Virus record (IMG/VR): IMGVR_UViG_3300006893_000009
Location: 1-58,602 of that record
Direction: 5' to 3' (one strand)
Length of the DNA: 58,602 nucleotides
From: a virus
Lineage: Duplodnaviria > Caudoviricetes
Position 1 is the first letter of the stretch. The number at the start of each line of letters is the position of its first letter. Positions 1-58,602 of the stretch are shown here, piece after piece. The position numbers were made by a program, and so were the translations under genes. The notes beneath the pieces are model-generated. The model was not told the DNA's origin. It saw only the letters and a program-made list of their open reading frames with translations, and searched no databases.

Positions 1-14
1 AGCAGCTTGTTGAC
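1..14. repeat. Terminal overlap (circular contig), copy 1
   Basis: AGCAGCTTGTTGAC at 1-14 is identical to 58589-58602; joining the ends keeps a long ORF in frame. Confidence 0.9.
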
Positions 15-3000
15 TTGAAGAATGCCCGTGAAGCTGCCCGCGATGACAATGCTAAACAATTAATTGAAGAACAAATAAAAGGAAGTCTTGCTCGCGTCAG
101 CCAGATTCAAGACCTTCGTATGCAAGCTGTTGGCGTTGACGGTCTGCAAGCTCTCCGTGACGAACACTTTCAGCGCTCAGATTGGTACAAGAGTCGTGCA
201 GAAGGTATCAATAAATTACAGGACTTAACTGAGCGTAACGCTAAAACAGCGGAACAAATCTCTCAAGACCGTGCGACTCAGCCTCAAGCTGAAGCTATCA
301 ACCCTGAGACGGGTGAGGCAATGGCGTTGGAGCAAGGCGCTCCCATGCGTCCATTGTCGCGTTCTATCTTTGACCTTCTCCAGAATCGTAAGCCACGTTA
401 TACCCTTGATGACTTACAGGTTAATCAACCTAAGGAAGGCGTCACTCCTGAAGAATGGAAGACATTCACTGATGGGATGATGACTGACCTAAAGACTCGC
501 TATGCTAGTATCGTCCGTGACATTTCTATTCATCAGGATGTTGGTGGCGGCGCAGACCTTGAAGACACAGACATTCCTGACCGCATGAAAGAACTTGACG
601 CTGACGCTTCTATGATTGGTCAGTTTGACAAGCATCTTCGTGAACAGAAGCGTGCGGGTATTCGTGTTGACGTTGGCCGTCGTCCGCATCTTGAACCCCC
701 TGTTAATGCTGACGGGACCATTAAAGACCCCGCTGCCCTTTGGAAGATGGATGGTGCAACTTGGGCACGCATCAAGGGTTCCAAGAGTACGTCTCGTTCT
801 ATTCCCGAAGCCACTGAAGTTCGCCAATTCGCAAGAGACCAAGCTGCTTTTGGTCAGTTGCATGACATGGCTCGCGCTCATGTTGACCAGACTTTGAATC
901 CGTTGAGAGCTACGGCTCGTCAAGTACTTGACAATATGCAACCTGCTGCAAATCCTGAGGCTGGATTCGCTGGAGAACGCGCACCTGAATCTTACGAGAT
1001 TCCTTCTGTTGACGAGATACTCAAGCGTGCAAAGAGTGCTGGTATAGACGTTGTTACAAACATCACGCGAGATGGCAAGACTCCGAATTATGGTTGGCTA
1101 GCTCCTGATGGTAAGAGCGCTCTTGACCTTCATGAGGTCATGCATGTTGGAGCAGCCGGTCAAATTTTACCAGAATTGGGTAATGGCTTTGCTGCACAAA
1201 CTGCAATGTTGGATGCTGGCTGGATTAGGAAAGCATCACATCAGTATTTTGAAGTCGGAGAACTGACTGACAAAACTGTTGACACTATTGAGACTGATAC
1301 AATCTTGTCTGGGCGTCATGGGCATTCCTTGATTGTTGATACGAAGGGCGACCAAGGCAACATTCAACCGCTGTCCATTGACCGTGAATGGCAAGATGGT
1401 AGCTTGAAGAAAGCTATTAAACAGGCTAAAGCTCGTCAGCGCTGGCTTGAACCTCAACCTCATGTCATTGACCTGTCTGATGAAGCTGGTAGAGTTCCCG
1501 GCGCGGTTAACCTTGGCGCGGCTTCTATTGGAGCCGTCGGTGGCCACATTGTCGGCCTTCATGCTGGTGGCCCTGTTGGTGCTCTCATTGGTGCAGTCAG
1601 CGGCTTTACCCTTGGCTATATCTCGCCAGAGCTTATCCGCAGTCGCTTCGTTCAGCGGGCATTCAGTGCTATGGAACCTGTTCTTAAGGCTGCTGGCATT
1701 GACGCTAAGAGTTGGGTGATGGGCTACAAGGCTCCTGATGCCATCCTACCTGAGATGAAGGACATCATTGACCAGCAACGTCGAGACCCGGAAGGTTCAG
1801 GTCTTGGCTTCTTAGAGCGTATGTCGCAGCTTCCAACTGATGCACGTCGTTACCTCTTCAACAAGTTTGCCATTCTTGATGACCAGCGGACTCCGGGGCT
1901 AACCAGTATGCTAAGTAAATATGACCCCCGTATTCCTGTAGGTGCGCGTCCTAGTGTAGATGCCAGCCCTTATGTCTCCCTTGCTGATGCCGCAGGTCAA
2001 ATCTCTGGACGCAAAGACTTCAATATCATTCAGTTCAGTTCCATTTACCATGATGCGATGCAAGCTGGACTCGACACTCACCTTATGGAGTATCTCAACC
2101 TTAAGGGTTACAAGCGTGTGTTTGATGTTATGGAAGAGCGCGTTCGTAATGGTGTCGCTCAGCTAAAACAGATTGACCAGAAACTTCAAGACCCTAAGCT
2201 CTCAATGAAAGACCGTGTGGGTTTACAGAGTGACCGTGACACAGTTAAACAGGATGCTAATGAAGCATGGAATAAGTTGAGTGGGAAGGTCGAAGCTGTA
2301 CCCGGTGGTTACACACCCCAAAGCATCAATGACGGTTTCCAAAAGCTAGCACAAACTCTTGGCCCAGACGCTATGCAGAAGATTGATGGATGGGCACAAC
2401 AGGTATTCAAATATGGCCGTCAGTCCCTTGACATGGCTCACGACAATGGTGTCGTCAGCGATGCCGTGTACAAGAAACTAATTGCTCGCGGTGATGAGTA
2501 CATTAACATGTCCCGCATTATGTCTGACCTTGCTGATAACTATTCTCGCTTTGACAAGCTTGGGAAGGCATCACCTATGTACGTGAGTAAGCAAAACATC
2601 ATCCGTAACCTTGAAGGCAGCGAGCGCGTGAACCAGAACCCTCTCAAGGCCAACATGATGATTAACAATGAGATGATGTCAGAAGCGATTCGCAATAAAG
2701 TTGTTGGGGAGTTCGTTCAAACCGCGACCGCGAATCCTGATATGTATGGCGACTCGTTCAAGAAGGTTGGTCCGAATTACAAACCACTCAAGGGTGAAGC
2801 TATAGTCACTCACTATGTTGATGGTAAGCCGCAACTTTATAAGGTGGGCGAAGATGTTTACCAAGCTCTACAAGGCGCTGCACCAATCAACCATGACATC
2901 GTATCTAAGGCAATGCAGAGTTTCTACAACGTATTCCGAGCAGGTGCAACTGGCTTGAACTTGGGTTTCCAACTTGCCGCTCTACCAACTGACATCATGC

Positions 3001-4535
3001 GTCCGCGCATTCTGTCTGATGTGAAAATCTCTGGCAACTGGATGAAGTTCGGTCGGCTGTGGGGTAAGAATCTTGTTGGCTCTCTTACCAAGTCCCCTGA
3101 ATGGCAAGAAGCTATTCAACAAGGTTACCTATTCTCTGGGCTACAACGTCTTATAACTCCAGAGATGAAATTGGAGACCGCATCACTTGGAGTTGGTCAG
3201 AAGATTGCTAAGTTCCGCTTGCTGTCTGCTGCGGAAGATTTGGCGGCAGCCCGTGCTGATGCTGTTAAGATGACTACTTTCCAAATGCTTCGTGAGCAAG
3301 GCTACTCTGAAAAAGCAGCCCGCTACGAGACCAAACGCTATGGTGGTATGCCTGACTACTCTCAGTCTGGTGACTTGCATCCTGCAATCAGACTAGCTAC
3401 AGTATTCTTTAACGCTGACCTACAACACTTGGGTCAGACTATGAGCCGTTTGGCTGACAAGCCTGAGCGCATCCTGCCCATTCTGGGAAGCCTGACTGCC
3501 ATGACAATGGCCCTCTCCACTTGGAACTACTCACACAAGGATGAAGATGGTCAACCGCTCATGCGCAGAGTCCCTGCTGATGAACGCGACCGGAACTTTA
3601 TTATCTTGACTGGTGGCACTCATCCCACCTCTAGTGGGTCCTATACGCCCAATAGATTGTCTGTTCGTAAGCCTGACATCATCATGTACACCATCAACCC
3701 TGTTGAGAATGCTTTGAACAAGGCAATTGGGTTTGAGAATCGTAAGGCTATTGAGATTGCAGCCGACGCCATTAAGGGTTTGACACCGTTCTCTCATGGC
3801 TCTATTACAGCCGAACATCCTGTTAGGGACGCTGCACGTTCAATTGGTGGCTCTATTAACCCGCTGGTTAGAGTGCCTCTTGAAGAGGCTGCGAATAAGC
3901 AGTTTGGTACAGGCTCGCCCATTGTAAGCCGTCCAAGCATCGCTCCTCAATATCAAGCTACGGCTGGCACACCATCTGTTTATCAACAGATGGGTCAAGC
4001 TACAGGTACATCTCCTCAACGTCTACAACACATTGCAGGGGGACTGACTGGCGGCTTGGCTGATGCTGTTGCACAACAGATGGACCCGTATGTTCGTCAA
4101 GGCGCTGCTGGCCCACTCAAGGGAACGCAAGGCGCTAGGCGTCAGCTTCCTGTCATTGGTCAGGCTGCTGCCAGACTCACTGGAGGTAACGTGGACGCTG
4201 TTGAACAGCAGGCTACCACTAAATTCTATGACCGCTTGGAGCAAACTAAGGAAGCTCAACAGACCTTTGATTACCTCAAGAAGTCCAATCCGCAAAAGGC
4301 TCAGGAGTTCTTACAGAGCAACCGTAATCTAATCAGTACTTCAGGCTTTACAAATAGAGCTGCTATCCAATTGGGTAAGCTCGCACAGATGCGTTCGGAA
4401 ATCCAAACCAACCCGAACATCTCTGATGAAGACAAGACCAAGCAACTTGCGAACATTGCAAAAGCTCGCATCACTTACATGAATGCGTACAACGAAGCAC
4501 TGGACAGAGTTCTTTCTCAAGGAGCAAATAAATGA
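15..4535 (+). CDS. C-terminal 1506 aa of a giant internal virion/DNA-ejection polyvalent protein (begins at 57046); LPD38-like C-terminus
   Basis: In frame with 57046-58602 across the junction (..NFKQLVD|LKNAREAA..). C-terminal PDYSQSG..FFNA..ERDRNFIIL..NPLVRVPLEEAANKQFGTGSPI..SPQRLQHI resembles LPD38. Last of the ejection-gene block. Confidence 0.75.
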   Translation: MKNAREAARDDNAKQLIEEQIKGSLARVSQIQDLRMQAVGVDGLQALRDEHFQRSDWYKSRAEGINKLQDLTERNAKTAEQISQDRATQPQAEAINPETGEAMALEQGAPMRPLSRSIFDLLQNRKPRYTLDDLQVNQPKEGVTPEEWKTFTDGMMTDLKTRYASIVRDISIHQDVGGGADLEDTDIPDRMKELDADASMIGQFDKHLREQKRAGIRVDVGRRPHLEPPVNADGTIKDPAALWKMDGATWARIKGSKSTSRSIPEATEVRQFARDQAAFGQLHDMARAHVDQTLNPLRATARQVLDNMQPAANPEAGFAGERAPESYEIPSVDEILKRAKSAGIDVVTNITRDGKTPNYGWLAPDGKSALDLHEVMHVGAAGQILPELGNGFAAQTAMLDAGWIRKASHQYFEVGELTDKTVDTIETDTILSGRHGHSLIVDTKGDQGNIQPLSIDREWQDGSLKKAIKQAKARQRWLEPQPHVIDLSDEAGRVPGAVNLGAASIGAVGGHIVGLHAGGPVGALIGAVSGFTLGYISPELIRSRFVQRAFSAMEPVLKAAGIDAKSWVMGYKAPDAILPEMKDIIDQQRRDPEGSGLGFLERMSQLPTDARRYLFNKFAILDDQRTPGLTSMLSKYDPRIPVGARPSVDASPYVSLADAAGQISGRKDFNIIQFSSIYHDAMQAGLDTHLMEYLNLKGYKRVFDVMEERVRNGVAQLKQIDQKLQDPKLSMKDRVGLQSDRDTVKQDANEAWNKLSGKVEAVPGGYTPQSINDGFQKLAQTLGPDAMQKIDGWAQQVFKYGRQSLDMAHDNGVVSDAVYKKLIARGDEYINMSRIMSDLADNYSRFDKLGKASPMYVSKQNIIRNLEGSERVNQNPLKANMMINNEMMSEAIRNKVVGEFVQTATANPDMYGDSFKKVGPNYKPLKGEAIVTHYVDGKPQLYKVGEDVYQALQGAAPINHDIVSKAMQSFYNVFRAGATGLNLGFQLAALPTDIMRPRILSDVKISGNWMKFGRLWGKNLVGSLTKSPEWQEAIQQGYLFSGLQRLITPEMKLETASLGVGQKIAKFRLLSAAEDLAAARADAVKMTTFQMLREQGYSEKAARYETKRYGGMPDYSQSGDLHPAIRLATVFFNADLQHLGQTMSRLADKPERILPILGSLTAMTMALSTWNYSHKDEDGQPLMRRVPADERDRNFIILTGGTHPTSSGSYTPNRLSVRKPDIIMYTINPVENALNKAIGFENRKAIEIAADAIKGLTPFSHGSITAEHPVRDAARSIGGSINPLVRVPLEEAANKQFGTGSPIVSRPSIAPQYQATAGTPSVYQQMGQATGTSPQRLQHIAGGLTGGLADAVAQQMDPYVRQGAAGPLKGTQGARRQLPVIGQAAARLTGGNVDAVEQQATTKFYDRLEQTKEAQQTFDYLKKSNPQKAQEFLQSNRNLISTSGFTNRAAIQLGKLAQMRSEIQTNPNISDEDKTKQLANIAKARITYMNAYNEALDRVLSQGANK

Positions 4536-4866
4536 ACATCTACATCGCATTAGCTAGTGTTGCTGTCGCTGTAGGTGCAGCCGGACAATTTGCTGACGCA
4601 TACACGACGTATCAAGGCGTTAAGAAATTTGGTCCAAGCATTGAAGGCGACCAGAACTGGCTTGCTCAGTTTATCGTTAATCACTTCCCTTGGTCTATGG
4701 CTATCAAACCCGCAGGGATGGTTGGAATCGGCGCACTGTTGATTGCCATTAGCCCTCAATCAACGGTGGTGGATTAGCCCTAGCTGGTATCCTTGGGACT
4801 GCCTCAGCTATCATCAGCTTCGTTACCGCACGCGACAATAGCAACATCAACGCTACAAAGTCATAG
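4532..4866 (+). CDS. DUF5658-like membrane protein, apparently frameshifted near 4758
   Basis: Hydrophobic helices and DAYTT..G..EG motif; the -1 frame continues NGGGLALAGILGTASAIISF..TKS* to TAG at 4866. Confidence 0.5.
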
Positions 4867-4885
4867 ACCCTTTAGGAGGTGGGTA

Positions 4886-5299
4886 ATGTTCAACAGGAGA
4901 TTTGCAGTCCAGAAATGGGTTGGTCGGTATCAGTCTGACCTAATCTATCTCTATGGGAAAAGGACTTTTCAGATAGCGGCTCGTAAACTTGAGACGTTCT
5001 TTGAGCATTTCCCTGAGATGACTAATCTCAATGAACTCACTTTGCCTGACCTTGTGGATTATGTTGAGCGCCGGAAAAATGAAGGCGCAAGCTATCGTAC
5101 TGTTGAAATGGAGATAAGAGCGGTGAGACGTCTTTATACATGGCTCATTGAAAAGTGGATGTATCCGAACGCTAACCCCGCGCTAGCCTTCGCTCCGCTT
5201 CCTTTCAAAAAAAGGAAATGCCCCAAATCCGAAGACTTGGGGCAAGTTAAGATTGAGCGTGAACTTCTTAAGGATGAAGACCTAGACTATCTCTTGTAG
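4886..5299 (+). CDS. Stand-alone tyrosine-recombinase N-terminal SAM-like/core-binding domain protein (no catalytic domain)
   Basis: LPDLVDYVERRKNEGASYRTVEMEIRAVRRLYTWL..NPA pattern; AGGAGG SD before ATG 4886; only 137 aa. Confidence 0.65.
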   Translation: MFNRRFAVQKWVGRYQSDLIYLYGKRTFQIAARKLETFFEHFPEMTNLNELTLPDLVDYVERRKNEGASYRTVEMEIRAVRRLYTWLIEKWMYPNANPALAFAPLPFKKRKCPKSEDLGQVKIERELLKDEDLDYLL

Positions 5300-5748
5300 C
5301 CTGTTGGGTCGTCATCTAAAGATGAATCTGAGCAGTTGGGCGGGACTCTGCGTGGCAAATTCTGTGGTTGAAGAAATATTTGATATTGGTTTAAACTTTT
5401 TGGATCAAAATACGCTACCACTCCTCCGGGGGTGGTATATTTTTTTGGTCGGTCATCAAGTTCGTTGTGCGTTCGTTCGTACTCCATAAGAGCGAAGCAA
5501 TAGAACACAACAGCGGCCAAGTGATGTTGACCTTCAGGGTCGATTGAATTACCAGCCCAGAATTTCCATGCATGACGCATCATTGCACCAAAGCAACGTG
5601 ACCAGCTTATTCCTTTCTCCCAATTACGGTCAGCATACTTTTTACACCCGATGGTATAGACTTCTGCTAGTCTCTCAAGCGGGTATGCTGGTATCAAATC
5701 GTAGCGCAATTTTCCGTCATCAAATTTCTTGCCACTTTCATTAGACAT
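5287..5748 (-). CDS. dATP/dGTP diphosphohydrolase domain protein (DUF5664-like)
   Basis: KFDDGKLRYDLIP..GCKKYADRNWEKG..AMMRH..DPEGQHHLA signature; GGAGGG SD before ATG 5748. Confidence 0.85.
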   Translation of the reverse strand: MSNESGKKFDDGKLRYDLIPAYPLERLAEVYTIGCKKYADRNWEKGISWSRCFGAMMRHAWKFWAGNSIDPEGQHHLAAVVFYCFALMEYERTHNELDDRPKKYTTPGGVVAYFDPKSLNQYQIFLQPQNLPRRVPPNCSDSSLDDDPTGYKR

Positions 5749-6328
5749 GTAAACCCTCCGTGGCTTGAATAATATCAATCAACTCATTCACGCTGCCCAA
5801 TCGTGGGGCAATTTGAACTTCCTGATTGTAAGACATATCCTTGATGAAGGTTGCACATGCAGGAGCCTTGTCTAGTACATCTTGTACATTCGATGGCTTG
5901 TCATCAAGAAAGAAGTCAAGGTCTAATCCAGCCGCAATTAAGCCCTTGTTCGCACCAACGAGAACATTCGTCTCTTCAAGTTGGTGAGTCATGTATAGCC
6001 ACTTCTTCGTCTGCATTTCAATAGGCATCCCAACGCACTTCTCAGGCCGATGTGTTATGAAGTAAACAAGATGGTTCTTAACAAGCCACCCCAGACTATA
6101 TGCACTGGGAAGTGGGTCAAGACTAGTCCACCAATCAGGAGTGTTCTCAATGTGCTTCCAGAGCTGACTGTTCTCAGCCTTAGTGACACCAAGACAATAG
6201 AAGTCCCAATTATCTTGAATGATTCCTTCTGTGTCTTTATTACAATAGGTCTTGAAGAACTTTCTAGCTGCGCCTGTAAAGTCCGCTAAGACACCATCAA
6301 TATCCAAACCGATTCGATAGCGTTTCAT
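5741..6328 (-). CDS. HAD-family 5'(3')-deoxyribonucleotidase (NT5C-like)
   Basis: DIDGVLADF, ITHR, K, LDDKPSN motifs. Confidence 0.85.
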   Translation of the reverse strand: MKRYRIGLDIDGVLADFTGAARKFFKTYCNKDTEGIIQDNWDFYCLGVTKAENSQLWKHIENTPDWWTSLDPLPSAYSLGWLVKNHLVYFITHRPEKCVGMPIEMQTKKWLYMTHQLEETNVLVGANKGLIAAGLDLDFFLDDKPSNVQDVLDKAPACATFIKDMSYNQEVQIAPRLGSVNELIDIIQATEGLHV

Positions 6329-6479
6329 TTCCCCTCCATTTCATAAATTGTCCACACAGTTCACAACGAGGAGGCCATTCTCCACCAGAATGTATCGGGC
6401 ACTCCTCACTGGGTTCTAAACCAGCTACAGAACAACAGCAAGTAGTTGGTCGTTGGCATTTATGATTTTGCTTGTCCAT
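6297..6479 (-). CDS. Small Cys-rich hypothetical protein
   Basis: CCCS..ECPIH..RCELCG; overlaps both neighbours in the operon. Confidence 0.45.
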   Translation of the reverse strand: MDKQNHKCQRPTTCCCSVAGLEPSEECPIHSGGEWPPRCELCGQFMKWRGNETLSNRFGY

Positions 6480-7239
6480 AGCCCTTCCCACCGTAGCAAC
6501 ATTGACCATTCGTCACGATACACGAGTAGAGATTGAAGTGACCATTCGACAGTGTATCAATCATCACAAACCCATTCAACCAAGCCGTTGGCCGATTCCT
6601 GAGATAAGACGGATTGACATTCCCCGCAGTCGGGGCTATTGTACCCATCCACTTATTACTATGCTCAACTGGTGAAATCTTTGTGTAAGTTTGCGGAGCA
6701 TGAGTGTGGCCAGCAAGCACGTTACTTGCATACATCTCCACAGCTTTCCGCGCCGGAAATGTCCCTGCTTGGTTCCCAATACCAGAAAGTACCTCTCCAT
6801 GAATCACCTTTAGCTTTCCTAGTTTGTACATATGGCCAAGAGGAATGATTTCCCAACCACGCTTCTCCAAGTCGAGAAGTGAAACGTGGTCAAGCACGCC
6901 TTCCAATTCAGGATGGGCTTCAACAAAGTCCCACTCAAATCTTTCATGGTTACCAATAATCCAAACCTTCTTACAACCCTTGGGCAACAGCTTCTCCAAT
7001 GGCGTAAGGATGTCCCGGTCAAATCCCTTGATGTCATTCAGGTAGGACTTGCGAGTCCGATACAAAGGCATCTGTTGAGTATGATGTGAGATACAATCGA
7101 AATGGAACTGGTCGCCCCCAAAGATGAAAGTTTCAATCTTGTTCTTGGAAAGATAATCGAAGATTGCACCATATGTTCCCTTCGAGTACAGCGGATAATG
7201 CGTGTCGAAAACGGCCATTGTTGAACTAACTTTTGACAT
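6460..7239 (-). CDS. Calcineurin-like metallophosphoesterase
   Basis: DTH, GGD..D, GNHE, HG, GHTH motifs. Confidence 0.9.
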   Translation of the reverse strand: MSKVSSTMAVFDTHYPLYSKGTYGAIFDYLSKNKIETFIFGGDQFHFDCISHHTQQMPLYRTRKSYLNDIKGFDRDILTPLEKLLPKGCKKVWIIGNHERFEWDFVEAHPELEGVLDHVSLLDLEKRGWEIIPLGHMYKLGKLKVIHGEVLSGIGNQAGTFPARKAVEMYASNVLAGHTHAPQTYTKISPVEHSNKWMGTIAPTAGNVNPSYLRNRPTAWLNGFVMIDTLSNGHFNLYSCIVTNGQCCYGGKGYGQAKS

Positions 7240-7247
7240 GGTTCTCC

Positions 7248-8117
7248 TTAGTTATCTGCATTCAGAACATGTGGAGACACACTATTCTTTGCAACCCTCT
7301 CAAGCTTCGCAGCGCCGGGAACATTGTTCCGTTCGTGCGGCTTATACTCTCCCATATAGGTTATCAACCCACTCTCTTCTCTTCGTACATACATGTTGTG
7401 TAACGGCTTCCCTCGCCGAATCTCAAACTCCAATTCAAGGATTGGTGTCGGGTGCGACGCTTCGGATTTCCGTGTAACGCCAATAAATGTATCCACAGCA
7501 CCAAACAGCGCAGAGCTTCCACGTAATTTATCGCCACCTTGTTTAGGATGTTCCTCACTCTGTTTGCCGATGTGATGAACAATTAAGATGGAAGTCTTAA
7601 AGGCATCTATCCAACGCTTACAAACTCGCAAGGTCGCGCTCATTTCTTGGGCGCTATTTTCATTGATTAACTGGAACTCCGCAAGTGGGTCAAAGATAAC
7701 TACGTCAGGCTTACAGGCAGCTATCTCATTCGCAATTGCGACTTTGCCTTCTGGAGTATCAAGTCTTAAGTCCATATCTCTTGACTTGATAAATATGTCC
7801 AGACCTACTCCGACTTCCCCTTCAAGCATTGGGAGTAGGCGGTCACGCATACCTTCGTCACCAATTTCTTGCTCAATGTAAAGGACTCTCTGCCGCTTAG
7901 TCACAGGCAGGACGGGTATGCCGCTGGCATACTTGGCGTCAAATATATTCTGGCCACGCGCTAGGTCGAGAATCATATTCAACACCACGTAGCTCTTATT
8001 ATGTTTCGGCGGCCCACCAATTACTGCGAGAGACTGACTAGGCAGTACACCCCGCCCAATGATTTGGGGTTTGTGTACGATTTCGCGCGTCAAAAAGTCC
8101 GTAAGCAGTTCTGCCAT
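7248..8117 (-). CDS. RepA-type (AAA_25, SF4-like) helicase
   Basis: Walker A GPPKHNKS, YIEQE, Walker B VIFDP, VHHIGK, LRGSSAL. Confidence 0.8.
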   Translation of the reverse strand: MAELLTDFLTREIVHKPQIIGRGVLPSQSLAVIGGPPKHNKSYVVLNMILDLARGQNIFDAKYASGIPVLPVTKRQRVLYIEQEIGDEGMRDRLLPMLEGEVGVGLDIFIKSRDMDLRLDTPEGKVAIANEIAACKPDVVIFDPLAEFQLINENSAQEMSATLRVCKRWIDAFKTSILIVHHIGKQSEEHPKQGGDKLRGSSALFGAVDTFIGVTRKSEASHPTPILELEFEIRRGKPLHNMYVRREESGLITYMGEYKPHERNNVPGAAKLERVAKNSVSPHVLNADN

Positions 8118-8130
8118 ACGGACTCCTTAG

Positions 8131-8460
8131 TTACTGAAGTGTTTCTTTCTTTGCACTAGGAAAGGTAATGACCTTCTCCTCTGCTGCCATCTCATCTTCA
8201 AACTGCTTGTTCAACTGTGCCTCTGCATGCATAAGTTCAAGCTGTTTGGTTCCCTTCTTCACGTTCTCAGCTACCTGAGCGTCTAGGTGAGCATCGAAGG
8301 TTTCTACTTCATTGAACTGAAAACTCTCGACAACATGCTCAAACCCACCATTGGTTTGTTTCGCTCTACGAACAGTGATTTCACTGTTATCTACATTAAG
8401 GACATACACCTTCTCACCAGTAATCTTGAGAACTAGAATGTCACCTTTTTGAATCGTCAT
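8131..8460 (-). CDS. Hypothetical protein
   Basis: ORF with SD between polymerase and helicase; IQKGDILVLKITGEKVYV. Confidence 0.6.
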   Translation of the reverse strand: MTIQKGDILVLKITGEKVYVLNVDNSEITVRRAKQTNGGFEHVVESFQFNEVETFDAHLDAQVAENVKKGTKQLELMHAEAQLNKQFEDEMAAEEKVITFPSAKKETLQ

Positions 8461-8475
8461 CAATCCCTCCAAGGG

Positions 8476-10899
8476 TCAATCTTTTAGCTCGCCCCAACTC
8501 TCGCCGGGGTTACCAACTTTAACAGCCACCGGAATCATATAGCCCGCCAACTCTGGCCAGAGCTGTTCCATTGCAGCCGTCAGACATGCTTTCACTTCTT
8601 CGACAAGCGCGTAGGGACATTCCACTAGGAGCGAGTCGTGAACCTGTAAAATCAATCTTGCTGGATAAGGAAGTGGGAAGACTTTGGGTACAACCTTCAA
8701 AGCCAACTCAACTGGCCATCCTATCCGTTCGTACATCAATGCAATCATGGAACGATAACAGATGTCCGCTCCACTAGACTGCAACATAAATCTAATGCCT
8801 TCAGTGTATGCAGTTTGTGACCAGAACCACCGCTTGCGTCCGAAGGCTGTGGTGAGAACACCATCCTTCATCGCTTGATTGCCAGTGCGCTCTTGCCATT
8901 GAGCCGAAGCCCAGTTCAGCTTCTTCCACATAGTGAGAAGGTCTTTGCAATCCTTCTCAGGGATGTTATACTGAACCGACATCTTCCGTGGCCCCATACC
9001 AGCATCAGCACCGTGATTCGTATGCTTGGCACGACCATATTCATCGGACTTCTTATTTATCTCTTCTTCAGGAAGATTGAATATCTGAGAAGCCAACCAT
9101 CGATGCTCATTGAAACCGGGGATTGCGAGTCTTTTAAGTCTATCTGCATCGTCAGCGTACCATGAGGCCAGACGATTTTCAAGAGAGCTAAAGTCAGCTT
9201 CAACAAAGCACCAATCACTATGCGACGGAACATAGATGTGTTTTGCAATAGGAGGGACATTTTGCATGTTTGGACTACTACTTGCAAGTCGTCCAGTGTT
9301 TGTCCCGTGTACAAGGAAATTGGTATGTATTCTTCCAACAGCAACTTGTTTGTCATGGTCAGCATCCTTCAGAAAGGTTCCGATGACTTCATCAAGGTGA
9401 CGAATCTCTGCAAGCTGCTTGAGGAAAGGAAGCTTGGTCTTGCGGAACAATCTATCAAGAGCAGTCTTATCAGTCGTTACTTTCTTTGTCTTGGCGTGGA
9501 GTTGTTTGGGGAGGGCGAGCTTGTCGTAGAGGTAGCGCTCCACAGTTTTTGAAGACTGCCAAGGGACAACCCGTTCAGTGCTTGGGACATGGATGTATTT
9601 AATCGGCTTGCCAGATTTGCCAAGAGTTCCTGCCGGAGCAAGTTGTCGGACTTTGATTGGTTTGTCATATGGCTTTAAGTCTATAGGGAGTTGAGCTTCT
9701 AATTCAGCCAGCTCACCTATGTACCGTACACGTTGCTTCTTAATGTTGTTAGGGTCAACCTTGATACCTGTATCAGACATCAACTTGCAAATCTTTGCAA
9801 GTGGAATCTGAACATACTTGTACAAGTTAGTCAACTTCATTTGGTCTAGGCGCGGACGGATGGCTCTATAAGATTGGGCCGTGGCGTCAACGTCACCAGC
9901 GCAATACCAAGGCATGTCTGCCTTAACATGCTTCCATGCGACCATCTGTGTACAGATTGAAGCGATGTGCTCTAGGTCATATGCAGCGGAGTCAGGCGCA
10001 ATCAAATGGTACATCAACATGATGTCCCATACCTGACAATCAGGACTGATAACTACACCAGCATCCGCAAGCCTAGGAAGGTCAAACTGAATTATGTTCT
10101 GCCCAATAGCTTCTTCAGCATTTGCAAAGATTCGTCGGAGTTCCGCAATGTAAATACCCGCGAAAGGTACGACGATAACATGATAAGGGTTACCAAAGTC
10201 AGACACCCCGACCATTGTAATCTGCTCGGTATAGCGATTCGTTTCAATGTCGAATACAAGCTGCTTTGGCGAAAATGCTTGTATCTCTTCGACCGTTGGA
10301 TGTGTGTTATAGTATTGCGGAGGAACCTGAATCCCTTTTTGTATGTCAGATATAGTGTCAGGTATTCTAGCACTATCCCGCATGAGGTAAGAAGGATGTA
10401 GTGTTCCGATAACACGTGGTTTCGTCTCCCCTTTCAATGGTAGCGGGCTTCCCCGCCACTTCATTATTCCTTCAGTTTTTCCAGTAAGGAGTTTAAGTGA
10501 CTCATTTCCGATGGCGTCAATTCTATCCCACGGTCTGCTCTCCAATACAGGTTTAACATGAGACTGAAAGCAGTGAGATACGATTTCACGTCCTTCGGAT
10601 TCTGTACAATAGCTTCTAGCTTCTTTAGATGTGGGGTAAGCGTTGTTAGGAGGTCGGCAGTTAACTGTGTTGAGAATTGTGAGTTGGTCACGTTGGACTC
10701 CAGCCTTACGCCATAAAGAATCTTGAATACGCCCGCTACCACCAACAAGCGGCTTTCCTTCAATAGCTTCCTCAGCACCCGGCGCTTCAGCAATGACAAG
10801 CCGAAGTGATGGACCCATTTGAGGTGGGACTAAGTTATTCTCAGGGAATTTTGCCCGCATCGGGCATTGTTCACAAGCAACGCAGTCCTTGACTTTCAT
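8476..10899 (-). CDS. Family A DNA polymerase with N-terminal family-4 uracil-DNA glycosylase-like domain and 3'-5' exonuclease
   Basis: CxxCxxC..AEAPG..NCRPP..HPS (UDG); FDIET/NIIQFD/YCAGD (Exo I-III); TGRLASSSPNMQN, ADFSSLENR, RAKHTNHG, QVHDS (Pol A). Confidence 0.92.
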   Translation of the reverse strand: MKVKDCVACEQCPMRAKFPENNLVPPQMGPSLRLVIAEAPGAEEAIEGKPLVGGSGRIQDSLWRKAGVQRDQLTILNTVNCRPPNNAYPTSKEARSYCTESEGREIVSHCFQSHVKPVLESRPWDRIDAIGNESLKLLTGKTEGIMKWRGSPLPLKGETKPRVIGTLHPSYLMRDSARIPDTISDIQKGIQVPPQYYNTHPTVEEIQAFSPKQLVFDIETNRYTEQITMVGVSDFGNPYHVIVVPFAGIYIAELRRIFANAEEAIGQNIIQFDLPRLADAGVVISPDCQVWDIMLMYHLIAPDSAAYDLEHIASICTQMVAWKHVKADMPWYCAGDVDATAQSYRAIRPRLDQMKLTNLYKYVQIPLAKICKLMSDTGIKVDPNNIKKQRVRYIGELAELEAQLPIDLKPYDKPIKVRQLAPAGTLGKSGKPIKYIHVPSTERVVPWQSSKTVERYLYDKLALPKQLHAKTKKVTTDKTALDRLFRKTKLPFLKQLAEIRHLDEVIGTFLKDADHDKQVAVGRIHTNFLVHGTNTGRLASSSPNMQNVPPIAKHIYVPSHSDWCFVEADFSSLENRLASWYADDADRLKRLAIPGFNEHRWLASQIFNLPEEEINKKSDEYGRAKHTNHGADAGMGPRKMSVQYNIPEKDCKDLLTMWKKLNWASAQWQERTGNQAMKDGVLTTAFGRKRWFWSQTAYTEGIRFMLQSSGADICYRSMIALMYERIGWPVELALKVVPKVFPLPYPARLILQVHDSLLVECPYALVEEVKACLTAAMEQLWPELAGYMIPVAVKVGNPGESWGELKD

Positions 10900-10920
10900 T
10901 AGCCCTCTAGGTTGGGGAGA

Positions 10921-11097
10921 TTACTTCTGGGAGAGATGCTTGTCGAACAGATAAGACCATGCACAGAACGATAGCCAGAATATAGCGAGGAATTCAAACG
11001 CATGAAGAACTTGACCGTTAGCAATAGCTAGCATCGAGTTTACGAAGGCCAGAATTGCGACGGCAAGTAACCCACCTCTCAAAAGGGTCTTCGCCAT
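10921..11097 (-). CDS. Small 2-TM membrane protein (not in ORF track)
   Basis: MAKTLLRGGLLAVAILAFVNSMLAIANGQVLHAFEFLAIFWLSFCAWSYLFDKHLSQK. Confidence 0.5.
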   Translation of the reverse strand: MAKTLLRGGLLAVAILAFVNSMLAIANGQVLHAFEFLAIFWLSFCAWSYLFDKHLSQK

Positions 11098-11423
11098 TTG
11101 GTCACCTTTGCTGCGTATCTACGATCTAGTTCCTTGAACAAAATTGGCAAGATGATAATTGTTCCAACCAGTAGTCCGACATCACCTATGCTAATGACTG
11201 CGTTTCCCAAATTGATGTTGTCTGCTATGAAATTCAGATGTGTTGTCGGCCCCGCACAGATATGGATATGGTCTAATATTGCGCCACTTTGACCCGTACA
11301 CTCAGGTATGAACACTGGCATAGAGCCACGATTGGCCAGACTAGCGATGATGTTCAACGTAGCGCCAGTGAGATAGATACTCAGTCCGATTACCAGACTT
11401 GAAAGTGTTCTTTCTTGTTTCAT
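11079..11423 (-). CDS. DUF5317-like membrane protein
   Basis: LN..A.LANRGSMPV..LNFIADNI..ISIGDV pattern. Confidence 0.7.
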   Translation of the reverse strand: MKQERTLSSLVIGLSIYLTGATLNIIASLANRGSMPVFIPECTGQSGAILDHIHICAGPTTHLNFIADNINLGNAVISIGDVGLLVGTIIILPILFKELDRRYAAKVTKWRRPF

Positions 11424-11632
11424 TGAATTTCCATTGCGACGAAGCCTTTCCCCTTAACTTGACGATAATAAAGGCAGAGTTCTTCCAACGCACGCCCAGA
11501 AATCTCTTTACAACCAACCCGGATTAAGTCATCTTTGCCATCAATGATAATCTTGGGTTGAGTTTTTCCAAGATAAAAAGTCTTGGTATCCTCATCATAA
11601 ATTAACCGCTTGTGTAAACTGTTGTCACCCAT
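11420..11632 (-). CDS. Hypothetical protein
   Basis: AAGGAGGG SD; ATGA overlap with the next gene. Confidence 0.6.
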   Translation of the reverse strand: MGDNSLHKRLIYDEDTKTFYLGKTQPKIIIDGKDDLIRVGCKEISGRALEELCLYYRQVKGKGFVAMEIQ

Positions 11633-11645
11633 ACTCCCTCCTTTA

Positions 11646-11721
11646 TGGCTGGCCCCCTCAGACTCGAACTGAGACAGTCTCCGTTAACAGCGGAGTGCAC
11701 TACCGATTATGCTAGAGGCCA
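11646..11721 (-). tRNA. tRNA-Asn (GUU) with encoded CCA
   Basis: Acceptor TGGCCTC/GGGGCCA, anticodon arm CTCCG-CTGTTAA-CGGAG, T arm CTCAG-TTCGAGT-CTGAG, 3' GCCA; 76 nt. Confidence 0.95.
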
Positions 11722-11724
11722 ATC

Positions 11725-11856
11725 CTAGTTAACCTGAAGTCTGCTTTTGAGTGCTTGCAGTTTGATGGCGTACAACTCAAGGCACTCTTCACAATTAGCA
11801 CGCGGTTCTTCTAATGCTCGGTACTTGGGATGTTTGCGACAGGCTATTTTAATCAT
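11725..11856 (-). CDS. Small Zn-binding-like protein (not in ORF track)
   Basis: MIKIACRKHPKYRALEEPRANCEECLEL..; ATGA overlap. Confidence 0.5.
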   Translation of the reverse strand: MIKIACRKHPKYRALEEPRANCEECLELYAIKLQALKSRLQVN

Positions 11857-12161
11857 TGGTGGTGTGTCCATTTTGGAAGTCGGTGGATTTTGTCCTCTTG
11901 ATGTTTAGTAATCTCCAAGCCGGAAATATCACCTGAACGAATCATGATGCCAATGATTGCACTTAAGTCTCCCAACTCAAACTCAAAGTATCCTGTGTTA
12001 TCAAGACTGTCTGTAATAAACGGATGGACAGAATCATATCCATGTCGCAGAACTTTAGTCGCAGCTTGAATGACTTCGCCACACTCTTCAATGAGTAGAT
12101 GCAGCCGTTCAGCTTCAGCCAGACTGGGCAAATCGTTCATGTTACCCTCACAATTGTCCAT
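11853..12161 (-). CDS. MazG-like nucleotide pyrophosphohydrolase
   Basis: LIEECGEVIQAATKVLRHG..ELGDL (EExxE..ExxD). Confidence 0.8.
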   Translation of the reverse strand: MDNCEGNMNDLPSLAEAERLHLLIEECGEVIQAATKVLRHGYDSVHPFITDSLDNTGYFEFELGDLSAIIGIMIRSGDISGLEITKHQEDKIHRLPKWTHHQ

Positions 12162-12292
12162 TACTTGCTCCCCTTACCAACATGCCCCTTACCCATCGCG
12201 TTATAAATCTTTGCAGCATGTTCCTTCGCCTTTGATAGCGGCATACCCTCTTTCAAAAACTTGTCGCGGATTGCTAGGTATTGTTTAGGCAT
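12161..12292 (-). CDS. Small basic protein (not in ORF track)
   Basis: MPKQYLAIRDKFLKEGMPLSKAKEHAAKIYNAMGKG..; AGGA SD. Confidence 0.55.
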   Translation of the reverse strand: MPKQYLAIRDKFLKEGMPLSKAKEHAAKIYNAMGKGHVGKGSK

Positions 12293-12374
12293 GATGTTCC
12301 TAAGATTGTGTGGGCCGCAGAGTTATCCACGGCCCTAACGCTTTTGGCGGGGCGCTACCCGCGAATGACTTCTC

Positions 12375-12665
12375 TTACGATGCTGGTGCAGCCGCAGGGG
12401 GAGCAGTTGCCGCAGCTACTGCTGTATTCAGCGCAGTAACCTGAGCGTTAATCTGCTGTGCCAACACTTCAACCTGAGCATCCTCAGGGTCAAGCGCAGC
12501 CACCTGTGCAGCCAACGCCGCAATCTCTGCGGCTGCTGCTGTTACTGCCGTAACAAGAGCTGCAACTGCGGTTTGCAAATCGGTTAGTCCAGACATTAGT
12601 CTCCTTATATCAGCTTGAATTTCGTCAAGCTTTCTGTGAATTGAATTGTACTCAAAGGTCCACAT
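12375..12665 (-). CDS. Ala-rich coiled-coil protein; second strong in-frame start at MSGLTDLQ
   Basis: Heptad Ala/Leu pattern; internal TAAGGAG SD. Confidence 0.65.
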   Translation of the reverse strand: MWTFEYNSIHRKLDEIQADIRRLMSGLTDLQTAVAALVTAVTAAAAEIAALAAQVAALDPEDAQVEVLAQQINAQVTALNTAVAAATAPPAAAPAS

Positions 12666-12674
12666 TTAACATCC

Positions 12675-13118
12675 TTAAGCGGCTGGCCGAACCGTCCAGA
12701 TACCGAAGACAGCCTTGGGTTCCGTCTCACCTTCCTTAATGAAACGGTCCTTCACTACATCCGCCGTGACGCGCGCACCAGTAGTTGCGACACGATTCAG
12801 ATAAGCAGCCGTGTCCTCTCCGGGCATTGCATCAATACCAATGGCAATCTCAAGCTTCTTAAGCGCCTGAGCAAACTTCGCCATTGACTTTCCATTCTTT
12901 GAAACAGCGGTAGGGTCGGGGTAGGACTGGAAGATACCCTTGCCCTGATGGTCGCCTTCCGCAACGATGAAGCGGACGTTGAGTTCTTCCACGCCGCTAA
13001 ACTTGTTGGGGCGATAGGCGGAGCCGGGAGCGAGACTGAACACATATGTCCCAAGGGGAATCTGTACTCCTGACTTATCTAGTTCTATATCTGCTAGCAA
13101 TACATCATTAAACGGCAT
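12675..13118 (-). CDS. Putative single-stranded DNA-binding protein (DUF669-like)
   Basis: IPLGTY..LNVRFIVAEGDHQGKGIF pattern; next to AAA_24 ATPase. Confidence 0.55.
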   Translation of the reverse strand: MPFNDVLLADIELDKSGVQIPLGTYVFSLAPGSAYRPNKFSGVEELNVRFIVAEGDHQGKGIFQSYPDPTAVSKNGKSMAKFAQALKKLEIAIGIDAMPGEDTAAYLNRVATTGARVTADVVKDRFIKEGETEPKAVFGIWTVRPAA

Positions 13119-13139
13119 ATCTACATCCTCCTGTTTGAT

Positions 13140-13418
13140 TTATTCAGTGACGGGAACTAGTGTAAAAGTGAAAGGCTTGAAGCGTTTGCGGCAGGTAACA
13201 TGCGTGATGTCAAACTGCCTAATGAAACGCGTCACTTTCTTTGTTGGCTTCGCAATATATTGTGAGTACAAGCCATTACGATAAAGAGTAATGGCGTCGC
13301 CATCCGAAACAGTAACATGGCGATGAGTTTTTTCTCGAATAGCCAAGGCGATGGGACAAGCATCTGCCCTAGCCGACATTCCCTTTGTGATATGTTTTCT
13401 CTTCAACCTGACTTTCAT
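13140..13418 (-). CDS. Hypothetical protein (HI..G..CPIALAI family)
   Basis: GGAGGG SD; recurrent small phage protein motif. Confidence 0.6.
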   Translation of the reverse strand: MKVRLKRKHITKGMSARADACPIALAIREKTHRHVTVSDGDAITLYRNGLYSQYIAKPTKKVTRFIRQFDITHVTCRKRFKPFTFTLVPVTE

Positions 13419-13549
13419 TCTACCCTCCTGCTTAGATTTACTACCGGAAATGAAAATTCGGGCAAGTTTCCCGTACCTCTTCAGAGGTCCACCTTCGTGT
13501 TGTCAGGGTCAGGACAGAGCACGATTAACGGTTTTCACTTGCCCGAAAC

Positions 13550-14371
13550 TTAATTTTGTTTGGTCTTCAAATAATCTTCATAGGTTTGAACAGCGAGATT
13601 GTAGAAGTAGTCGAACGTACCCAGTCCTTTAGATGGGTCAAAGACAACTTCCGGTGGAAGAAAAGACTTTCCCTCGGCGATAGACAATCTATTCTTGGCA
13701 AGGATACCACCGCCCATGTTCTCGGTGACAAAGTATCTTTGAGTATATCGAGACTTTGCATCCTTAGGGTCAGCCAATATACTACGAGTCCTAGCCATCA
13801 GAACCATGTCAAACATTGCAGTAGAGCCAAGGAACATACTTCCCGCAAGGTCAGGCCCGATTAACATTTCGCCTTGACCATTCTCCGGGTCAGGCTTATC
13901 AATTCTCAGTCCACTTGTAACAACGATGTGTTTGTCTTGGTTGAGGAGCTTTCGGAGAAGCTTACGAGTAAGTTCTCCCATGACGCCGTAGTCATCAATC
14001 TCAGGAACTCCAAGGACTCTCTTCTGGCTTTCACCCTTTTGGCGTGGGAGAGAGAGCGCCTTTTCTTTGATAAACGTCTTAACCATCTCTGATAGGCTGT
14101 CGAGTCCGTAAGACTCTTTTTCTTTCCCGACTGTCCCAGAACAGAACGAGTCAAAGTCTGAATAGGAATCGAGTTCGATGTAGTCAAACGCCTTAGACGC
14201 CACAGACATCATTCCCTTACCGTGGCCAGTCTCACATACACCTGCAAGGATATTAGGAAAGGTAGACATGAAGGTCGTCTTACCAGTGCCGGGTTGACCG
14301 AACACTAAGACCTTTAGTTTCAATTCTTTAGGGGAAACAAGGTCACGGGTATTTTTTATAACAAGCGTCAT
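13550..14371 (-). CDS. AAA_24 / Sak4-like ATPase (recombinase)
   Basis: VFGQPGTGKTT, LDSLS, DDYG, AKNR. Confidence 0.8.
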   Translation of the reverse strand: MTLVIKNTRDLVSPKELKLKVLVFGQPGTGKTTFMSTFPNILAGVCETGHGKGMMSVASKAFDYIELDSYSDFDSFCSGTVGKEKESYGLDSLSEMVKTFIKEKALSLPRQKGESQKRVLGVPEIDDYGVMGELTRKLLRKLLNQDKHIVVTSGLRIDKPDPENGQGEMLIGPDLAGSMFLGSTAMFDMVLMARTRSILADPKDAKSRYTQRYFVTENMGGGILAKNRLSIAEGKSFLPPEVVFDPSKGLGTFDYFYNLAVQTYEDYLKTKQN

Positions 14372-14613
14372 TTACCCTCTGTTTTGTAGGTTGATTTAAG
14401 CCAGTTGTCGTAACAGGTTTGTCTGTACTTTGTTTCGTCGGGAGACTCAGTTATACTACCAAGAAATTGGTCTTGAAGTCTTTTCAATTCAGCAAGATAC
14501 CGACCACTCATGGTGCCCGGAACGAATGATTTCAAGGTGAGGACCCCTCTATAGGTGGGATGAACTACGAAAAGTTGGGCAAGGGTAGCATACAAGTATG
14601 TGCTTGTATTCAC
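14368..14613 (-). CDS. Hypothetical protein
   Basis: ORF overlapping the ATPase start. Confidence 0.45.
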   Translation of the reverse strand: MNTSTYLYATLAQLFVVHPTYRGVLTLKSFVPGTMSGRYLAELKRLQDQFLGSITESPDETKYRQTCYDNWLKSTYKTEGK

Positions 14614-14715
14614 AGAGGATACCTAAGGCTACCTAGAAGGTATCGAGTTTGTTCTTGCCCGAAGGCTCCGTGTACGCGCAATCAAGCGCCGTCGAGCCGG
14701 AGTTCTTGTGTCCAT

Positions 14716-14748
14716 ACTTCTTATACGGTGGGGCGGGAAAATTATGCA
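14716..14748 (-). promoter_or_regulatory. Phage promoter P1 (replication genes)
   Basis: TGCATAA-N13-CCGTATAAGAAGT, shared with P2 and P3. Confidence 0.75.
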
Positions 14749-14897
14749 TGTAATTTTGATATTTCTGCGAGTTTTAACTTGGTTCCACGCCTAAGCATCT
14801 TACGACACTTAGCACAGACCCAGAAAGGGTCACCACTATTCCACCTTAACTCAGCGGGTTCGCCACAGTGAACCACAACTTTGAAAGCATCAGGCAT
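14742..14897 (-). CDS. Small Zn-finger-like protein (not in ORF track)
   Basis: MPDAFKVVVHCGEP..WVCAKCRKML.., 51 aa between P2 and P1. Confidence 0.45.
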   Translation of the reverse strand: MPDAFKVVVHCGEPAELRWNSGDPFWVCAKCRKMLRRGTKLKLAEISKLHA

Positions 14898-14958
14898 GTT
14901 TACTATTTTGCTACCCCCTAAGAAGTGGCGCTTATGTAGCCCAAGCGAAATGCGCTAC

Positions 14959-14991
14959 ACTTCTTATACGGATTTCACAGGATTTTATTCA
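14959..14991 (-). promoter_or_regulatory. Phage promoter P2, immediately after the sigma stop codon
   Basis: TGAATAA-N13-CCGTATAAGAAGT. Confidence 0.75.
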
Positions 14992-15507
14992 CTAATTTTG
15001 CATTTTCTTGAAAATAGTTTGCAGGCGGCGATGTAGGGATGATTGAGATATGCAAGTTAGCTTAGCCATCTCTATCTCATTGTATCCCTCAAGGAACATG
15101 AATATCAAGTCCCTATCCCCTTGGTCAAGTTTTGCAATTCGCTTCTTAAGGTCAATCTTATCAATGAGCGATACCTTATGCGTAGCCTCTATATCACTGG
15201 CGGAAGAAAGTTCCAGCTCTTTATGCCGCACATGAGTGTCTACCGCATCAATACACACCTGCCGGATAATCATTGTTGCCCAAGTGGTAAACTCCGATTT
15301 GTTGGAATCAAAGGAGTTCATGTACTTTCGGATTTTGATGAAAGACTCAGGTACGCAGTCCTCAAAGTACTTGAACTTGCGGGCTGAGCGGAAGTATTTG
15401 TTGACCGTCCGGCCACAGAAGTCCAATAAATCCACCGCAAATGGGTCCTCGGTGATTGGGCTAGGATTGGCTAGATATGCTTGGGCAAGCTCATTCAACG
15501 TCTGCAT
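14992..15507 (-). CDS. ECF-like sigma70-family RNA polymerase sigma factor
   Basis: Region 2 FEDCVPESFIKI..FDSNKSEFTTWATMIIRQVCID; region 4 HTH GYNEIEMAKLTCISQSSLHRRL; GGAG SD before ATG 15507. Confidence 0.85.
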   Translation of the reverse strand: MQTLNELAQAYLANPSPITEDPFAVDLLDFCGRTVNKYFRSARKFKYFEDCVPESFIKIRKYMNSFDSNKSEFTTWATMIIRQVCIDAVDTHVRHKELELSSASDIEATHKVSLIDKIDLKKRIAKLDQGDRDLIFMFLEGYNEIEMAKLTCISQSSLHRRLQTIFKKMQN

Positions 15508-15865
15508 TGAAGTCTCCGGTAGAGCCATCGTCGAAACCAAGCTGGTCAACGACTTCTGATTCGCTCGTGGCTTTGCCAGTGTTGAACACAGTCTCCCAGT
15601 TCTCATCCCATGCTGCACGCTCAGACTTTGATAACATCCTGACTGTACCACGGCAAAAGTTTTTCAGTTCGAGTTCTGCTTTGGAATGATTGTTTGGTGT
15701 GCAGCCGCGAGCTTCACAAATATCACAGCGTTCAGGTAGAGCACCTTTCCTACCAGCTTTACGGGCGACATGATGGCTGCAAAAATAGGTCGCTTCAGGA
15801 TGGAGAGGCTCCGAGACGGTTAACTTGGTGGGACATTTAGACATACTGCACTGGATGGTAGGCAA
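15491..15865 (-). CDS. Cys/His-rich hypothetical protein
   Basis: C-x4-C..CSHH..CDIC..C; AAGGAG SD. Confidence 0.6.
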   Translation of the reverse strand: MPTIQCSMSKCPTKLTVSEPLHPEATYFCSHHVARKAGRKGALPERCDICEARGCTPNNHSKAELELKNFCRGTVRMLSKSERAAWDENWETVFNTGKATSESEVVDQLGFDDGSTGDFNADVE

Positions 15866-15885
15866 TTACTTTCTCCTTAGGTGGG

Positions 15886-16305
15886 TTACCACAATTCGTC
15901 AAACGCTCCTTCATTAGCTAATCTACGCATACACTGATGAAATTGTTTTCCGTGTGCATCTTTCTCTTTACCCCACGTAGCTACGTGGCATTCCTCATGC
16001 AACAAGGTCATCATCCACACTCGTGACCAACGCTGCTGGTCAGGGGATAGTGTAATCTTGCAGCCATCTGACGCAACCTTATCGTCTGGGCACTCAGTAA
16101 GCCCCATGTTATGTTGAGGGATAAGCATAGGGTCCCAATCAACCACGATATTCCTTGGCAGATTACCATTAAAATAGACATCGTTGTAAGCGTTGTATAG
16201 AAAACTCAGGTAGACAGTATCAGGCTTAAGTGGACACATCGCATCCTGAGCGCCTAAGACAGTTGCTCCAGCCAAAATTAGTATAGCTAGCCTTCGTAGA
16301 AACAC
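15886..16305 (-). CDS. SprT-like zinc metalloprotease with N-terminal signal peptide
   Basis: YN..YFNGNLP..TLLHEECH..HGKQF; N-terminus MFLRRLAILILAGATVLGA. Confidence 0.8.
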   Translation of the reverse strand: MFLRRLAILILAGATVLGAQDAMCPLKPDTVYLSFLYNAYNDVYFNGNLPRNIVVDWDPMLIPQHNMGLTECPDDKVASDGCKITLSPDQQRWSRVWMMTLLHEECHVATWGKEKDAHGKQFHQCMRRLANEGAFDELW

Positions 16306-16373
16306 TTATCCCACCCTCCTTTGCCGCGTTCGCATCAATATATATGGCGCGGCGGCATCCGAATTGCGTGTCT

Positions 16374-16402
16374 AATAAACGGGAATTATATACTAAATTC
16401 CC
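16374..16402 (-). terminator. Intrinsic terminator candidate
   Basis: GGGAATT-8nt-AATTCCC followed by GTTTATT right after a stop codon. Confidence 0.5.
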
Positions 16403-16666
16403 CTAGTAACTCGGTTCGTGCTCGGTAGCAATTAATGCATAGCCTGATATTGTAATAGTAGTTTCATCGGCACTTATTTGGGCCGGAATGTTGCGTATAA
16501 GCAGCGTCTCCAACATTCTTTTAGTGGCCCTAATAGCTCGAATTTTTTGTTCTAGCATTTCATGTATAAGCCAGCACTCAGGTCCGTGAGAATGAGCTGG
16601 AGTATGCTTTTCTGGATGATGGCACGCATCTTCCATCGCTTGAAGTTCCACGCGGTAGTCATACAT
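16403..16666 (-). CDS. Hypothetical protein
   Basis: AGGAG SD; operon position. Confidence 0.55.
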   Translation of the reverse strand: MYDYRVELQAMEDACHHPEKHTPAHSHGPECWLIHEMLEQKIRAIRATKRMLETLLIRNIPAQISADETTITISGYALIATEHEPSY

Positions 16667-16678
16667 ATTCTGTATCTC

Positions 16679-16822
16679 CTATATAAACGTCGCAGCGATA
16701 ACGCCTGCGGCAAACCAGTAAATCGCCTTGCGATATTCACCTTGATAAGCAAAGGCTCCTGCCGCCAGCACGTCAAGAATGAACATCAAGATGCAAAAGA
16801 TTCGGCCAAAGTCGTGCTTCAT
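16679..16822 (-). CDS. Small membrane protein (not in ORF track)
   Basis: MKHDFGRIFCILMFILDVLAAGAFAYQGEYRKAIYWFAAGVIAATFI; AAGGA SD. Confidence 0.55.
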   Translation of the reverse strand: MKHDFGRIFCILMFILDVLAAGAFAYQGEYRKAIYWFAAGVIAATFI

Positions 16823-16842
16823 TAGAAGTCCTTTAATCCCCT

Positions 16843-17025
16843 TCAAATAATATCCCACGCATGTCCATGTTCACATCTTAGACGTTGCGTGCCACACTTA
16901 GGGCAAGATGGATGTACTGACATTTCCAGAATAAGTTGTCGTGCCTCTCTAAGCTCTTTTTCCAATGTAGCTAAAAGTTGCACGATTGATTTGGGTGTTT
17001 CTTTCAACTCCACACCCACCCACAC
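16843..17025 (-). CDS. Small Zn-ribbon protein
   Basis: CPKCG..CEHGH. Confidence 0.5.
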   Translation of the reverse strand: MWVGVELKETPKSIVQLLATLEKELREARQLILEMSVHPSCPKCGTQRLRCEHGHAWDII

Positions 17026-17186
17026 ATACAGACAATCTTCACATCCGGCGCACCCTTATCGAGATGCTTGCCACATTGCGGGCAATTCCTCTCAGCGTAA
17101 AAGGAACCAAACTCAGGAGTCACAACGGTTGTCTGGTCATTGTTGCCTTCAAACTTAGCCATCTTGGGTTCGTTGTAAACTACCAT
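17004..17186 (-). CDS. Small Zn-ribbon protein
   Basis: CPQCG..CMCGW. Confidence 0.5.
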   Translation of the reverse strand: MVVYNEPKMAKFEGNNDQTTVVTPEFGSFYAERNCPQCGKHLDKGAPDVKIVCMCGWVWS

Positions 17187-18022
17187 TATCCAATCTCCCC
17201 TATACCCTTAATCTGAAGGTATTCTTCCCGTGGCTTAAACTTCGTTTTCCGAATCTCATCTGACCATCCATAAGTGTGGGGAAGATAAAACTCACACTCA
17301 CCCCATGTATAGCATTGCTCCGTGGAAGATGGCCAAGGCTTGTCTCCAAACTTTTGGCGATACAACTCAATCGTATCTGCGATAGTAGCTAAGTCTAATA
17401 ACGCCTTATCAATTTGCTCCTGCGTCCGCTCAAGCTTCTGACGGTCAGGAAAGTATGGCGGCTTCTCTCCAGCCGGACTCTGACGCACAAGGATATTCAC
17501 ATAGAAATTGTCAATCTGTTCGTTGGGCCTAAGCTGTCTCTCAGCCCAAAGATACAAACTCGCTTGTGCTCTTGCAGCCCACTTCTGAGGCTGATTACTC
17601 TTGGATGACCTGTTCTGTGTCTTATGGTCAATGATATCCAAATGTTCAGTGATATGTGAGCGCACAGTTAAGTCAATCTTCCCAATGGCGAAGTGATGCG
17701 AGTTAGGGATGGGCAACCTAAACACATGCTCGACATCCACAACCTCAAACTCTTCAGCCGGATAGTGAGCTTTGTATAGGTTAATCATCTCGACAGCCTC
17801 CACCTCTAATGGGTCTATGCCGCTAGGTGGATACCGCCAATTGATACACTCCTTGAGATAGTGCTCCTCAAGCAATTCGTGCTCCCTTGCACCAAACTGC
17901 AAAGGTGTGTAAATCTCAGACTTGCTTATCTTCTCAAGACCTGTTCCTTCCTTCTCATACTTCTCTTGATAAAGATACGGACAAGTCATAAAAGCATTGG
18001 CCCTACTATTGTCTATGTCGAT
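17186..18022 (-). CDS. PD-(D/E)XK (Cas4/RecB-like) exonuclease; probable non-AUG start
   Basis: DNSRANAFMTCP, G..H, E, GKID, IIDHKT, Q..LY, C-terminal C..C..C. Confidence 0.8.
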   Translation of the reverse strand: MDIDNSRANAFMTCPYLYQEKYEKEGTGLEKISKSEIYTPLQFGAREHELLEEHYLKECINWRYPPSGIDPLEVEAVEMINLYKAHYPAEEFEVVDVEHVFRLPIPNSHHFAIGKIDLTVRSHITEHLDIIDHKTQNRSSKSNQPQKWAARAQASLYLWAERQLRPNEQIDNFYVNILVRQSPAGEKPPYFPDRQKLERTQEQIDKALLDLATIADTIELYRQKFGDKPWPSSTEQCYTWGECEFYLPHTYGWSDEIRKTKFKPREEYLQIKGIGEIG

Positions 18023-18032
18023 GACATCACCT

Positions 18033-18830
18033 CTATTCGTTGCAGGAATACATTTTTGATGTTACTTTACCATTAAGATTGTAATTGGAGAATGGTTCCT
18101 TAATCTTCCCCGAAAGAATCGCATCACGCATTGCCACGCGCAAACCATTCTTGTACTGCTTCTTTTCATTTTTATGCCGGAAGTAATATGTGAAGTCAGA
18201 CTTCTCTTCCCAAGGAATACCGCGCTTCAGCCAGAAATGCTTCTCCTTAGTTATGCTCCAGTCCGCCCCATTCTCCCACCCATTCACCCAGAAGCTTGCT
18301 AAGTTTCCTACAGCAATACGCCTATAATTGGCGTACTTTAACCATCGCAACTGGCGCTTGGATGGCTTAACAGGCATTCTCATTAGACAAAAGTACCTAT
18401 AGAACGAACGCCGTTTCAACTGACAATCTCCAACCTTCAATCCACAACCATTCAATTGAAGGTTCTTCACTTCAGAATTGTGGTATGGAGATATATTCTC
18501 ATGTGCCGCTGAGAAGTGTCTTGGGTCAGGCTTTGGGAATGGCTTGGCATCAGGATGCACGCGCTTAAAAAACAAGAGTATTGGGTTCGTCCACTCTTGA
18601 TGGTGAATCCAGTGCCAGTTCTTTCCAGCACCAACTTCTTCAAGACCTAGCTTATGCAGATTAGCTATTGTTGACGACCCAGCGAATGTCCCAGTAGTAG
18701 TGAACATAAACTCTGTCGGGACGCTATCCAAATCTTCTGACCCAGTTATATAGCCAGCCCTAATTTCAGCAAGGTCAGGAAAGTGAACACAATTCATGTG
18801 TTGACTATCAAAGATAAATGGTGCAGCCAT
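18033..18830 (-). CDS. Hypothetical protein at the end of the ligase operon
   Basis: 265-aa ORF, tightly packed. Confidence 0.7.
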   Translation of the reverse strand: MAAPFIFDSQHMNCVHFPDLAEIRAGYITGSEDLDSVPTEFMFTTTGTFAGSSTIANLHKLGLEEVGAGKNWHWIHHQEWTNPILLFFKRVHPDAKPFPKPDPRHFSAAHENISPYHNSEVKNLQLNGCGLKVGDCQLKRRSFYRYFCLMRMPVKPSKRQLRWLKYANYRRIAVGNLASFWVNGWENGADWSITKEKHFWLKRGIPWEEKSDFTYYFRHKNEKKQYKNGLRVAMRDAILSGKIKEPFSNYNLNGKVTSKMYSCNE

Positions 18831-18832
18831 AT

Positions 18833-19249
18833 CTATCCTTCCTCCTCTTCAAAGATAATTGGTGGAAATATTTCATTTTGAGCATTCGCGTTTGGGATGA
18901 GATATACTGCACCCGGTACTGCAACTTGAAACCCCGCTTGAAGGGGGTTAGCCTGAACAGGAGCAACATTGCCTAGCCCGACTCCATACTTTCCTTGTAA
19001 CAACTTATGATACTTAGACTTGTTCCGCCTTGTCCATTTCGGAACCCTGAGAATATACAAGTTTGTTTTGGGTGGCAAAAACTTCGCCAAGAAAGTAATC
19101 TTTTTAACAGTCTTGACCGAAAGCCAGTCAAATGGTAATGCGATGTTAAAAAGATTCTTGTTAACGAGATGACACATCCGGGCTATGGCGGCTGAACCCG
19201 AATAAATCTCACCGTTATGACTTAAGACATACCGAACCTTGCTTGGCAT
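18833..19249 (-). CDS. Hypothetical protein
   Basis: 138-aa ORF abutting the ATP-grasp gene. Confidence 0.6.
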   Translation of the reverse strand: MPSKVRYVLSHNGEIYSGSAAIARMCHLVNKNLFNIALPFDWLSVKTVKKITFLAKFLPPKTNLYILRVPKWTRRNKSKYHKLLQGKYGVGLGNVAPVQANPLQAGFQVAVPGAVYLIPNANAQNEIFPPIIFEEEEG

Positions 19250-20011
19250 CTATAGAGCCTCAGCCCAATCATGGACACTTTTTGCCAAACGAATCCCGCT
19301 GACACGTTCCAGACTGGAGATGTCTGGCATGGAATTGACTTCAAGGATATATGTCCCATTCGTAGGGTGTACCAGTACATCGACAGCCCCAAAGTCCATT
19401 TTCAAAGTCTTGACAGCCTTAACCGCTTGAAAACACATTTGGGACATCATCAAAAGGTCGTCCCGCTTTTCAGAACGGTATTCCATTGTCTTGAAATTCA
19501 TGACGCTTGGATTCTTGTACTTCTTCTCATAAGCCGCGAACACTTTTTCCTTGTAAACCCACAACCGTAATTCCATCGTGTGTGGTACATAAACAGAGAA
19601 GAATTCTTTCTTACCTTCCTCAACAATCGTTTGCACTTGCGAAAACTTTTCGCACAACTCTATGTCAAGACCCTTTTCGTGGTGGAAGTTCCGTGCGAAC
19701 CAAGGCTTCGACAGCTCGAAAAGCTTGTGGCTCATCAAGGCGACGGCTGGACTAATGAGCTTGGGAATCTTCAATCCCGCTTCGTCAAACAGGAGCATAG
19801 CCTCGAACTTGTTGAAAATATTGACGTTAGCATTGAGAGCCGGGACATTTTTGACATACGCATCACGGGTTGAGCAGCCCCAACACAGGATGCAATCGTA
19901 ATCTTCCTGCTTTGACCGGACTACCTTATGTCCATATTCCTCAAGGTGTGTTTGCATCACCTTGACCCCGGATTCTTCCTTTGCACCACCACGAATGTAA
20001 ATCTTTTTCAT
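19250..20011 (-). CDS. ATP-grasp ligase (RimK/YheCD-like)
   Basis: WG..NK..ELRLWV..AVKTLKMDFGAVDV..ILEVNSMP. Confidence 0.85.
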   Translation of the reverse strand: MKKIYIRGGAKEESGVKVMQTHLEEYGHKVVRSKQEDYDCILCWGCSTRDAYVKNVPALNANVNIFNKFEAMLLFDEAGLKIPKLISPAVALMSHKLFELSKPWFARNFHHEKGLDIELCEKFSQVQTIVEEGKKEFFSVYVPHTMELRLWVYKEKVFAAYEKKYKNPSVMNFKTMEYRSEKRDDLLMMSQMCFQAVKAVKTLKMDFGAVDVLVHPTNGTYILEVNSMPDISSLERVSGIRLAKSVHDWAEAL

Positions 20012-20012
20012 G

Positions 20013-21035
20013 CTAGTTCACCCCTTTTCCTTTGTATGCCTCCCGACGGTCAATCGAAACCAAAAGTGTCCCGCAACCACCTTCATCCTTATTGCAAGAA
20101 AAATTTCCCGCAACTTCTCCCTTCGGAATACGCCATTCCTTGAAGCAATTGGGACACGCTGCTAAATCTGTATCAACCTTGACATTGCCCTTGGTGCGAA
20201 CTTTATTGCGTACATCAGAATCCCACTTCTTTTGTCTATCTTCATATCCTTGGTACGTCATACGAATAGGTTCGTGATAATTTCCCGTCATGGTCTTGAA
20301 TTCGTAGTGCGCTTCATGACCACCCGGCCCCATAATCCAAGCCGTGTTATCAGCCATTGGTGCGAGAGCTGCGTGAGACTTTTCAAGCTGAAACCATACA
20401 CCAAACCTCTTAATATACGGCTTCATGGACTTGTAAACCGCTCCACGCTCTGAAGAGAATGAGAAGAAATTCTCTGTGGAACCCAATATCATTGGCGAGC
20501 CTGACCGAAACAAGAGCATTTTTTTGGGCTGGCGACTATCAAACGCTGCCCCAGAACAACTCCCAGACACCTTATTCAAAGTCTTAATAGCCTTCTCATT
20601 GATACCCGTGCTGTCAATAATGGCTCGAAGAATGTCTGAGTCAACTTCACCCACTCTTGTCAAGTTCAGACTAGAGAAAAGTGAGTCGTCATTGCTCAAA
20701 GTACCATTGTGAATGACAGCACTCTTACCAGCGAACAACGGATGGTTATTGTTGTTGTCCTTCGGTGAACCCTTGGTTGCATAGCGCGTATGAACCAAGG
20801 CTCCCCAAGTGTCTTTCTTCAAATACTTCTCAATGAAGTTCTCATACTCTTTAGTGCCGATGAATTGACAGGCTGGCGTATTGATTTTTAAAACATTCAG
20901 CTTGCCATCAACTTGAGACAGCACCACTCCAGAGGCATCATTACCGCGATGCTCATTGCCGTTAAGCAAGTGAGCAATCATTTCCTCTGTGATAGGTTCG
21001 TCTTTGTACCTAATCACTCCGCCTATGCCGCAAAT
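20013..21035 (-). CDS. Class II (Ntn) glutamine amidotransferase with C-terminal Zn ribbon; probable AUU start
   Basis: CGIGG, HRGNDASG, HTRYATKG, NNHP, HNG, VDSD; GGAGGG SD 7 nt before ATT-TGC. Confidence 0.88.
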   Translation of the reverse strand: MCGIGGVIRYKDEPITEEMIAHLLNGNEHRGNDASGVVLSQVDGKLNVLKINTPACQFIGTKEYENFIEKYLKKDTWGALVHTRYATKGSPKDNNNNHPLFAGKSAVIHNGTLSNDDSLFSSLNLTRVGEVDSDILRAIIDSTGINEKAIKTLNKVSGSCSGAAFDSRQPKKMLLFRSGSPMILGSTENFFSFSSERGAVYKSMKPYIKRFGVWFQLEKSHAALAPMADNTAWIMGPGGHEAHYEFKTMTGNYHEPIRMTYQGYEDRQKKWDSDVRNKVRTKGNVKVDTDLAACPNCFKEWRIPKGEVAGNFSCNKDEGGCGTLLVSIDRREAYKGKGVN

Positions 21036-21039
21036 ATAG

Positions 21040-21126
21040 CTACCCTCCAAGCTCTTTTTGAGCAGTTAAACGTGTCCACTGTTCACTTAGTGCAGTTTCC
21101 GTTCTATGACAGTTGGTACACACCAT
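21040..21126 (-). CDS. 28-aa coupled micro-ORF (not in ORF track)
   Basis: TGATG overlap with the ligase stop; MVCTNCHRTETALSEQWTRLTAQKELGG; stop 4 nt before the GATase ATT. Confidence 0.35.
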   Translation of the reverse strand: MVCTNCHRTETALSEQWTRLTAQKELGG

Positions 21127-22718
21127 CAAAAAGCAACATTCCCATTCACCTCAATTGCTTTCTTTTTGTGCTTCTTAACAATATCGTCTGGCTTCGGTGC
21201 CTCTTGACTCCCAAACTCACCAAGCATGGTTCCGATTAGCTTCTCTTCTGACTTTTTTTTAACCTTGAGGTACTCAGAAGGTTGGATGTCAGCAATCTTT
21301 TCATACGAAGTAATTGGAAAGAGTCCTGATTTGCACAAGAAAGTTTTCCACTTTGCTACGATACCCCGGTCAACTACATAGTTCTTCGCAATATCGGGCG
21401 GAATATAGATTGTTATTCTTTCAGTGTCATGTGTTTGAAGGAAGTGTAGTTTCTTACCGCTGAAAAGCTTTTCAAACTGAGCGCGCACGTTAAAGCCATT
21501 AAATTCATATTTGTCAGGAAGTACGATACCCGCCGACGAACTTGCGAACGTAACTTCAATCCCCTTTGAAAGCAAGCCCGCTGCAACCTCTGGCAGCCCC
21601 GGAACATGTGGTGGAATCTCAATAGGGAACACGTCCGCAGCTAAATGATACGGACTCCACGTTGGCTTAGGAAAATAGAATTCCAACGGAGTTCCTTCCG
21701 TAAGATATTGGAACAATTCATCGCAAGTATCTTCTGTCGGCGCAATGACAGGCGGATAATATCTACGTCCCTTTGCAATAGCTGGCTTTATAACATCTTT
21801 CTTTGTAGAAATCCCCCACGCCTTCTTGAAATCCGCTCCGCTGTACATGGGCATTCCATGTAGATACAATCCCACAAGCGCGATTCTAGCATCATCATCC
21901 ACATTGGCATACGCTCGTAAGAGATTCTCAACTGTCTGCCGACTCGCACCATCAGTAAAAGGATTGGATGCCATAGTCTCATTCAGTTGATGGAACGTAC
22001 AAAGCTTGGCAAGAGTTATTGTAAGAAACGCACTCCACGGTGAGTCTAACCATGTTGGCATGGTACGATATTCAAAGCCATGTGGTTGAAGTCTATAATC
22101 TCCGGGCTTGCCGTAATTTGTGCCACTTTGTCGAGCGAGTGACCCTTGTTTGTCAACCACATTTGTAGCAACAAGAAGCTTCGTTAAATGGTCAAGACTC
22201 GAAAGTGTTGGTTTAATCGCATCTTTCTTCTGTTTCCCAAAGTGAATGTGTCCACCGCATCCATCTGGCGCGCAGAATCCCGGCGCTTTCCAAGCATAGC
22301 TATAAAGTTTTGGGTTGTCATCAACCATATGCCGGAAGCAATCTACGATAGACGCAACAACCTCAAGCACGCTTTTGCTTGGATAAGCACGAATTTCTGC
22401 TTGGCGGCCTGTCATGTCAGCACCAAAAGCTTTAAGCGTATTAAGCCCCAAATTCTTTGTATAAATATAAGGCGTTCCACTTTGCGGATGAGCAAAGACA
22501 AACTCTGGGTCAGCGCCAACACTGAAGCGATTTACATGCCTTGGATTCTCGCTTCGCTTACATTTGGGCGCACCAAAGTATCTATTGCCCCATCGCTTAA
22601 GTATGTCATCTGGCGCAGCAATCCCTTGCTTGTGTGCAAACTCCATAAACTCATCTTTGCTGATTCTATGGTTTATGACCAACTCCATCAAACGTCTTTT
22701 TTCATCAGCGAATTGCAT
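21126..22718 (-). CDS. phiEco32-like COOH-NH2 ligase type 2 (copy 1, with C-terminal extension)
   Basis: GADPEF, AEIRAYP, GGHIHFG, YGKPGDYRLQPHGFEYRT. Confidence 0.88.
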   Translation of the reverse strand: MQFADEKRRLMELVINHRISKDEFMEFAHKQGIAAPDDILKRWGNRYFGAPKCKRSENPRHVNRFSVGADPEFVFAHPQSGTPYIYTKNLGLNTLKAFGADMTGRQAEIRAYPSKSVLEVVASIVDCFRHMVDDNPKLYSYAWKAPGFCAPDGCGGHIHFGKQKKDAIKPTLSSLDHLTKLLVATNVVDKQGSLARQSGTNYGKPGDYRLQPHGFEYRTMPTWLDSPWSAFLTITLAKLCTFHQLNETMASNPFTDGASRQTVENLLRAYANVDDDARIALVGLYLHGMPMYSGADFKKAWGISTKKDVIKPAIAKGRRYYPPVIAPTEDTCDELFQYLTEGTPLEFYFPKPTWSPYHLAADVFPIEIPPHVPGLPEVAAGLLSKGIEVTFASSSAGIVLPDKYEFNGFNVRAQFEKLFSGKKLHFLQTHDTERITIYIPPDIAKNYVVDRGIVAKWKTFLCKSGLFPITSYEKIADIQPSEYLKVKKKSEEKLIGTMLGEFGSQEAPKPDDIVKKHKKKAIEVNGNVAF

Positions 22719-23263
22719 TATACTGGCTCCCCTGTTGCCATTGAACCAATCTTAAGAGCGAAATTGAGCGAGTCTGGTTGCGCAGTTCCATGCATCCACG
22801 CTTCCTCACAAACTGAACTACACATTGGAACACCCCAACACTTCTTGAGTGTTTTGGCATCACAAATCGCACACTTCATATCTCGAAGTAGCAATTGATA
22901 AGCATTGGTCAGCTTACGATAGCAATTATTCTCAGCAGCGTGTGTCTTTCTTGGCGCACAGACACCAGTAACTCTACCACAGCATCTACACTCAGCACAG
23001 GCTGGCTTGTTACCAAGAAACTCAACTGCCCAATAACGGTATTCCCAGTTCTCAAACTTGAGAAGCGTATCGGCAAAGACCATCTCTTGTCTTTGGGTGA
23101 ACCCTTCACCTTGCTTCTTTACGTCACCAGCAATGTGATAGTTAGGGAAACCAACTACCTTTTTCGTCTTGGCTTCAACCAAGAGAATCCGCTTGGGCAA
23201 ACGCTCACCTGCACGCTCATGAGCCTTACGAATTAGCCAGCGCGGGACTTGGAGCACACTCAT
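22718..23263 (-). CDS. Cys-rich Zn-binding hypothetical protein
   Basis: ECRCCG..H..C, CAICD..WGVPMCSSVC. Confidence 0.65.
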   Translation of the reverse strand: MSVLQVPRWLIRKAHERAGERLPKRILLVEAKTKKVVGFPNYHIAGDVKKQGEGFTQRQEMVFADTLLKFENWEYRYWAVEFLGNKPACAECRCCGRVTGVCAPRKTHAAENNCYRKLTNAYQLLLRDMKCAICDAKTLKKCWGVPMCSSVCEEAWMHGTAQPDSLNFALKIGSMATGEPV

Positions 23264-23730
23264 AGATACCCCTTGATGATGTCTGGTGCATTTATTATCG
23301 TGACTCTCTGCCTGAACAACCAGCGATAAGGTTTACACCCCATAGGACGCCTGTGCTGGACTAATTTGTTATCGAACCAGACCAACTGTCGCGGTTCAGA
23401 CTGATAAATCTTGCCTTTGTACTGAATCTCGGTGGGCGAACTGCTAGCCCAAGTGACAATTCCGCAGTTCATGTCAGCACCTTGAGTTGTGTCTCCGTCT
23501 TGGTGCCAATCTTCGGCCTTCTTCGTGTCAAAGGTATACGTCCGCATCTCAGCATGGAGAGCCTTACTAAACCAATCCACTGTTTCCAATGGCCCATGCT
23601 TCGGGTCATAGTGAGGCATGAAGCCAATTGAATAGGTTTCATCAGTAAATAGCTTACCCATTCTCTTGGCGTCCCAATCTGAATCATAACGCGGACTGTA
23701 ATAGCCTAACACAACAAAGGGCTGTTTCAA
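23260..23730 (-). CDS. Putative 2OG-Fe(II) dioxygenase-like (DSBH) protein
   Basis: WHQDG (HxD), distal HRRP and RWLFR. Confidence 0.5.
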   Translation of the reverse strand: MKQPFVVLGYYSPRYDSDWDAKRMGKLFTDETYSIGFMPHYDPKHGPLETVDWFSKALHAEMRTYTFDTKKAEDWHQDGDTTQGADMNCGIVTWASSSPTEIQYKGKIYQSEPRQLVWFDNKLVQHRRPMGCKPYRWLFRQRVTIINAPDIIKGYL

Positions 23731-23754
23731 CTTTATCTCCTAAAGAATTCTTTC
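23731..23754 (-). repeat. 24-bp direct repeat covering an RBS, copy 1
   Basis: CTTTATCTCCTAAAGAATTCTTTC, identical at 25331-25354. Confidence 0.85.
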
Positions 23755-24204
23755 CCAAAGGTCAAAGTGGCCATGATGCTCAATACCGGGAAAAGACCCT
23801 AAAACTTTCCAATCGTTATTAAGCAGGAGAGAAATCTCCTCCTTATTGGCTTCATCAACTGTTGCCATCAACCTTGTAAAACCAACAAGACATGCTGCCT
23901 TAACCTTCAAATTGTTAAGCTCAGTCCCAATTCCCTTCTTACGGAACTCATTCTCAACGTACATATTGTGTGACCAACAAATTGCTTCACACATTGGAGC
24001 TTGTGAAAGCTTAAATTGTGCTACAAACTTTGGTTCCAGGAGTGTTCTCAATGTGGCATTGACGCATCTATCCCCTTCAATCACATACACCGTTAATGTA
24101 TATTGAAAAGACAGGCCGCAACCTTTGAACACTAGTTCCAGTGCCGCTTTAAGTCTATCTCCCATATTCGCGGATATGTCTGCGACGACTTCCATCTCTT
24201 TCAT
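23740..24204 (-). CDS. GNAT-family acetyltransferase
   Basis: YVENEFRKKGIGT (RxxGxG), ATV..N..W. Confidence 0.8.
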   Translation of the reverse strand: MKEMEVVADISANMGDRLKAALELVFKGCGLSFQYTLTVYVIEGDRCVNATLRTLLEPKFVAQFKLSQAPMCEAICWSHNMYVENEFRKKGIGTELNNLKVKAACLVGFTRLMATVDEANKEEISLLLNNDWKVLGSFPGIEHHGHFDLWERIL

Positions 24205-24219
24205 GTTCTCTCCTTAAAG

Positions 24220-24482
24220 AAAAGTGTTGAAGAGGCTGACCCAACATACAGCCTCCCCTCAACATTGGCTCTGACCGTTTATATTCGCGGACGCCCTTAA
24301 CCGTCGCTAAGGTGTCAGTTAGCCAGCTACTTAGCCACCCTAAAGCGGGCTTTCGCCTATTGCCGCTAGGCGTTTGAGCAGATTATTCAGCCGCTCGCAC
24401 ACGCCATGCCCATTACAGGCTTCTGCCAACCTATTGGTTGGACTTAAACTTGTGCAGCTAAGACCCATTATAAGGTGGGTCT
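24220..24482 (-). ncRNA. Unclassified structured RNA B ending in a terminator-like hairpin
   Basis: ORF-free; stems AGCUGC/GUAGCU, CCAACC/GGUUGG, GGC-GAAA-GCC, GGCU..CUGAC/GUCAG.AGCC, GUUGA..GAGGCUG/CAGCCUC.UCAAC followed by UUUUCUUU. Confidence 0.55.
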
Positions 24483-24651
24483 AGTACTTCGGGTCTGGCC
24501 AAACTGTGTCAATATATTTGGCAAGTATCTTCATAACTGCAATCGTGCCCCATTTAAGAGCATAAGCTTGTACAATCTTGAGCATCTTTCGATTTGCTGC
24601 TGCTTTGTCACGCTTAAACCGTGACATTGAAGTGAATTTGTATGCTTTCAT
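24481..24651 (-). CDS. Small basic protein (not in ORF track)
   Basis: MKAYKFTSMSRFKRDKAAANRKMLKIV..; ATGA overlap with GGCT. Confidence 0.5.
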   Translation of the reverse strand: MKAYKFTSMSRFKRDKAAANRKMLKIVQAYALKWGTIAVMKILAKYIDTVWPDPKY

Positions 24652-25151
24652 CCTTCACCGCCCATCTCAAAATCACCACCAATCTCATATTCAGGAAACA
24701 AGTAATCATCCCTGTCAGACTTCAACGAAATGTTTGGCGGGTCTTGCTCAAAGCATCCACCCGGAATCGCGCTTGCATAAGCCATCCCCGGATACGTATG
24801 TTCATAAACCCACGCTGGCACTACGCCTTCAACAATGCTCGCATCCTCAGCGAACACATTCACATCCACCATCTTGCGCGTATAGGTAAACCCATTGTTT
24901 TCAAGGTAATCCAGCCACGGCCAAAGATACGTCGGCACCCTGAACAGTTCCCCATAAGCTATCTGGGAAACATCTTTCTCAAATCTCAAACCCACGCCAC
25001 CTCCAATGGGTCTTAGACTAGCGCCTTCTATGGCTGCAAGTCCAATAAACTGTGCTTGATGCTTCTCAAGGTCAAGCTGGAACCCGCGCTTGAGTATTCC
25101 GTAAACAAATAAATTCTCATGCTTGTATGTATCTTTGTCGTATTGTGTCAT
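24648..25151 (-). CDS. Gamma-glutamylcyclotransferase (AIG2-like)
   Basis: LFVYGILKRG, YGELF, LDYLE..Y.R, AWVY. Confidence 0.85.
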   Translation of the reverse strand: MTQYDKDTYKHENLFVYGILKRGFQLDLEKHQAQFIGLAAIEGASLRPIGGGVGLRFEKDVSQIAYGELFRVPTYLWPWLDYLENNGFTYTRKMVDVNVFAEDASIVEGVVPAWVYEHTYPGMAYASAIPGGCFEQDPPNISLKSDRDDYLFPEYEIGGDFEMGGEG

Positions 25152-25330
25152 CGTTGTATCCCATGAGACGGATTGCGCTTTGCTGGCACGCTGTACTCCA
25201 CCTTAGGGCACTCTTGGCCACACTGAATTTCTTCGGTAAGCACCCTTTCACAAAGCGCAAGCTTGGCTGTACGTGGCATAACCTTCTCAAACATGCCATG
25301 TTGTTCGCACATGAATTCAAAAATTGGCAC
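25148..25330 (-). CDS. FmdB-like zinc-ribbon protein
   Basis: MPIFEFMCEQHGMFE..C..CG. Confidence 0.7.
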   Translation of the reverse strand: MPIFEFMCEQHGMFEKVMPRTAKLALCERVLTEEIQCGQECPKVEYSVPAKRNPSHGIQR

Positions 25331-25354
25331 CTTTATCTCCTAAAGAATTCTTTC
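25331..25354 (-). repeat. 24-bp direct repeat covering an RBS, copy 2
   Basis: Identical to 23731-23754. Confidence 0.85.
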
Positions 25355-25599
25355 GCCGCTGAGCGTAGGGTTGTGTCCAGTCCTAATGCTCATTGAGGCC
25401 CGGATGTACATACCACAACGCTTCAACACGGGCCTCAATGCTTAGTGACCCGCTCCGCGCCGCTTAACGGTATATTACATTGTACCTTAACTTGCATAGT
25501 GACAATACGCTGTCAGTCTCCCGACCAACATCGACCCATATAGGGCCGCTGCTATACCACCACCGTTAGGACGCGTTTGCATCCTATCCAGCGGCGAAA
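25351..25599 (-). ncRNA. Unclassified structured RNA A (~250 nt)
   Basis: Closed by perfect 11-bp UUUCGCCGCUG/CAGCGGCGAAA; internal 12-bp CAUUGAGGCCCG/CGGGCCUCAAUG, AGGAUGC/GCGUCCU, UAACGGU/ACCGUUA, GUC-GGGA-GAC, UGACA/UGUCA. Confidence 0.65.
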
Positions 25600-25603
25600 C
25601 TTG

Positions 25604-25846
25604 TTAGCTAATCTCGCCCATGAGCCAAAACATATCGCCTTGAGACTCATTAAACTGTTGGGTCGTCGTGGTACGGTTTTCACACGACAAGGCCATGCAA
25701 ATCTTTTGGCCGCCCACAATCCTTGTTGCAAATCGGCCGCACCTACAGATAAACTTTTGATTGACCGTGCCAATTCCATGACACGTCTCGCAGGGCCGAT
25801 TGCTTACAAACTTCATCCCAAGACAATTTGGGCATCGGACAATCAT
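25604..25846 (-). CDS. DnaJ-type Zn-finger-like small protein
   Basis: CPNCLG..CETCHGIG..CRCG. Confidence 0.6.
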   Translation of the reverse strand: MIVRCPNCLGMKFVSNRPCETCHGIGTVNQKFICRCGRFATRIVGGQKICMALSCENRTTTTQQFNESQGDMFWLMGEIS

Positions 25847-26151
25847 TGAGAAAGTGCCCACTTACGCAGAATTTTGTAATTAGTCCCATAAAAATGTTGG
25901 CAACCAATTTTAATTGACTTAGGGTATCTTGTTACTACTGCCCACTTTCTCCTGTGTCTCAGACCAGAACGATAAGGTATTGTTACATAATTGGTGTACA
26001 ATGGCGTTCGCATTGCAACTCCAATCCATTTGCGTGATGCAGAGTAAGGTGTTTCAGAGTAAAAAATATCGAAAGGATATACAGCCCGTATGTGGCGCGA
26101 ACCCAATTGAAAAACCTCTCCACTCCGCGAAGTAACTATTAATCTTTTCAT
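25843..26151 (-). CDS. Hypothetical basic protein
   Basis: ATGA overlaps on both sides; IKIGCQHF. Confidence 0.55.
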   Translation of the reverse strand: MKRLIVTSRSGEVFQLGSRHIRAVYPFDIFYSETPYSASRKWIGVAMRTPLYTNYVTIPYRSGLRHRRKWAVVTRYPKSIKIGCQHFYGTNYKILRKWALSQ

Positions 26152-27173
26152 GCGATGTGAAACCTCTCATTCTTCAGATTTGCACGCAACTGAATCGTTG
26201 TGTCAACCATATCGTAGCTCCAAAGGCCACCATCAGTCAACTTCCAGTTGCTTTCAATATCTTCAGGAGTTTTTAAGACGCTCTCAATTCCATGCATCCC
26301 AGTCTTGAATAATCTATCACCGGATGACTTTCCAATGAAAGAGAAGAAACTCTTGTTCGCCTTCAAGATTTTCCGTGCTGCGACCACATCCCCTTCGTTG
26401 ATGATTGCCTTAACCTCATCTCCGATTGGATTCCAGTAAATCTTTTCACCATATCTTACATCCATCAGCACCTTTCTTGCAAGCTCAAAGACCATTCGCA
26501 TCACAAATGGTGAGCAAATCCAGAAATTTGATAGCGTTCGATACTCAATTCCATACCGATTGAGTGCATACTTCGGACGGCGATGCTCGCCAGCCTTCCC
26601 ATAATACTGTCGTCGAACTGGACTATCGAAGGATGCTGCTGCTCCTACAGCCCATATCCCCAAAATGGCATCGAAAGTCTTAACCAAATCCTCATACCAC
26701 TTGTTGTCTCTCTTCTCACCAACCTCAAGATGAACATGCCCACCCGCAAATCTATACAACAATGCTCGCGGGTCACCAACATAGAGCCTTTCCTCACCAT
26801 AAGCATTATAGCTTGGCATACATCCAAGCTCTACATAGCCATCAAGCAAGGAATTCATCAACTTTGTAGGAATCTTCACGACGCTATCAAGACTCAACTT
26901 CGCGCTATTATCCCTTGCGCGTGCTTGCTTTAGCAGCTCTTTCAGAAAGTTTTGTTGCAACATAATCATAAAATTGAGACAAGTCCATCCCCGACTCAAC
27001 TTCCACTCAGCTTGAAATCCATCCCAATACAACTCTCCTGAATTAAGTTCAACATCGGGATGTCCCACCTTCAAACCCGCATCCTTTGACGGCAAAAAGT
27101 CAAACGCAGGTAACAATTTTGCCTTACTCTTTACGAAAATTTCAGGGTCACACCCCAACGACGGTTTTACCAT
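26148..27173 (-). CDS. phiEco32-like COOH-NH2 ligase type 2 (copy 2)
   Basis: LGCDPEIF, DGFQAE, LGCMPSYNAY, RFAGGHVH, RRQYYGKAGEHR, GIEYRTLSNFW; GGAGGT SD before ATG 27173. Confidence 0.9.
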   Translation of the reverse strand: MVKPSLGCDPEIFVKSKAKLLPAFDFLPSKDAGLKVGHPDVELNSGELYWDGFQAEWKLSRGWTCLNFMIMLQQNFLKELLKQARARDNSAKLSLDSVVKIPTKLMNSLLDGYVELGCMPSYNAYGEERLYVGDPRALLYRFAGGHVHLEVGEKRDNKWYEDLVKTFDAILGIWAVGAAASFDSPVRRQYYGKAGEHRRPKYALNRYGIEYRTLSNFWICSPFVMRMVFELARKVLMDVRYGEKIYWNPIGDEVKAIINEGDVVAARKILKANKSFFSFIGKSSGDRLFKTGMHGIESVLKTPEDIESNWKLTDGGLWSYDMVDTTIQLRANLKNERFHIA

Positions 27174-27327
27174 CTCCCACCTCCCGTTTAGCCATAGGAA
27201 CTCTTGAAAAAACCCTGACTGCACACTTCGCGTCAGAACAAGTCTCTTTACGAATCAAGCCATCAGTGTGTTTCATTGTCAAATACATAACACCTACTGG
27301 CCCTTTACACCTTGGACAAGTTGTCAT
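27148..27327 (-). CDS. Small Zn-binding protein (not in ORF track)
   Basis: MTTCPRCKGP..TCSDAKC. Confidence 0.45.
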   Translation of the reverse strand: MTTCPRCKGPVGVMYLTMKHTDGLIRKETCSDAKCAVRVFSRVPMAKREVGDGKTVVGV

Positions 27328-27396
27328 TGCTTATTAGCCTTTGCAGCTAGAGCCATCGCACGATAGCGCCAATAGACAGCAGCCGCATACCATGCT

Positions 27397-27776
27397 TCAG
27401 CATTTGCGGTTGTACATACCCAATATTCTCATTTTGTTAGCTACTATAACTTCTCCACCATATTGCTTGCCACGCGTATGTGCCTCTTGGTATTCAACTT
27501 TGAATATGGCCCCATTAACCCAAAGGCGGCGTGCATCTCGCCACTTTTCAAAGATATGAAACCCACTCTTGTATGACAAGAAAGGAAAATCACGGGATAT
27601 GCGAGTCTTTGATGCTTCATACCACAAATTTTGTTTGTAGGTTACATTCGGCAAGACATAATACGCTCTATATAAGGTTTTTGTACCATTGTACACATCA
27701 TAGCTAACTTTGAACACCTTATACCCAACTCCTGCTTTTTTCTAGGCGCGAAAAACTTCACACTATCAAGACACAT
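27397..27776 (-). CDS. Hypothetical protein (MCL..GYKVF..GFH pattern), split at an A-AAA-AAG run
   Basis: Frame 0 MCLDSVKFFAPRKK; the -1 frame continues AGVGYKVFKV..SGFHIF. Confidence 0.5.
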
Positions 27777-27812
27777 AGAAGTGATGGTCAGCGTTGCATT
27801 TGCCTTTAGCCA

Positions 27813-30800
27813 TTATCTCAAATGCTCCTTCGCAATCTTCATCGCATATGGCAACAACATATTATTGCAGCCATACTTATGCATCTCTCCAGATGTCCAA
27901 TCAACCAACCCCAAGATGCCACGAGCGTTCACTTTATTCCCTTCACCACGAAACATGCACAACTTTGCCATGCGCCTTCCAACAACTCTTGCACGCGCAA
28001 AGATTGCATTCACTTCGCGCCTTGCAAGTTCATGCCGAAACTGTTCAACTGTTAAGCGCGATTTGAGGATTGAGCCGAGCATTTAGCAATCTCCTTTTCA
28101 AACGCTTGCAACAAAGTCGTGATAACCTGTTCAATCTTAAGCTGAATCAGCACTGGCGGCGAGACTAAGCCTTCAGCTTCCGCAATATCATGAAGAATCG
28201 CCCGTGTTGCCATTTCAGCGATTTCAATAACCCTGTGCGAGCTTGGCTTAATCATAAAAGTTAGAGTTCCTCTCCCTTTGTGATGTAAACCTTTGTTGCT
28301 GCTGCTTGCTGTTGTGCGCGCGCACCCTTTGCAGCCTGCCGCTCGTTGTATCGCTTCTGTGAGTCAAAGTGTGGCTGGCTCGTCTCGTGTCTGCGCGAGA
28401 ACCACTTAGCCTTGCGTGCTTCTGCCGCTGATGCAAATCTCGCTTCGCTCATAGAAACTAGCTCCTCACTCGTTTGTCTGAACATTGTACATCACAGCAA
28501 ACTGCGTTCGCAATGACGACCTGAATTGTCATTCGCTCATCCCCACCCAAATCACGAAGCTATTTCCCCACCTCAAAAGGGTCGAGAGCACTTTGAAGCT
28601 CACGCTCCCAACAATATAAGCCATCACCAAAAACCACGTCATCACGATGATAAAGAATGCCGACAGAAAGATTGTGACGAAAACGCTTGCAATGTCACTC
28701 AACATGAGTAAACCCGCACCTCCGACAAGTTTGTGTTTCAAACAACCAAAACCGTCCCCAAGGATTCTGATAAGTTGCCCTATCCTTGATGAAACTATGT
28801 GGGATAAAGTAGGCGCAAAAGTGCGTTCTATACCATACCCAAAATTTGATTTTCAGTTGCCGCATTACTTCACACCAACCTTTATGGAATCAAGCCATTT
28901 CTTGTCACTCACCGTCAATCGCAACTCATCGGGATTCTCTGGATTAGCAATAATCCCTCTCTTGTGGTCATCCATGTGCATCTTCAGCAGCAAAGCTCCT
29001 GCTGATTCCCGATATGTCCGAAACACACGGTGACAAAGTTCGCACTCAGTGAGATACTGAGGATTTCCAAAAGCATCATGAGCTGGAACTTTGTCATCGT
29101 CCATGTTTCTTCCTTAGACGGCTTGGGGAATTAAACCGTCTGAAAAGGAGGTGGGTAATCTGTGCAACTGTGGAAATTGTCGGCGGCTGGAAAGTTAGGA
29201 AATAAACAGAACGCCATTGTGAACGCTCTACTAGATTCTCTGCCTCATCCATGATGGCTGGTTGAATCATCTCCGCACTTGACCATTGTTGGATATGCTT
29301 GACGCCCGTTGTGCCTTTCAATTCCTTAATTCTGGCTTGTCTTGCCTCGACTTCGAGAAATCTTTCTACTGTTTGCATCCCTGTCCTCCTTTATGAACGA
29401 GATTTGAAAACCAATCAACGCTCCGAAGAATACACAAGCTATATATTGATGTACAATCAACGAAGATACTGCCAGGTATCCAAATATCGCAGCCGCAAGG
29501 TAGTGTCTCAAGATGCCTTCTCCAAAGCTTCAACCGCTGCCGTCAACTTCAACTTAGTGACTTCCTTGCACCAACAAGGTTTCGTATGCTTGTACGGCTG
29601 CAAACAGCTTCCCTTCGATTGCTTGTCTGACATGCGCATCCGAGTAGCGAACAGCCTACCCTTCAACTTTCTGCGCATATCCTCCAAATTTCTTGTTAGC
29701 TTCAACGATTCAAACCCTGTAATGTCACCATTCGCAATGGCAATGCTGATTTGCGAATCAATCCTATCAAGTTCCTCATTGTCAGCCCCAAACTGTGCTC
29801 TGCCGTACACCGTTACACCTTGTCCAGTGCATCAGTAATTTCCGGCTGACCATACAAATGAGTCAGACTGGCAATGATGTTTTTCACGCTGAGATGCGAA
29901 AGAGCTTCTTGCGTGAATGTTAGCGACCCAATCGGCCATGAATAAACCACTTGATTTTTCATTGGACCCTCTCTGCCCAATGCACCATAATGAATCTTCG
30001 AGTGCTTACGCTCACCTGTTTAAGCTCTCTCCAGAGTGACTTAATAACTCTCTGTAGCCATGTCGTCTTTTTATCTTTTCCCATCACACAGTTATAGGCA
30101 TCAACCTGAGACATACCATTAGCCATGTGATACCTAATAGCTTCTTCAATCTTTGAACTACGTGAACGATGATTAGGAATCATGCTGGTTGCTCCCCTTC
30201 AAACGATTCACCGGATGCTCGCCGGAAAAACTCATCCAGCTCTTCGGAAGTCTTGCGCTTGTCACAAATCTCAGAATATGTGTTGTATTTCGCAATCTCT
30301 TGCGCCATCACAGCAGCGGGTTTAGCAAGACCTGTCGGCACAATAGCCTCTTGCTTCGGCTCTCTTGCCATCAAATCACGCTTCCATTGTCGAAAGCGTT
30401 CATCACGCAATTCCCTTGCTTCGCCAATCGGTCTGTCGCTCATTCTGCACTCTCCCACTTAACTAGAGTCTTAACAGCGTGCTTATAACACACTTTCGCA
30501 ATCCTCTCGCTAACCCAAAGCAACTGTTTCCAAGGAAACGCAAAACTCACGTTATACCCTTGACGCCGAATTGGGGTTCCTGGCGCTGTCATGAGATAAT
30601 CCTCAGCGTATTCAGCCAAACAGTCAATTCCTGTATGACAATCAACATTCCCCATACAATGCAATAAACTGTGGCGAGTCTTGAGAAGAATCTTCCCATT
30701 GCGTCAACGACCCTTTGCAGGTGGGATATTCAGCCTGCATAAACTGGTGTGAAACTCACCCTTCTGACTGGGATGCTTGCAAACTGTGCAAACAACGTGA

Positions 30801-31270
30801 AAATCAGACTTGATGGCTGCTTTCATCGGCTGCTCCCTTTGGCGCTTCGGCTTTCACAAAAAAATTCGACCTCAGCTTTAGCCTTTGAGTAACCTTGCGC
30901 CTAGCTTGTTTACACCTGTTACAGACTTTCCGATAGGTATCGAGTTTAGCATCTACCGTAATCACTATATGGCAATGGTCACCCTTGCATTGTGGGCAAT
31001 AGTGCCAGCATTGCATGTCGCTTATGGTAGATGCAAAGCTCATGCCTTGGCTGCCTCTACTTGCAAGCGCTTAAGCTTAGCCCGCAAGTCACGCCTATGA
31101 ATTCGGCGCGCCTGACGCTCAAAATCCGCCACAGACTGTCTCAACGGCCTTCCACACTGTCGCACATAGGTAATGCCATTGACTTCCACAGGCACACCTC
31201 CTAGTTAAAACACAACATGCAAAGCACAAAGAGCATGAAATAGCCGAAATCAATACACTTTGCTCGCATT
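27813..31270 (-). other. Block of about 15 small, tightly packed early genes of unknown function
   Basis: Overlapping 45-100 aa ORFs with SDs, e.g. 27813-28082, 28052-28255, 28261-28485, 28865-29104, 29094-29378, 29508-29810, 29959-30183, 30180-30458, 30804-31043; several carry Cys/His motifs. Confidence 0.6.
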
Positions 31271-31365
31271 GAAAGCTCCTAAGCCAAACCCTTACAGACG
31301 TTCTGATGCGGTTTGCTCATGTGATAGCGCGCTAACTGGCTGTAGTGCTCATTAGCGGCATATAT

Positions 31366-31424
31366 TACCCTCATCAGTGCCAGTATTACTGGCATACGGG
31401 GGAAGTAATCCCCCGTTTCGGGTA
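31366..31424 (-). ncRNA. Type II hammerhead ribozyme
   Basis: UACCC-GAAA-CGGGGGA-UUACU-UCCCCCG-UA-UGCCAGU-AAU-ACUGGCA-CUGAUGA-GGGUA: all core nucleotides and three perfect stems; predicted cut between 31395 and 31394. Confidence 0.9.
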
Positions 31425-31437
31425 TCCCCCGTTTCGG

Positions 31438-31692
31438 TTAGACCGCCTTGGCTGGCTTTTCTGCAAGCTCGCCAGCGTGTTGTTCGATAAACGCGCTTAT
31501 GTCGCTAGTGAAAGCAAGCAACGCTGTCCATTGCGAGCGGTACAGGGTAAGCGGGAATCGGCCCATGCCATATACGCTCACGCCGCCCTTCTCGGAAATC
31601 TTCAGCGACAGCTTACCCGTACCCCTTGACTTCAACTGACCCTCAAGCTGGGCGATACGGTCTTTCAACTGCTCGTTAGTTAGGTTGTCCAT
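31438..31692 (-). CDS. Conserved-looking hypothetical protein, first gene of the early arm
   Basis: Coiled coil followed by LSLKISEKGGVSVYGMGRFPLTLY..QW; AAGGTG SD. Confidence 0.75.
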   Translation of the reverse strand: MDNLTNEQLKDRIAQLEGQLKSRGTGKLSLKISEKGGVSVYGMGRFPLTLYRSQWTALLAFTSDISAFIEQHAGELAEKPAKAV

Positions 31693-32254
31693 TGTTCACC
31701 TTTACCGAATCGGGTAAGCCAGTCGTTAAGTGGTGATTAGTGGCTGGTCACTTGCCGATTGCGGTCGCTTCTCACAAAAAAATTTCCGATAAAGCTATCC
31801 CATATCCTGCCTATAGAAAAGGCTATGGGCCGCGCGCGTGTGCGTGCGTCAAATGGTTCACCCAAGACAGATTTCTGAAATCAGAAAATGTTCATAAACC
31901 CTTTAGAATGAGTAAATATGGCTTCTTTTGCCTATATTGATAAGAAAGGGGTTAATGAGCCTTTGTGGGTTGAGGGCAAAGGACTTATGAATGGGTCCTA
32001 TCTACTTTATTATGAATAAGTTAATTAGGGGAGAAATCTACTTGTTGAGAACAAATGACTTAAGCCCTTGTGTGAACATCGCGCTGGGACCCATACGGTA
32101 ACCTATAAACTATTTTCAACTATTTTCACTTTGCTCTGCATAAAATTCCGGCTGTACCGTATAAGAAGTATCACCTGCGCTTGGTGCTACGGTGATACGA
32201 ACTACTCCGTAGTTCGCCGCACGCGGCTTCTCAAAGCGTAGTGTATATAAGACT
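31693..32254. other. Divergent intergenic region; likely physical terminus, packaging site or origin
   Basis: Strand switch; AT-rich; repeated TAAnnCnTTT..TCAA-like words; promoter P3. Confidence 0.55.
32137..32169 (+). promoter_or_regulatory. Phage promoter P3 (late/structural arm)
   Basis: TGCATAA-N13-CCGTATAAGAAGT upstream of terS, followed by leader hairpins GTATCACC/GGTGATAC and CGAACTAC/GTAGTTCG. Confidence 0.75.
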
Positions 32255-32689
32255 ATGGCCCGACCAGAGAAAACTGAAGACTGGCATATTAGCGCAGTAG
32301 AGTTAATGGCTCGGACCGGGTGCTCTCTTAAGCAGGCTGCAACCGAACTGGCTATACCCGTTTCTATAGAGGAATGCAATCTTATTCTTCGTAGGTCGGG
32401 TTTTTCGCGTTTGCTCTGGGAGGCTCGACACAGGTATTTTGCTAATCTGGCGTCTGACCCAAACTTCAAAAAAGACACTATGGTGGGCAAATTGATTACT
32501 TTGGCCCAAAAGCTTGAGGAGGAAGGTAAGCATGATGCAGCGAGCGAGGTCTGGTTCAAGCTTGGGAAGACTATGGGGTGGGTCGGACCTGAATCTACAG
32601 TTAGCGTCTTCGGTGAATTGTCTCAAAGAGATATGGATGCTATTAGGGAGAAGGTTAAGAAGGAAGGCATAAAGCCGAGGGTGCAGTAG
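32255..32689 (+). CDS. Putative terminase small subunit
   Basis: N-terminal HTH-like helices; directly upstream of TerL. Confidence 0.6.
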   Translation: MARPEKTEDWHISAVELMARTGCSLKQAATELAIPVSIEECNLILRRSGFSRLLWEARHRYFANLASDPNFKKDTMVGKLITLAQKLEEEGKHDAASEVWFKLGKTMGWVGPESTVSVFGELSQRDMDAIREKVKKEGIKPRVQ

Positions 32690-34233
32690 TGAAGGCGCAA
32701 GATGAGAGGTTGTCTAAGGCTTTCTTAGAGTTACAGCGACTTCCAGAGGAACAACGGCTCCTAGCCATTGACCTTCTTGAAAAGAATCGCCGTAAGAATA
32801 GTTATATCAAGTACTTTGAGCCTTGGTCTGAGCAAAAGATTGCTCTGGAGAAGTTCACAGACAAGATTAAGGTGTTTGGATTGTTGGGCGGAAACCGCTC
32901 TGGTAAGACAATCCTTGGTGCGTTTATCGCTGTCGCGTGGGCGCTTGGAAAAGAATACTTTAGGGATGAGCCAGTGTGGGAGTTCATTAAGGACCTCCCC
33001 ATCCCAGAGCCTCCGAACAATATATGGCTAGTGGGACTGGACTTCGGAGTTCTGCGCGATGTAATCTGGTATGAAAAGCTGCGGCATGGGAAGAACCATC
33101 CGCCATTTCTTCCGAATGATTCGAGTGTAATTCGGAAGGTTTCGGATTCAGACTTCCAAGTCTTCTTCGAGAACGGTTCATTGATGACTGGGAAATCGGC
33201 TGATGCTGGGCGGGAGAAGTTTCAAGGCGCTTCCGTTGACCTAGTTTGGATTGATGAAGAGTGTGATGAAGGGGTTTATGATGAATGCTACCAGCGGACC
33301 GTTGACTGTAGTGGCAAAATCCTACTCACTCTTACTCCTCTCACAGATATTAATAGTGGCGTCCGTACTCCTTGGGTGTATGACCTCTATGAGGAATTCC
33401 GCGTTGGTGGTAGCGATGCTCAGTTTTGTCAGCTTTCAACAATCAATAGCCCTTTTGTCCCCCAAACTGAGAAAGATAAGCTACTTGAGCGATGGAAAGG
33501 GGACCCTGAAGAGGGAGCAAGATTGTATGGGGAGTTCGTCCGCAGAAGTGGATTAATTTACATTGACTGGGACCCAAAGGTCCATGTTATCCCAGCGAGA
33601 CATATCCCACAGCATTGGCAAAGGATTGTGTCGATTGACCCGGCCGCTACAGGAACAAACGCTGCTGTTTGGATTGCGATTGATGATGATTCCAATATGT
33701 ATCTGTATCGAGAGTATTATGAAAAGAATCACATCGTCAGTGAGCACGCAAAGGGAATTAAACTTAAGAATGCTGGTGACCCCGTAGACATCTGGCTCCT
33801 CGACCCAACTTGGGGGAACCAACGGAATGCTGAAACTCATAAGACTGGTGCACAACTTTGGCGTGAAGCTGGTATCCCAGTCAGACTTCCAGATGTCGGT
33901 GAAGATTTTGGACTAGCAGTCTCAAGAGAATATGTGAGGGCGACTACTCAACCTGCCCCGCGACATCCTAAGTTCTATGTTTTTGAAGGGTGCCCTAATT
34001 TCATTTATGAGATTGGGCATTACACTTGGGATACATTTGCGAAGGGTGTTAATAAGGGACTGTCAAAAGAGAAGCCCCGGAAGCTTAATGACCATGCCAT
34101 CAACGCTTGGCAATATGCTTGCACTCTCAGACTAAAAGGCAAGCGGAACGTGCAGAAGCGTCGAATGATAACTGAGTGGGATGAGTTGATGGACAGTGTG
34201 AAAATAAGTGGAAATAACAAATCGTACACGTAG
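32689..34233 (+). CDS. terL: Terminase large subunit
   Basis: Walker A GGNRSGKT, FQG..VWIDEE, TLTP, SIDPA, NDHAINA. Confidence 0.93.
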   Translation: MKAQDERLSKAFLELQRLPEEQRLLAIDLLEKNRRKNSYIKYFEPWSEQKIALEKFTDKIKVFGLLGGNRSGKTILGAFIAVAWALGKEYFRDEPVWEFIKDLPIPEPPNNIWLVGLDFGVLRDVIWYEKLRHGKNHPPFLPNDSSVIRKVSDSDFQVFFENGSLMTGKSADAGREKFQGASVDLVWIDEECDEGVYDECYQRTVDCSGKILLTLTPLTDINSGVRTPWVYDLYEEFRVGGSDAQFCQLSTINSPFVPQTEKDKLLERWKGDPEEGARLYGEFVRRSGLIYIDWDPKVHVIPARHIPQHWQRIVSIDPAATGTNAAVWIAIDDDSNMYLYREYYEKNHIVSEHAKGIKLKNAGDPVDIWLLDPTWGNQRNAETHKTGAQLWREAGIPVRLPDVGEDFGLAVSREYVRATTQPAPRHPKFYVFEGCPNFIYEIGHYTWDTFAKGVNKGLSKEKPRKLNDHAINAWQYACTLRLKGKRNVQKRRMITEWDELMDSVKISGNNKSYT

Positions 34234-34278
34234 CAGAGAATAAAATGATTCAGAATTTTGTCTTCGAGATTGGTCATC

Positions 34279-34532
34279 CCAAGAAAAAGGAGAAGAAAAT
34301 GATTGCAGGATTCTTGAAGGTAGTTCCAGAGTTTGTAATTCAGGGTGGTGTTGGCTACGTTGCTGGCGCATTTACACCCGCAATTGGTAGAAAAATCAAG
34401 GCATTGTTCGTGAAGGATGCGGATGCGCTTAAGGTTGATGTTGCTAAGGCCGACGCGAAGTTGAAAGTTGCGCAAGCGAAGCTAGATGCGAAAGTGGCTG
34501 CTGCTGCTTCTGCCGTCGAGAAGAAGGTCTAA
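34279..34532 (+). CDS. Small membrane-anchored coiled-coil protein
   Basis: AAGGAG SD; hydrophobic N-terminus and Ala/Lys-rich tail. Confidence 0.55.
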
Positions 34533-35044
34533 TGAAACTACTCAAATATCTCTCTCTAGCGACAGTCTTTTTGCTTGCATCTTTGTTTACTCCGATTGCT
34601 CCGGCAACGGTTAAAGCACCGAATAGCAAGCTCGTTATCTATGTAGGTTCGTTGTGTCAGGACCAAGATGATGTTTGTCGTGCGGTGACTGCTAAGGTAG
34701 TGGAGTTGTGCAAGACTAGTGAGCTTCCAGTTGTTGATAAAGCGGCTGGTACTAAAGACCCCAGTGGCCCGGAGATTGATATTCAGAGTATTCCGGTAGA
34801 TGCACAGAAGAGTGCAATCTCTTTCATTGCCATCTATCATGTACAAGGCGTTCCCTATCAAGCTTGGCTTGACTTTAGAGTCTCAAAGGCTCCCATTGCT
34901 AATGATGAGAAGTCAGTTGCCAATGCCGCAGGGGGAATGGTTGAACTCTCGATGCAGGCTTTTAAAGACTTCCTTAAATGGGAAGCACAGACTTCACAGG
35001 CTCCTGTTGAATCTCCAGCACCAAAAGACTTGGACAAGACCTAA
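34532..35044 (+). CDS. Secreted/periplasmic hypothetical protein
   Basis: Signal peptide MKLLKYLSLATVFLLASLF..APA. Confidence 0.65.
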   Translation: MKLLKYLSLATVFLLASLFTPIAPATVKAPNSKLVIYVGSLCQDQDDVCRAVTAKVVELCKTSELPVVDKAAGTKDPSGPEIDIQSIPVDAQKSAISFIAIYHVQGVPYQAWLDFRVSKAPIANDEKSVANAAGGMVELSMQAFKDFLKWEAQTSQAPVESPAPKDLDKT

Positions 35045-35068
35045 TCCACTTTCAAAGGGTCCTCAACT

Positions 35069-35692
35069 ATGCAAGGTAAACAGCAGATAGTGGCATATTT
35101 CGTTCGCCACGGACAATGTGAAGCTAATGCCGAGGGGAGATTCCGTGGAACTAAGACGGACTATCCTCTTTCAGCACAAGGCCATCATGAAGCTCAGGAA
35201 CTCGCCGATTACTTCTCTCATATTAAACTTGGTGATGCTTGGACTTCTTCAAAGCAGCGTGCTGAGCAGACGGCTGAAACTGTTCTGGAGCCGCTTGGTA
35301 AAGTAGCGAGTCCCACAGAAGGGCTACATCCTTTAGATGTTGGTTATCTTTCAGGGGAAAAGAAGGCCAACCATACAGATGATATTAAGTATTTCCAAGA
35401 ACATCCTCAAACTGAAATCCCCGGTGGCCAAAGTATTCAAGAGTTTCGTAACAAAGTCAAACCCCATATCCTTCTTCCGATTCGACGGGGCATCGAGAAC
35501 GGGGTTCCGAGTATCACTTTTTCACACTCCAGCATCATCCATGAGGTAGGAAACCTCATTCATGGTGACCACGGTGCAGCTCTGGTGAAACCGGGCGGTG
35601 TAGCAGCAGTAACTTATGATGGTAAGTACTTTAGGGCACATGCGGTCTTCAAGCCTGCCCCAAAGAGAGACAAACAAAGTATAATGACTTAG
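35069..35692 (+). CDS. Histidine phosphatase (phosphoglycerate mutase family)
   Basis: YFVRHG, LSAQG, SSKQRAEQTA, PGGQS, FSH. Confidence 0.9.
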   Translation: MQGKQQIVAYFVRHGQCEANAEGRFRGTKTDYPLSAQGHHEAQELADYFSHIKLGDAWTSSKQRAEQTAETVLEPLGKVASPTEGLHPLDVGYLSGEKKANHTDDIKYFQEHPQTEIPGGQSIQEFRNKVKPHILLPIRRGIENGVPSITFSHSSIIHEVGNLIHGDHGAALVKPGGVAAVTYDGKYFRAHAVFKPAPKRDKQSIMT

Positions 35693-35698
35693 GAGGCA

Positions 35699-35890
35699 AT
35701 GATGGCTGAACCAATTAAGGCAGCGTCAGAATCAACAGAATGTTTAGGGCAACATCGTTATTTCGCTCTTGACATGATTATCGAGAACGATTTTTCAGTA
35801 ACAATCCCATTGATTTGCACTCAATGTGGTGGTCTCAAACTTCACAATCTTCGCATAAAAGCGAAGGAAATCCATAAAAAGGAAAAATAA
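35699..35890 (+). CDS. Small Zn-binding protein
   Basis: C..H..CTQCG; AGGAGG SD. Confidence 0.55.
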   Translation: MMAEPIKAASESTECLGQHRYFALDMIIENDFSVTIPLICTQCGGLKLHNLRIKAKEIHKKEK

Positions 35891-35892
35891 AC

Positions 35893-36531
35893 GTGGCTAT
35901 TACTACTAATAACATTCAGTGGATTGGGCAGCCCCTTGCGGCAGCGGCTCAAGGTCAGCGTATGAATTCAAATGATAGCGGGCCGTTGGGCCAGAACCTC
36001 GTTGGTATTGTACAGTTGACTCTTGACGGCGTTGCAACGACTACGACTCTAAACTTCATTGACGGTACTCAGAAAGTGTACCAGAACGTATATGTACTGC
36101 CGGTTTTGTCGGTTGCGGCTCCGGTAACCATCGGTGGCGTGGCAAACCAAGCTGTCTTCTCTGGAGTTGGCTCTTACGGGCTGCTTCGTGTTGGTCAGTC
36201 TGTGACGTTTGCGGGCTTCACGAACGCGGGTAACAACGGAACCTTTACCATCAATGCTCTGACGACTTCCAGTATTCAGGTTACCAATTCTAGCGCGGTT
36301 GCTGAAACCAACCCGGCTGGCACTGTTACCTTGGCTATTGGTCCGGTTGCCGTAGCTTATCAGGTTGCCCGTGTGTTGGTTGGGCCTAATGGCGTGGCAG
36401 ATACAGCGGCTTCTTCGACCACGGCTATTGTCACGGCTCAGTCTCTCGCTTCATTGTCCGTCACTATTTCGTCTGCTGGTTCGGTTAGCCAGCTTTGCTC
36501 GTTTCTAGTTGAAATCTGGCCACTCTCGTAA
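35893..36531 (+). CDS. Putative virion structural/decoration protein
   Basis: Thr/Ala/Gly-rich beta protein; contains the VTFAGFTNAGNNGTF insert. Confidence 0.6.
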   Translation: MAITTNNIQWIGQPLAAAAQGQRMNSNDSGPLGQNLVGIVQLTLDGVATTTTLNFIDGTQKVYQNVYVLPVLSVAAPVTIGGVANQAVFSGVGSYGLLRVGQSVTFAGFTNAGNNGTFTINALTTSSIQVTNSSAVAETNPAGTVTLAIGPVAVAYQVARVLVGPNGVADTAASSTTAIVTAQSLASLSVTISSAGSVSQLCSFLVEIWPLS

Positions 36532-36554
36532 ACCAAGGATAAAGGAGAACTCAT

Positions 36555-37046
36555 ATGAGTCTTTTCAGAAATGAAAATCCTAACCTTGGTCCGCAGACTA
36601 CTCTTCAAGAATTGTCTGGATATGGTTCAGGAAACCCGATAGCACAGAACTTTAAGCCCGGTACGAGAGAAGTTATCTCTATACCTATTGCTGCGGCTTC
36701 TGCGCTAACGCAGTATATCTTTCAGGCACCTTGGACGTGTCAGATTGTTGGTATTAGATACAATTGCACCACGGCGGCTGGAGCGGGTGTGCTCTCTGTT
36801 GAGCGCATCATTGGTGACTCCGTAGCTCCTGCGGCTGCAAACGGTACAACGATTATCCTGTTGACGGCATCTACTGCTACTCTTTCAGGATTCGCGGCTA
36901 ATACCCGACAGAACTTCGCTCTTTCAGTTGCGGCTGGTTCCCCATTGGTTCTCAGTGCGGGCGACCAGATTGCATATTTCCTGTCTGCGGCTCCGACCTC
37001 ACTGGTTGGCGGCGTCATTCAGATTGAAATTGCACAAATCGGATAA
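36555..37046 (+). CDS. Putative virion decoration protein
   Basis: Strong SD; IFQAPW..LSAGDQI beta-sandwich pattern. Confidence 0.6.
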   Translation: MSLFRNENPNLGPQTTLQELSGYGSGNPIAQNFKPGTREVISIPIAAASALTQYIFQAPWTCQIVGIRYNCTTAAGAGVLSVERIIGDSVAPAAANGTTIILLTASTATLSGFAANTRQNFALSVAAGSPLVLSAGDQIAYFLSAAPTSLVGGVIQIEIAQIG

Positions 37047-37151
37047 GGTAGAACTTGCTTAGAGACCCATTAAAGGTGGGTTTCATTTGCATGGTGCTTC
37101 ACGGGGCTGGACCTCAACAACTCGAACCCTGTTAATATTCTTGGAGGGGAT

Positions 37152-37574
37152 ATGTTACTTGCACTTGCTGCTGTATTATTTTCGCTGGCAGGATTTGATG
37201 CGTATTTGACTCGTAGGCGTGTATTGGACTATGGGGCATTTGTAGAAATCAATCCTTTGATTGTACAGCTAATCATCAAGCTAGGCCCAGATTTCGGCCC
37301 TATCATTGGGATTATGCTCCCGGCCGCAGCGTGGATTGGACTATTCGTAAAACTTGGTTGGCCAGTCGCTCTTGCTATGATGATTGGTTACCGTCTGAAA
37401 TTGTTCGTAAGCCAGATTCAGAGTCTCCAGTTTGAAGGTGAACTGAAAGAACTTAGAGCTGAACTGGAACGCCGACATCAGCAGCGACTCTTGGGCAACC
37501 CTCCCCCTAATGAATCTTCGGATTCTGAGTCGCTGCTTACTCCTCCTGAGGACAAAAATGATAGGCAATCTTAG
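37152..37574 (+). CDS. DUF5658-like membrane protein
   Basis: FDAYLT..G..EINPL plus TM helices. Confidence 0.6.
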   Translation: MLLALAAVLFSLAGFDAYLTRRRVLDYGAFVEINPLIVQLIIKLGPDFGPIIGIMLPAAAWIGLFVKLGWPVALAMMIGYRLKLFVSQIQSLQFEGELKELRAELERRHQQRLLGNPPPNESSDSESLLTPPEDKNDRQS

Positions 37575-37866
37575 CCGTAAAGAGATGGACAAGCTAGCAA
37601 GCGAACTTCTTGGGGAGAAGTTTGTGCTGGTTTGCTCTATTCACAAGCGTGGTTACGGCTCAAAGAAGCCTCCTGTCTTCAAATGTAAAGAATGTGCTAT
37701 GGTAGAGTTCGTGGGATTGATGTGTAACATCCCAGATGACCGTAGAATGGAAGTCCTTGAGATGCTAGAGTACAGCACTAATCGGCTGGTTGAGGCTGAG
37801 AAGCGTGGCGAGATTGACGCTATCAAACTCTTCAAGCATCCAGAAGTTACCGTCGGAAAAGAATAA
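37558..37866 (+). CDS. Zn-binding hypothetical protein
   Basis: CSIH..CKEC. Confidence 0.55.
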   Translation: MIGNLSRKEMDKLASELLGEKFVLVCSIHKRGYGSKKPPVFKCKECAMVEFVGLMCNIPDDRRMEVLEMLEYSTNRLVEAEKRGEIDAIKLFKHPEVTVGKE

Positions 37867-38014
37867 TGCTGGCACCAGAACTATTCAATGTGATGCAGGG
37901 TTATACACCGCCGGGGGGGTCATCCACGAATCCCTATAGCCCAACCATGATTCAACATACGCATCCCATACACCAACTTGCACAATGTTGTATACCTCTT
38001 TTTATGGGATTGCT

Positions 38015-38254
38015 ATGGAAAATTTCATCCTTGCTGCTATCATCGTAAACATCTGTCTGACTGCCTATGGTATTTGGGGTCGAAATATTGGCAAGCAGGA
38101 TGTTCCTGAAGTCACAGCTCCACCTATAATGGGTCCTCTAACCACTCCACTTGATAAGAGACATGCTGTGTGTGCGAAATGTGGATTCGTAGTCGCTGCT
38201 TTCAAAACTTACATAGACGGAGTTTATTGTGCAAACTGTCGCACAATAAAGTAA
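38015..38254 (+). CDS. Membrane-anchored Zn-ribbon protein
   Basis: TM helix followed by CAKC..CANC. Confidence 0.5.
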   Translation: MENFILAAIIVNICLTAYGIWGRNIGKQDVPEVTAPPIMGPLTTPLDKRHAVCAKCGFVVAAFKTYIDGVYCANCRTIK

Positions 38255-38255
38255 A

Positions 38256-39683
38256 ATGGCTCAAAGTTACATACAGTTACCTACAGACGCAGCTAATACT
38301 GGTAAGAAGCTTCAGACTTGGGACAATACCATTGCTCTCAATGACGTATATGCTGAAGCTACTGTTCTAGTAGATTCAACTGGCATAGAAAAGGGAACAC
38401 CATCCAATCCTGTTAGAATTGACCCGACAGGCACCACAGTTCAGCCTGTGTCCGGTACAGTTTCAGTTTCGGATTTTCCTGCATCTCAAGTGGTGGTGGG
38501 TAATCTCACAAACAACAACGCAGCCCCCGCTGCGAATAATATGGGCGTGCTTCCTGCGCGCGCGAACGCAGCCGCGCCGACGTGGACTGAGGGTGACCAA
38601 GTTCTTATGTCCGTTGATTTAAGCGGCGTGCAGCGCATGAATGTCGCAGAATGGAACGGCGTCATCGTCGCTTCCCCGCCTGACTCTACTGGCTCTCCGT
38701 CTGTAGTGGCTAGTGGTCCTAATAACGCATCTGCTATGGTTTGGACTGCGGCGAACGGTGGCGCTGGTACAGTATTATCTATCCTCTCAAATTCAAATCA
38801 TTACGCAACACTGGAAGTTGGGCAACTCGTAACAGCCGCATTGACCTCTGGCACTTACTCAATTCAAGGTTCACTCGATGGAACCAACTGGCAACCCCTC
38901 GTGGGTTATAGTTATCGGGCAGCAGCATTTCAGGGAGGGGGTACTTCCGCATCTCCGACGTTTATCGGTTTCGGGGCAGGACCAACTTACACGGTTCTTT
39001 CTTTTCAAGTCGCGGGTTTTCCGTGGCTGCGGATGATTATTGGAACTGCAATCGGAGGCACAGGTACAATTGTCACGACTTCGTTTGCACTCTTGAGCGA
39101 TACTCAAAGTCAACCTATCTTGAATCCAAGTGTTGTCTATCAAGCAGCGGTTAGCACCGATATTGTCTCTGCATTGGGTCCACTTAATACGTTGACGAAT
39201 AGCGGGGCTATTGCTACGGTGCAGTATGTTTCCCCCGGTACGACTTCCTTGACTAGTGACCCCGGCATTGGTAATTCTGCGCAAGCATTGCGCACACCTG
39301 CAATTTTCAAGACGGTCGCTTTTACCACTGCAACATCAACTGCTGTCTGGACACCAACCTCAAAGAAGTTTAGATTGATGCGGTTCATGATTGACCTCAC
39401 TTCAAACGCATCTCAAACGGTTGGTGGAGTCCTTTCTATTTCATTGAATGATGGTGGTACAGCATTTGGTGGTGGTAGTAACACAACGAACAACGGAATC
39501 GCATTTTCTGTATTTGTCCCAACTACAACTGTCACAACAGGTTTTGGGGGCTACACAACCGGATGGATAGACTTGGGTAATGGTTATCTTTCTACGACAG
39601 CAGGAAACGCATTAAACATTGCCATTTCTACGGCCCTTGTTAATGGAACAGTCAGCATATCCGTTTGTGGAACGGAAGAATAA
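38256..39683 (+). CDS. Putative head fibre/spike structural protein
   Basis: 475 aa, T/S/G/A-rich; QPVSGTVSVSDFPASQ and SLDGTNW motifs. Confidence 0.6.
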   Translation: MAQSYIQLPTDAANTGKKLQTWDNTIALNDVYAEATVLVDSTGIEKGTPSNPVRIDPTGTTVQPVSGTVSVSDFPASQVVVGNLTNNNAAPAANNMGVLPARANAAAPTWTEGDQVLMSVDLSGVQRMNVAEWNGVIVASPPDSTGSPSVVASGPNNASAMVWTAANGGAGTVLSILSNSNHYATLEVGQLVTAALTSGTYSIQGSLDGTNWQPLVGYSYRAAAFQGGGTSASPTFIGFGAGPTYTVLSFQVAGFPWLRMIIGTAIGGTGTIVTTSFALLSDTQSQPILNPSVVYQAAVSTDIVSALGPLNTLTNSGAIATVQYVSPGTTSLTSDPGIGNSAQALRTPAIFKTVAFTTATSTAVWTPTSKKFRLMRFMIDLTSNASQTVGGVLSISLNDGGTAFGGGSNTTNNGIAFSVFVPTTTVTTGFGGYTTGWIDLGNGYLSTTAGNALNIAISTALVNGTVSISVCGTEE

Positions 39684-39909
39684 TGAATACTTACGTGGTT
39701 CAAACTGTAACTGAAGTAGGAGATGCGCTGACCATTACTGGAACTGTAAATGGGATTCCTGTAACAGTTTTAACATGGGTATCTGCGGCTGGAACACGCG
39801 TTGATCTGCTATTGCCTTTCAAAACTTCATTGCTCCACTGATGCTAGCACAACTCCCTAAAAGCCCAACAGTAGTTGCCGGCCTTCAGAATCTTACATTT
39901 ACCCAATAA
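39683..39909 (+). CDS. Small structural protein, apparently frameshifted near 39800
   Basis: MNTYVVQTV..TWVSAAG in one frame; SAIAFQNFIAPLML..LTFTQ* in the -1 frame. Confidence 0.4.
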
Positions 39910-39919
39910 GGAAAACTAA

Positions 39920-40288
39920 ATGTCACGTCAAGCATCTGTTTTAATTCCTACACCGACTGTAGCCGCTGCTGGTGGAGCTATTGCAACCAGTTCATCTGAC
40001 ATAGTTGTCACTTTGGCCGCTTCTACGGCATCTGGAAACATCACTATTGGTAAGAACCGAATCTTTGTTGTTCAGTTTAGTCCGACAGTCGCACCAGCAG
40101 CTCCCGCGAATATGAACATTTCATTTGGTAACGCTGCTACAACTGTTGTTGTACCGACTGCGGGTAACTGCTATGCAATCCCGGCCCAACAGCAAACTAC
40201 GTTTGATATGGGACCGACTAACGATACCATCAACATTATCTCTGGCGTTGCAGGAACTTGCTACATAAAACTTCTCGGCGTAAACTAA
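39920..40288 (+). CDS. Putative virion structural protein
   Basis: AAGGA SD; Ala/Thr-rich beta protein. Confidence 0.55.
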   Translation: MSRQASVLIPTPTVAAAGGAIATSSSDIVVTLAASTASGNITIGKNRIFVVQFSPTVAPAAPANMNISFGNAATTVVVPTAGNCYAIPAQQQTTFDMGPTNDTINIISGVAGTCYIKLLGVN

Positions 40289-40299
40289 GGTAAACTCTC

Positions 40300-42531
40300 T
40301 TGGCTAATACGATGACTGGCCCTGAAGGGGTGATGTCTGTAACAGGCTCCAATAATATGGGAGCGGCAGGTTCCGTTAGTGGACCAGCTATCACTCCAGC
40401 TCAGAGTGAATCAACGACCCGTGACAAGGAAGTTAAGAAGCGTTGGGTATTGGACCAGCTTCAACGATTGCGCAACTTCCGTCGGCCCTATGACCAACGA
40501 CGAGCGTATTACTATCGTCAGTATATTGGTCAGAGAGACCGGAAGATGTTCCCCGATAACATCACTCCCCGGTCGAATACCTTTGTTCCTATTCCGAACT
40601 CGGATACTGAAGCTATTGTCTCGCGCGTCCATGATGCTTTCTTTTCACTTGACCCGTGGTTAGAAGTTCGACCCACAGGACCATATGACTGGCTTTCTAT
40701 GCAGTCGGTACTGATGACCACATTGAAGAAGGCTAAGATAACCAAGCAGATTGAATTGTTCACCCGTGACCTTTGTATTTATGGTCATGCTGGAGTGAAG
40801 GTCGATTGGGATTGGGACTTTGATGTAGCAATGGGACCGGAACCCGTGTACCAACAGGTTCCTGTTCAAGACCCTCAGACTGGGGCCATTCAACGTGGCC
40901 AAGATGGTCAGCCTCAGATGCAGAACGCAATTGACCCGAATACTGGCCAGCCAATACAAATTGGCACCAAGATGGTTCAAAAGGCTGTTCCGCGTAACTG
41001 CCCGAAGATTATCCCCATTGACATCTATGACCTTTTGATTGACCCTGATGAGAAGATGAAAGCGCATGTCTTCGAGATTAGTTGGGGCGAACTTCAACGA
41101 GAAGCTACTGCTAAGCCTGATAGGTACTTCCCTGAGGCAATCACTGAACTCACCAATCGTCTTCGGCAGTATCAGGAGAACGACCGGGATGGAATCATCA
41201 TCCGTGTGGCTGAGTTCTGGGATGATACCAATAAGACCGTCTCAATGGTCTCATTTGGTGAGGATGCCGATGCAATTGGATGGAAGGACCGTCGTTACCA
41301 ATATCGCAACGCTTCTTATTCTGCTTACAAGCGTCGTGTGTATAATGGGCCTCCCGTTATGCTATATACGGGACCTAATCCTTTTGCACACCAACGTATC
41401 CCCATCATTGACGCAGCCTATATCAAAGTCAAGGGTGATGTCTATGGTATCGGCCTTATTGAAAAGATTTCGGACCTAGCTGAAGGTATCAATGTTTTCA
41501 CCAACATGGTTACCGACAACTGGAACCTTGGCATTAACCATCGATATGCTTATGACGTTCAGATGGATATTGACCATGACCAATTGGACCAGGGTAACAC
41601 TCCGGGCGGGAAAGTTGGAGTCGTTGGTGACCCATCTAAGGCTATCTTTCCACTTCCTAATTACACCCCAAACTCTCAAGATTATCAAATCATTGACCTG
41701 TACAAGGGCATGATTGAGCAAGTGTCTGGTATATCTGACTTCTATGCAAAGGGTGTTGGTTCTAGCGGCGGCAACAGAACGTCGAGTGGAATCTCACAGG
41801 TTATCAACCAGTCTGGTTACGTCTTCAAGCTCTTGATTCGTAATATGGAGAATGACGTTCTCCAGCCCATGCTTGAGATGTGTGCCTCTCTTATCATGCA
41901 GTATGGCACTGACCAGATGGAATATGAGATAACCAATGCCCCTCCGGGCATCCCGAAGTATGGCACTGTTGAGCTTCAACGGTTGGTTGGAACGTATGCT
42001 TATGACCTTGTAGCCGCGAACTATGCCACAGGTAAGGAAGTAAAGCAGCGGAACTTGATGGCGTTCTATCAGATTGCCATGCAATCACCGTACGCCGTTC
42101 AAAGCGAGTTCCTTAAAGAGATTGCCCGTTGCATGGAAATCCCCTATGCCAATCGTTTGCTCAAGACTGATGAACAGGTCCAACAGCAACAGCAGGCTGC
42201 TCATGCACAACAGTTACAAGAAGCTATCATGGAGAAGTTGCTGAACTTTGAAGAGAAGGCTCTTGTTAAGGAACTAGGTAAGACAAATCCGAGCAAGGGT
42301 GCTCAACCTCAGACCCCTGAACAGGTTCATGCTCTTGAAGTTCAAGAGAACATCGAAGAATTCATTCAGATAGCTGCTGGTATTCCCCTTGAAGGTGAAG
42401 GACTTCCAGTGAACCACATGCACGAAGGTCATCCTCCGGGAGTCGATGGTATGCATCCGCAAATCCCCGGTGTTGATGAAGGCACAATGAATAACGCTGG
42501 CGCTCAACAAATCGGCGCTAATGCATTCTAA
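40300..42531 (+). CDS. Portal protein (P22-like podovirus type)
   Basis: 743 aa; YGHAGVKVDW, DLLIDP, PFAHQRIP, YGIGL, RTSSGI, Gln-rich C-terminal barrel; position before scaffold and capsid. Confidence 0.85.
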   Translation: MANTMTGPEGVMSVTGSNNMGAAGSVSGPAITPAQSESTTRDKEVKKRWVLDQLQRLRNFRRPYDQRRAYYYRQYIGQRDRKMFPDNITPRSNTFVPIPNSDTEAIVSRVHDAFFSLDPWLEVRPTGPYDWLSMQSVLMTTLKKAKITKQIELFTRDLCIYGHAGVKVDWDWDFDVAMGPEPVYQQVPVQDPQTGAIQRGQDGQPQMQNAIDPNTGQPIQIGTKMVQKAVPRNCPKIIPIDIYDLLIDPDEKMKAHVFEISWGELQREATAKPDRYFPEAITELTNRLRQYQENDRDGIIIRVAEFWDDTNKTVSMVSFGEDADAIGWKDRRYQYRNASYSAYKRRVYNGPPVMLYTGPNPFAHQRIPIIDAAYIKVKGDVYGIGLIEKISDLAEGINVFTNMVTDNWNLGINHRYAYDVQMDIDHDQLDQGNTPGGKVGVVGDPSKAIFPLPNYTPNSQDYQIIDLYKGMIEQVSGISDFYAKGVGSSGGNRTSSGISQVINQSGYVFKLLIRNMENDVLQPMLEMCASLIMQYGTDQMEYEITNAPPGIPKYGTVELQRLVGTYAYDLVAANYATGKEVKQRNLMAFYQIAMQSPYAVQSEFLKEIARCMEIPYANRLLKTDEQVQQQQQAAHAQQLQEAIMEKLLNFEEKALVKELGKTNPSKGAQPQTPEQVHALEVQENIEEFIQIAAGIPLEGEGLPVNHMHEGHPPGVDGMHPQIPGVDEGTMNNAGAQQIGANAF

Positions 42532-42541
42532 GGAAAATAAA

Positions 42542-43842
42542 ATGGAACATCCCCGAAGTGCAGATGTAGCGGCTATCTTTATGGCAGAAGGTCGAAGTGG
42601 GACTGGTGACCATAGTGATGCTTTCCCGCTCGATGTATGCAATCCACAGAACGCTGTCCTTACTCAGTTTGACCTTCAAGGTCGAACTAAGCAGGTTCCA
42701 GCGGGCGTCGAGTATGACCCCAAGGCAATGCGCTTGAATCCCCGGTCAGTTGCGGGTCAGAAGAACATTCCTGAAGACGCTGAAGGAAAGTAAATGGCTT
42801 ACGTTCGTCCTGAAAACGTTAATACCAATCCTGAGCCTCGAATCAAGCCTAAGCTCTCTCCAACGATTGCCAAGCTTCCGAATATGCCTCGCGCTCAGCA
42901 CATTGCGAACCAGTATCAAAATAACAAAGCCAAAGTTTTCCACCTTGGCTACTTTGAACACACGGAATAAAAATGTCAATTACAGCCTCTATAAATGGAA
43001 ACATCCAGCTTACGGACAGTGTGTCAGGGACGATTGCCTTAAAGAAACTTCTTGCCGCCTTGTCTATGACTGGCACTGAATTTACTGAAGCGCAGTCGGT
43101 CTCCCTTGCTAGCGGTTCCAATGCTATTACGGTTCCGCTGTCACCCGTTCTTTTCTGTTACGTGAAGAACTTGCACGCAACCAATACCATTCAAGTTATC
43201 TGGACACCGAACGGTGGTGCCAGCGCAACAATCCTCACTCTACAGCCCGGTGGTTCTATTATGTTCTGTGAACCGACGACTGGGAGTACAGGTATCACGG
43301 CGTTGAACTTGACGGCAAGTGGTGCAGCGACGACTTGCGAATACGTTCTAGCAGGCTAAGTATCCTAGTTGTAAATTAAAAAAGGAGAAACAATATGTCT
43401 GAAATGAAAGAAGGCAGCGGCGGCTCGGAAGCGAGTATGCATCCGGCGGCTCTGCATCATGAACATTCTAAGGCTCACATGGTTGGCAAGATGTTTGCTT
43501 CCTCGCATGGGCGTTCTCACGAAGGTTGTACTGGTGGCGCAACTGAAGGTGATTCCACTCCGGCCAGCGTGAATGCTCCTAAGGCTGCGGGCGAGATGGG
43601 AAATTTCTAAAATGGCCACTAGTGATTCGCAGAGAGGGGCGATTATTGCGACCATCTTTGCCCAGTCACAAGGGTATGACCATGAAGGTGGAATGCCGAA
43701 AGGCAGTGGGAAGATTACATTTGGTCCGGGTGTCATTGACTTATCGGAACCAACGCCCCCACCGCCACAAGTCCCACCTCTAAAGGGTCCTACACTTCCA
43801 GTGGACGACCCGTATCGCTCTTATCGCACTCAGCAAGCTTAA
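42542..43842 (+). other. Five small late genes (42542-42793, 42794-42970, 42973-43359, 43395-43610, 43612-43842)
   Basis: Abutting ORFs with SDs; 42973-43359 looks structural. Confidence 0.55.
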
Positions 43843-43859
43843 CAAATACGGAGGGTGTT

Positions 43860-44297
43860 ATGAATTTTCGTAAATTGTTTCAGGGTACGAACCCAGCATC
43901 ACCGGACCTTGCTTCACAAGTGCCCGAGTTTGTGCCTTATATCAAATACAAGATTGTTGAAGTTGACTCTCCGAGGACCCCATTAGAAGGTGGGGAGACT
44001 GAGGAGATGCAGGCGTCAATTGCAACTCTCGCGTATCATCCCGGATTCCAGTATCTCTTGAAACGGCTCGCATTACAAAATGCGGCATTGAAGTCCAAAC
44101 TTACATACGAGCGTCACAAAACGCTTGACGAAGTTAACTTCTTTCAAGCTGGAGTCTATTGGTCGGGTTGGCTCTTGACAGAACTAAAGCGGACTACCGT
44201 GAAGGTTGTGTCTCGTAAGATTGACCCGGTTGACGAAGAACTTGCAGCTTTCAAAGCTATTGACAGTCAACTCGAACGTGTAGGTATGGACGAGTAA
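43860..44297 (+). CDS. Hypothetical protein preceding the scaffold
   Basis: GGAGGG SD; LAYHPGFQYL helix motif typical of post-portal genes. Confidence 0.65.
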   Translation: MNFRKLFQGTNPASPDLASQVPEFVPYIKYKIVEVDSPRTPLEGGETEEMQASIATLAYHPGFQYLLKRLALQNAALKSKLTYERHKTLDEVNFFQAGVYWSGWLLTELKRTTVKVVSRKIDPVDEELAAFKAIDSQLERVGMDE

Positions 44298-44441
44298 TTG
44301 GTATCGAGTGTGTCCTAGGATAAAGTTAGGGATAAACTAGGCTATACTTCATACGCTGCTGTAAATAGTTGTAGCGCCACTTCCCTACTAAATTTCGCCC
44401 CACAAGGGCATGTAGTAAATCTCAGTCTCACAAGGACGACG

Positions 44442-45356
44442 ATGGCACCCGATGTTCACCAAGTAGCTCCGAATGGCGTTGTGAATCTTAACGATGCTCC
44501 CGGAGGTTTCGACGATGCGACATTTGACAAGCTGTTTCCGGCTGAAGCTCCAACTGTCGTAGCTGCACCTGTGGCACAACCACAGACTCAAACTCAGCCT
44601 CCCGCTGCGAATCAACATACTCCCCAGCCTCAGTTACAAACTCAGACTGCGGAACCTGTTATTAAAGGTGAGCGCTCCATCTACAACTCACTGGAAGCAG
44701 CAACACAGGGCATCAACCAAAAAGATGCTCTTATCGAGCAATTGCGTCAGAGATATGCACTTACCACTGGGATTGACCCTATCACTGGCCAACCTGTTGG
44801 GCAAACTCCGACTAACCAGCCTCTAGACTATACTCAGAACCGCGAGAAGTACATGAACGATTTGTACTCGGCGGCTAAGCAAGGTCCAGATGCTTATGTA
44901 GATGTGCAGACCAAGTTCGTCATGGACACTCTAGCACCGTTACAGCCCCTCATTCAGCAATATGCCAGAGCTACTGCTGTTAGTACACTCTCGCAGGAAA
45001 TTCCTGATGCAGGGAAGTTTATCGGAACTCCTCAATATGGCAAGGCGTTGGAAGGCAACCCGGAGTTGAAGAACGCAATCTCTGTTGCGGAATCTGACGT
45101 ACGCTGGCACTCTCGTCTGCCGGGGCTATACAAATTAGCCTATCTGACAGGTCAGGGAATGCAACTGCCCGAACTGTTGACCAAAAATACGGCTCCTGCC
45201 GTAACTCAAACTCAGACAGTTCAGCCTAGACCGTCTGCGCAACCCACGACTCAAGCACCCTCTCAGTCTACCACGAAACCATCATTCAAGACTCTTGATG
45301 GTATCAAGGCAGTCATTCAGGATGCAGAATCTCGCGGATTGACGCTTGACTTCTAA
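44442..45356 (+). CDS. Putative scaffolding protein
   Basis: P/Q/T-rich disordered termini and coiled coil, directly upstream of the capsid gene. Confidence 0.7.
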   Translation: MAPDVHQVAPNGVVNLNDAPGGFDDATFDKLFPAEAPTVVAAPVAQPQTQTQPPAANQHTPQPQLQTQTAEPVIKGERSIYNSLEAATQGINQKDALIEQLRQRYALTTGIDPITGQPVGQTPTNQPLDYTQNREKYMNDLYSAAKQGPDAYVDVQTKFVMDTLAPLQPLIQQYARATAVSTLSQEIPDAGKFIGTPQYGKALEGNPELKNAISVAESDVRWHSRLPGLYKLAYLTGQGMQLPELLTKNTAPAVTQTQTVQPRPSAQPTTQAPSQSTTKPSFKTLDGIKAVIQDAESRGLTLDF

Positions 45357-45376
45357 GCACTGTAAAAGGACTTAAG

Positions 45377-46399
45377 ATGTTGCTTAATAAACTAGTTTCC
45401 CTCGTCGGGATGGCTCTTGGTATCGGCGATGACATCGTAACTGTTATTACTGGTTCCGTGGGCACCCCCGGACCTGCTGGTTCACTCGCGTCGGACCAAC
45501 AGACCTATTTTAGCGCGAAGCTGTTGGAAGTGGCTGTGCTGTTTACCGTCATGGACCAATTCGGAGACAAAGACCCGATTCCGTCCAATTCTTCCAAGAG
45601 CATTCAGTTCAACCGTTTGGAGAAGCTCGCTACCTCGCTGGCTCCGACTCAGTTGACTGAAGGTGTCCAGCCGGATGCGACTGGTCTCCAAATGTCTCAG
45701 TTTACCGCTGTCGCTGAACAGTACGGTCTCTTGCTCCGTTTGTCGGACTTGGCCGAACTGACCAGCAAGCACGACGTGGTTGGTCGCGCACTGTATGTGC
45801 TCGGTCTGCACGCGGCTGAAACGTACGACATCCTGATTGTCAACGTGTTGGCTCAGGCGTCTAACGTGTACCGTCCGAACGCGCGTGTTAGCAACGCTAC
45901 CACGGTTGCGTCGGATAAGCTGGGCTACAACGATTTGACTGCACTTCATGCGAACCTGATGGACCAAGGCGGACGGCCGTTTGATGATGGGGACTATGTT
46001 CTCGTCATTACCCCGCAGGTTTATGCTTCGATGTTGCAGGACCCTGACTTCAAGGCTTCTAACCAGTTCGGGAAACCGGAACGGATTTGGAAGGGCGAAG
46101 TTCAGGAGTTGAGCGGGTGGCGCATTGTCAAGAGCAACGCTCCTGGCTTTGCGGCTATTCTGCAAGCGACTGCTGGTGCAGCTAACAAGCTGTACAACGG
46201 CTTCGCAATTGCTCGCAACGCTTACCAGATTTCTGACCTCCAGAACCTCCGCGTGTACGCGGCTGCTCCGGGTGGACAGACTGACGTGTTGCAGCAGAAT
46301 CGGAAGATTGGTTACAAGTTCGCGTTCAAGGCTATCATCACGAACCAGAACTGGTTGTTTAACACAATCTCCGCTGGGCAAAATAGCGTAAACAATTAA
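45377..46399 (+). CDS. Major capsid protein (N4-gp56-like)
   Basis: QFGDKDPIPSNSSKSIQFNR, LTEGVQP, QYG..SDLA, GEV..GWRIV, DVLQQ..IGYK. Confidence 0.88.
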   Translation: MLLNKLVSLVGMALGIGDDIVTVITGSVGTPGPAGSLASDQQTYFSAKLLEVAVLFTVMDQFGDKDPIPSNSSKSIQFNRLEKLATSLAPTQLTEGVQPDATGLQMSQFTAVAEQYGLLLRLSDLAELTSKHDVVGRALYVLGLHAAETYDILIVNVLAQASNVYRPNARVSNATTVASDKLGYNDLTALHANLMDQGGRPFDDGDYVLVITPQVYASMLQDPDFKASNQFGKPERIWKGEVQELSGWRIVKSNAPGFAAILQATAGAANKLYNGFAIARNAYQISDLQNLRVYAAAPGGQTDVLQQNRKIGYKFAFKAIITNQNWLFNTISAGQNSVNN

Positions 46400-46414
46400 A
46401 ACTAAAGGACTTAC

Positions 46415-46777
46415 ATGCCTTGGGACTTAGAAACCAAACGGCGAAGAGGTCGAGAACAATATCACAAGCATTCGGATATTTATATCCCAAAGCAACGTGA
46501 ATATCGTCGGCTATTACGCAAAGAGGTTTTTGAGGCTTACGGTAACAAATGTGTATGTTGCGGTATAACGCAACTACTTTTTCTAACCATTGACCATATA
46601 GAAGGAAATGGAAATGCACATCGTAAGTCGATAAATCGAAGCTCAGGCGCTGGCTTCTATAGCTGGCTTAAGCAGAATGGTTATCCGCCTCAGTTTCAAA
46701 TTCTTTGTTTTAATTGCAACATGGGTAGAGAACGTAACAAAGGAATCTGCCCACACAGTTCCGAAGATTTAGTCTAG
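46415..46777 (+). CDS. HNH endonuclease
   Basis: YGNKCVCCG..LTIDHI..QILCFNCN. Confidence 0.85.
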   Translation: MPWDLETKRRRGREQYHKHSDIYIPKQREYRRLLRKEVFEAYGNKCVCCGITQLLFLTIDHIEGNGNAHRKSINRSSGAGFYSWLKQNGYPPQFQILCFNCNMGRERNKGICPHSSEDLV

Positions 46778-46791
46778 TTATTCAATGGCTT

Positions 46792-46822
46792 GGGGGGAGC
46801 ACAAATCTCCCTCCTTTGCTTT
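46792..46822 (+). terminator. Terminator-like hairpin after capsid/HNH
   Basis: GGGGGGAG-CACAAAT-CTCCCTCC followed by TTTGCTTT. Confidence 0.55.
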
Positions 46823-46847
46823 CAAAATCTTCCCACAAGGAAAACAA

Positions 46848-47195
46848 ATGGCTATCGAAAATCTGTCTCCTCGTACTATCGTTACAGCGCCGGGGCCACA
46901 AGTTCCGGGCGTCAAAGAAGCAATGGCAAGCACTGCAACCCTTGACAAGAGTGATTGGCAGTGGGTGGAAGTGCCAGAAGAAGACTTGTTTGGTGAGAAG
47001 CATACTGGCGTTTCTATCAACTTTGAACAGTTTGGTCCTGGGCGTCACTTCGTTTCTGCTGAGAAGGCGGGCGAAATCAATCGTTTGCTTCAGAATAGAG
47101 TTCGTTCAGATATGAGAATTCTTCAGCCTAATCAGGATAAGAAGATGCTTGAGATTATGGAACGCAATGGGAAAGCTGCTCCGAGAGGCTTCTAA
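46848..47195 (+). CDS. Hypothetical late protein
   Basis: AAGGA SD before ATG 46848. Confidence 0.65.
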   Translation: MAIENLSPRTIVTAPGPQVPGVKEAMASTATLDKSDWQWVEVPEEDLFGEKHTGVSINFEQFGPGRHFVSAEKAGEINRLLQNRVRSDMRILQPNQDKKMLEIMERNGKAAPRGF

Positions 47196-47196
47196 A

Positions 47197-47730
47197 GTGG
47201 CAGATTTTCAACCCGCAGTACAGAACACGGAAATTTGGGAGGGGGGCTATGCAAATAGTCCCTCTGACTCTGGTGGAGAGACTTACCGGGGTATTAGTCG
47301 TGTGAATTTCCCTAATTGGTCTGGTTGGACTCTTATAGACGCTGCAAAGAATGCTCCGTTATTTCCACGGTCTCTCGATGCAAATTCGGTGCTTCAAGCA
47401 GCGGTCGTCTCGTTCTATCAGACAAATTTCTGGCATTACAATGGTATCAATAGTCAAGCCATAGCAAATAAGGTGTTCGACCTATGTGTGAACATGGGTT
47501 CGCATCATGGGATTACGATTACTCAATTAGCTTTGAACTCTTTGGGTGTAACAGTCAGACCTGATGGAGTGTATGGCCCCGGAACGGAAGCTGCGATAAA
47601 TGCTACGCCACCGGGTTCCTTGTTACCAAGTATGAAATTGCAAGCTGAAAAATACTATGAGGCCATTGTGGTCTCACATCCAGAAGACTCAAAGTTTCTC
47701 GCGGACTGGATACGGAGGGCAGACGCATGA
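47197..47730 (+). CDS. Endolysin, glycoside hydrolase family 108 with peptidoglycan-binding C-terminus
   Basis: EGGYANSPSDSGGETYRGI, FDLCVNMG, DGVYGPGT, KFLADWIRR. Confidence 0.9.
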   Translation: MADFQPAVQNTEIWEGGYANSPSDSGGETYRGISRVNFPNWSGWTLIDAAKNAPLFPRSLDANSVLQAAVVSFYQTNFWHYNGINSQAIANKVFDLCVNMGSHHGITITQLALNSLGVTVRPDGVYGPGTEAAINATPPGSLLPSMKLQAEKYYEAIVVSHPEDSKFLADWIRRADA

Positions 47731-47987
47731 TAGCAGTAGGTGGACAATTATCGGGTGACCAAAATCTTCTTCCAGAGCCTACATCGACTGCTGGCAATAT
47801 TCCACCGCAGTATATACCATCCCCTCAATTTCAACCCTGTCCGTGTTGTGGCCGTTGTCCAGTGTGCGGACGTGGTGGCTATCCAGCAGTACCAGTATTT
47901 ATGCAGCCCTACAGCATACCAGTGTACGGGTCACAACAGGAGGGAAATCTACATGTCGGAACTTCAAACATTGGAAGCCTCTGCTAA
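47727..47987 (+). CDS. Small Pro/Cys-rich protein
   Basis: PCPCCGRCPVCGRGG; ATGA overlap with the lysin. Confidence 0.45.
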   Translation: MIAVGGQLSGDQNLLPEPTSTAGNIPPQYIPSPQFQPCPCCGRCPVCGRGGYPAVPVFMQPYSIPVYGSQQEGNLHVGTSNIGSLC

Positions 47988-48648
47988 GAAAGTATTTGCC
48001 TTCGGTGTAAGCCATCTAGTTTTGATTGGTGCGCTTGCCCTATCGCTTATTGGCGGAGTGTTCTTGTATGATTCTAAACGAGCGGATATTGCTACCGCTG
48101 CCGCTTCTTTGGCCGAAGCAAAGGCCACGGCTCTCGCCCAGCAGAATTCTCAACTCCAAGCCGCAACTACCAAAGAGTTAAGTGACTTAGAACAACAGAA
48201 TGAAGTCTTGCAGGCTCAGTACAAGACTCTTCAAACTCAGTTTGTAGCTTTGGCCTCTCAACGCACCGCTGCTCAAACACAAGTGAAAGAGCTTCCTCCC
48301 GCTGAAGTCCAAAAGGATTTGGAAGCGAAGTTGGGTGGCAGTTTGACTGACGTTGAGATACTTCGCAAAGATGATAGCATTGTTACGGACTATCCTATCG
48401 TCCTTCAACAGAATACCGTACTTACTAGTGAAGTTCAAAGTCAGTCCACAACGGTAAGCAATCTTCAACAGTCTTTACAACTTGAAACATCTGCTCATGC
48501 CAGCGATGTCACTACTTGCAAAGCGCAGTTAGCTGCGGATGCCACGACTCTCAAGGCTGTAAAGGCTCAGGCTCGCAAGAGCAAGTTCAAGTGGTTTATC
48601 GCAGGAGTGATTACAGGTATCATAGGTGGACATGCGGCAGGTATATGA
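47953..48648 (+). CDS. Putative spanin (TM at both ends, coiled coil between)
   Basis: N-terminal TM, long Gln/Ala coiled coil, C-terminal WFIAGVITGIIGG; lysis context. Confidence 0.55.
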   Translation: MSELQTLEASAKKVFAFGVSHLVLIGALALSLIGGVFLYDSKRADIATAAASLAEAKATALAQQNSQLQAATTKELSDLEQQNEVLQAQYKTLQTQFVALASQRTAAQTQVKELPPAEVQKDLEAKLGGSLTDVEILRKDDSIVTDYPIVLQQNTVLTSEVQSQSTTVSNLQQSLQLETSAHASDVTTCKAQLAADATTLKAVKAQARKSKFKWFIAGVITGIIGGHAAGI

Positions 48649-48881
48649 ACTTTCAAAACATCTGGAACAAGATTACTAATGATGCGCACATCCCTATAGC
48701 TCTTGGCGTGTTCGTGTCAACGAGTGCTTTTCATTTCATCAAGCACATAGACTTGGGACCCAACTACACAAACTCTATCTACGCTATGTACGGGTTCCTA
48801 GCAGCGCACGGTGCAGCCCAACAGAAGTGGCCCGACTCTAGCTCTACACAAGGACCCACTACAGGTGGGACAGGTTCATAA
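48645..48881 (+). CDS. Putative holin
   Basis: 78 aa with two hydrophobic segments; lysis context. Confidence 0.45.
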   Translation: MNFQNIWNKITNDAHIPIALGVFVSTSAFHFIKHIDLGPNYTNSIYAMYGFLAAHGAAQQKWPDSSSTQGPTTGGTGS

Positions 48882-50027
48882 ATGGCAGGCAACACTTACT
48901 CTCAGGTTCAAGATGTTATCAACGCGGTATCGCAGGACGTTCGCAATCAGCTCCTTGCTAGCCAAGGCGCAGCGGGACTGCCCATTCTGATTGACTACAC
49001 CAATCGTATTTCCAAGGAGATGCTGCGGTTCTCTCGATGGGATTTCTTGAAGAGTGAGACGCAGTTCTTTCTTACAGCGAAAGGTCAGACAGACTATTGG
49101 ATTGGCCCGAAGAACGCGGGTCCAATTGGGATGGTTGATACGGGACTCGGCTTGATTGACGTTGACCGCATCCAGAAGAATTCATTCCGTGATGTGTCTA
49201 ATGGCAGAGACATATACAGTCTCGGAGCTAGCCCTATTGGTAACCAGTTCAATTACAAGAGCGGGCAGAATCGTCAAGGTCGGCCTAGTGACTATTGGCA
49301 AGACCACAACGACCCTAATATTATTCATCTGTATCCCGCTGCTGACAACATTAGCACTTACCAACCTGTGCCATCATCCCCTGTCGTAACCTCTGTGGCT
49401 GGAGGGGCGCTCCCATTGCGGAGCTATTACGTTGTTCTGACGTTCGTAGACTCTTCGGGCCTTGAAAGCAATGGCTCCATTATCTCCGTCGAACGCACCA
49501 TCCCGGCCAACCAAGTTGTTGCTGTAGCCTCACCAACCTTACCCTTCAATGAGACGACCACTGGGGTCATCTACTCTAGCTACAACGTCTACATTGGTGC
49601 GCAAGAAGGTAGTGAGACCCTTCAAAACGTCAGCCCTATTGAACTAGGCGCACCCTATCAGGAACCTAACACTGGTATCACTACGACTGGTGTTGGTGTT
49701 CCACAAACGAATAACATCACTCCGATTGGTGGATATGTGATGCAGTTCCGGTATTTCAAAGCTCGCGTCACCATCACTGAGGTTGACCAGCTAATCCAGA
49801 TTCCTGATGACTACTTTGATGTGGTTATCAACGGCGTCAGTGCCCTTGCATGGAAGCTGCTCGAACGCTATGACCAAGCGCAAGCCTGTCAGCAACTTTT
49901 CAAAGCTGGCCTGACTCAGATGGTTTGGGACAAGAACCTATTCCCCGACCAGAGCTTCATTCGGCCTGACCCGGCTACTTATGTCAATCTACAAAATCTC
50001 GGTATCATGCCAGCGACTAATACCTAA
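48882..50027 (+). CDS. Head-tail adaptor / tail tubular protein A-like with inserted beta domain
   Basis: RWDFL..GQTDY..GRPSDY..LYPAAD..IPDDYFDVVINGV pattern. Confidence 0.7.
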   Translation: MAGNTYSQVQDVINAVSQDVRNQLLASQGAAGLPILIDYTNRISKEMLRFSRWDFLKSETQFFLTAKGQTDYWIGPKNAGPIGMVDTGLGLIDVDRIQKNSFRDVSNGRDIYSLGASPIGNQFNYKSGQNRQGRPSDYWQDHNDPNIIHLYPAADNISTYQPVPSSPVVTSVAGGALPLRSYYVVLTFVDSSGLESNGSIISVERTIPANQVVAVASPTLPFNETTTGVIYSSYNVYIGAQEGSETLQNVSPIELGAPYQEPNTGITTTGVGVPQTNNITPIGGYVMQFRYFKARVTITEVDQLIQIPDDYFDVVINGVSALAWKLLERYDQAQACQQLFKAGLTQMVWDKNLFPDQSFIRPDPATYVNLQNLGIMPATNT

Positions 50028-50278
50028 TGTCTGAAGCAAGGATGACCCCGTTAGATTCTCAAGATGACCAGAATTATCGCTACTCCCGCGAGACGTGGCT
50101 TGAAGCCGGAGTAGATAACTGGACATTGCCACCGAGCCAGAACGCAGATATGATGCTTCAAATGCTAAATCTGCTCCCACCTATAGGTGGGTCCTTGCTG
50201 CGTCGGTGGGGATACAGACTCTTCTTACCAGTTCAAGACTTTGGGGCGACTCCAACTAGCGATTCTCTAAATGGCTAA
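50027..50278 (+). CDS. Small protein resembling the N-terminus of nozzle/stabilisation proteins
   Basis: GVDNWT..NLLP..GSLLRRWG. Confidence 0.45.
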   Translation: MSEARMTPLDSQDDQNYRYSRETWLEAGVDNWTLPPSQNADMMLQMLNLLPPIGGSLLRRWGYRLFLPVQDFGATPTSDSLNG

Positions 50279-52805
50279 TCCAACCATAAAGGCTGAGCAC
50301 CTCTATCTCTTTGATAGTGAAGGTGACGGCTTTCAAACTCTTATAGCGACTGTAGCGGATGGAACTGGCAACCTGAACTCTCTCACGAATAACGTGGGGT
50401 ATTGGGACCAGAACGGGAACCTCGCTCAGATATTCGCTCCAAGTAACGGTGCTTACAATCCGCGCATGGTCAACTCACGCGACTATGCTTACTTTGAAGA
50501 TGGGGTTGAGGCTGACCTTTACAAGTGGAACACTGACATTGGACTAGAAGAATGGGGTATTGACGCTCCAACGACCGCGATTGCTGTTGGTACAGCTACA
50601 GGCGGTGGCGCTAAATCCTATGTCATTACCGATGCACAAACGTCATCTGCTGGGGATACAACTTATGATGGCACTAACTTAGGTGGCATTGTTGCTTCGT
50701 CATGGGTCACGATTTCAGGCTTTACCAGTGCGGGTAACAATGGAACCTTTCAAGTTGTTAGCTCAACAGCTACAACTGTAACCGTCATCAATTCTGGTGG
50801 CGTCGCTGAGACTGGTGGGACATACGCACTTAGCACCAGCAACGCGCTTTCACCTCATGTCTTGCTCAACGGTTGGGGACCCTTCCAGCATATTGGCGCG
50901 TTTGAAAACAACATGGAGCAAGCGTATAACTTTACGTTTGCCGATACGACAGCTAATCCCTATGTTAACCCTACTGCTCCTACACTTGGTGTAGTCAATC
51001 AGGCGTTTTACGCTTACTATGAAGACCCAGGTAATCATAGCTATGGTGGTATCGTTTATGTATTCGCTGCACCTGCACAGACTCTAAGTGGACTTCAACT
51101 TCAGATTAACTCTGAGGTTCCTCAAACACTCAGCAACGGTAGCCAGACGACATTGCGCAGCGCGGGTATTTGGTACTCTCTTGATGGTGGCAACACTTGG
51201 ACCCAAATTTACAACCAAGGTGCCAGACCACAACAATGGGATACCATCTTCCTTGCGAATGGACAGAACATAGCTGATGTGCAGGTTATGGCATTTTGTG
51301 ATAGCCATGACCACATGGGACAGTTCGTTTACCAGATTCAGATTATTGGAACCACGACTGGAACTGGGCCTATCACCATTTACTCTGGCCGTACTTACTA
51401 TGCGGTGTTTAACAACAGCGTCACAGGCAACTTCAGTGACCTGTCTCCCGTGTCAGCAAGTACAGGACCCATTGATGGTGGGGCAATTCCTCTTACAAAT
51501 ATTCCCATCTCCGCCGACCCACAGGTAGATACTGTTTACATTCTCGCCACGGCTGATGGTGGTGACCCAAGCATTCTGTACTACGTCACCTCATTACCTA
51601 ACGGTACGACTTCCTATCTTGACGGTACGCCTGAACAAGTGCTCTTGCTCTCAGCAATCTATGGCTTTACTGACTCGGCTGGCAATGAGTTCGGTGTATT
51701 TGACAACACTCCGCCACCCGCAAATGGTAAGTTTCCCATTAAGCATCTTGGCCGAATTTGGATGGCTGTTGGTTCGGAAGTTCAGTTCTCTAAGAACACG
51801 ACTGACTTGACCACCCCTTCAGGTATTATCGCAGGTCGCTATGAAGAGGATTGGCCGAGCTTCAATGTGCTAGACATATCTGAGGACGCTGAAGCAGTCA
51901 CAGGTTTGTATTCGGATGGTCAAGTTCTCTATATTGGAACTGACCGTACCATTCGACGGATTCAAGGTGATAGCCCCGCGAACTTCTCTCTACCTCAAGT
52001 CATCTTTGCTGAAGTAGGTGTTGTGAATCAAGACGTTTGGCAGACCGTATTTATTGAAGGAACTCCTGTCGGAACGATGTGGTTGACGCCTGATTTCCGA
52101 GTCATTCTCTCGGACTTCAACACGTACAAAGATATCGGTACGCCAATCCAGAACATCTTGAGCAGCATTAACATCAGCGCGGTCGATTCAGCGTGGGCAA
52201 CATTTGGTAGCTATGGACCCTATGGCTTCTACATTCTTGCCATCCCAACAGGGATAAATACCATTCCTGATACCATGTGTGTTTATGACATGCGTATGAA
52301 GAAATGGTTCATCTGGCAAGCAGCGGACCTAGCGCTGTGCGGATTGTACTATATCAGTCTTGGTGGAACATCCAGAATCATCTTCTGCGATTCCAATGGC
52401 TACATTCGAGTGTTTGACCCGACGACATCTCAGGATAGAGCCACAGAGTCCACAGCTCAAGGTATCACATCTACCATTCAAACTACATGGTTGGATTTGG
52501 GCGACCCGATGCTGCGCAAGCTCATCAATGAAATTGAGACGTATAGTACTGACCCAAATATCACGGTGACCTTGGAAGGAGCCTCGCAAGATGCTAATGG
52601 CTTTCTCACACCTGTTGCAGCCGTCACTAACGCTCAATTGATTCCCAATCTCTTTGGTCAATTAAAGACGCCTACTGCTGGAACAGTCACAACGTCAAGA
52701 TACTATAGACTCACTTGGAGTACGACATCAACTGGAGTAAGCTTGCCTAGCGATGTAATTCTTGGTTCATACAGTCTTGAAGTCGTACCACTTGCGAGAA
52801 TCTAA
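50271..52805 (+). CDS. Tail nozzle / stabilisation protein (P22 gp10 or T7 gp12 analogue) with inserted domains
   Basis: 844 aa, beta-propeller-like (HLGRIW..FS..VTGL..YDMRMKKW..STIQT..D..RK); podovirus synteny. Confidence 0.7.
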   Translation: MANPTIKAEHLYLFDSEGDGFQTLIATVADGTGNLNSLTNNVGYWDQNGNLAQIFAPSNGAYNPRMVNSRDYAYFEDGVEADLYKWNTDIGLEEWGIDAPTTAIAVGTATGGGAKSYVITDAQTSSAGDTTYDGTNLGGIVASSWVTISGFTSAGNNGTFQVVSSTATTVTVINSGGVAETGGTYALSTSNALSPHVLLNGWGPFQHIGAFENNMEQAYNFTFADTTANPYVNPTAPTLGVVNQAFYAYYEDPGNHSYGGIVYVFAAPAQTLSGLQLQINSEVPQTLSNGSQTTLRSAGIWYSLDGGNTWTQIYNQGARPQQWDTIFLANGQNIADVQVMAFCDSHDHMGQFVYQIQIIGTTTGTGPITIYSGRTYYAVFNNSVTGNFSDLSPVSASTGPIDGGAIPLTNIPISADPQVDTVYILATADGGDPSILYYVTSLPNGTTSYLDGTPEQVLLLSAIYGFTDSAGNEFGVFDNTPPPANGKFPIKHLGRIWMAVGSEVQFSKNTTDLTTPSGIIAGRYEEDWPSFNVLDISEDAEAVTGLYSDGQVLYIGTDRTIRRIQGDSPANFSLPQVIFAEVGVVNQDVWQTVFIEGTPVGTMWLTPDFRVILSDFNTYKDIGTPIQNILSSINISAVDSAWATFGSYGPYGFYILAIPTGINTIPDTMCVYDMRMKKWFIWQAADLALCGLYYISLGGTSRIIFCDSNGYIRVFDPTTSQDRATESTAQGITSTIQTTWLDLGDPMLRKLINEIETYSTDPNITVTLEGASQDANGFLTPVAAVTNAQLIPNLFGQLKTPTAGTVTTSRYYRLTWSTTSTGVSLPSDVILGSYSLEVVPLARI

Positions 52806-54181
52806 TGCCGTTAAAACTCACTCAATATAATGACCCGGCTGTACTCAACAAGTGGGCAGATGGCATAGAACAGCAGTTGAACAGTCTGAAGATTCCCGTT
52901 CCTCTCAAGACTAACCTGCCTTCGTTCCTGACAAACAACGTCAGCAACAACATGCAGAATGTGTTGAACTTGATTGCTGGAACAGGTATCACTATCACGA
53001 CTGACCCTGTTGGCCATACCGTTATCTCAGCCGTTTCGACTGGTGATGGTTTGATTCACGGGACTTCGCCGTGGGAATCTGACCCGTCATATGTTAGCTG
53101 GCGCGATGACTTTCATGGGGCTATGGCTGGTACGTTCGCTTCCTCAACTAATCCTGTTGTAGCGATTGGTGAATTAGGTTGGGCCTTGACAGGAGTGGTT
53201 GGTGCAGACTCCGTTGGTTACTTGGGTGGACAGCCCCCTAGTGTTGGATTATATGGTTGGAGCAATAACAACGTTGCACAAGACGCTGGTTGGCTAACCT
53301 TCAACAGCTCCGGCCCGCTAACCAATAACAACCACCTTCAGAACTCTTTTGCTCTTGGAGAGCGACCAAATTGGGCAATGTCCTTCATTTGGAAAGTTGA
53401 AGGAGATTTGACTAGCCTTGGTGCCTTTAGTACTGCACAAAAGGCTATATACATTGGCTTAACTGACCCTTCGTTCTATCAGTTGACTACCGACCCTATC
53501 TCTCGTCCAAACACATTCATCGGTATTCGTTTTGATACAAGCACGTCAGCCCCAAGTATTAACGATTCATTCTACACACTTGAAGTTGTTTCCAATCAAA
53601 CTTTTAATACGGTTGGGCGAAACAATACTCAAGGTACGAAGAAGGTAACCAACGTCGCTCCTATACCGGGTCAGATTCACCGTCTGGATATTCTTTGCAA
53701 CGCAGCCGGGATGATAACTCTCACTCTTGATGGAAGCTCGTTGAATACTTTAACAGCCGCAATACCGATGCAGACAGTCAGTGTGAGTGCAACGGGTAGC
53801 TTGCAGAATAACATGGGACACATGAGTTGGTCTACTTCCGCAACCAATGCACAGTCTCCGTGGAACACTGGTAGCTCAGTTACGGTTGCTGGATACACTG
53901 GCGCACAAACTGCACTGAACGGTACACAGATTCTAGCAAGTTCAACCGATGGTGTTATTACTTTCGACTTGAACGGTTCGACCGTTGCTGGGTCCAATCA
54001 AGCAATTACAATGGCTGGGTATCCAAGTCTGACGCCAATCTTTGCGATGGGCAACGATGATACAGCCGCACCAACCGCGAACAATATGATGATGCTTGTT
54101 GATTACTTCTCTTTCGTTTGGAACCCCGGTGTTGGTGGTGGGACAGGGACTCCTTCCATTACACTTCCACGATACTTCTAA
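52805..54181 (+). CDS. Putative tail fibre / receptor-binding protein
   Basis: LIAGTGITIT stalk motif followed by WRDDF..VDYF lectin-like domain. Confidence 0.6.
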   Translation: MPLKLTQYNDPAVLNKWADGIEQQLNSLKIPVPLKTNLPSFLTNNVSNNMQNVLNLIAGTGITITTDPVGHTVISAVSTGDGLIHGTSPWESDPSYVSWRDDFHGAMAGTFASSTNPVVAIGELGWALTGVVGADSVGYLGGQPPSVGLYGWSNNNVAQDAGWLTFNSSGPLTNNNHLQNSFALGERPNWAMSFIWKVEGDLTSLGAFSTAQKAIYIGLTDPSFYQLTTDPISRPNTFIGIRFDTSTSAPSINDSFYTLEVVSNQTFNTVGRNNTQGTKKVTNVAPIPGQIHRLDILCNAAGMITLTLDGSSLNTLTAAIPMQTVSVSATGSLQNNMGHMSWSTSATNAQSPWNTGSSVTVAGYTGAQTALNGTQILASSTDGVITFDLNGSTVAGSNQAITMAGYPSLTPIFAMGNDDTAAPTANNMMMLVDYFSFVWNPGVGGGTGTPSITLPRYF

Positions 54182-54191
54182 GGCCTATAAA

Positions 54192-54425
54192 ATGGATAAT
54201 GACCAGTTCACAATACTGTTGGAAGCTGTTACTGATACCAAGGATAAACTTGACTCACTACATGGTGACTTCAGGGAGTTCAAAGGTCAGCAACAGACTA
54301 AGGTAGAGCAGTTAGTTAAGGATTCTGATAGCGACAGACTATGGGGTCGTATCCAGACTGTAGCTGTTATCCCAGTAGTCGCCGCTATACATGCATTCGC
54401 AAATCATAAGGGCTGGATAAAATAG
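54192..54425 (+). CDS. Small coiled-coil protein with C-terminal TM
   Basis: Coiled coil followed by a hydrophobic helix. Confidence 0.5.
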   Translation: MDNDQFTILLEAVTDTKDKLDSLHGDFREFKGQQQTKVEQLVKDSDSDRLWGRIQTVAVIPVVAAIHAFANHKGWIK

Positions 54426-54433
54426 GAGGGATT

Positions 54434-54781
54434 ATGCAACGCTTGAGATTAGCAACGCCGGAAGAGATTGAAGGGATTAGGGAAACCAGCGACCTTGACG
54501 CATCCTGTGTCATTCTCGCTCTCGATACGCAAGCCGGGACTGCACTAGCTGTGGTTCGTTGCCCCGTTGAAGTAGATCCTGTTTACTTTCCTAAAGAGTT
54601 CACCGACCGACTCAAGTTGTTCTTCATGCGAGATATTGAAACCTATCTCTCAACGAAGGGCTTTGCATCGTACTACTTTAACATTCTCGCTGACCAAGAA
54701 GATGCTGTGAACGTGATGAAAAATTGGGGGGCAGAAGTAGTTTCAAAGGCACCAGAGCTTCGTCTCAAAATGAATCTTTAG
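54434..54781 (+). CDS. Hypothetical protein (position of the GNAT-like gene before ejection proteins)
   Basis: GGAGGG SD; LRLATPEE..NWG; synteny. Confidence 0.55.
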   Translation: MQRLRLATPEEIEGIRETSDLDASCVILALDTQAGTALAVVRCPVEVDPVYFPKEFTDRLKLFFMRDIETYLSTKGFASYYFNILADQEDAVNVMKNWGAEVVSKAPELRLKMNL

Positions 54782-54789
54782 AGAGTTCA

Positions 54790-55215
54790 ATGTCCACCAA
54801 GCGCAAGACGCAAACAACGGCGACCTTTGACCCTATAGCAATGCAGGGTTATCAAGGGTTGCAATCCAAGATTCAATCAGGATTGCAGAACAACATCAAT
54901 GACCCTTGGACGGCTATGCAAGGTAACGCACAGCTAGCTCAGGGTAACACAAGTACGTTCAATCAATCTCCTACTTCTGAGACTGCATATAGCATGAGCG
55001 CACGGGGTATCAATCCGAATTCCCCATTGTTCCAACGACAAATTCTTAACGCAGGCAATGCCACTCGCCAAGCACAGGCCGGGAACCTCTCTAGTCTATT
55101 GCTTCAAGCAGGTCAGCTTTCTCAGAGTTCGGCGATTGCTGCCTCACAATATCAGCCGCTTCAGACTGGTTCGACGCAAACTAGTGGGAATAGTGGCCTT
55201 GGGAGTTACGTCTAA
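54790..55215 (+). CDS. Putative DNA-ejection protein (P22 gp7-like), paralog 1
   Basis: MSTK..T, Q/G/S-rich, PLQTG.TQ. Confidence 0.55.
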   Translation: MSTKRKTQTTATFDPIAMQGYQGLQSKIQSGLQNNINDPWTAMQGNAQLAQGNTSTFNQSPTSETAYSMSARGINPNSPLFQRQILNAGNATRQAQAGNLSSLLLQAGQLSQSSAIAASQYQPLQTGSTQTSGNSGLGSYV

Positions 55216-55892
55216 TGTCTACCAAGAATACTACCACATCAACCAATTCATATGCTCCCGGCTCTCTCGGCACCTACGAGAGTCTACAAGGACCAGCGAC
55301 ACAGGCTATTGGGAATCAAATTAGCAATCCAAATGGTAGCCAGTTGATGCTTGGACTACGTGGATTTGGTCAGGGCGCTATCGGGGGATTCTCCCGTGGA
55401 CTCCCGGCTGCATCAGGTGGTGGCTCAAATGGAGCGGCCTACTCCCGAAGTCAGGCAACCATTGGTGGACAGTTCAACCAAAACCTCTTGCTTGGCGGCG
55501 CACAACTTCGCAACCAAGCCATTGGTGCGGCGATGAACTACAGGCCACTGCAAACTGGTGGCACACAGGTTCAATCAACTTACGGTGCGGGGACTTGGGC
55601 TGGCCCGCTAATCGGGGCTGGGTTAGCCGTAGGGGGTGCTTTCCTTGGGGGTCCCGCAGGTATGAAGGCAGGACAGAGCTTAGGTAAAATGCTTCAACCT
55701 GGGACTATGACTCCGGGTAATGCTGGAGAGATGTATGGCCCTCAACAGGGTCCACCCGATGTCAACTTTGGTGATAGTAGCATGGCGGACAATTCAATGA
55801 ATGACATGGATAACATTTCTAACATCACTGGTGGCTCAAGTTATGGTGGCACTGGTGGAACGAATTACGCTAACAACGTGTGGGGCATGTAA
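55215..55892 (+). CDS. Putative DNA-ejection protein, paralog 2 with Gly-zipper TM
   Basis: MSTK..T, PLQTGGTQ, GAGLAVGGAFLGGPAG. Confidence 0.6.
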   Translation: MSTKNTTTSTNSYAPGSLGTYESLQGPATQAIGNQISNPNGSQLMLGLRGFGQGAIGGFSRGLPAASGGGSNGAAYSRSQATIGGQFNQNLLLGGAQLRNQAIGAAMNYRPLQTGGTQVQSTYGAGTWAGPLIGAGLAVGGAFLGGPAGMKAGQSLGKMLQPGTMTPGNAGEMYGPQQGPPDVNFGDSSMADNSMNDMDNISNITGGSSYGGTGGTNYANNVWGM

Positions 55893-57020
55893 ATGTGGAC
55901 ACCACCTAATTTCTCTGACCAAGCACCTAGCACTCAATTTGCAGTCGCTCCACAAACACCGTCGGCTCAGCCGAATAACAATGACATGATGGCACAGTAC
56001 CAATCTATGCTCGCTCCGTATCAGCAAAGGGCACAGCAGATTTTTGGTGGCAATCCTGTGTTTGGGAATTCTGACTTTGCTCAGAATCACCCGACAGCCG
56101 CTCATGTCTTTAGCAATTTGCTTCTCGCAGCGTCAAAGGCTCAGCCGGGTGCAACTCCTGCTGACTCTATTCGTATTGCCGCGCAGATGGCTTTAACTCC
56201 CCGTGAGGCTGGTATTCAGCAACAGTTGAATCTCGCCAGAGCACCGGGTGAGTTGATGGCCCCTGAACTTCAATTGCTTCAGCATCTTTCTCAGATGCGC
56301 TATCAAAACTCTGAGGTTGGGCGTAATCAAGCTATGTCTGATTACTACTCAGGAGCTAAGTCTGACCTTGCGACTGCGCAAGCTGGTAGAGCGAATGAAC
56401 CCAAGACTCACTTCGGGCCTCCTGTCATGGACCCGAATAATCCAAATCAGATGCTTCAGCCAGAGTATGATTCTGCAACTGGGAGACAGCTTAGAATTGT
56501 TCCCATTCCGGGTGCTCCAGTTACAAAGACTAAGCCCGGTGACCCTAACCGAGACTTCACTCAGTCTGGTATTCTACGAAGGTTGAATGACCCTGACCCT
56601 GCTGTAAGGGCTGAGGCTTCAACTGACAGAGACAATTTTATTAACTTGACCAGCGGTATTGCAGGTGGTAAGACTGGAGCTGAACAAGGCGCTCCACATG
56701 CTGCTAGTGATAAAGCAGCGTTCATTTCTGACCAGCGAGCATTGCTACAAAAGACTCTTCCTGCTGCCCCGAAGTTTGATGAATGGTCTCAGAGCGACAT
56801 TCTTGCTGGCGGAGACATTCGGACACAAGCTAAGCGTTTCTCGCAAGCTCAAGATGACTATGCAATAAAGGTTGGCGGGACCAGTCAGAACTTCGCCGCA
56901 TATATGAAGTCTGGAGACCCCGAAGCAGGTGTTCCTTTTGATGTGAGTAAGAACTACCACGCTAAATCGCAAGCTCCTGCTGCGAATGGTAACAGTGGTT
57001 CTAGCTGGCAGCCTAAGTAA
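55893..57020 (+). CDS. Putative DNA-ejection protein (P22 gp20 position)
   Basis: Q/A-rich helical 375 aa between the small and giant ejection genes. Confidence 0.55.
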   Translation: MWTPPNFSDQAPSTQFAVAPQTPSAQPNNNDMMAQYQSMLAPYQQRAQQIFGGNPVFGNSDFAQNHPTAAHVFSNLLLAASKAQPGATPADSIRIAAQMALTPREAGIQQQLNLARAPGELMAPELQLLQHLSQMRYQNSEVGRNQAMSDYYSGAKSDLATAQAGRANEPKTHFGPPVMDPNNPNQMLQPEYDSATGRQLRIVPIPGAPVTKTKPGDPNRDFTQSGILRRLNDPDPAVRAEASTDRDNFINLTSGIAGGKTGAEQGAPHAASDKAAFISDQRALLQKTLPAAPKFDEWSQSDILAGGDIRTQAKRFSQAQDDYAIKVGGTSQNFAAYMKSGDPEAGVPFDVSKNYHAKSQAPAANGNSGSSWQPK

Positions 57021-57045
57021 GTCAACGACCCATTAAAGGTGGCTC

Positions 57046-58602
57046 TTGCCTCAATCACCGCAGCAATCTGATTATCTCAAGACAACTTTGCAGCAGTCTA
57101 CCACTTTGACTGATGACCAGCGTCAGCAGATGTGGGATACGTTTCATCAAGCCAAAGACCAAGGCGATTTCGTCCAGCGGGTGAATAAACTCTCATGGAT
57201 GGGCGATGATGCGAAGCAGTCTCTATACGAGCTAAGATATAAGCCTGAAAAGTGGATGACCCAATCGGGCCAACCCATTCCCCCCTCTCAACAGGGGGCT
57301 GCTCCTGTTTCTACACCCCAGCAGACAGGGTTCGTACCTCTTAAAAGACTCACTGACCTAGCCCCACCTCAGAAAGGGTCCTCACCTTCCGGTATCAATT
57401 TTGACCAGATAGAGGATAGGATTACTGGTGAGATGATTCCTCATGCTCTTGCCACGGCTGACCAAGTATTGAATCAGCCTATTGGCAAGACTCTCTTTGG
57501 GATTCCTTCGTTGTCCGAAAGCGCTGCCAAGATGCGTGCGGCTATTGCCCCACCCGTTCAAGGTGGAACTGCGGGTATGACTGCTGACGCTAAGCGTATT
57601 GCTTTGACCACTGGTGCTGGGTTAGGTGATTATCTTCAATCCCCGGCTGGTGTGGCTGGTGAGTTCTTGACTATCGCTACTGGTGGTGCTGCTGGCCCGG
57701 CTATTGCAGGCGCATATGCTGTAGACTCTGGCACCCACACTTACCAACAATATCAGAATTACCAAAAGAATCCAACTCCTGAGAACCTACAGAATGTACT
57801 TCAGTCTAGTGCCATGACTACGCTTATGGCATCTGGGGCGACTCATGCAACGCCTATGGCCGTTGACCCAGCTATAACTCTTGACCGTTCACGGATGGCA
57901 CGGGATATGGTTGCCCCAACTCCTGAACCCACGCAGCCTCCTGTTGTTCCAAGAGGAGCTGGTACAAGCGCTGTTCAGTTAGTTGACCAGCCTCCTGCAA
58001 TCTCTAAGGAAGCTGACATCCAAGCCCATTCAGGTGAGATTGCCCGGATGCAAAGAGTGTTGGATAGTCCCGGTGTGCCTGCTGATGAAAAGGCTTATGC
58101 TCGTCAGGCTATGCAAGCTTCTATTGAACAGCGGGATGTTTTGCAGCGCCCAGACAGTCGAGCAGCTATAACTGAGAAGCAACCCAACGTACTTGCCCCC
58201 AAGGTGGGTCCAGAAATTGCTCCAGAACCCATCCAGAATAATTTGGAATCCCTTGCCCCTGAGCATCAAGAAATTGCTCAAAGGATAGAGGAGCAATCCC
58301 CTGCACCGTCTGCTGGCGTTGCCCCTGAGGAAACTGCGAATCGCAAAATGGTAGAAGACCTTGGAGGGGTTTGGAAAGGTTCTGACCAGCTTGGTCTTTC
58401 GCATTTTGATGCACCTGAAGCTCTCCTTGGTCGTAAAGACGTTACTATCTCTGTTCCTACTGACAAGCTTTCTCCAGACTATATCAAAGCTCAGTTCGAC
58501 CGTAAGGCTGCGGAGTTCGCCCCTAAGCCGCTTCCTGCAACGGAAGATGTCATGCCACGCTTGAACACTCTCATGGAGAATAACTTCAAGCAGCTTGTTG
58601 AC
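57046..58602 (+). CDS. N-terminal 519 aa of the giant virion protein (missed by the ORF track; continues at 15)
   Basis: TTG start after AAGGTGG; open to the contig end (LPQSPQQSDYLK..ENNFKQLVD). Confidence 0.8.
   Translation, partial: MPQSPQQSDYLKTTLQQSTTLTDDQRQQMWDTFHQAKDQGDFVQRVNKLSWMGDDAKQSLYELRYKPEKWMTQSGQPIPPSQQGAAPVSTPQQTGFVPLKRLTDLAPPQKGSSPSGINFDQIEDRITGEMIPHALATADQVLNQPIGKTLFGIPSLSESAAKMRAAIAPPVQGGTAGMTADAKRIALTTGAGLGDYLQSPAGVAGEFLTIATGGAAGPAIAGAYAVDSGTHTYQQYQNYQKNPTPENLQNVLQSSAMTTLMASGATHATPMAVDPAITLDRSRMARDMVAPTPEPTQPPVVPRGAGTSAVQLVDQPPAISKEADIQAHSGEIARMQRVLDSPGVPADEKAYARQAMQASIEQRDVLQRPDSRAAITEKQPNVLAPKVGPEIAPEPIQNNLESLAPEHQEIAQRIEEQSPAPSAGVAPEETANRKMVEDLGGVWKGSDQLGLSHFDAPEALLGRKDVTISVPTDKLSPDYIKAQFDRKAAEFAPKPLPATEDVMPRLNTLMENNFKQLVD
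58589..58602. repeat. Terminal overlap, copy 2
   Basis: Identical to 1-14. Confidence 0.9.

What the first reader, a model, noticed from the sequence alone, without database searches (positions are those of the whole stretch)
3624..57380. Genome-wide dispersed motif GACCC-N6-8-GGTGG, about 21 copies on both strands, written into protein-coding sequence
Seen: + strand at 4866, 10812, 14542, 19669, 24462, 30709, 37064, 43976, 48853, 51466, 57027; - strand at 3624, 11071, 15431, 17799, 24996, 28567, 38119, 43773, 50176, 57363; near-variants at 35045 and 57551. The spacer usually starts W-Y-T (ATTAAA, TTTAGA, ACTACA). With uniform base frequencies about 0.3 hits are expected. Each strand has a copy roughly every 2.5-9.5 kb, regardless of transcription direction. 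Most copies lie inside unrelated ORFs and impose peptides such as PPQMGP (PolA), PPIMGP, PPLKGP, PPIGGS, RPIGGG, GPIDGG and GPTTGG, so selection appears to act on the DNA. The site is pseudo-palindromic (GACCCAYT vs GTCCCACC) and some copies form hairpins. Inference: a cis-acting DNA system, e.g. priming signals, programmed nick sites (cf. nicked T5, phiKMV-like and tf genomes, although those are strand-specific), or sites for a genome-coating, partitioning or anti-defence protein.
Basis: partly seen in the sequence, partly recalled or inferred. Interest (0 to 1): 0.9.

Follow-up and report, generated by a model that had tools for sequence, protein, structure and literature searches.

The report
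Evenly spaced strand-specific phage DNA word
This uncultured water phage and its relatives keep a short two-part DNA word about every 5 kb on each strand, even inside genes, which suggests that something reads the two strands separately, most likely to start DNA synthesis.

Summary
GACCC-N6-8-GGTGG occurs 21 times (11+, 10-) where 0.22 are expected. A codon-preserving shuffle leaves 0.6 of the 14 coding copies.

The window is a whole ~59 kb uncultured phage genome. Five syntenic relatives (25-85% protein identity) carry 15-20 copies each, in lineage "dialects".

New findings:
- Copies on one strand are evenly spaced. 0 of 100 same-strand gaps are under 2 kb, where 27 are expected.
- Orientation ignores transcription: 43 sense, 44 antisense, all six frames.
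- Convergent opposite-strand pairs are enriched.
- A sister clade lacks this word but has its own two-box words with the same architecture.

This argues against promoters, RNA elements, mobile inserts and simple duplex-binding sites.

My best reading (about 0.3) is strand-specific start sites for DNA synthesis, by priming or nicking. The phage has a family A polymerase and an IncQ RepA-like helicase but no recognisable primase. Nick sites alone and Chi-like sites remain live rivals. The reader protein is unknown.

This scan noted similar evenly spaced words in crAss-like phages. I found no published description.

The parts
3625..3640 (-). motif copy GACCCACTAGAGGTGG, antisense inside the giant virion-protein gene
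4866..4882 (+). motif copy GACCCTTTAGGAGGTGG; its 3' box is the ribosome-binding site of the SAM-like (CB) gene, ATG at 4886
10812..10827 (+). motif copy, antisense in the PolA N-terminus (peptide PPQMGP); DNA word kept at the orthologous place in 4 of 5 relatives
11072..11089 (-). motif copy (8-nt spacer) at a gene boundary upstream of PolA
14542..14558 (+). motif copy, 2 nt before an ATG at 14560; antisense to the early operon
15432..15447 (-). motif copy, sense, inside the sigma-factor gene (peptide DPFAVD)
17800..17815 (-). motif copy, sense, inside the PD-(D/E)XK nuclease gene; not at the orthologous place in relatives
19669..19685 (+). motif copy, antisense in the ATP-grasp gene; lineage-specific position
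24462..24478 (+). motif copy in an intergenic gap; here the flanks make a 6-bp stem GACCCA/TGGGTC
24997..25012 (-). motif copy, sense, in the GGCT-like gene (RPIGGG); conserved position in 3 of 5 relatives
28568..28583 (-). motif copy, intergenic
30709..30724 (+). motif copy, intergenic
35046..35061 (-). probable degenerate copy GACCCTTTGAAAGTGG (AGTGG variant) that fills the 9.5-kb gap on the - strand
37064..37079 (+). motif copy, intergenic
38120..38135 (-). motif copy, antisense in an 89-aa ORF (PPIMGP)
43774..43789 (-). motif copy in a divergent intergenic region, 37 nt upstream of the - strand gene that starts at 43736
43976..43993 (+). motif copy (8-nt spacer), 13 nt before an in-frame ATG at 44007; conserved place in 3 of 5 relatives
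48853..48868 (+). motif copy, intergenic, 13 nt before the ATG of the adaptor gene (48882)
50177..50193 (-). motif copy, antisense in an 83-aa ORF (PPIGGS)
51466..51481 (+). motif copy, sense, in the 844-aa structural gene (GPIDGG); conserved place in 2 of 5 relatives
57027..57042 (+). motif copy, intergenic, 3 nt before the TTG start of the giant gene (57046)
57364..57380 (-). motif copy, antisense in the giant gene (PPQKGS)
7248..8117 (-). context, not shown to read the motif: stand-alone ~290-aa helicase; its profile's best solved relative is RSF1010 (IncQ) RepA
8476..10899 (-). context: family A DNA polymerase with an N-terminal UDG-like domain
4886..5299 (+). candidate reader (inference only): 137-aa protein with a phage-integrase N-terminal SAM-like domain; a motif copy sits at its start in 4 of the 9 genomes checked (6 of clade A, 3 of clade B), including one with another dialect

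Best explanation
SHOWN. The word is a polar, two-box DNA signal: a 5' box GACCC, a spacer of 4-8 nt, and a 3' box GGTGG. Selection on the DNA itself keeps it at about 8-11 copies per strand in a clade of ~60 kb uncultured phages. Copies on the same strand are evenly spaced, roughly every 5 kb and never closer than 2 kb. Copies on opposite strands may lie 130 bp apart and tend to face each other. Orientation ignores gene direction. Exact positions turn over between relatives while number and spacing are kept. Lineages, including a sister clade, have their own dialects of the same two-box plan.

INFERRED. The signal is read one strand at a time by a factor that co-evolves with it, probably phage-encoded.

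MOST LIKELY MECHANISM (inference, about 0.3). Each copy marks where synthesis of a new strand is started, either by a sequence-specific primer-making enzyme or by opening a nick whose 3'-OH is extended. The phage's family A polymerase and RepA-like helicase would then replicate by strand displacement. The phage has no recognisable primase. Even spacing would keep any stretch of either strand within a few kb of a start site, and facing pairs would act as two-way start zones. The closest worked-out analogy is IncQ plasmid replication: RepA helicase plus RepB' primase acting on ssiA and ssiB, one on each strand, in leading-strand mode only.
For: Excess and DNA-level selection:
- 21 copies against 0.22 expected.
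- Coding copies 14 against about 0.6 after a codon-preserving shuffle.
- All six frames are used: 17/17/9 antisense and 17/18/8 sense, 86 coding copies.
- PolA site: the peptide VPPxxGPS is kept in 6 of 6 genomes and the DNA word in 5 of 6. In one of those it sits in another frame with a 7-nt spacer.

Strand-specific reading:
- 0 of 100 same-strand gaps are under 2 kb, against 27.4 expected (lowest simulation 12).
- Mean CV of gaps is 0.35 against 0.85.
- The window alone gives CV 0.24 on the + strand (0 of 5000 simulations as low) and P=0.0026 on the - strand.
- Opposite-strand neighbours are often 127-400 nt apart.
- Spacer length varies 4-8 nt within genomes.

Not transcription:
- 43 sense against 44 antisense, and 20 of 107 intergenic.

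Facing pairs:
- 25 convergent against 9 divergent adjacent pairs within 1.5 kb. The circular-shift null gives 12.9, P=0.00025.

Co-evolving dialects:
- A, T or G before GGTGG, and WTT against G after GACCC, differ by lineage.
- Sister clade: 3 copies in 414 kb, but its own words are present.
- ACCCCGTTYT-nn-GCGAGG: 17 and 13 copies in G016 and G017, both strands, 0 of 26 same-strand gaps under 2 kb (P=0.0005).
- ACCCCTTTTT(A/G)GGTAGG: 9 copies in G018.

Replication context:
- The helicase profile's best solved match is RSF1010 RepA, E=1.6e-10.
- No RepB_primase, Prim-Pol or Toprim_2 match in 5 of 5 near-complete genomes.
- RepB' binds a 5' element and starts at the T of a GTG triplet on the 3' side (PMC8567376, passages read). 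The 3' box GGTGG contains GTG.
- The complement of the 5' box, GGGTC, fits the T7 primase site 5'-(G/T)2GTC-3' (PMC12839067, abstract only).
- In the IncQ1 plasmid pDN1, the only ACCC-N3-8-GGTGG match lies in the ssiA hairpin. This is a resemblance only.
Against: - No primase and no nickase was found. Pfam scans of about 60 window ORFs gave none, and neither did the three family scans.
- The best unknown candidate, p265, gives a confident model (pLDDT 81) with no fold match to any solved primase or anything else.
- The motif lacks the 21-nt hairpin and 40-nt length of ssiA. Its own complementarity is 3-4 bp, and its flanks are no more structured than controls.
- The pDN1 match is expected by chance 0.42 times per plasmid.
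- There is no step or gradient of GC or AT skew at or between same-strand copies. The test has low power.
- Both resemblances (GTG, GGGTC) are 3-5 nt long and point to opposite template strands.
- The six genomes are related, so the pooled P values are overstated.
- An earlier check in this scan of the analogous crAss-like words priced a primase-start reading at 9/100 (AI note, not tested here).
- No read-level data could be laid.
Confidence: 0.3

Rival explanations
1. Programmed nick sites in packaged DNA, as in T5, phiKMV-like and tf/Rembedalsseter-like phages, but here on both strands. A late phage nickase cuts the word's strand, with no necessary role in starting replication.
For: Known nick words share several properties with this one.
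- They are sharply defined, with few near-variants. Here, one-mismatch copies are at the chance level (15 against about 12).
- Positions are similar in relatives, and lineages have their own site variants (PMC3517423, passages read; PMC11780129, passages read). Here.
- They occur inside and outside genes without regard to expression.
- The word is polar and strand-specific.
- The phage carries the phiEco32-type COOH-NH2 ligase, GATase and ATP-grasp genes.
Against: - All described nick words lie on one strand only and are not evenly spread. They are denser at one end (PMC3517423 Table 1 as printed in the text; PMC11780129 section 3.9).
- Here the strands are equal (11+/10-) and evenly spaced.
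- No nickase was found.
- A torsional-swivel role would not care which strand is cut, yet close opposite-strand pairs are common.
Confidence: 0.2
2. A Chi-like or self-marking signal. A helicase-nuclease, host RecBCD/AddAB-type or phage-encoded, travels along one strand and is tamed when it meets the word in the right orientation. This would protect or recombine phage DNA from either end.
For: - The word is polar and over-represented, equal on both strands, indifferent to genes, and positions turn over while density is kept.
- Even spacing is what a maximum-distance-to-the-next-site constraint would give if genome ends are permuted. The contig ends of G002 and G008 fall inside genes, so the true ends are unknown.
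- The 3' box equals the last five bases of E. coli Chi (recalled, not from a call).
- The word is absent outside the clade in IMG/VR, which could reflect host specificity.
Against: - Known Chi sites are contiguous 5-8-mers. This is a two-box word with a 4-8 nt variable spacer and about twice the information content.
- Dialects differ between close lineages.
- A scan of bacterial genomes showed only single copies per contig.
- Enrichment of convergent pairs is not predicted.
Confidence: 0.15
3. Duplex binding sites of a phage DNA-binding protein, for example the SAM-like 'core-binding' protein encoded after the giant gene. The protein would organise, coat or regulate the genome.
For: - The SAM-like protein is conserved in 6 of 6 clade genomes and 2 of 3 sister genomes.
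- A word copy sits at its start or ribosome-binding site in W, G002 and G008, and in G018 in that genome's own dialect. This looks like autoregulation.
- The two boxes lie about one helical turn apart.
Against: - For a duplex-bound protein, orientation should not matter for spacing. Yet same-strand copies never lie under 2 kb apart, while opposite-strand copies often lie 127-400 nt apart.
- A spacer range of 4-8 nt (up to about 140 degrees of twist) is hard for a rigid duplex binder.
- The C-terminal half of the protein is variable and is missing in the window.
- The 3' box resembles a Shine-Dalgarno sequence, so its use as a ribosome-binding site may be opportunistic.
Confidence: 0.1
4. A transcription or RNA-level element: a promoter of the phage sigma factor, a terminator, a processing site or a translational operator.
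For: - Intergenic DNA is about 3-fold enriched (20 of 107).
- Five window copies lie 2-13 nt before start codons, and the 3' box resembles a Shine-Dalgarno sequence.
- The phage encodes a sigma-70-family protein.
Against: - 43 sense against 44 antisense copies, and in G007 0 of 20 are intergenic.
- Spacing is equally even on the non-transcribed strand.
- There is no flanking hairpin or T-run.
- No Rfam family lies at any copy.
Confidence: 0.03
5. A tiny mobile insert or a chance or compositional artefact.
For: Within-genome uniformity of dialects could come from copying.
Against: - Exact copies are about 100-fold over shuffles, and half-sites alone are not unusual.
- The PolA copy overlays a conserved peptide with no length change.
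- 27% of 246 site-to-genome comparisons are at orthologous places, against 0.8% for the null.
- Even spacing is not expected of insertions.
Confidence: 0.02

Closest known systems
Nick-associated words of phages with localised single-strand interruptions (tf/Rembedalsseter WACTRTGAC, phiKMV-like, T5)
   Same: A short, sharply defined polar word. About 9-14 copies per ~45 kb genome. Found inside and outside genes. Positions are similar in relatives, with lineage-specific variants. Function is unknown even where the nicks are proven (PMC3517423 and PMC11780129, passages read).
   Different: Those words lie on one strand only, are contiguous 9-19-mers, and are crowded toward one genome end. Here the word is on both strands equally, has two boxes with a variable spacer, and is evenly spaced per strand. 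No nick has been shown here.
IncQ plasmid single-strand initiation sites ssiA/ssiB with RepB' primase and RepA helicase (RSF1010, pDN1)
   Same: Polar sites on opposite strands that start leading-strand synthesis. The helicase here is RepA-like. The site plan is similar: a 5' binding element followed by an initiation triplet containing T (GTG) on the 3' side (PMC8567376, passages). ssiA of pDN1 contains ACCCGAAGGGTGG.
   Different: ssi sites are 40 nt long with a 21-nt hairpin, and occur once per strand at one origin. Here there are ~20-nt words without a stable hairpin, 8-11 per strand. No RepB'-family primase was found.
T7 gene 4 primase recognition sites 5'-(G/T)2GTC-3'
   Same: The complement of the 5' box is GGGTC. 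Flanking sequence modulates T7 site use (PMC12839067, abstract; 10.1101/266924, abstract).
   Different: T7 sites are 5-mers, frequent and not evenly spaced. No TOPRIM primase was detected here.
Chi sites (RecBCD/AddAB)
   Same: A polar, over-represented word, read on one strand by a travelling enzyme, tolerated in genes. Density matters rather than exact position.
   Different: Chi is contiguous and defined by the host. This word has two boxes, a variable spacer and phage-lineage dialects. Host enrichment could not be tested.
DNA uptake sequences (USS/DUS) of competent bacteria
   Same: Both orientations occur, in and between genes, and are more evenly spaced than chance (recalled, no call).
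   Different: Those are chromosomal signals for uptake by the cell. A lytic phage genome has no such process.
Evenly spaced strand-specific words of crAss-like phages
   Same: 20-30 copies, every 5-7 kb on each strand, written through genes, with lineage dialects. They have a C-run ... G-run make-up. One, read as CCCCGTAGAGGG, resembles the sister-clade word ACCCCGTTYT-nn-GCGAGG.
   Different: This is a different phage group, with ~60 kb genomes, a sigma factor and a PolA-UDG fusion. I did not compare the sequences or proteins of those windows myself.

Membership tests
Nick-associated phage words (T5 / phiKMV / tf type) | A physical single-strand break at the word in virion DNA | not testable with these tools
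   Only assembled contigs of one run were available; no read ends.
Nick-associated phage words (T5 / phiKMV / tf type) | All copies on one strand | tested here: not met
   11 on + and 10 on - in the window; 59 on + and 53 on - over six genomes.
Nick-associated phage words (T5 / phiKMV / tf type) | Sharp word, similar positions in relatives, lineage-specific variants | tested here: met
   One-mismatch copies are at chance; 27% of sites are orthologous against 0.8% for the null; dialects exist.
IncQ-type ssi sites | RepA-type hexameric helicase encoded alongside | tested here: met
   A profile of six helicases gives 1g8y RSF1010 RepA as the best solved match, E=1.6e-10.
IncQ-type ssi sites | RepB'-family primase | tested here: not met
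   PF16793 gave no match at E<=1 in 5 of 5 genomes.
IncQ-type ssi sites | 40-nt site with a stable ~21-nt hairpin | tested here: not met
   Conservation ends at about 20 nt; complementarity is only 3-4 bp; flanks are no more structured than controls.
T7-type primase sites | Template pentamer 5'-(G/T)2GTC-3' | tested here: met
   The complement of the invariant GACCC is GGGTC. The site definition is from the abstract of PMC12839067.
T7-type primase sites | Zinc-finger/TOPRIM primase in the phage | tested here: not met
   Toprim_2 gave no match in 5 of 5 genomes. Other TOPRIM and zinc-finger models were not run.
Chi sites | Polar, over-represented, independent of genes | tested here: met
Chi sites | Contiguous 5-8-nt word | tested here: not met
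   Two 5-nt boxes with a 4-8 nt spacer.
Chi sites | Over-represented and skewed in the host chromosome | tested here: inconclusive
   The host is unknown.
Promoters / RNA elements | Orientation follows the transcribed strand | tested here: not met
   43 sense against 44 antisense.
Miniature mobile inserts | Filled and empty sites differ by an insertion | tested here: not met
   At the PolA site the alignment has no length change; the word is written over a conserved peptide.

The most novel reading that the evidence does not exclude
A previously undescribed kind of genome punctuation. A phage-encoded factor reads a two-box polar word on single-stranded DNA and defines start zones for DNA synthesis on each strand, about every 5 kb. 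This would replace a conventional primase. The word and its reader co-evolve into lineage dialects. The same principle may operate in crAss-like phages, where this scan has noted similar evenly spaced words.
Probability: 0.2. Interest if true: 0.88.

Novelty: new variant of a known kind. Interest (0 to 1): 0.72.

Why it matters
Nearly all known phage replication schemes either use short, frequent primase sites or one or a few origins. An array of long polar words, evenly spaced on each strand and kept through essential genes, would be different in two ways.

First, DNA handling would constrain the coding sequence of these phages genome-wide.

Second, an unknown sequence-specific, strand-reading factor would exist.

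If the word marks start sites or nicks, it would give a direct experimental handle on two things. One is the 50-year-old puzzle of what localised nicks are for. The other is how phages with a polymerase and helicase but no primase replicate.

Practically, such words are strong markers for recognising and binning this phage family in metagenomes.

Tried and rejected
- Read-level evidence. The look-up of sequencing runs listed one DNA run, kept as Logan contigs, which may be the source of the window; no RNA holder was listed. Laying it on 3000-22999 gave two contigs with no joints and no ends at motifs. This gives no evidence either way.
- Host. 
- Cultured relatives. There is no nucleotide match in the phage collection. 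MCP identity is at most 29% and PolA at most 25.5% to any GenBank phage.
- Flank structure, composition and skew around copies, and a skew gradient between same-strand copies: no signal.
- Half-sites alone are neither over- nor under-represented beyond what the word contributes.
- Opposite-strand nearest distance was not significant by median. The directional test was significant.
- Contig ends. 8 of 96 true contig ends lie within 150 nt of a word, against 4.3 expected. Six lie at 56-77 nt, on both sides of the word. The window was chosen after the fact, so I did not use this.
  - Pfam or PHROGs on about 60 ORFs.
  - PDB sequence searches of the giant protein, helicase, p265 and p147.
The ESM Atlas gave no usable hit. 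A profile search gave 104 clusters. The second model had pLDDT 81, but there was no fold match in PDB or BFVD and no Pfam family among 63 members.
  - The CB protein has only 3 close homologues in the large protein search.
  - Complex prediction was not used, because it does not take DNA.
- Outside the clade. Two unrelated IMG/VR records that had two pattern hits are not enriched.
- ssiA sequence. The RepB' paper gives it only in a supplementary figure. Supplements are closed, so Fig. S1 of PMC8567376 and Fig. S2/Table S1 of PMC3517423 were not seen. I read the sequence from plasmid pDN1 instead.
- No dialect was found for G019 or G020.

Full report
WHAT THE WINDOW IS

The 58,602-base window is a whole IMG/VR virus record, linear and estimated 91% complete. 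It has no nucleotide match among GenBank phages. Its nearest cultured relatives are remote: MCP at most 29% and PolA at most 25.5% identity.

Genes run leftward from about 32 kb to 5.3 kb (early, replication and an amide-ligase cluster). They run rightward from 32.2 kb to the end and on into 1-5.3 kb (packaging and structure).

Identified genes:
- A family A DNA polymerase with an N-terminal UDG-like domain.
- A ~290-aa AAA_25 helicase.
- AAA_24 and PD-(D/E)XK proteins.
- A sigma-70-family protein.
- Two phiEco32-type COOH-NH2 ligases, a GATase, an ATP-grasp protein, a GGCT-like protein and a GNAT.
- Nucleotide-pool enzymes.
- TerL, portal, MCP and an SU10-type adaptor.
- A giant protein with an LPD38 domain.

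The record is cut inside the giant gene (57046-58602 continues in 3-4535). In complete relatives that gene encodes 1988-2173 aa.

THE OBSERVATION

GACCC-N6-8-GGTGG occurs 21 times, 11 on + and 10 on -. Dinucleotide shuffles give 0.22, and 0 of 100 reach 21.

The word extends to A-R-GACCC-W-T-T-n(2-4)-A-GGTGG-G, and nothing is conserved beyond it.

It is sharp. One-mismatch versions are at the chance level (15 seen, about 12 expected). The exception is 35046(-), an AGTGG variant that fills a long gap.

After shuffling synonymous codons among all genes, 7.57 copies remain. Seven of these are the untouched intergenic copies. So 14 coding copies compare with about 0.6, and three relatives give similar ratios.

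RELATIVES

Pattern and protein scans of IMG/VR found a clade with MCP at least 76% identical. It comprises 56 loci and 514 kb with 114 copies, or 0.22 per kb.

I fetched five near-complete syntenic genomes of 58-64 kb with 25-85% protein identity. With a 4-8 nt spacer they carry 20, 16, 20, 15 and 20 copies. With the window's 21 that makes 112, of which 59 are on + and 53 on -.

Each lineage has a dialect:
- A before GGTGG in the window and G002.
- T before it in G009.
- G or T before it in G008.
- AGGACCC-G-nnn-G-GGTGG in G007.
- aGGACCC-N3-7-GGGTGG in G006.

Only the two boxes are invariant. Spacer length varies within genomes: 6 nt in 59 copies, 7 in 28, 5 in 16, 4 in 6 and 8 in 3.

SELECTION IS ON THE DNA

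On a conservative longest-ORF map, 20 of 107 copies are intergenic (about 6.6 expected), 43 are sense and 44 antisense to the gene they lie in. All six frames are used.

At the PolA N-terminus the peptide VPPxxGPS is kept in all six genomes.
- Five encode it as CCACC...GGGTC.
- One of the five, G008, has shifted the word by a frame, has a 7-nt spacer and reads HPKTGP.
- G006 keeps the peptide with other codons and has no word.

Of 246 site-to-genome comparisons that could be mapped through protein alignments, 27% have a same-orientation copy within 40 nt of the orthologous place, against 0.8% for random places. The rest have moved.

THE KEY NEW RESULT: EACH STRAND CARRIES AN EVENLY SPACED ARRAY

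Over the six genomes, 0 of 100 same-strand gaps are shorter than 2 kb. Random placement gives 27.4, and the lowest of 4000 simulations gave 12. The smallest gap is 2092. The mean coefficient of variation of gaps is 0.35 against 0.85 (one search gave 0 of 95 with the narrower pattern).

The window alone is significant: CV 0.24 on the + strand (0 of 5000 simulations as low) and P=0.0026 on the - strand.

Opposite-strand copies, by contrast, often lie 127-400 nt apart.

The two arrays are not fully independent. A + copy has a - copy within 1.5 kb to its right 25 times, against 12.9 expected from circular shifts (P=0.00025). The divergent arrangement occurs 9 times.

The genomes are related, so these pooled probabilities are overstated.

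A SISTER CLADE WITH OTHER WORDS

Phages with MCP 56-61% identical (32 loci, 414 kb) have 3 copies in all. Five complete genomes have 0, 0, 0, 2 and 1.

They have their own two-box words:
- ACCCCGTTYT-nn(n)-GCGAGG in G016 (8+, 9-) and G017 (6+, 7-), where 0.3 are expected. 0 of 26 same-strand gaps are under 2 kb, CV 0.49 against 0.82, P=0.0005.
- ACCCCTTTTT(A/G)GGTAGG in G018, with 9 clean copies (5+, 4-).
- I found none in G019 or G020.

So the plan is older than either clade, and its boxes drift by lineage: ACCC box, T-rich spacer, G-rich box, both strands, even spacing. This points to a co-evolving reader.

Two unrelated IMG/VR records that had two pattern hits are not enriched.

WHAT THIS EXCLUDES

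- Promoters, terminators and RNA operators are excluded by orientation, by the lack of flanking structure and by the absence of Rfam matches.
- Mobile mini-inserts are excluded by the PolA alignment and by the spacing.
- A simple duplex-binding architectural protein is disfavoured. Orientation should not matter for such sites, yet only same-orientation copies repel each other.
- The spacer range of 4-8 nt also fits recognition of a flexible single strand better than recognition of a rigid duplex.

WHAT IT MOST LIKELY DOES

Processes that treat the two strands symmetrically and separately are replication, nicking, and attack or repair by strand-tracking helicase-nucleases.

The clade encodes its own polymerase and helicase. 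The helicase profile's best solved relative is RepA of the IncQ plasmid RSF1010 (E=1.6e-10), ahead of the T7 gp4 helicase domain. No RepB', Prim-Pol or Toprim_2 primase was detected in 5 of 5 genomes, and none in the Pfam scans of the window's ORFs.

IncQ plasmids replicate only in leading-strand mode. They start from one polar site on each strand, ssiA and ssiB. RepB' holds a 5' element and starts at the T of a GTG triplet on the 3' side (PMC8567376, passages read).

The 3' box here contains GTG. The complement of the 5' box, GGGTC, fits the T7 primase pentamer (PMC12839067, abstract). The only ACCC-N3-8-GGTGG match in the IncQ1 plasmid pDN1 lies in its ssiA hairpin.

These are resemblances, not tests. 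Each is 3-5 nt, or is expected 0.42 times per plasmid by chance.

I therefore rank as follows:
- About 0.30: strand-specific start sites for DNA synthesis, by primer or nick, in strand-displacement replication.
- About 0.20: nick sites without that role.
- About 0.15: a Chi-like signal.
- About 0.10: duplex binding.
A fair share is left for something not yet thought of.

- No enzyme is identified.
- There is no hairpin.
- There is no skew signature.
- An earlier check in this scan was sceptical of the analogous crAss-like words.

CANDIDATE READERS

The SAM-like (integrase core-binding type) protein follows the giant gene in all six clade genomes and in two of three sister genomes. A word copy, in sense orientation, sits at its start in W, G002 and G008, and also in G018 in that genome's own dialect. 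That would fit a protein that binds the word's strand and also its own mRNA. But its C-terminal half is variable and is absent in the window.

The following were detected in the clade and not in the sister genomes: the giant protein, p375, p118, p128, the GGCT-like protein and, in 3 of 5 relatives, p265.

p265 belongs to a family of 104 representative clusters with invariant D, E, H, C and R residues. Its model is confident but has no structural relative.

COMPARISON WITH WHAT IS KNOWN

The nearest published cases are the nick-associated words of tf, Rembedalsseter and 60 related Pseudomonas phages, of phiKMV-like phages and of T5. They share sharpness, positional conservation and lineage variants. 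But they lie on one strand only and are not evenly spread (PMC3517423 and PMC11780129, passages read).

Three full-text searches found no paper on evenly spaced two-strand words in phage genomes.

This scan has several unpublished notes of such words in crAss-like phages. I did not examine those sequences.

I file the finding as a new variant of a known kind (dispersed polar phage words). The bolder possibility is that it is a new kind of replication punctuation.

Noticed in passing
window 18033-18830 (-): A 265-aa protein between the PD-(D/E)XK nuclease and the amide-ligase cluster belongs to a family of 104 representative clusters, about 200-240 aa and stand-alone. It has invariant D19, E22, H76, C129 (in SGCGF), R151 and G184. 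The AlphaFold model has pLDDT 81, but there is no fold match in PDB or BFVD and no Pfam family.
   Followed up: yes
window 57046-58602 and 3-4535 (+): The record is cut inside one giant gene (518 + 1510 aa here; 1988-2173 aa in complete relatives) whose only recognised domain is LPD38. The record is therefore probably close to a full circular assembly. The sister clade has giant genes at the same place that tblastn at E<=1e-4 did not match.
   Followed up: partly
window 5287-7239 (-): A run of nucleotide-pool genes lies next to a PolA with a UDG-like domain: a dATP/dGTP diphosphohydrolase N-terminal domain protein, an NT5C 5'-nucleotidase and a metallophosphoesterase. This may hint at modified DNA. 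I did not search for a PurZ-type gene.
   Followed up: no
window 11646-11721 (-): A tRNA-Asn (GTT) gene, found by both ARAGORN and Rfam.
   Followed up: partly
loci L070, L072, L081, L086, L087, L096 (contig ends): Six of 96 true contig ends of clade members lie 56-77 nt from a word copy, where about 0.6-0.9 are expected for such a window. They fall on either side of the word. The window was chosen after the fact and the excess is unexplained.
   Followed up: partly
G016 whole record (L294-L297): Besides its own two-box word, this sister-clade genome has 12 copies of TTGGGAACT/AGTTCCCAA, another over-represented word of unknown meaning.
   Followed up: no
G008 and G009 (L134-L140): ACTCC...ACTCC pairs 5-9 nt apart occur 26 and 11 times. 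This looks like a short tandem or periodic repeat somewhere in these genomes. I did not locate it.
   Followed up: no
window 4886-5299 (+) versus L068:18900-19574, L127:4578-5294, L135:11562-12266, L139:13244-14089: The SAM-like protein is 137 aa in the window but 212-282 aa in relatives. In the window the C-terminal part is replaced by the convergent MazG-like gene.
   Followed up: partly

Follow-up and report, generated by a model that had tools for sequence, protein, structure and literature searches.

What occupies the gap that interrupts a run of minus-strand genes in a ~59-kb metagenomic phage, inside its phiEco32-type amide-ligase cassette? Cassettes of this type form a module present in hundreds of phages. 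As far as titles and the openings of abstracts disclose, the papers listed by literature searches contain neither a report of the cassette's function nor a description of an RNA within it. We analysed the complete 58,602-nucleotide record of this phage (IMG/VR record IMGVR_UViG_3300006893_000009; hereafter, the window). An earlier note on this DNA had proposed that the gap, poor in open reading frames (ORFs) and closed by a stem, holds a multi-junction RNA of a new class. The gap between the ORFs at 25604-25861(-) and 25148-25330(-) is genuine, and comparison with homologues assigns to it a conserved, structured RNA.

Fold and strand of the RNA

The RNA spans positions 25351-25599 on the minus strand, measuring 249 nt from the 5' to the 3' strand of its closing stem, and is the single covariance-model match in the window. 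Its predicted order of elements, shown by comparison across the family, is P1, a small asymmetric bulge, P1.1, an internal loop, P4 and a three-way junction with two arms, P2/P2a/P2b, which is conserved, and P3, which is long and variable. P1 (UUUCGCCGCUG/CAGCGGCGAAA) is the closing stem recognized earlier; located by a script's stem search and checked by comparing duplexes of own and swapped strands, it pairs UUUCGCCGCUGG at 25588-25599 with UCAGCGGCGAAA at 25351-25362 in a 12-bp helix of 11 perfect pairs and a single G-U. P1.1 pairs UAGG (25583-25586) with CCUA (25366-25369) and is set off from P1 by a 3-nt bulge on the 3' side, CGC (25363-25365); together the two helices amount to 16 bulge-interrupted base pairs in the window. 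The internal loop follows, with AUGCAAACGC on its 5' strand (25573-25582; family consensus AUGYAAACGCG, ACGC being nearly invariant) and UGGACACAAC on its 3' strand (25370-25379; family consensus YUGGAYACAAC, GGA.AC being invariant in alignment A6). This conserved loop is nearly symmetric in the family at ~11x12 nt (range 8-12 x 9-15 nt), and in homologue L125 an inserted hairpin brings the 5' side to 33 nt.

Beyond the loop, P4 pairs GUCCUAA (25566-25572) with UUAGGAC (25380-25386). Covariance models R1 and R2 place the P2 arm at 25498-25564, all on the minus strand: P2 itself (25551-25564 with 25498-25510, one A bulged), hairpin P2a (25532-25548, GGCCC/GGGUC) and hairpin P2b (25511-25530), which can close on the GGGA tetraloop pointed out earlier. 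The P3 arm (25387-25497, minus strand, 111 nt) holds the 12-bp perfect stem that the earlier note described, CAUUGAGGCCCG/CGGGCCUCAAUG at 25391-25440. Across the family, P3 measures 110-209 nt by the script's bounds; recurrent motifs can be read in it, and its inner fold is partly resolved.

Covariation among homologues, which the earlier note had named as a check, is strong, with compensatory changes in five helices. In 16 family sequences, the P1 equivalent has a longest uninterrupted run of 7-25 bp, formed by sequences unrelated from member to member. Duplexes of P1+P1.1 reach -26.8 kcal/mol with their own strands against -10.4 kcal/mol (sd 3.9) with swapped ones, and for 14 of 15 members the own partner is best in row and column alike. 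A P1.1-equivalent helix of 3-6 bp, again of differing sequence, is found in all 15. The register of P4 is fixed in 10 members, every one of which has an own-strand run of at least 5 bp against a swapped mean of 2.3 bp, and the basal stem of P3 scores -17.4 kcal/mol with its own strands against -9.8 kcal/mol (sd 3.3) with swapped ones. All 13 P2 pairs vary on both sides, with 93% of cells paired.

When used by itself, MAFFT failed to align correctly the first pair of sequences and three divergent members, and alignment A7, which is fitted to the model, includes one probable false row. In a MAFFT alignment that was not fitted to the model, both sides vary in 35 of 42 pairs, including 7/7 in P4 and 12/13 in P2. 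There, 74.6% of cells are paired versus 62.7% in shuffles, a value that 0 of 500 shuffles reach, in a small family of related members for which shuffle controls leave phylogeny in; slid controls on the same alignment give 32-53%. The homologues thus show compensatory change in several helices on one strand, the mark of a conserved structured RNA in general.

The earlier preference for the minus strand, based on G-U pairs, is borne out by the homologues. Across the 5' domains of 15 members, 233 paired cells are Watson-Crick, 69 are G-U and 4 are A-C, and the excess of G-U over A-C assigns the fold to the sense strand. The minimum free energy of the sense strand lies below that of the antisense strand in 15/15 members (mean difference, -26.4 kcal/mol), and each of the three sense frames has at least two stops in all 15. 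In the window, the minus-strand (gene-strand) fold reaches -108.5 kcal/mol (z = -4.45; equalled by 0 of 200 shuffles), and the plus-strand fold has z = -3.91. That both strands beat their shuffles, and that inverted repeats bound the element, would suit an element acting at the DNA level (an origin, a site of recombination or packaging, or a mobile inverted repeat) or else a chance structure. We regard both as extremely improbable given the strand asymmetry in pair types and energies, the compensatory changes in five helices, the presence of a single copy in the genome, and a position and orientation within the operon that are fixed in all loci.

The fold drawn earlier survives in part: its closing stem is kept, and a portion of its interior gives way to the nested P1.1, internal loop and P4. 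AGGAUGC/GCGUCCU and GGCCC/GGGUC, the pairings cited earlier for their G-U content, are both present, but the AGGAUGC/GCGUCCU hairpin is not conserved. Named P1a, it was included in model R1 and dropped from R2 once P1.1 and P4 had been recognized. This hairpin and the 3' hairpin with the CACAAC loop occur together, at 4 bp or more each, in 5 of 15 members, against 15 of 15 for the competing nested pairing of P1.1 and P4. Nearest-neighbour energies in the window favour the two-hairpin form (-103.2 versus -97.0 kcal/mol for the nested form), so the comparative fold rests on covariation, not on energy. The complementarity of GUUGUG and CACAAC, from which a loop-loop contact had been proposed, is likewise present, but homologues lend the contact no support: a 6-bp match is reached by 10% of P3-arm shuffles and has no consistent equivalent in homologues. 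Between P3 and the internal loop, the best candidate loop contacts do not surpass shuffles in most members and fall in differing places, and no conserved tertiary pairing is demonstrable among the members. A possible GUGU/ACAC pairing (GCGU/ACGU in homologue L128) appears as a hint only.

Homologues and their place in the cassette

Searches of viral and metagenome contigs yielded 18 distinct homologues of 249-346 nt, and a nineteenth that is a 99% copy. Eight came from viral contigs by covariance model, four (L132, L138, L142 and L155) by a structure descriptor plus reading, and six new ones from a pattern scan of metagenomes, with covariance-model confirmation at E<=2.2e-08. By blastn, the region had no match among 50,697 phage records. 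Pattern searches varied in specificity: a first 14-base pattern returned at least 120 stretches from viral contigs and was unspecific, a stricter one returned 13, of which 3 were real and 10 lay inside a conserved coding gene, and a further viral scan gave 47 stretches and zero new members. Sixteen stretches from genome contigs included no convincing member and offered no clue to a host or prophage; the Variovorax matches among them are apparently due to chance. We also set aside a 5'-domain-like stretch in a Caldilineaceae MAG contig (L233; E=0.014 after pattern pre-selection), in which no matching P1.1 and P4 partners could be read.

Cassette genes adjoin every homologue. The six metagenome members, although picked by RNA pattern alone, have cassette flanks in 6/6 cases wherever the contig allows. 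The carriers form a clade of uncultured tailed phages of ~55-65 kb, and the RNA lies within their phiEco32-type amide-ligase cassettes. Against a collection of cultured phages the ligase does not exceed 30% identity, so this collection contains no member of the clade.

In the window, all genes around the RNA lie on the minus strand. The cassette marker, a phiEco32-like COOH-NH2 ligase type 2 gene (26148-27224; PF14395 E=5.6e-09; PHROG 3815 E=9.3e-34), lies upstream. Immediately 5' of the RNA is Znr (25604-25861), a gene for a zinc ribbon with eight cysteines (CPxCxG...CxxCxGxG...CxCGRP...C....C), whose stop codon is 4 nt from P1. On the 3' side, a small FmdB-like zinc-ribbon ORF (25148-25330) begins with a GTG 20 nt past P1; this start and the AGGAG that lies between it and P1 are both outside the fold. 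The next gene, encoding a gamma-glutamyl cyclotransferase-like (GGACT) protein (24648-25151), is the immediate 3' neighbour of the RNA in several homologues. From locus to locus the 3' neighbour may be FmdB-like, GGACT, GNAT or an unknown gene, at a distance that ranges from overlap up to several hundred nucleotides. Neither a promoter nor a terminator-like site was found adjoining the RNA, and we therefore infer that it is part of the operon transcript. The window encodes no small peptide whose C-terminus is GTGE, TGE, GGE or GGQ.

This setting could suggest a riboswitch-like sensor, whose loop and junction would bind a small molecule, such as a gamma-glutamyl compound or an amine used or made by the cassette, and adjust the expression of the cassette genes downstream. 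Conserved junction and loop nucleotides are framed by covarying helices, several loci have GGACT or GNAT genes downstream of the RNA, and in the window the two-hairpin fold competes with P1.1+P4. Junction-type riboswitch aptamers resemble the RNA in the first two respects, being built of covarying helices round highly conserved unpaired nucleotides upstream of metabolic genes. We nevertheless consider a sensor quite unlikely. The RNA has no expression platform: there is no terminator, the ribosome-binding site is not sequestered, and both the downstream gene and its spacing vary. Moreover, P1, at 9-25 bp, is much longer than in such aptamers and its stability precludes switching, just 5/15 members conserve the alternative fold, and the RNA as a whole is much larger.

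On its 5' side the RNA has a constant neighbour. Znr precedes it in all 14 loci that have upstream sequence, and in 9 of these 14 the Znr stop is 4-15 nt before P1 or slightly overlaps its outer end. Conversely, Znr is present in 15 of 46 ligase loci. The RNA accompanies it in 12 of the 14 of these that are testable (L127 ends 2 nt past Znr), the two Znr loci in which no RNA was found being L147 and L152, and it occurs in 0 of 31 ligase loci without Znr. This co-occurrence may reflect simple co-inheritance in one clade. Znr products are 80-85 amino acids long; their similarity to known proteins is weak and driven by the cysteine pattern (DnaJ zinc fingers, E=0.0012; anti-TRAP and eL37, E~0.05), and a profile search for relatives returned nine proteins only, none of them named.

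An intercistronic element without its own promoter or terminator, starting 4-15 nt past the Znr stop in most loci and closed by a long stem whose sequence is free to vary, could also act in cis on the processing or stability of the message. P1 with stacked P1.1 and P4 would then be an RNase III-type or exonuclease-blocking structure that divides the early mRNA of the operon and shields either the upstream ligase-Znr segment or the one downstream, as R sites do in T7 early mRNA. T7-type R sites share with the RNA an intercistronic position, co-transcription, ends joined by a stem of free sequence and a place in the early-gene arm of a tailed phage. They are, however, short irregular hairpins, whereas the RNA described here measures 249-346 nt and combines a conserved internal loop and a three-way junction with two elaborate arms. 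A processing hairpin needs no conserved ~11x12-nt loop, no P2/P2a/P2b arm and no P3 arm of 110-209 nt, and the longest uninterrupted P1 run is below 12 bp in 5 of 16 sequences, which is short for RNase III, an enzyme that cuts inside stems of about two helical turns. On these grounds we think a processing element unlikely.

Comparison with known RNAs

No Rfam family matches the RNA, whether in the window, in the region around it or at the eight homologous loci scanned. At gathering thresholds the sole Rfam match of the window is a tRNA at 11649-11721; region 25100-25900 has no match to any of the 4227 models of Rfam 15 at E<=10; and eight homologue loci searched at E<=5 gave just a tRNA in L128 and, in L154, a chance match to the lncRNA SOX2OT (E=1.2) outside the RNA. 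The prediction of a new ncRNA class thus stands as far as computation reaches, on the lack of an Rfam match together with strong covariation. By these comparisons, the candidate family is shown to be previously uncatalogued.

Several known classes can be set aside individually. A group I intron, which would interrupt a gene whose exons then join, does not fit, as Znr terminates at a stop codon of its own 4 nt ahead of P1, the gene on the 3' side varies and Intron_gpI gives no match. For a retron or DRT ncRNA, the reverse transcriptase domain PF00078 is absent from the 58.6-kb record, which is an estimated 91% complete; for a bacterial Y RNA (YrlA), neither the Ro/Rsr (TROVE) domain PF05731 nor any Y RNA family matches; and for an omega or reRNA of the IscB-TnpB type, PF07282 has no match at E<=0.01 and the neighbouring zinc ribbon has only 80-85 amino acids. 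In shape alone the RNA recalls 6S RNA, with a long closing helix, a large and roughly symmetric conserved internal loop and then a further helix. 6S RNA binds the sigma-70 holoenzyme and templates pRNA from its central bubble. The present RNA differs in the three-way junction and large arms past the loop, and the 6S models of Rfam do not match it.

A ribozyme, self-cleaving or other, would have the conserved internal loop as its core, docked onto the arms. Size and complexity are within the range of large ribozymes, and the near-invariant ACGC/GGAYAC is set between helices next to a multi-way junction, as are elements of hairpin and twister-sister ribozymes. Yet no Rfam ribozyme family matches even at E<=10, and the docking finds no counterpart in a demonstrable conserved tertiary pairing; we judge catalysis decidedly unlikely.

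GOLLD and ROOL, large orphan structured RNAs of phages and prophages, offer a further likeness: these RNAs too are phage-borne, complex in fold, supported by covariation and of unknown function. They typically occur near tRNA genes, whereas the RNA described here is smaller, has no Rfam match and lies between protein genes of one enzyme cassette. Candidate structured RNAs have also been reported from IMG/VR at an average of 67 nt (Fremin et al. 2023, PMC10690425). That set resembles ours in drawing on intergenic regions of IMG/VR and on covariation as evidence; in its main text the words ligase, glutamyl, zinc and amidoligase occur 0 times, and its models may overlap with part of the RNA described here.

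Possible roles in the cassette

Our proposal, which may quite possibly hold but is made tentatively, is that this member of a new structured-RNA family is a stable RNA derived from the operon, acting with Znr and the cassette through its internal loop. It would be made within the operon transcript. P1, by joining both ends and holding them together, could let the RNA persist as a stable species or be cut out as one, and the invariant internal loop would be its working surface. Most likely, the RNA would team up with Znr, its candidate partner, in an RNA-protein particle that serves the amide-ligase cassette, and would not be a switch for the gene that follows. Against a cis-acting switch, we note that the next gene and its distance vary, that terminator and promoter are absent, and that AGGAG and GTG are outside the fold.

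A more radical proposal, and in our view a long shot, would make the RNA an integral working part of the cassette. It might be the substrate of the two COOH-NH2 ligases and of the GATase, ATP-grasp and GNAT enzymes, carrying or receiving an amino-acyl or gamma-glutamyl group; as a catalytic or scaffolding RNA, it might instead assemble the cassette enzymes together with the zinc-ribbon protein. Either version, if true, would amount to an RNA-dependent amide-bond system in phages.

To our knowledge, RNAs of more than 200 nt with a complex fold, strong covariation and no known function are rare. Such large orphan RNAs have often proved to be ribozymes or components of unusual machinery. The position of the one described here links it to a particular small zinc-ribbon protein and to the phiEco32-type amide-ligase cassette. 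If it merely processes or stabilizes mRNA, it would still be an unusually elaborate example. Defined by one fold, two covariance models (R1 and R2) and about 19 sequences, the family is directly testable, and should the RNA partner the cassette, regulate it or serve as its substrate, it would provide a concrete handle on cassette biology.

The ligase cassette and its structured gap

The window derives from a tailed double-stranded DNA phage; its 58,602 bases, estimated to be 91% complete (IMG/VR virus record), encode no reverse transcriptase, Ro/TROVE or TnpB-like protein. The plus strand, from about 32.7 kb onward, encodes the terminase, the portal and the major head protein; on the minus-strand arm are genes for a DNA polymerase, an exonuclease and a Sak4-like annealing protein. 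Within this arm, at 25351-25599 (-), the RNA occupies a phiEco32-type amide-ligase cassette. Upstream of it on the same strand are a COOH-NH2 ligase (26148-27224), a very basic 102-aa ORF (25843-26151) matching nothing in Pfam or PHROG, and the 85-aa ORF of a zinc-ribbon protein, Znr (25604-25861). The basic ORF is peculiar to the window; in other loci, the zinc-ribbon gene directly follows the ligase. Downstream, also on the minus strand, come a 60-aa FmdB-like ORF (25148-25330), GGACT (24648-25151), GNAT (23740-24204) and a second COOH-NH2 ligase (21126-22718). Reading of the translations alone adds a putative class-II glutamine amidotransferase (20013-21050) and a putative ATP-grasp protein (19250-20011). 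The FmdB-like ORF begins MPIFEFMCEQHG, with C..H where a zinc ribbon usually has its first CxxC, and has homologues in two other loci, L144 and L187, not always adjoining the RNA.

The Znr stop codon, UAA, falls 4 nt before the RNA, and the next ORF has a GTG start 20 nt past it, with AGGAG ahead. A scan of 24000-27500 found no sigma-70-like promoter or intrinsic terminator adjoining the RNA; the three promoter-like and two terminator-like sites in this interval all lie away from it and are fewer than in shuffled sequence. The RNA is therefore most simply part of an operon transcript. It is present in one copy: when a 290-nt query was compared with the genome, nothing but its final 24 nt, which form the ribosome-binding region past the RNA, occurred a second time. 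This stretch, 25331-25354 (-), joins the last 4 nt of the closing stem, P1, to the AGGAG region. Its exact repeat at 23731-23754 (-) lies upstream of a 156-aa ORF (23260-23730), and looks like a duplicated translation-initiation region.

A sequence-only reading in an earlier note had described an unclassified multi-junction RNA here. All features it listed are present, and its boundaries are exactly both strands of the closing stem. The minus strand folds at -108.5 kcal/mol (z = -4.45), a value reached by 0 of 200 shuffles; the plus-strand fold has z = -3.91. No Rfam 15 family matched the RNA: at gathering thresholds, the window yielded a tRNA at 11649-11721 only, and 25100-25900 gave no match at E<=10.

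Homologues and the nested fold

Searches with the GGACT and ligase proteins picked out one related viral contig in which a similar gap occurs, and a profile of 42 ligase relatives led to 46 viral loci. Across these loci and the window, R1, a covariance model of the 5' domain built from five sequences, matched the window, L125, L126, L128, L129, L130, L131, L144 and L154, and every match in the viral loci fell in the gap downstream of the ligase. Among JGI metagenome contigs, scanning with a specific pattern returned 46 stretches, ten of which R1 confirmed at E<=7.6e-08; three of the ten lie on contigs that, judged by length, are those of viral loci, and six are new (L219, L229, L199, L209, L187 and L195). 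The metagenome stretch L196 is 99% identical to L131. With R2, a second model built from 15 sequences, the divergent L128, L144 and L154 rose to E<=7.7e-07, and L132 matched weakly (E=2.2). A structure descriptor requiring AC[GA]C and GGA.AC anchors, P4, P1.1, P1 and a P2a-like hairpin matched the window and nine loci, including L132, L138, L142 and L155; it found nothing in shuffled sequence of the loci, and L125, L129 and L131 escaped it. Reading by eye placed P1, P1.1, P4 and P2a in each of L132, L138, L155 and L142. In total, we found 18 distinct homologues beside the window. The 15 members analysed in detail, window included, are 249-346 nt long, and only three pairs exceed 70% identity.

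Scanning the genomes of 185,579 species and cultured phages gave no convincing member. On L233, a Caldilineaceae MAG contig, a 5'-domain-like stretch (AACGCG... CAGCGGCCCUGCUUGGGCC AAGGAGAG) at about 2176-2264 (-) scored E=0.014 with R1 and 0.0096 with R2; reading by eye revealed no matching P1.1 or P4 partners in it. In L155, a tRNA-like gene (4697-4767) with an odd, two-base ARAGORN anticodon directly follows the RNA member.

Side-by-side reading of the ends of 15 sequences gives a well-supported predicted architecture that is nested: P1, a bulge, P1.1, an internal loop, P4 and a three-way junction. P1 has a longest uninterrupted run of 7-25 bp, its sequences being unrelated between members; the 7-bp run of L130 extends to 13 positions with one mismatch. 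After a small 3'-side bulge (GC, CGC, GCG, GA, CGA or GAU) comes P1.1, of 3-6 bp (UAGG/CCUA in the window, AUGGAC/GUCCAU in L209, CAGG/CCUG in L229, AAGAA/UUCUU in L195, CCAGU/ACUGG in L154). No part of the RNA is better conserved than the nearly symmetric internal loop (consensus 5' AUGYAAACGCG, 3' YUGGAYACAAC), whose 5' strand spans 8-12 nt and whose 3' strand spans 9-15 nt. In L125, its 5' strand reaches 33 nt owing to an inserted 21-nt hairpin (GAUGAAC...GUUCAUC, about 4455-4478), so this part of the loop tolerates insertion. P4 follows with 4-7 bp (GUCCUAA/UUAGGAC in the window, CCCGA/UCGGG in L126, CUCGA/UCGAG in L125, UCAGA/UCUGA in L187, AAUUUG/CAAAUU in L129, CUCUGCU/GGCAGAG in L144). 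Beyond it, the junction bears two arms. P2 comprises 13 bp with a conserved bulge position and is topped by P2a (GGCCC/GGGYY, loop UNUAY) and P2b (loop AGGGRRA, which in the window can close on a GGGA tetraloop). The P3 arm measures 110-209 nt as delimited by script; its basal stem covaries, and its partly resolved apical part shows recurring motifs: UUAAG...GCGGAG, a GYGUAAAA-like stretch, a UUCG- or CUUG-capped hairpin, and GUUGAAG.

Compensatory changes occur in P1, P1.1, P4, P2 and P2a. In a model-fitted P2-domain alignment of 16 rows (15 members and one probable false row), each of the 13 P2 pairs shows changes in both partners, and 92.7% of cells are paired versus 76.5% in shuffles, 0 of 500 of which reach that level. 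An unfitted MAFFT alignment of the 15 full-length sequences, with three divergent rows visibly misaligned, has both-sided changes in 35 of 42 pairs of the five helices and 74.6% of cells paired, versus 62.7% in shuffles (0/500); sliding partners by 1-3 columns leaves 32-53%, a control in which the structure, written from the window, is somewhat favoured. P1 and P1.1 together form duplexes of -26.8 kcal/mol with their own strands, versus -10.4 (sd 3.9) with strands of different members, and 14 of 15 members have their own partner as the best match along both row and column; the exception sets L130 against its 83%-identical relative L195. For P4, ten members in fixed register all have own-strand runs of 5-9 bp, versus a mean of 2.3 bp for swapped strands (20% reach 5 bp), and four of five positions alternate among C-G, U-A, U-G and A-U. 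The basal stem of P3 gives -17.4 kcal/mol when its strands come from one member and -9.8 (sd 3.3) when they are exchanged between members; nine of 15 own pairings rank first in the row as well as the column.

All 15 members fold more stably in sense than in antisense, and each sense frame carries at least two stops in 15/15. The earlier suggestion that G-U pairs favour the minus strand held in the 5' domain of the 15 members (69 G-U versus 4 A-C cells); the AGGAUGC/GCGUCCU hairpin put forward with it is not a conserved feature. This G-U asymmetry and the fixed orientation make a DNA-level element or a chance structure very improbable. The RNA is a real, conserved, sense-strand structured RNA whose family is absent from Rfam, in line with the new class that had been suggested.

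The internal-loop region of the window's RNA has two strands that imperfectly repeat each other. Either strand can therefore pair with itself, giving AGGAUGC/GCGUCCU from the 5' strand and, from the 3' strand, UAGG...CCUA enclosing a CACAAC loop. In the energy model, this two-hairpin form has -103.2 kcal/mol versus -97.0 for the nested one, about 6 kcal/mol more stable, which leaves this RNA possibly bistable. No more than five of 15 members attain 4 bp in both hairpins, whereas P1.1 and P4 form in all 15; we therefore take the nested form as the family's conserved fold. A GUUGUG/CACAAC loop-loop contact had also been envisaged. Shuffles of the P3 arm reach a 6-bp match in 10% of cases, and the best P3-to-loop matches in other members are mostly no better than shuffles and fall at differing places; the homologues do not support this contact.

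Znr as the constant neighbour

Across loci, the constant neighbour of the RNA is the upstream gene. A Znr homologue precedes the RNA in 14 of 14 loci having upstream sequence, its stop lying 4-15 nt before P1 or just overlapping P1's outer end in nine. The 8-Cys motif of Znr has CP.C.G, C..C, C.C, C and C invariant and CGRP nearly so. Among the 46 ligase loci, 15 encode Znr; the RNA was found in 12 of 14 testable Znr-bearing loci and, by R1, R2 and the structure descriptor, in none of the 31 without Znr. The six metagenome members, found via the RNA alone, have cassette genes as neighbours on every contig long enough to show them. The RNA is physically tied to the Znr gene and to the amide-ligase cassette. 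Znr weakly resembles the DnaJ zinc finger (PDB 1exk, E=0.0012; Pfam DnaJ_CXXCXGXG in 7/16 members), anti-TRAP and eL37, similarities that do not indicate function.

The downstream gene varies (FmdB-like, GGACT, GNAT or small ORFs of no known kind), at spacings from overlap to several hundred nucleotides. A riboswitch, with a conserved unpaired core framed by covarying helices as in junction riboswitches, is quite unlikely given this variability, the long P1 and the lack of an expression platform.

In several ligase loci with neither RNA nor Znr, the gap that follows the ligase folds strongly and holds no tRNA: L151 4006-4773 (z=-6.4), L161 5000-5579 (z=-7.1), L156 5139-5753 (z=-4.5) and L141 4408-4617 (z=-4.8). 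The same test on two RNA family members, as positive controls, gave only about -1.9. As no more than a lead, these gaps may encode further structured RNAs linked to this kind of cassette.

Known RNAs and a possible role

The likenesses to known systems concern form and do not imply membership. GOLLD and ROOL are likewise large orphan phage RNAs, and 6S RNA shares the shape of a long helix with a large conserved bubble. Internal-loop ribozymes have a similarly framed, conserved unpaired core, and a ribozyme is a slightly weaker candidate than a riboswitch. T7-type RNase III sites resemble the RNA in position and closing stem; a processing or stability element is the least unlikely of these alternatives, yet still improbable. 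A 2023 survey of IMG/VR (PMC10690425) reports 8,495 predicted structured-RNA candidates with a mean length of 67 nt. Its main text does not mention ligase, glutamyl, zinc or amidoligase; a fragment of the RNA could already be among its candidates, nameless, our comparison being with that text.

In the titles and abstract starts covered by our literature search, no function was reported for the phiEco32-type cassette. Our preferred reading, held tentatively, is that the RNA would be a stable module of this cassette, in which P1 would hold the two ends together, the conserved internal loop would be the working site and Znr would be the most likely partner.

Follow-up and report, generated by a model that had tools for sequence, protein, structure and literature searches.

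The leftward gene block

The window, by which we mean the whole stretch of 58,602 nucleotides analysed here, is a linear IMG/VR virus record that is complete or nearly so, with a CheckV estimate of 91%. Its leftward (minus-strand) genes run from about position 31692 down to about 5287, its rightward genes start at 32255, and the GC skew switches at the boundary between the two blocks. The rightward block encodes the large terminase (TerL, 32689-34233), an SU10/P22-type portal and a capsid protein, as well as a conserved 144-aa ORF (32255-32689) that has no family match and by its position is probably the small terminase subunit. The leftward block includes genes for a DNA polymerase A fused to a UDG domain, a PD-(D/E)XK nuclease, AAA ATPases, phiEco32-type COOH-NH2 ligases, an ATP-grasp enzyme, an amidotransferase and a sigma-factor-like protein.

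An earlier sequence-only reading had framed this region by analogy with T7. That framing does not suit a phage with a sigma-factor-like gene and phiEco32-type ligases, and its TerL protein is less than 27% identical to the listed cultured-phage matches, so the phage is not T7-like. It is uncultured, and a search of positions 29500-33500 for DNA similarity to cultured phages gave no match. A search for the T7-type RNA polymerase family likewise returned no match, but the controls were silent too and the result is no evidence in either direction.

The first well-supported ORF of the leftward block encodes 84 amino acids (31438..31692, minus strand, from the ORF list and its translation) and ends with a UAA stop codon at 31440-31438. 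A good Shine-Dalgarno sequence, AGGUGA, lies 4 nt before its AUG. Homologues of this ORF are found in locus L004 (45% identity) and in four metagenome loci (54-59%), whereas a search of viral contigs gave no relative; it has no Pfam or PHROG family, and its Atlas look-alikes are all hypothetical proteins. Behind this ORF and on the coding strand of the block lies the RNA motif that is the subject of this report, which begins at the 14th base past the stop codon, the distance given in the sequence-only reading. That reading had also placed the motif after the first early gene. It does follow the first well-supported leftward ORF; that this gene is early, and that the minus strand is transcribed here, we infer from gene order only.

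On the other side of the motif, the minus strand carries a leader and the next small ORFs (31040..31365, from the ORF list). These are a 22-codon ORF with an AGGAG site that starts at 31269, 96 nt after the motif, a 51-aa ORF (31195-31040), and a 79-aa ORF that starts at 31043 and overlaps the stop of the 51-aa ORF. Neither the 51-aa nor the 79-aa ORF has a family match. A sigma-70 promoter scan of 30500-32800 found 0 sites, which says little since the promoter type of the host may differ, and a scan of the same region found no terminator-like site adjoining the motif.

A complete type II hammerhead ribozyme

Read directly on the minus strand, positions 31424-31366 give UACCC / GAAA / CGGGGGA-UUACU-UCCCCCG / UA / UGCCAGU-AAU-ACUGGCA / CUGAUGA / GGGUA. 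These 59 nt (31366..31424) form a complete type II hammerhead ribozyme in which stems II, III and I have 5, 8 and 7 bp and all conserved core positions are present. The 5' strand of stem II, UACCC (11.x), occupies 31424-31420 and its 3' strand, GGGUA (10.x), 31370-31366, and the stem is closed by the G10.1-C11.1 pair formed by G 31370 and C 31420. The core residues G12, A13 and A14 follow at 31419-31417. The next residue, A15.1 at 31416, completes the GAAA word (31416..31419) and pairs with U16.1 (31396), as is expected of a hammerhead core. Stem III, ACGGGGGA / UCCCCCGU, consists of 8 bp (31416-31409 with 31403-31396) and is capped by the loop UUACU. The cleavage-site nucleotide A17 at 31395 gives the triplet GUA, in keeping with the rule that position 17 is H (not G). 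Stem I, UGCCAGU / ACUGGCA, pairs 31394-31388 with 31384-31378 in 7 bp with the loop AAU, and can alternatively be drawn with 6 bp and the loop UAAUA. The remaining core strand, CUGAUGA (31371..31377), agrees with the C3 U4 G5 A6 N7 G8 A9 consensus at every position, and its assignment, like those of G12 to A14 and A15.1, was made both by direct reading and from the RF02276 alignment.

The three helices around the core (7/5/8 bp) contain zero mismatches. Because stems I and III are capped and both the 5' and the 3' end leave through stem II, the motif has the type II permutation. Hammerhead numbering places the predicted scissile bond 3' of A17 (31395) and 5' of U1.1 (31394), and hammerhead cleavage chemistry yields a 2',3'-cyclic phosphate and a 5'-OH end (PMC8782182; PMC6765202). 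Every element that the sequence-only reading had listed for an exact type II core is found on the minus strand, and the bond that it named, 31395/31394, is the one obtained here.

Minimum free energy (MFE) folding of the isolated motif (71 nt) gives the three-way junction at -30.8 kcal/mol (z = -3.67), a stability reached by 0 of 200 shuffled sequences. We also searched both strands of the window with our own descriptor, which calls for the core words, the A15.1-U16.1 pair and H17 and sets minimum stem lengths of 4/3/4 bp. One site only was found, the present motif, with stems of 7/5/8 bp.

The Rfam model for this class, Hammerhead_II (RF02276), had been proposed as a check of the motif. It aligned end to end, over model positions 1-66 of 66, yet at 26.2 bits, under the gathering score of 37. 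The E-value was 0.0022 in a 301-nt scan against all families and 1e-4 for one family against the genome. In scans of the whole window, run at the gathering threshold and at E up to 1, the motif was absent from both outputs; no family besides tRNA was found at the gathering score, and E up to 1 yielded only tRNA and a weak Transposase-1 RNA match. The seven RF02276 matches listed in six other ribozyme-rich loci score 25.1-36.1 bits, all below 37, and for this reason we read the shortfall as a limit of the model and not of the motif. A model of our own, R1, scores the motif at 81.9 bits, a value obtained by construction because the motif is one of the three sequences in the alignment from which R1 was built (A2). 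An alignment of four hammerheads made with MAFFT (A1) was structurally wrong and was discarded.

The low Rfam score and the absence from the whole-window scans are what one would expect if two hairpins and a few core-like words had come together by chance, or if the structure belonged to the plus strand or to the DNA itself. We regard this as extremely improbable. At least one relaxed descriptor match occurs in only 2 of 300 dinucleotide shuffles of the window, as against the one site in the window itself, whose stems are far above the relaxed minimum, and the same architecture is present in relatives of the phage with different stems. The plus-strand complement has no hammerhead core and the neighbouring genes are all on the minus strand.

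Hammerheads in relatives of the phage

Relatives were chosen by TerL alone, which gave 17 viral contigs with TerL identities of 53-74%. In these 17 loci Rfam found no family besides tRNA at the gathering score. Twelve of them hold at least 1.5 kb upstream of TerL and constitute an unbiased sample. Canonical type II hammerheads are present in three of the twelve, on the same strand and in the same leftward block of small ORFs. One of these (L007) carries two copies (2115-2054 and 1683-1626, from the descriptor), a second (L009) has the same two hammerhead sequences, and the third (L014) has a single copy (2776-2718), to which RF02276 gives 28 bits in a scan of the whole record, again short of the gathering score. 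A further relative (L016) has a degenerate copy with C at position 16.1 and an inserted U before stem II, which scores 32.7 bits with R1. The other eight relatives with upstream sequence have no hammerhead, even with filters off.

The canonical copies in these relatives begin 0-6 nt past the stop of a small ORF, and the degenerate copy 18 nt past one. The preceding ORFs are small, and one ORF in L007 is bracketed by two ribozymes; the small ORFs adjoining the hammerheads of the relatives have no family. Across the copies in the window, in L014 and at site b of L007, column identity is 80% and all three stems are kept by compensatory changes. Stem II is ACCC/GGGU, UGGC/GCCA or GGCC/GGCC depending on the copy, and in stem III G-C pairs are replaced by A-U and U-A.

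The ribozyme is not tied to one gene family, since homologues of the 84-aa ORF (in L004 and the four metagenome loci) have no hammerhead nearby or downstream, with filters off. It is a sporadic, modular feature of a variable small-ORF region, and within this region, which the relatives share, hammerheads occupy non-orthologous places. Closely related contigs reveal where the sequence changes. L007 and L009 share 99.9% identity as far as a point 3 nt beyond the 3' end of hammerhead b. Between L007 and both L018 and L010, identity is 99.8-99.9% up to a point about 40 nt short of hammerhead a, past which L018 has a different ORF than L007. Because identity breaks at these points, we interpret the hammerhead-ORF-hammerhead unit as an indel between near-identical phages.

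Such a pattern, together with the non-orthologous positions of the hammerheads and a local 16-nt duplication at the 5' edge of the ribozyme in the window (see below), could also mean that hammerheads chiefly delimit exchangeable small-ORF cassettes or travel with them, in which case their conserved core and stable hairpins would provide junctions for recombination, RNA cleavage being secondary. There are only two breakpoints, however, and one of them falls inside the upstream ORF and not at the ribozyme. No recombinant from hammerhead to hammerhead was seen among the compared contigs, the window has a single copy, and the strict conservation of the catalytic residues points to selection for catalysis. 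A role as a module boundary is compatible with a self-cleaving ribozyme, the reading that we prefer; as an explanation in place of it, we consider it highly unlikely.

A compact subclass

Viral contigs were searched with a pattern consisting of the core words and two gaps, which returned at least 116 stretches. Among the matches listed, 49 of 114 new loci contain a descriptor-valid hammerhead. The other 65 of the 114 listed loci may be chance matches or hammerheads with bulged stems. Including extra copies and the terminase loci, the listed matches provide 82 distinct hammerheads. One of these, in locus L103, is an evident false positive with a 32-nt 'loop I' and a 4-bp stem III, and it was left out of all counts. 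The remaining 81 are spread over about 50 contigs and cannot be treated as independent.

We divided these 81 hammerheads by the length of stem II and of loop I, and the proportions in this and the following paragraph are those among the matches listed. A pseudoknot type (n=27) has a stem II of at most 3 bp and a loop I of at least 6 nt, and a compact type (n=38), a subclass defined in the present analysis from viral contigs, has a stem II of at least 4 bp and a loop I of at most 5 nt; the other 16 belong to neither. Loop I and the tail are complementary over 4 bp or more in 23/27 of the pseudoknot type as against 5/38 of the compact type.

The compact type has conserved features of its own. 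U is present at position 1.7 in 37/38 compact hammerheads and in 3/27 of the pseudoknot type, and the stem I hairpin is exactly 17 nt long in 28/38 and 0/27, respectively. An A just 3' of stem II is about equally frequent in the two (29/38 compact, 20/27 pseudoknot type), as is an A just 5' of stem II (32/38 and 23/27), a count that is confounded by stop codons. The motif in the window fits the compact subclass, with a stem II of 5 bp, a 17-nt stem I hairpin (UGCCAGUAAUACUGGCA), U1.7 at 31388, and A at both 31425 and 31365. Between its loop I and the nucleotides 3' of stem II only 3 bp can form, all A-U, which is short of the Watson-Crick pairing of at least 4 bp that marks a pseudoknot.

The majority of type II hammerheads are reported to have a pseudoknot of at least 4 bp, which is critical for fast cleavage at low Mg2+, while 'many' hammerheads apparently use neither the pseudoknot nor the classical contacts (PMC3088659, Figure S5). 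Activity of the present motif at physiological Mg2+ is consequently not assured. De la Peña 2017 (PMC6155905) describes the tertiary contacts of type II as 'usually Watson-Crick' and, for types I and III, notes the conservation of a reverse-Hoogsteen pair. Comparison of the subclasses makes U1.7 a candidate for a non-Watson-Crick tertiary contact, and we infer that it may mark a contact of the reverse-Hoogsteen kind known from types I and III. On this interpretation, the compact subclass would use a tertiary contact that lies outside the Rfam model.

In an alignment of 75 sequences (A4), 96.8% of cells are paired, compared with 31-43% when the alignment is slid. Its sources were preselected for descriptor-valid stems, except for the window and three terminase-relative loci, and because most were picked for intact stems the covariation count of A4 is largely circular. 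Rfam's model evidently represents the pseudoknot type, and standard Rfam annotation misses both the motif described here and the whole compact, pseudoknot-free subclass in viral contigs. Counts of ribozymes in phage metagenomes are therefore probably underestimates.

Placement at stop codons and a 16-nt duplication

The hammerheads in the survey are positioned closely with respect to the surrounding genes. Only stops at the end of an open frame of 50 or more codons on the same strand were counted. Measured from the final base of such a stop, the start of 70 of the 81 hammerheads among the matches listed falls in the range from -3 to +20 nt, whereas 9.4% of random same-strand positions do so. 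The commonest gaps are -1 nt (24 cases) and 0 nt (11 cases), which together account for 35/81. On the downstream side, again among the matches listed, the distance from the ribozyme to the start of the next ORF (at least 50 codons) has a median of 23.5 nt and is at most 60 nt in 72/81, and a Shine-Dalgarno-like word is present in the first 25 nt in 57/81. With starts this near to stop codons and so short a gap to the next ORF, these ribozymes fill the intercistronic spacer almost exactly. A literature search within open-access texts found no statement of this placement rule among the results listed.

The motif in the window is placed more loosely. It lies 13 nt past the stop, and the next start is 96 nt (22-codon ORF) or 170 nt (51-aa ORF) away, compared with survey medians of about 0 nt after the stop and 23.5 nt to the next ORF among the matches listed. 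The offset of 13 nt is due to a tandem 16-nt duplication (31408..31439, minus strand; spacing 16, 15/16 identical), which was found by a repeat search and is not listed by TRF at score 30. The upstream copy starts with the stop codon, and the downstream copy supplies the 5' strand of stem II, the GAAA word and the 5' strand of stem III. In the absence of the duplication, ribozyme and stop codon would overlap, as they do in most other phages. The upstream copy also offers a second register that is found with the loosest descriptor, in which stem II has 2 bp only and the predicted cut bond is the same.

The duplication is also predicted to influence folding. In contexts of 96-251 nt, stems I and III persist, and the G-run of the upstream copy pairs with CCC(G) of the stem II strand and G12. 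The competing hairpin in these MFE folds has 4 bp. The hammerhead fold is less stable than the MFE structure by 1.7-5.4 kcal/mol, and its equilibrium share is 0.03-2.7% according to a nearest-neighbour model that has no tertiary term. Since cleavage is irreversible, these folds predict slower cleavage rather than none.

These observations bear on whether the motif could be an inherited hammerhead of a minimal type that has become slow or practically inactive, is damped further by the duplication hairpin, and is retained from cassette exchange and not for processing. The best complementarity available to the motif is three A-U pairs and it thus has no stabilizing pseudoknot, its context favors a competing hairpin, hammerheads are patchy among the relatives with one copy decayed (that of L016), and the spacing around the site is wider than usual, at 13 nt from the stop and 96-170 nt to the next ORF. 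A decaying element, however, would not be expected to have a core that is intact everywhere and three perfect stems. Moreover, the compact subclass is abundant and has its own conserved features, which speaks for a functional architecture that relies on a different tertiary contact. Even if few molecules adopt the active fold at equilibrium, cleavage can go to completion because it is irreversible. We therefore judge a silent leftover to be unlikely, and favor an active ribozyme.

Proposed mechanism

We propose that the motif is a genuine compact type II hammerhead that cuts a leftward, probably early, polycistronic RNA of an uncultured tailed phage at 31395/31394, and assign this reading a probability of roughly 0.78. 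Once the 59 nt have been transcribed from the minus strand, stems III and I would form as local hairpins, and stem II (UACCC/GGGUA) would next close the three-way junction. The 2'-OH of A17 (31395) would then attack the adjacent phosphate. Cleavage would free an mRNA for the 84-aa cistron with a short 3' UTR that contains the G+C-rich stem III hairpin and ends in ...GUA with a 2',3'-cyclic phosphate. The RNA on the other side of the cut would open with the stem I hairpin and bear a 5'-OH.

A likely use of such an event would be to uncouple the stability or the translation of the first cistron from that of the downstream small genes. The direction of any effect on stability depends on the RNases of the host. 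A 5'-OH end escapes the RNase E activity that is stimulated by a 5'-monophosphate, and in the glmS case a 5'-OH end is a substrate of RNase J1. The proposal of the sequence-only reading, in which self-cleavage separates the first cistron from the downstream transcript, corresponds to the standard published hypothesis of intercistronic self-cleavage for phage and prophage hammerheads (PMC3088659; Weinberg 2019, PMC6765202) and is partly supported by the present analysis. The function of phage hammerheads is still called open in the literature (PMC6765202; PMC6155905).

The regular placement at stop codons suggests a more tentative extension of this mechanism. Where a ribozyme abuts or overlaps the stop, a terminating ribosome would cover the stem II strand and the GAAA word, so that cleavage would depend on translation. 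Phage type II hammerheads might then be gated by the ribosome, with a stop-abutting ribozyme cutting only when upstream translation pauses or ends. We consider this idea doubtful, but if it were true, cutting of the mRNA would be coupled to its translation. Under ribosome gating, the 16-nt duplication in the window would have moved the ribozyme just outside the ribosome footprint and added a competing hairpin. The stop-codon regularity and this natural 16-nt displacement offer a testable handle on what phage hammerheads are for.

Comparison with known systems

Type II hammerheads that flank prophage genes have been shown to cleave in vitro and in E. coli, and their proposed role is to process long phage transcripts into gene-length mRNAs (Perreault 2011, PMC3088659). 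The motif in the window resembles these type II ribozymes (RF02276) in its permutation, in its catalytic core, which is identical, and in lying between small phage-derived ORFs that are poorly conserved. In contrast to the consensus of that study, which combines a stem II of 2-3 bp with a pseudoknot of 4 bp or more between loop I and the 3' tail, it has a 5-bp stem II, a loop I of 3-5 nt and no pseudoknot.

Three type II hammerheads near phage-like genes of Desulfovibrio vulgaris are reported to cleave in vivo and during in vitro transcription (cyPhyRNA-seq, PMC8782182), so that activity in cells is documented for the class. As in the window, they are of type II and adjoin hypothetical or phage-like genes. 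Unlike the window, these are chromosomal, prophage-like loci in a cultured bacterium.

The haloviruses HF1 and HF2 are described as having a hammerhead upstream of an early helicase gene, with a mapped 5' end at most 3 nt from the cleavage site (Perreault 2011, PMC3088659). This arrangement is similar to ours in that the hammerhead lies within an early, in our case probably early, polycistronic transcript of a lytic tailed virus. However, the HF1/HF2 copy lies 13 nt upstream of a start codon, has a variant core and belongs to an archaeal virus, whereas the motif in the window has the canonical core and is linked to the stop codon before it.

Hammerheads between small phage ORFs, type II among them, have been known since 2011, and the kind of element described here is not new. 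As one more phage hammerhead beside the thousands known since then, this single ribozyme has little weight. It gains some value from the placement at stop codons that is quantified here, from the blindness of Rfam to a compact subclass, and from a natural displacement variant that can serve as a test case.

Early genes of T7 are processed by RNase III, a host protein that cuts double-stranded RNA and leaves 5'-phosphate and 3'-OH ends. The RNase III sites of T7 likewise divide an early polycistronic mRNA between its cistrons and leave hairpins at the new ends. Unlike them, the RNA described here is predicted to cut itself, and would do so with 5'-OH and 2',3'-cyclic phosphate ends.

Location relative to neighboring genes

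In viral contigs, type II hammerhead ribozymes lie at the stop codon of the gene that precedes them. We examined placement in loci L020-L133, which were recovered from viral contigs by a core-word pattern search, together with L007 and L014, two contigs chosen for the likeness of their TerL to that of the window phage. Among the matches listed, these loci contain 81 distinct hammerheads, 70 of which start between -3 and +20 nucleotides from a stop codon, where a stop codon was counted only if the open frame it terminates spans 50 codons or more. The same criterion is satisfied by 9.4% of random positions. The gap between stop codon and hammerhead is -1 or 0 nucleotides in 35 of the 81 listed copies, and the median distance from the hammerhead to the start of the next ORF downstream is 23.5 nucleotides (81 copies, among the matches listed).

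Multiple and degenerate copies

Nucleotides 1626-2115 of L007 form a hammerhead-ORF-hammerhead unit that is also found in L009, and the identity of these two contigs ends three nucleotides past the second hammerhead. L018 and L010 carry other sequence in place of this unit, despite 99.8-99.9% identity. A degenerate hammerhead is located at 1955-2027 (-) in L016, a complete 61-kb relative, 18 nucleotides after a 103-amino-acid ORF; it has C rather than U at position 16.1 and an additional U between A9 and stem II.

Nine type II hammerheads occupy approximately 2.9 kb of a single viral contig (L025:2151-5076, +), each of them between small ORFs and often with GGAGAA next, and L124 has eight hammerhead descriptor matches.

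Other features of the window phage

A sigma-factor-like ORF (14992-15651, -; phrog_1740, E = 1e-11) suggests that, instead of supplying an RNA polymerase of its own, the phage redirects that of the host. The region 19250-27224 (-) encodes two phiEco32-type COOH-NH2 ligases, an ATP-grasp (RimK-like) enzyme, a glutamine amidotransferase, and a gamma-glutamyl cyclotransferase-like protein; this cluster may form a module for ligating peptides or amino acids. DNA polymerase A carries an N-terminal uracil-DNA-glycosylase-superfamily domain (8476-10899, -). A hydrophobic ORF of 22 codons (31201-31269, -), with AGGAG six nucleotides before its AUG, lies 96 nucleotides downstream of the ribozyme and may encode a small membrane peptide, or nothing.

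The window also has a single tRNA gene (11649-11721, -; 57.3 bits). A weak, sub-threshold match to the Rfam Transposase-1 RNA (23030-23089, -; 27.5 versus 42.8 bits, E = 0.089) falls within a coding region and is probably due to chance.

A compact subclass

Among the matches listed in viral contigs, 38 of the 81 type II hammerheads belong to a compact, pseudoknot-free subclass, of which the window ribozyme (31366-31424) is also a member. U1.7 is present in 37 of the 38 listed compact hammerheads, and 28 have a 17-nucleotide stem I hairpin. In six loci of the compact type, all seven matches listed score below the gathering threshold of the Rfam Hammerhead_II model RF02276 (25-36 versus 37 bits), and such hammerheads would escape standard Rfam annotation.
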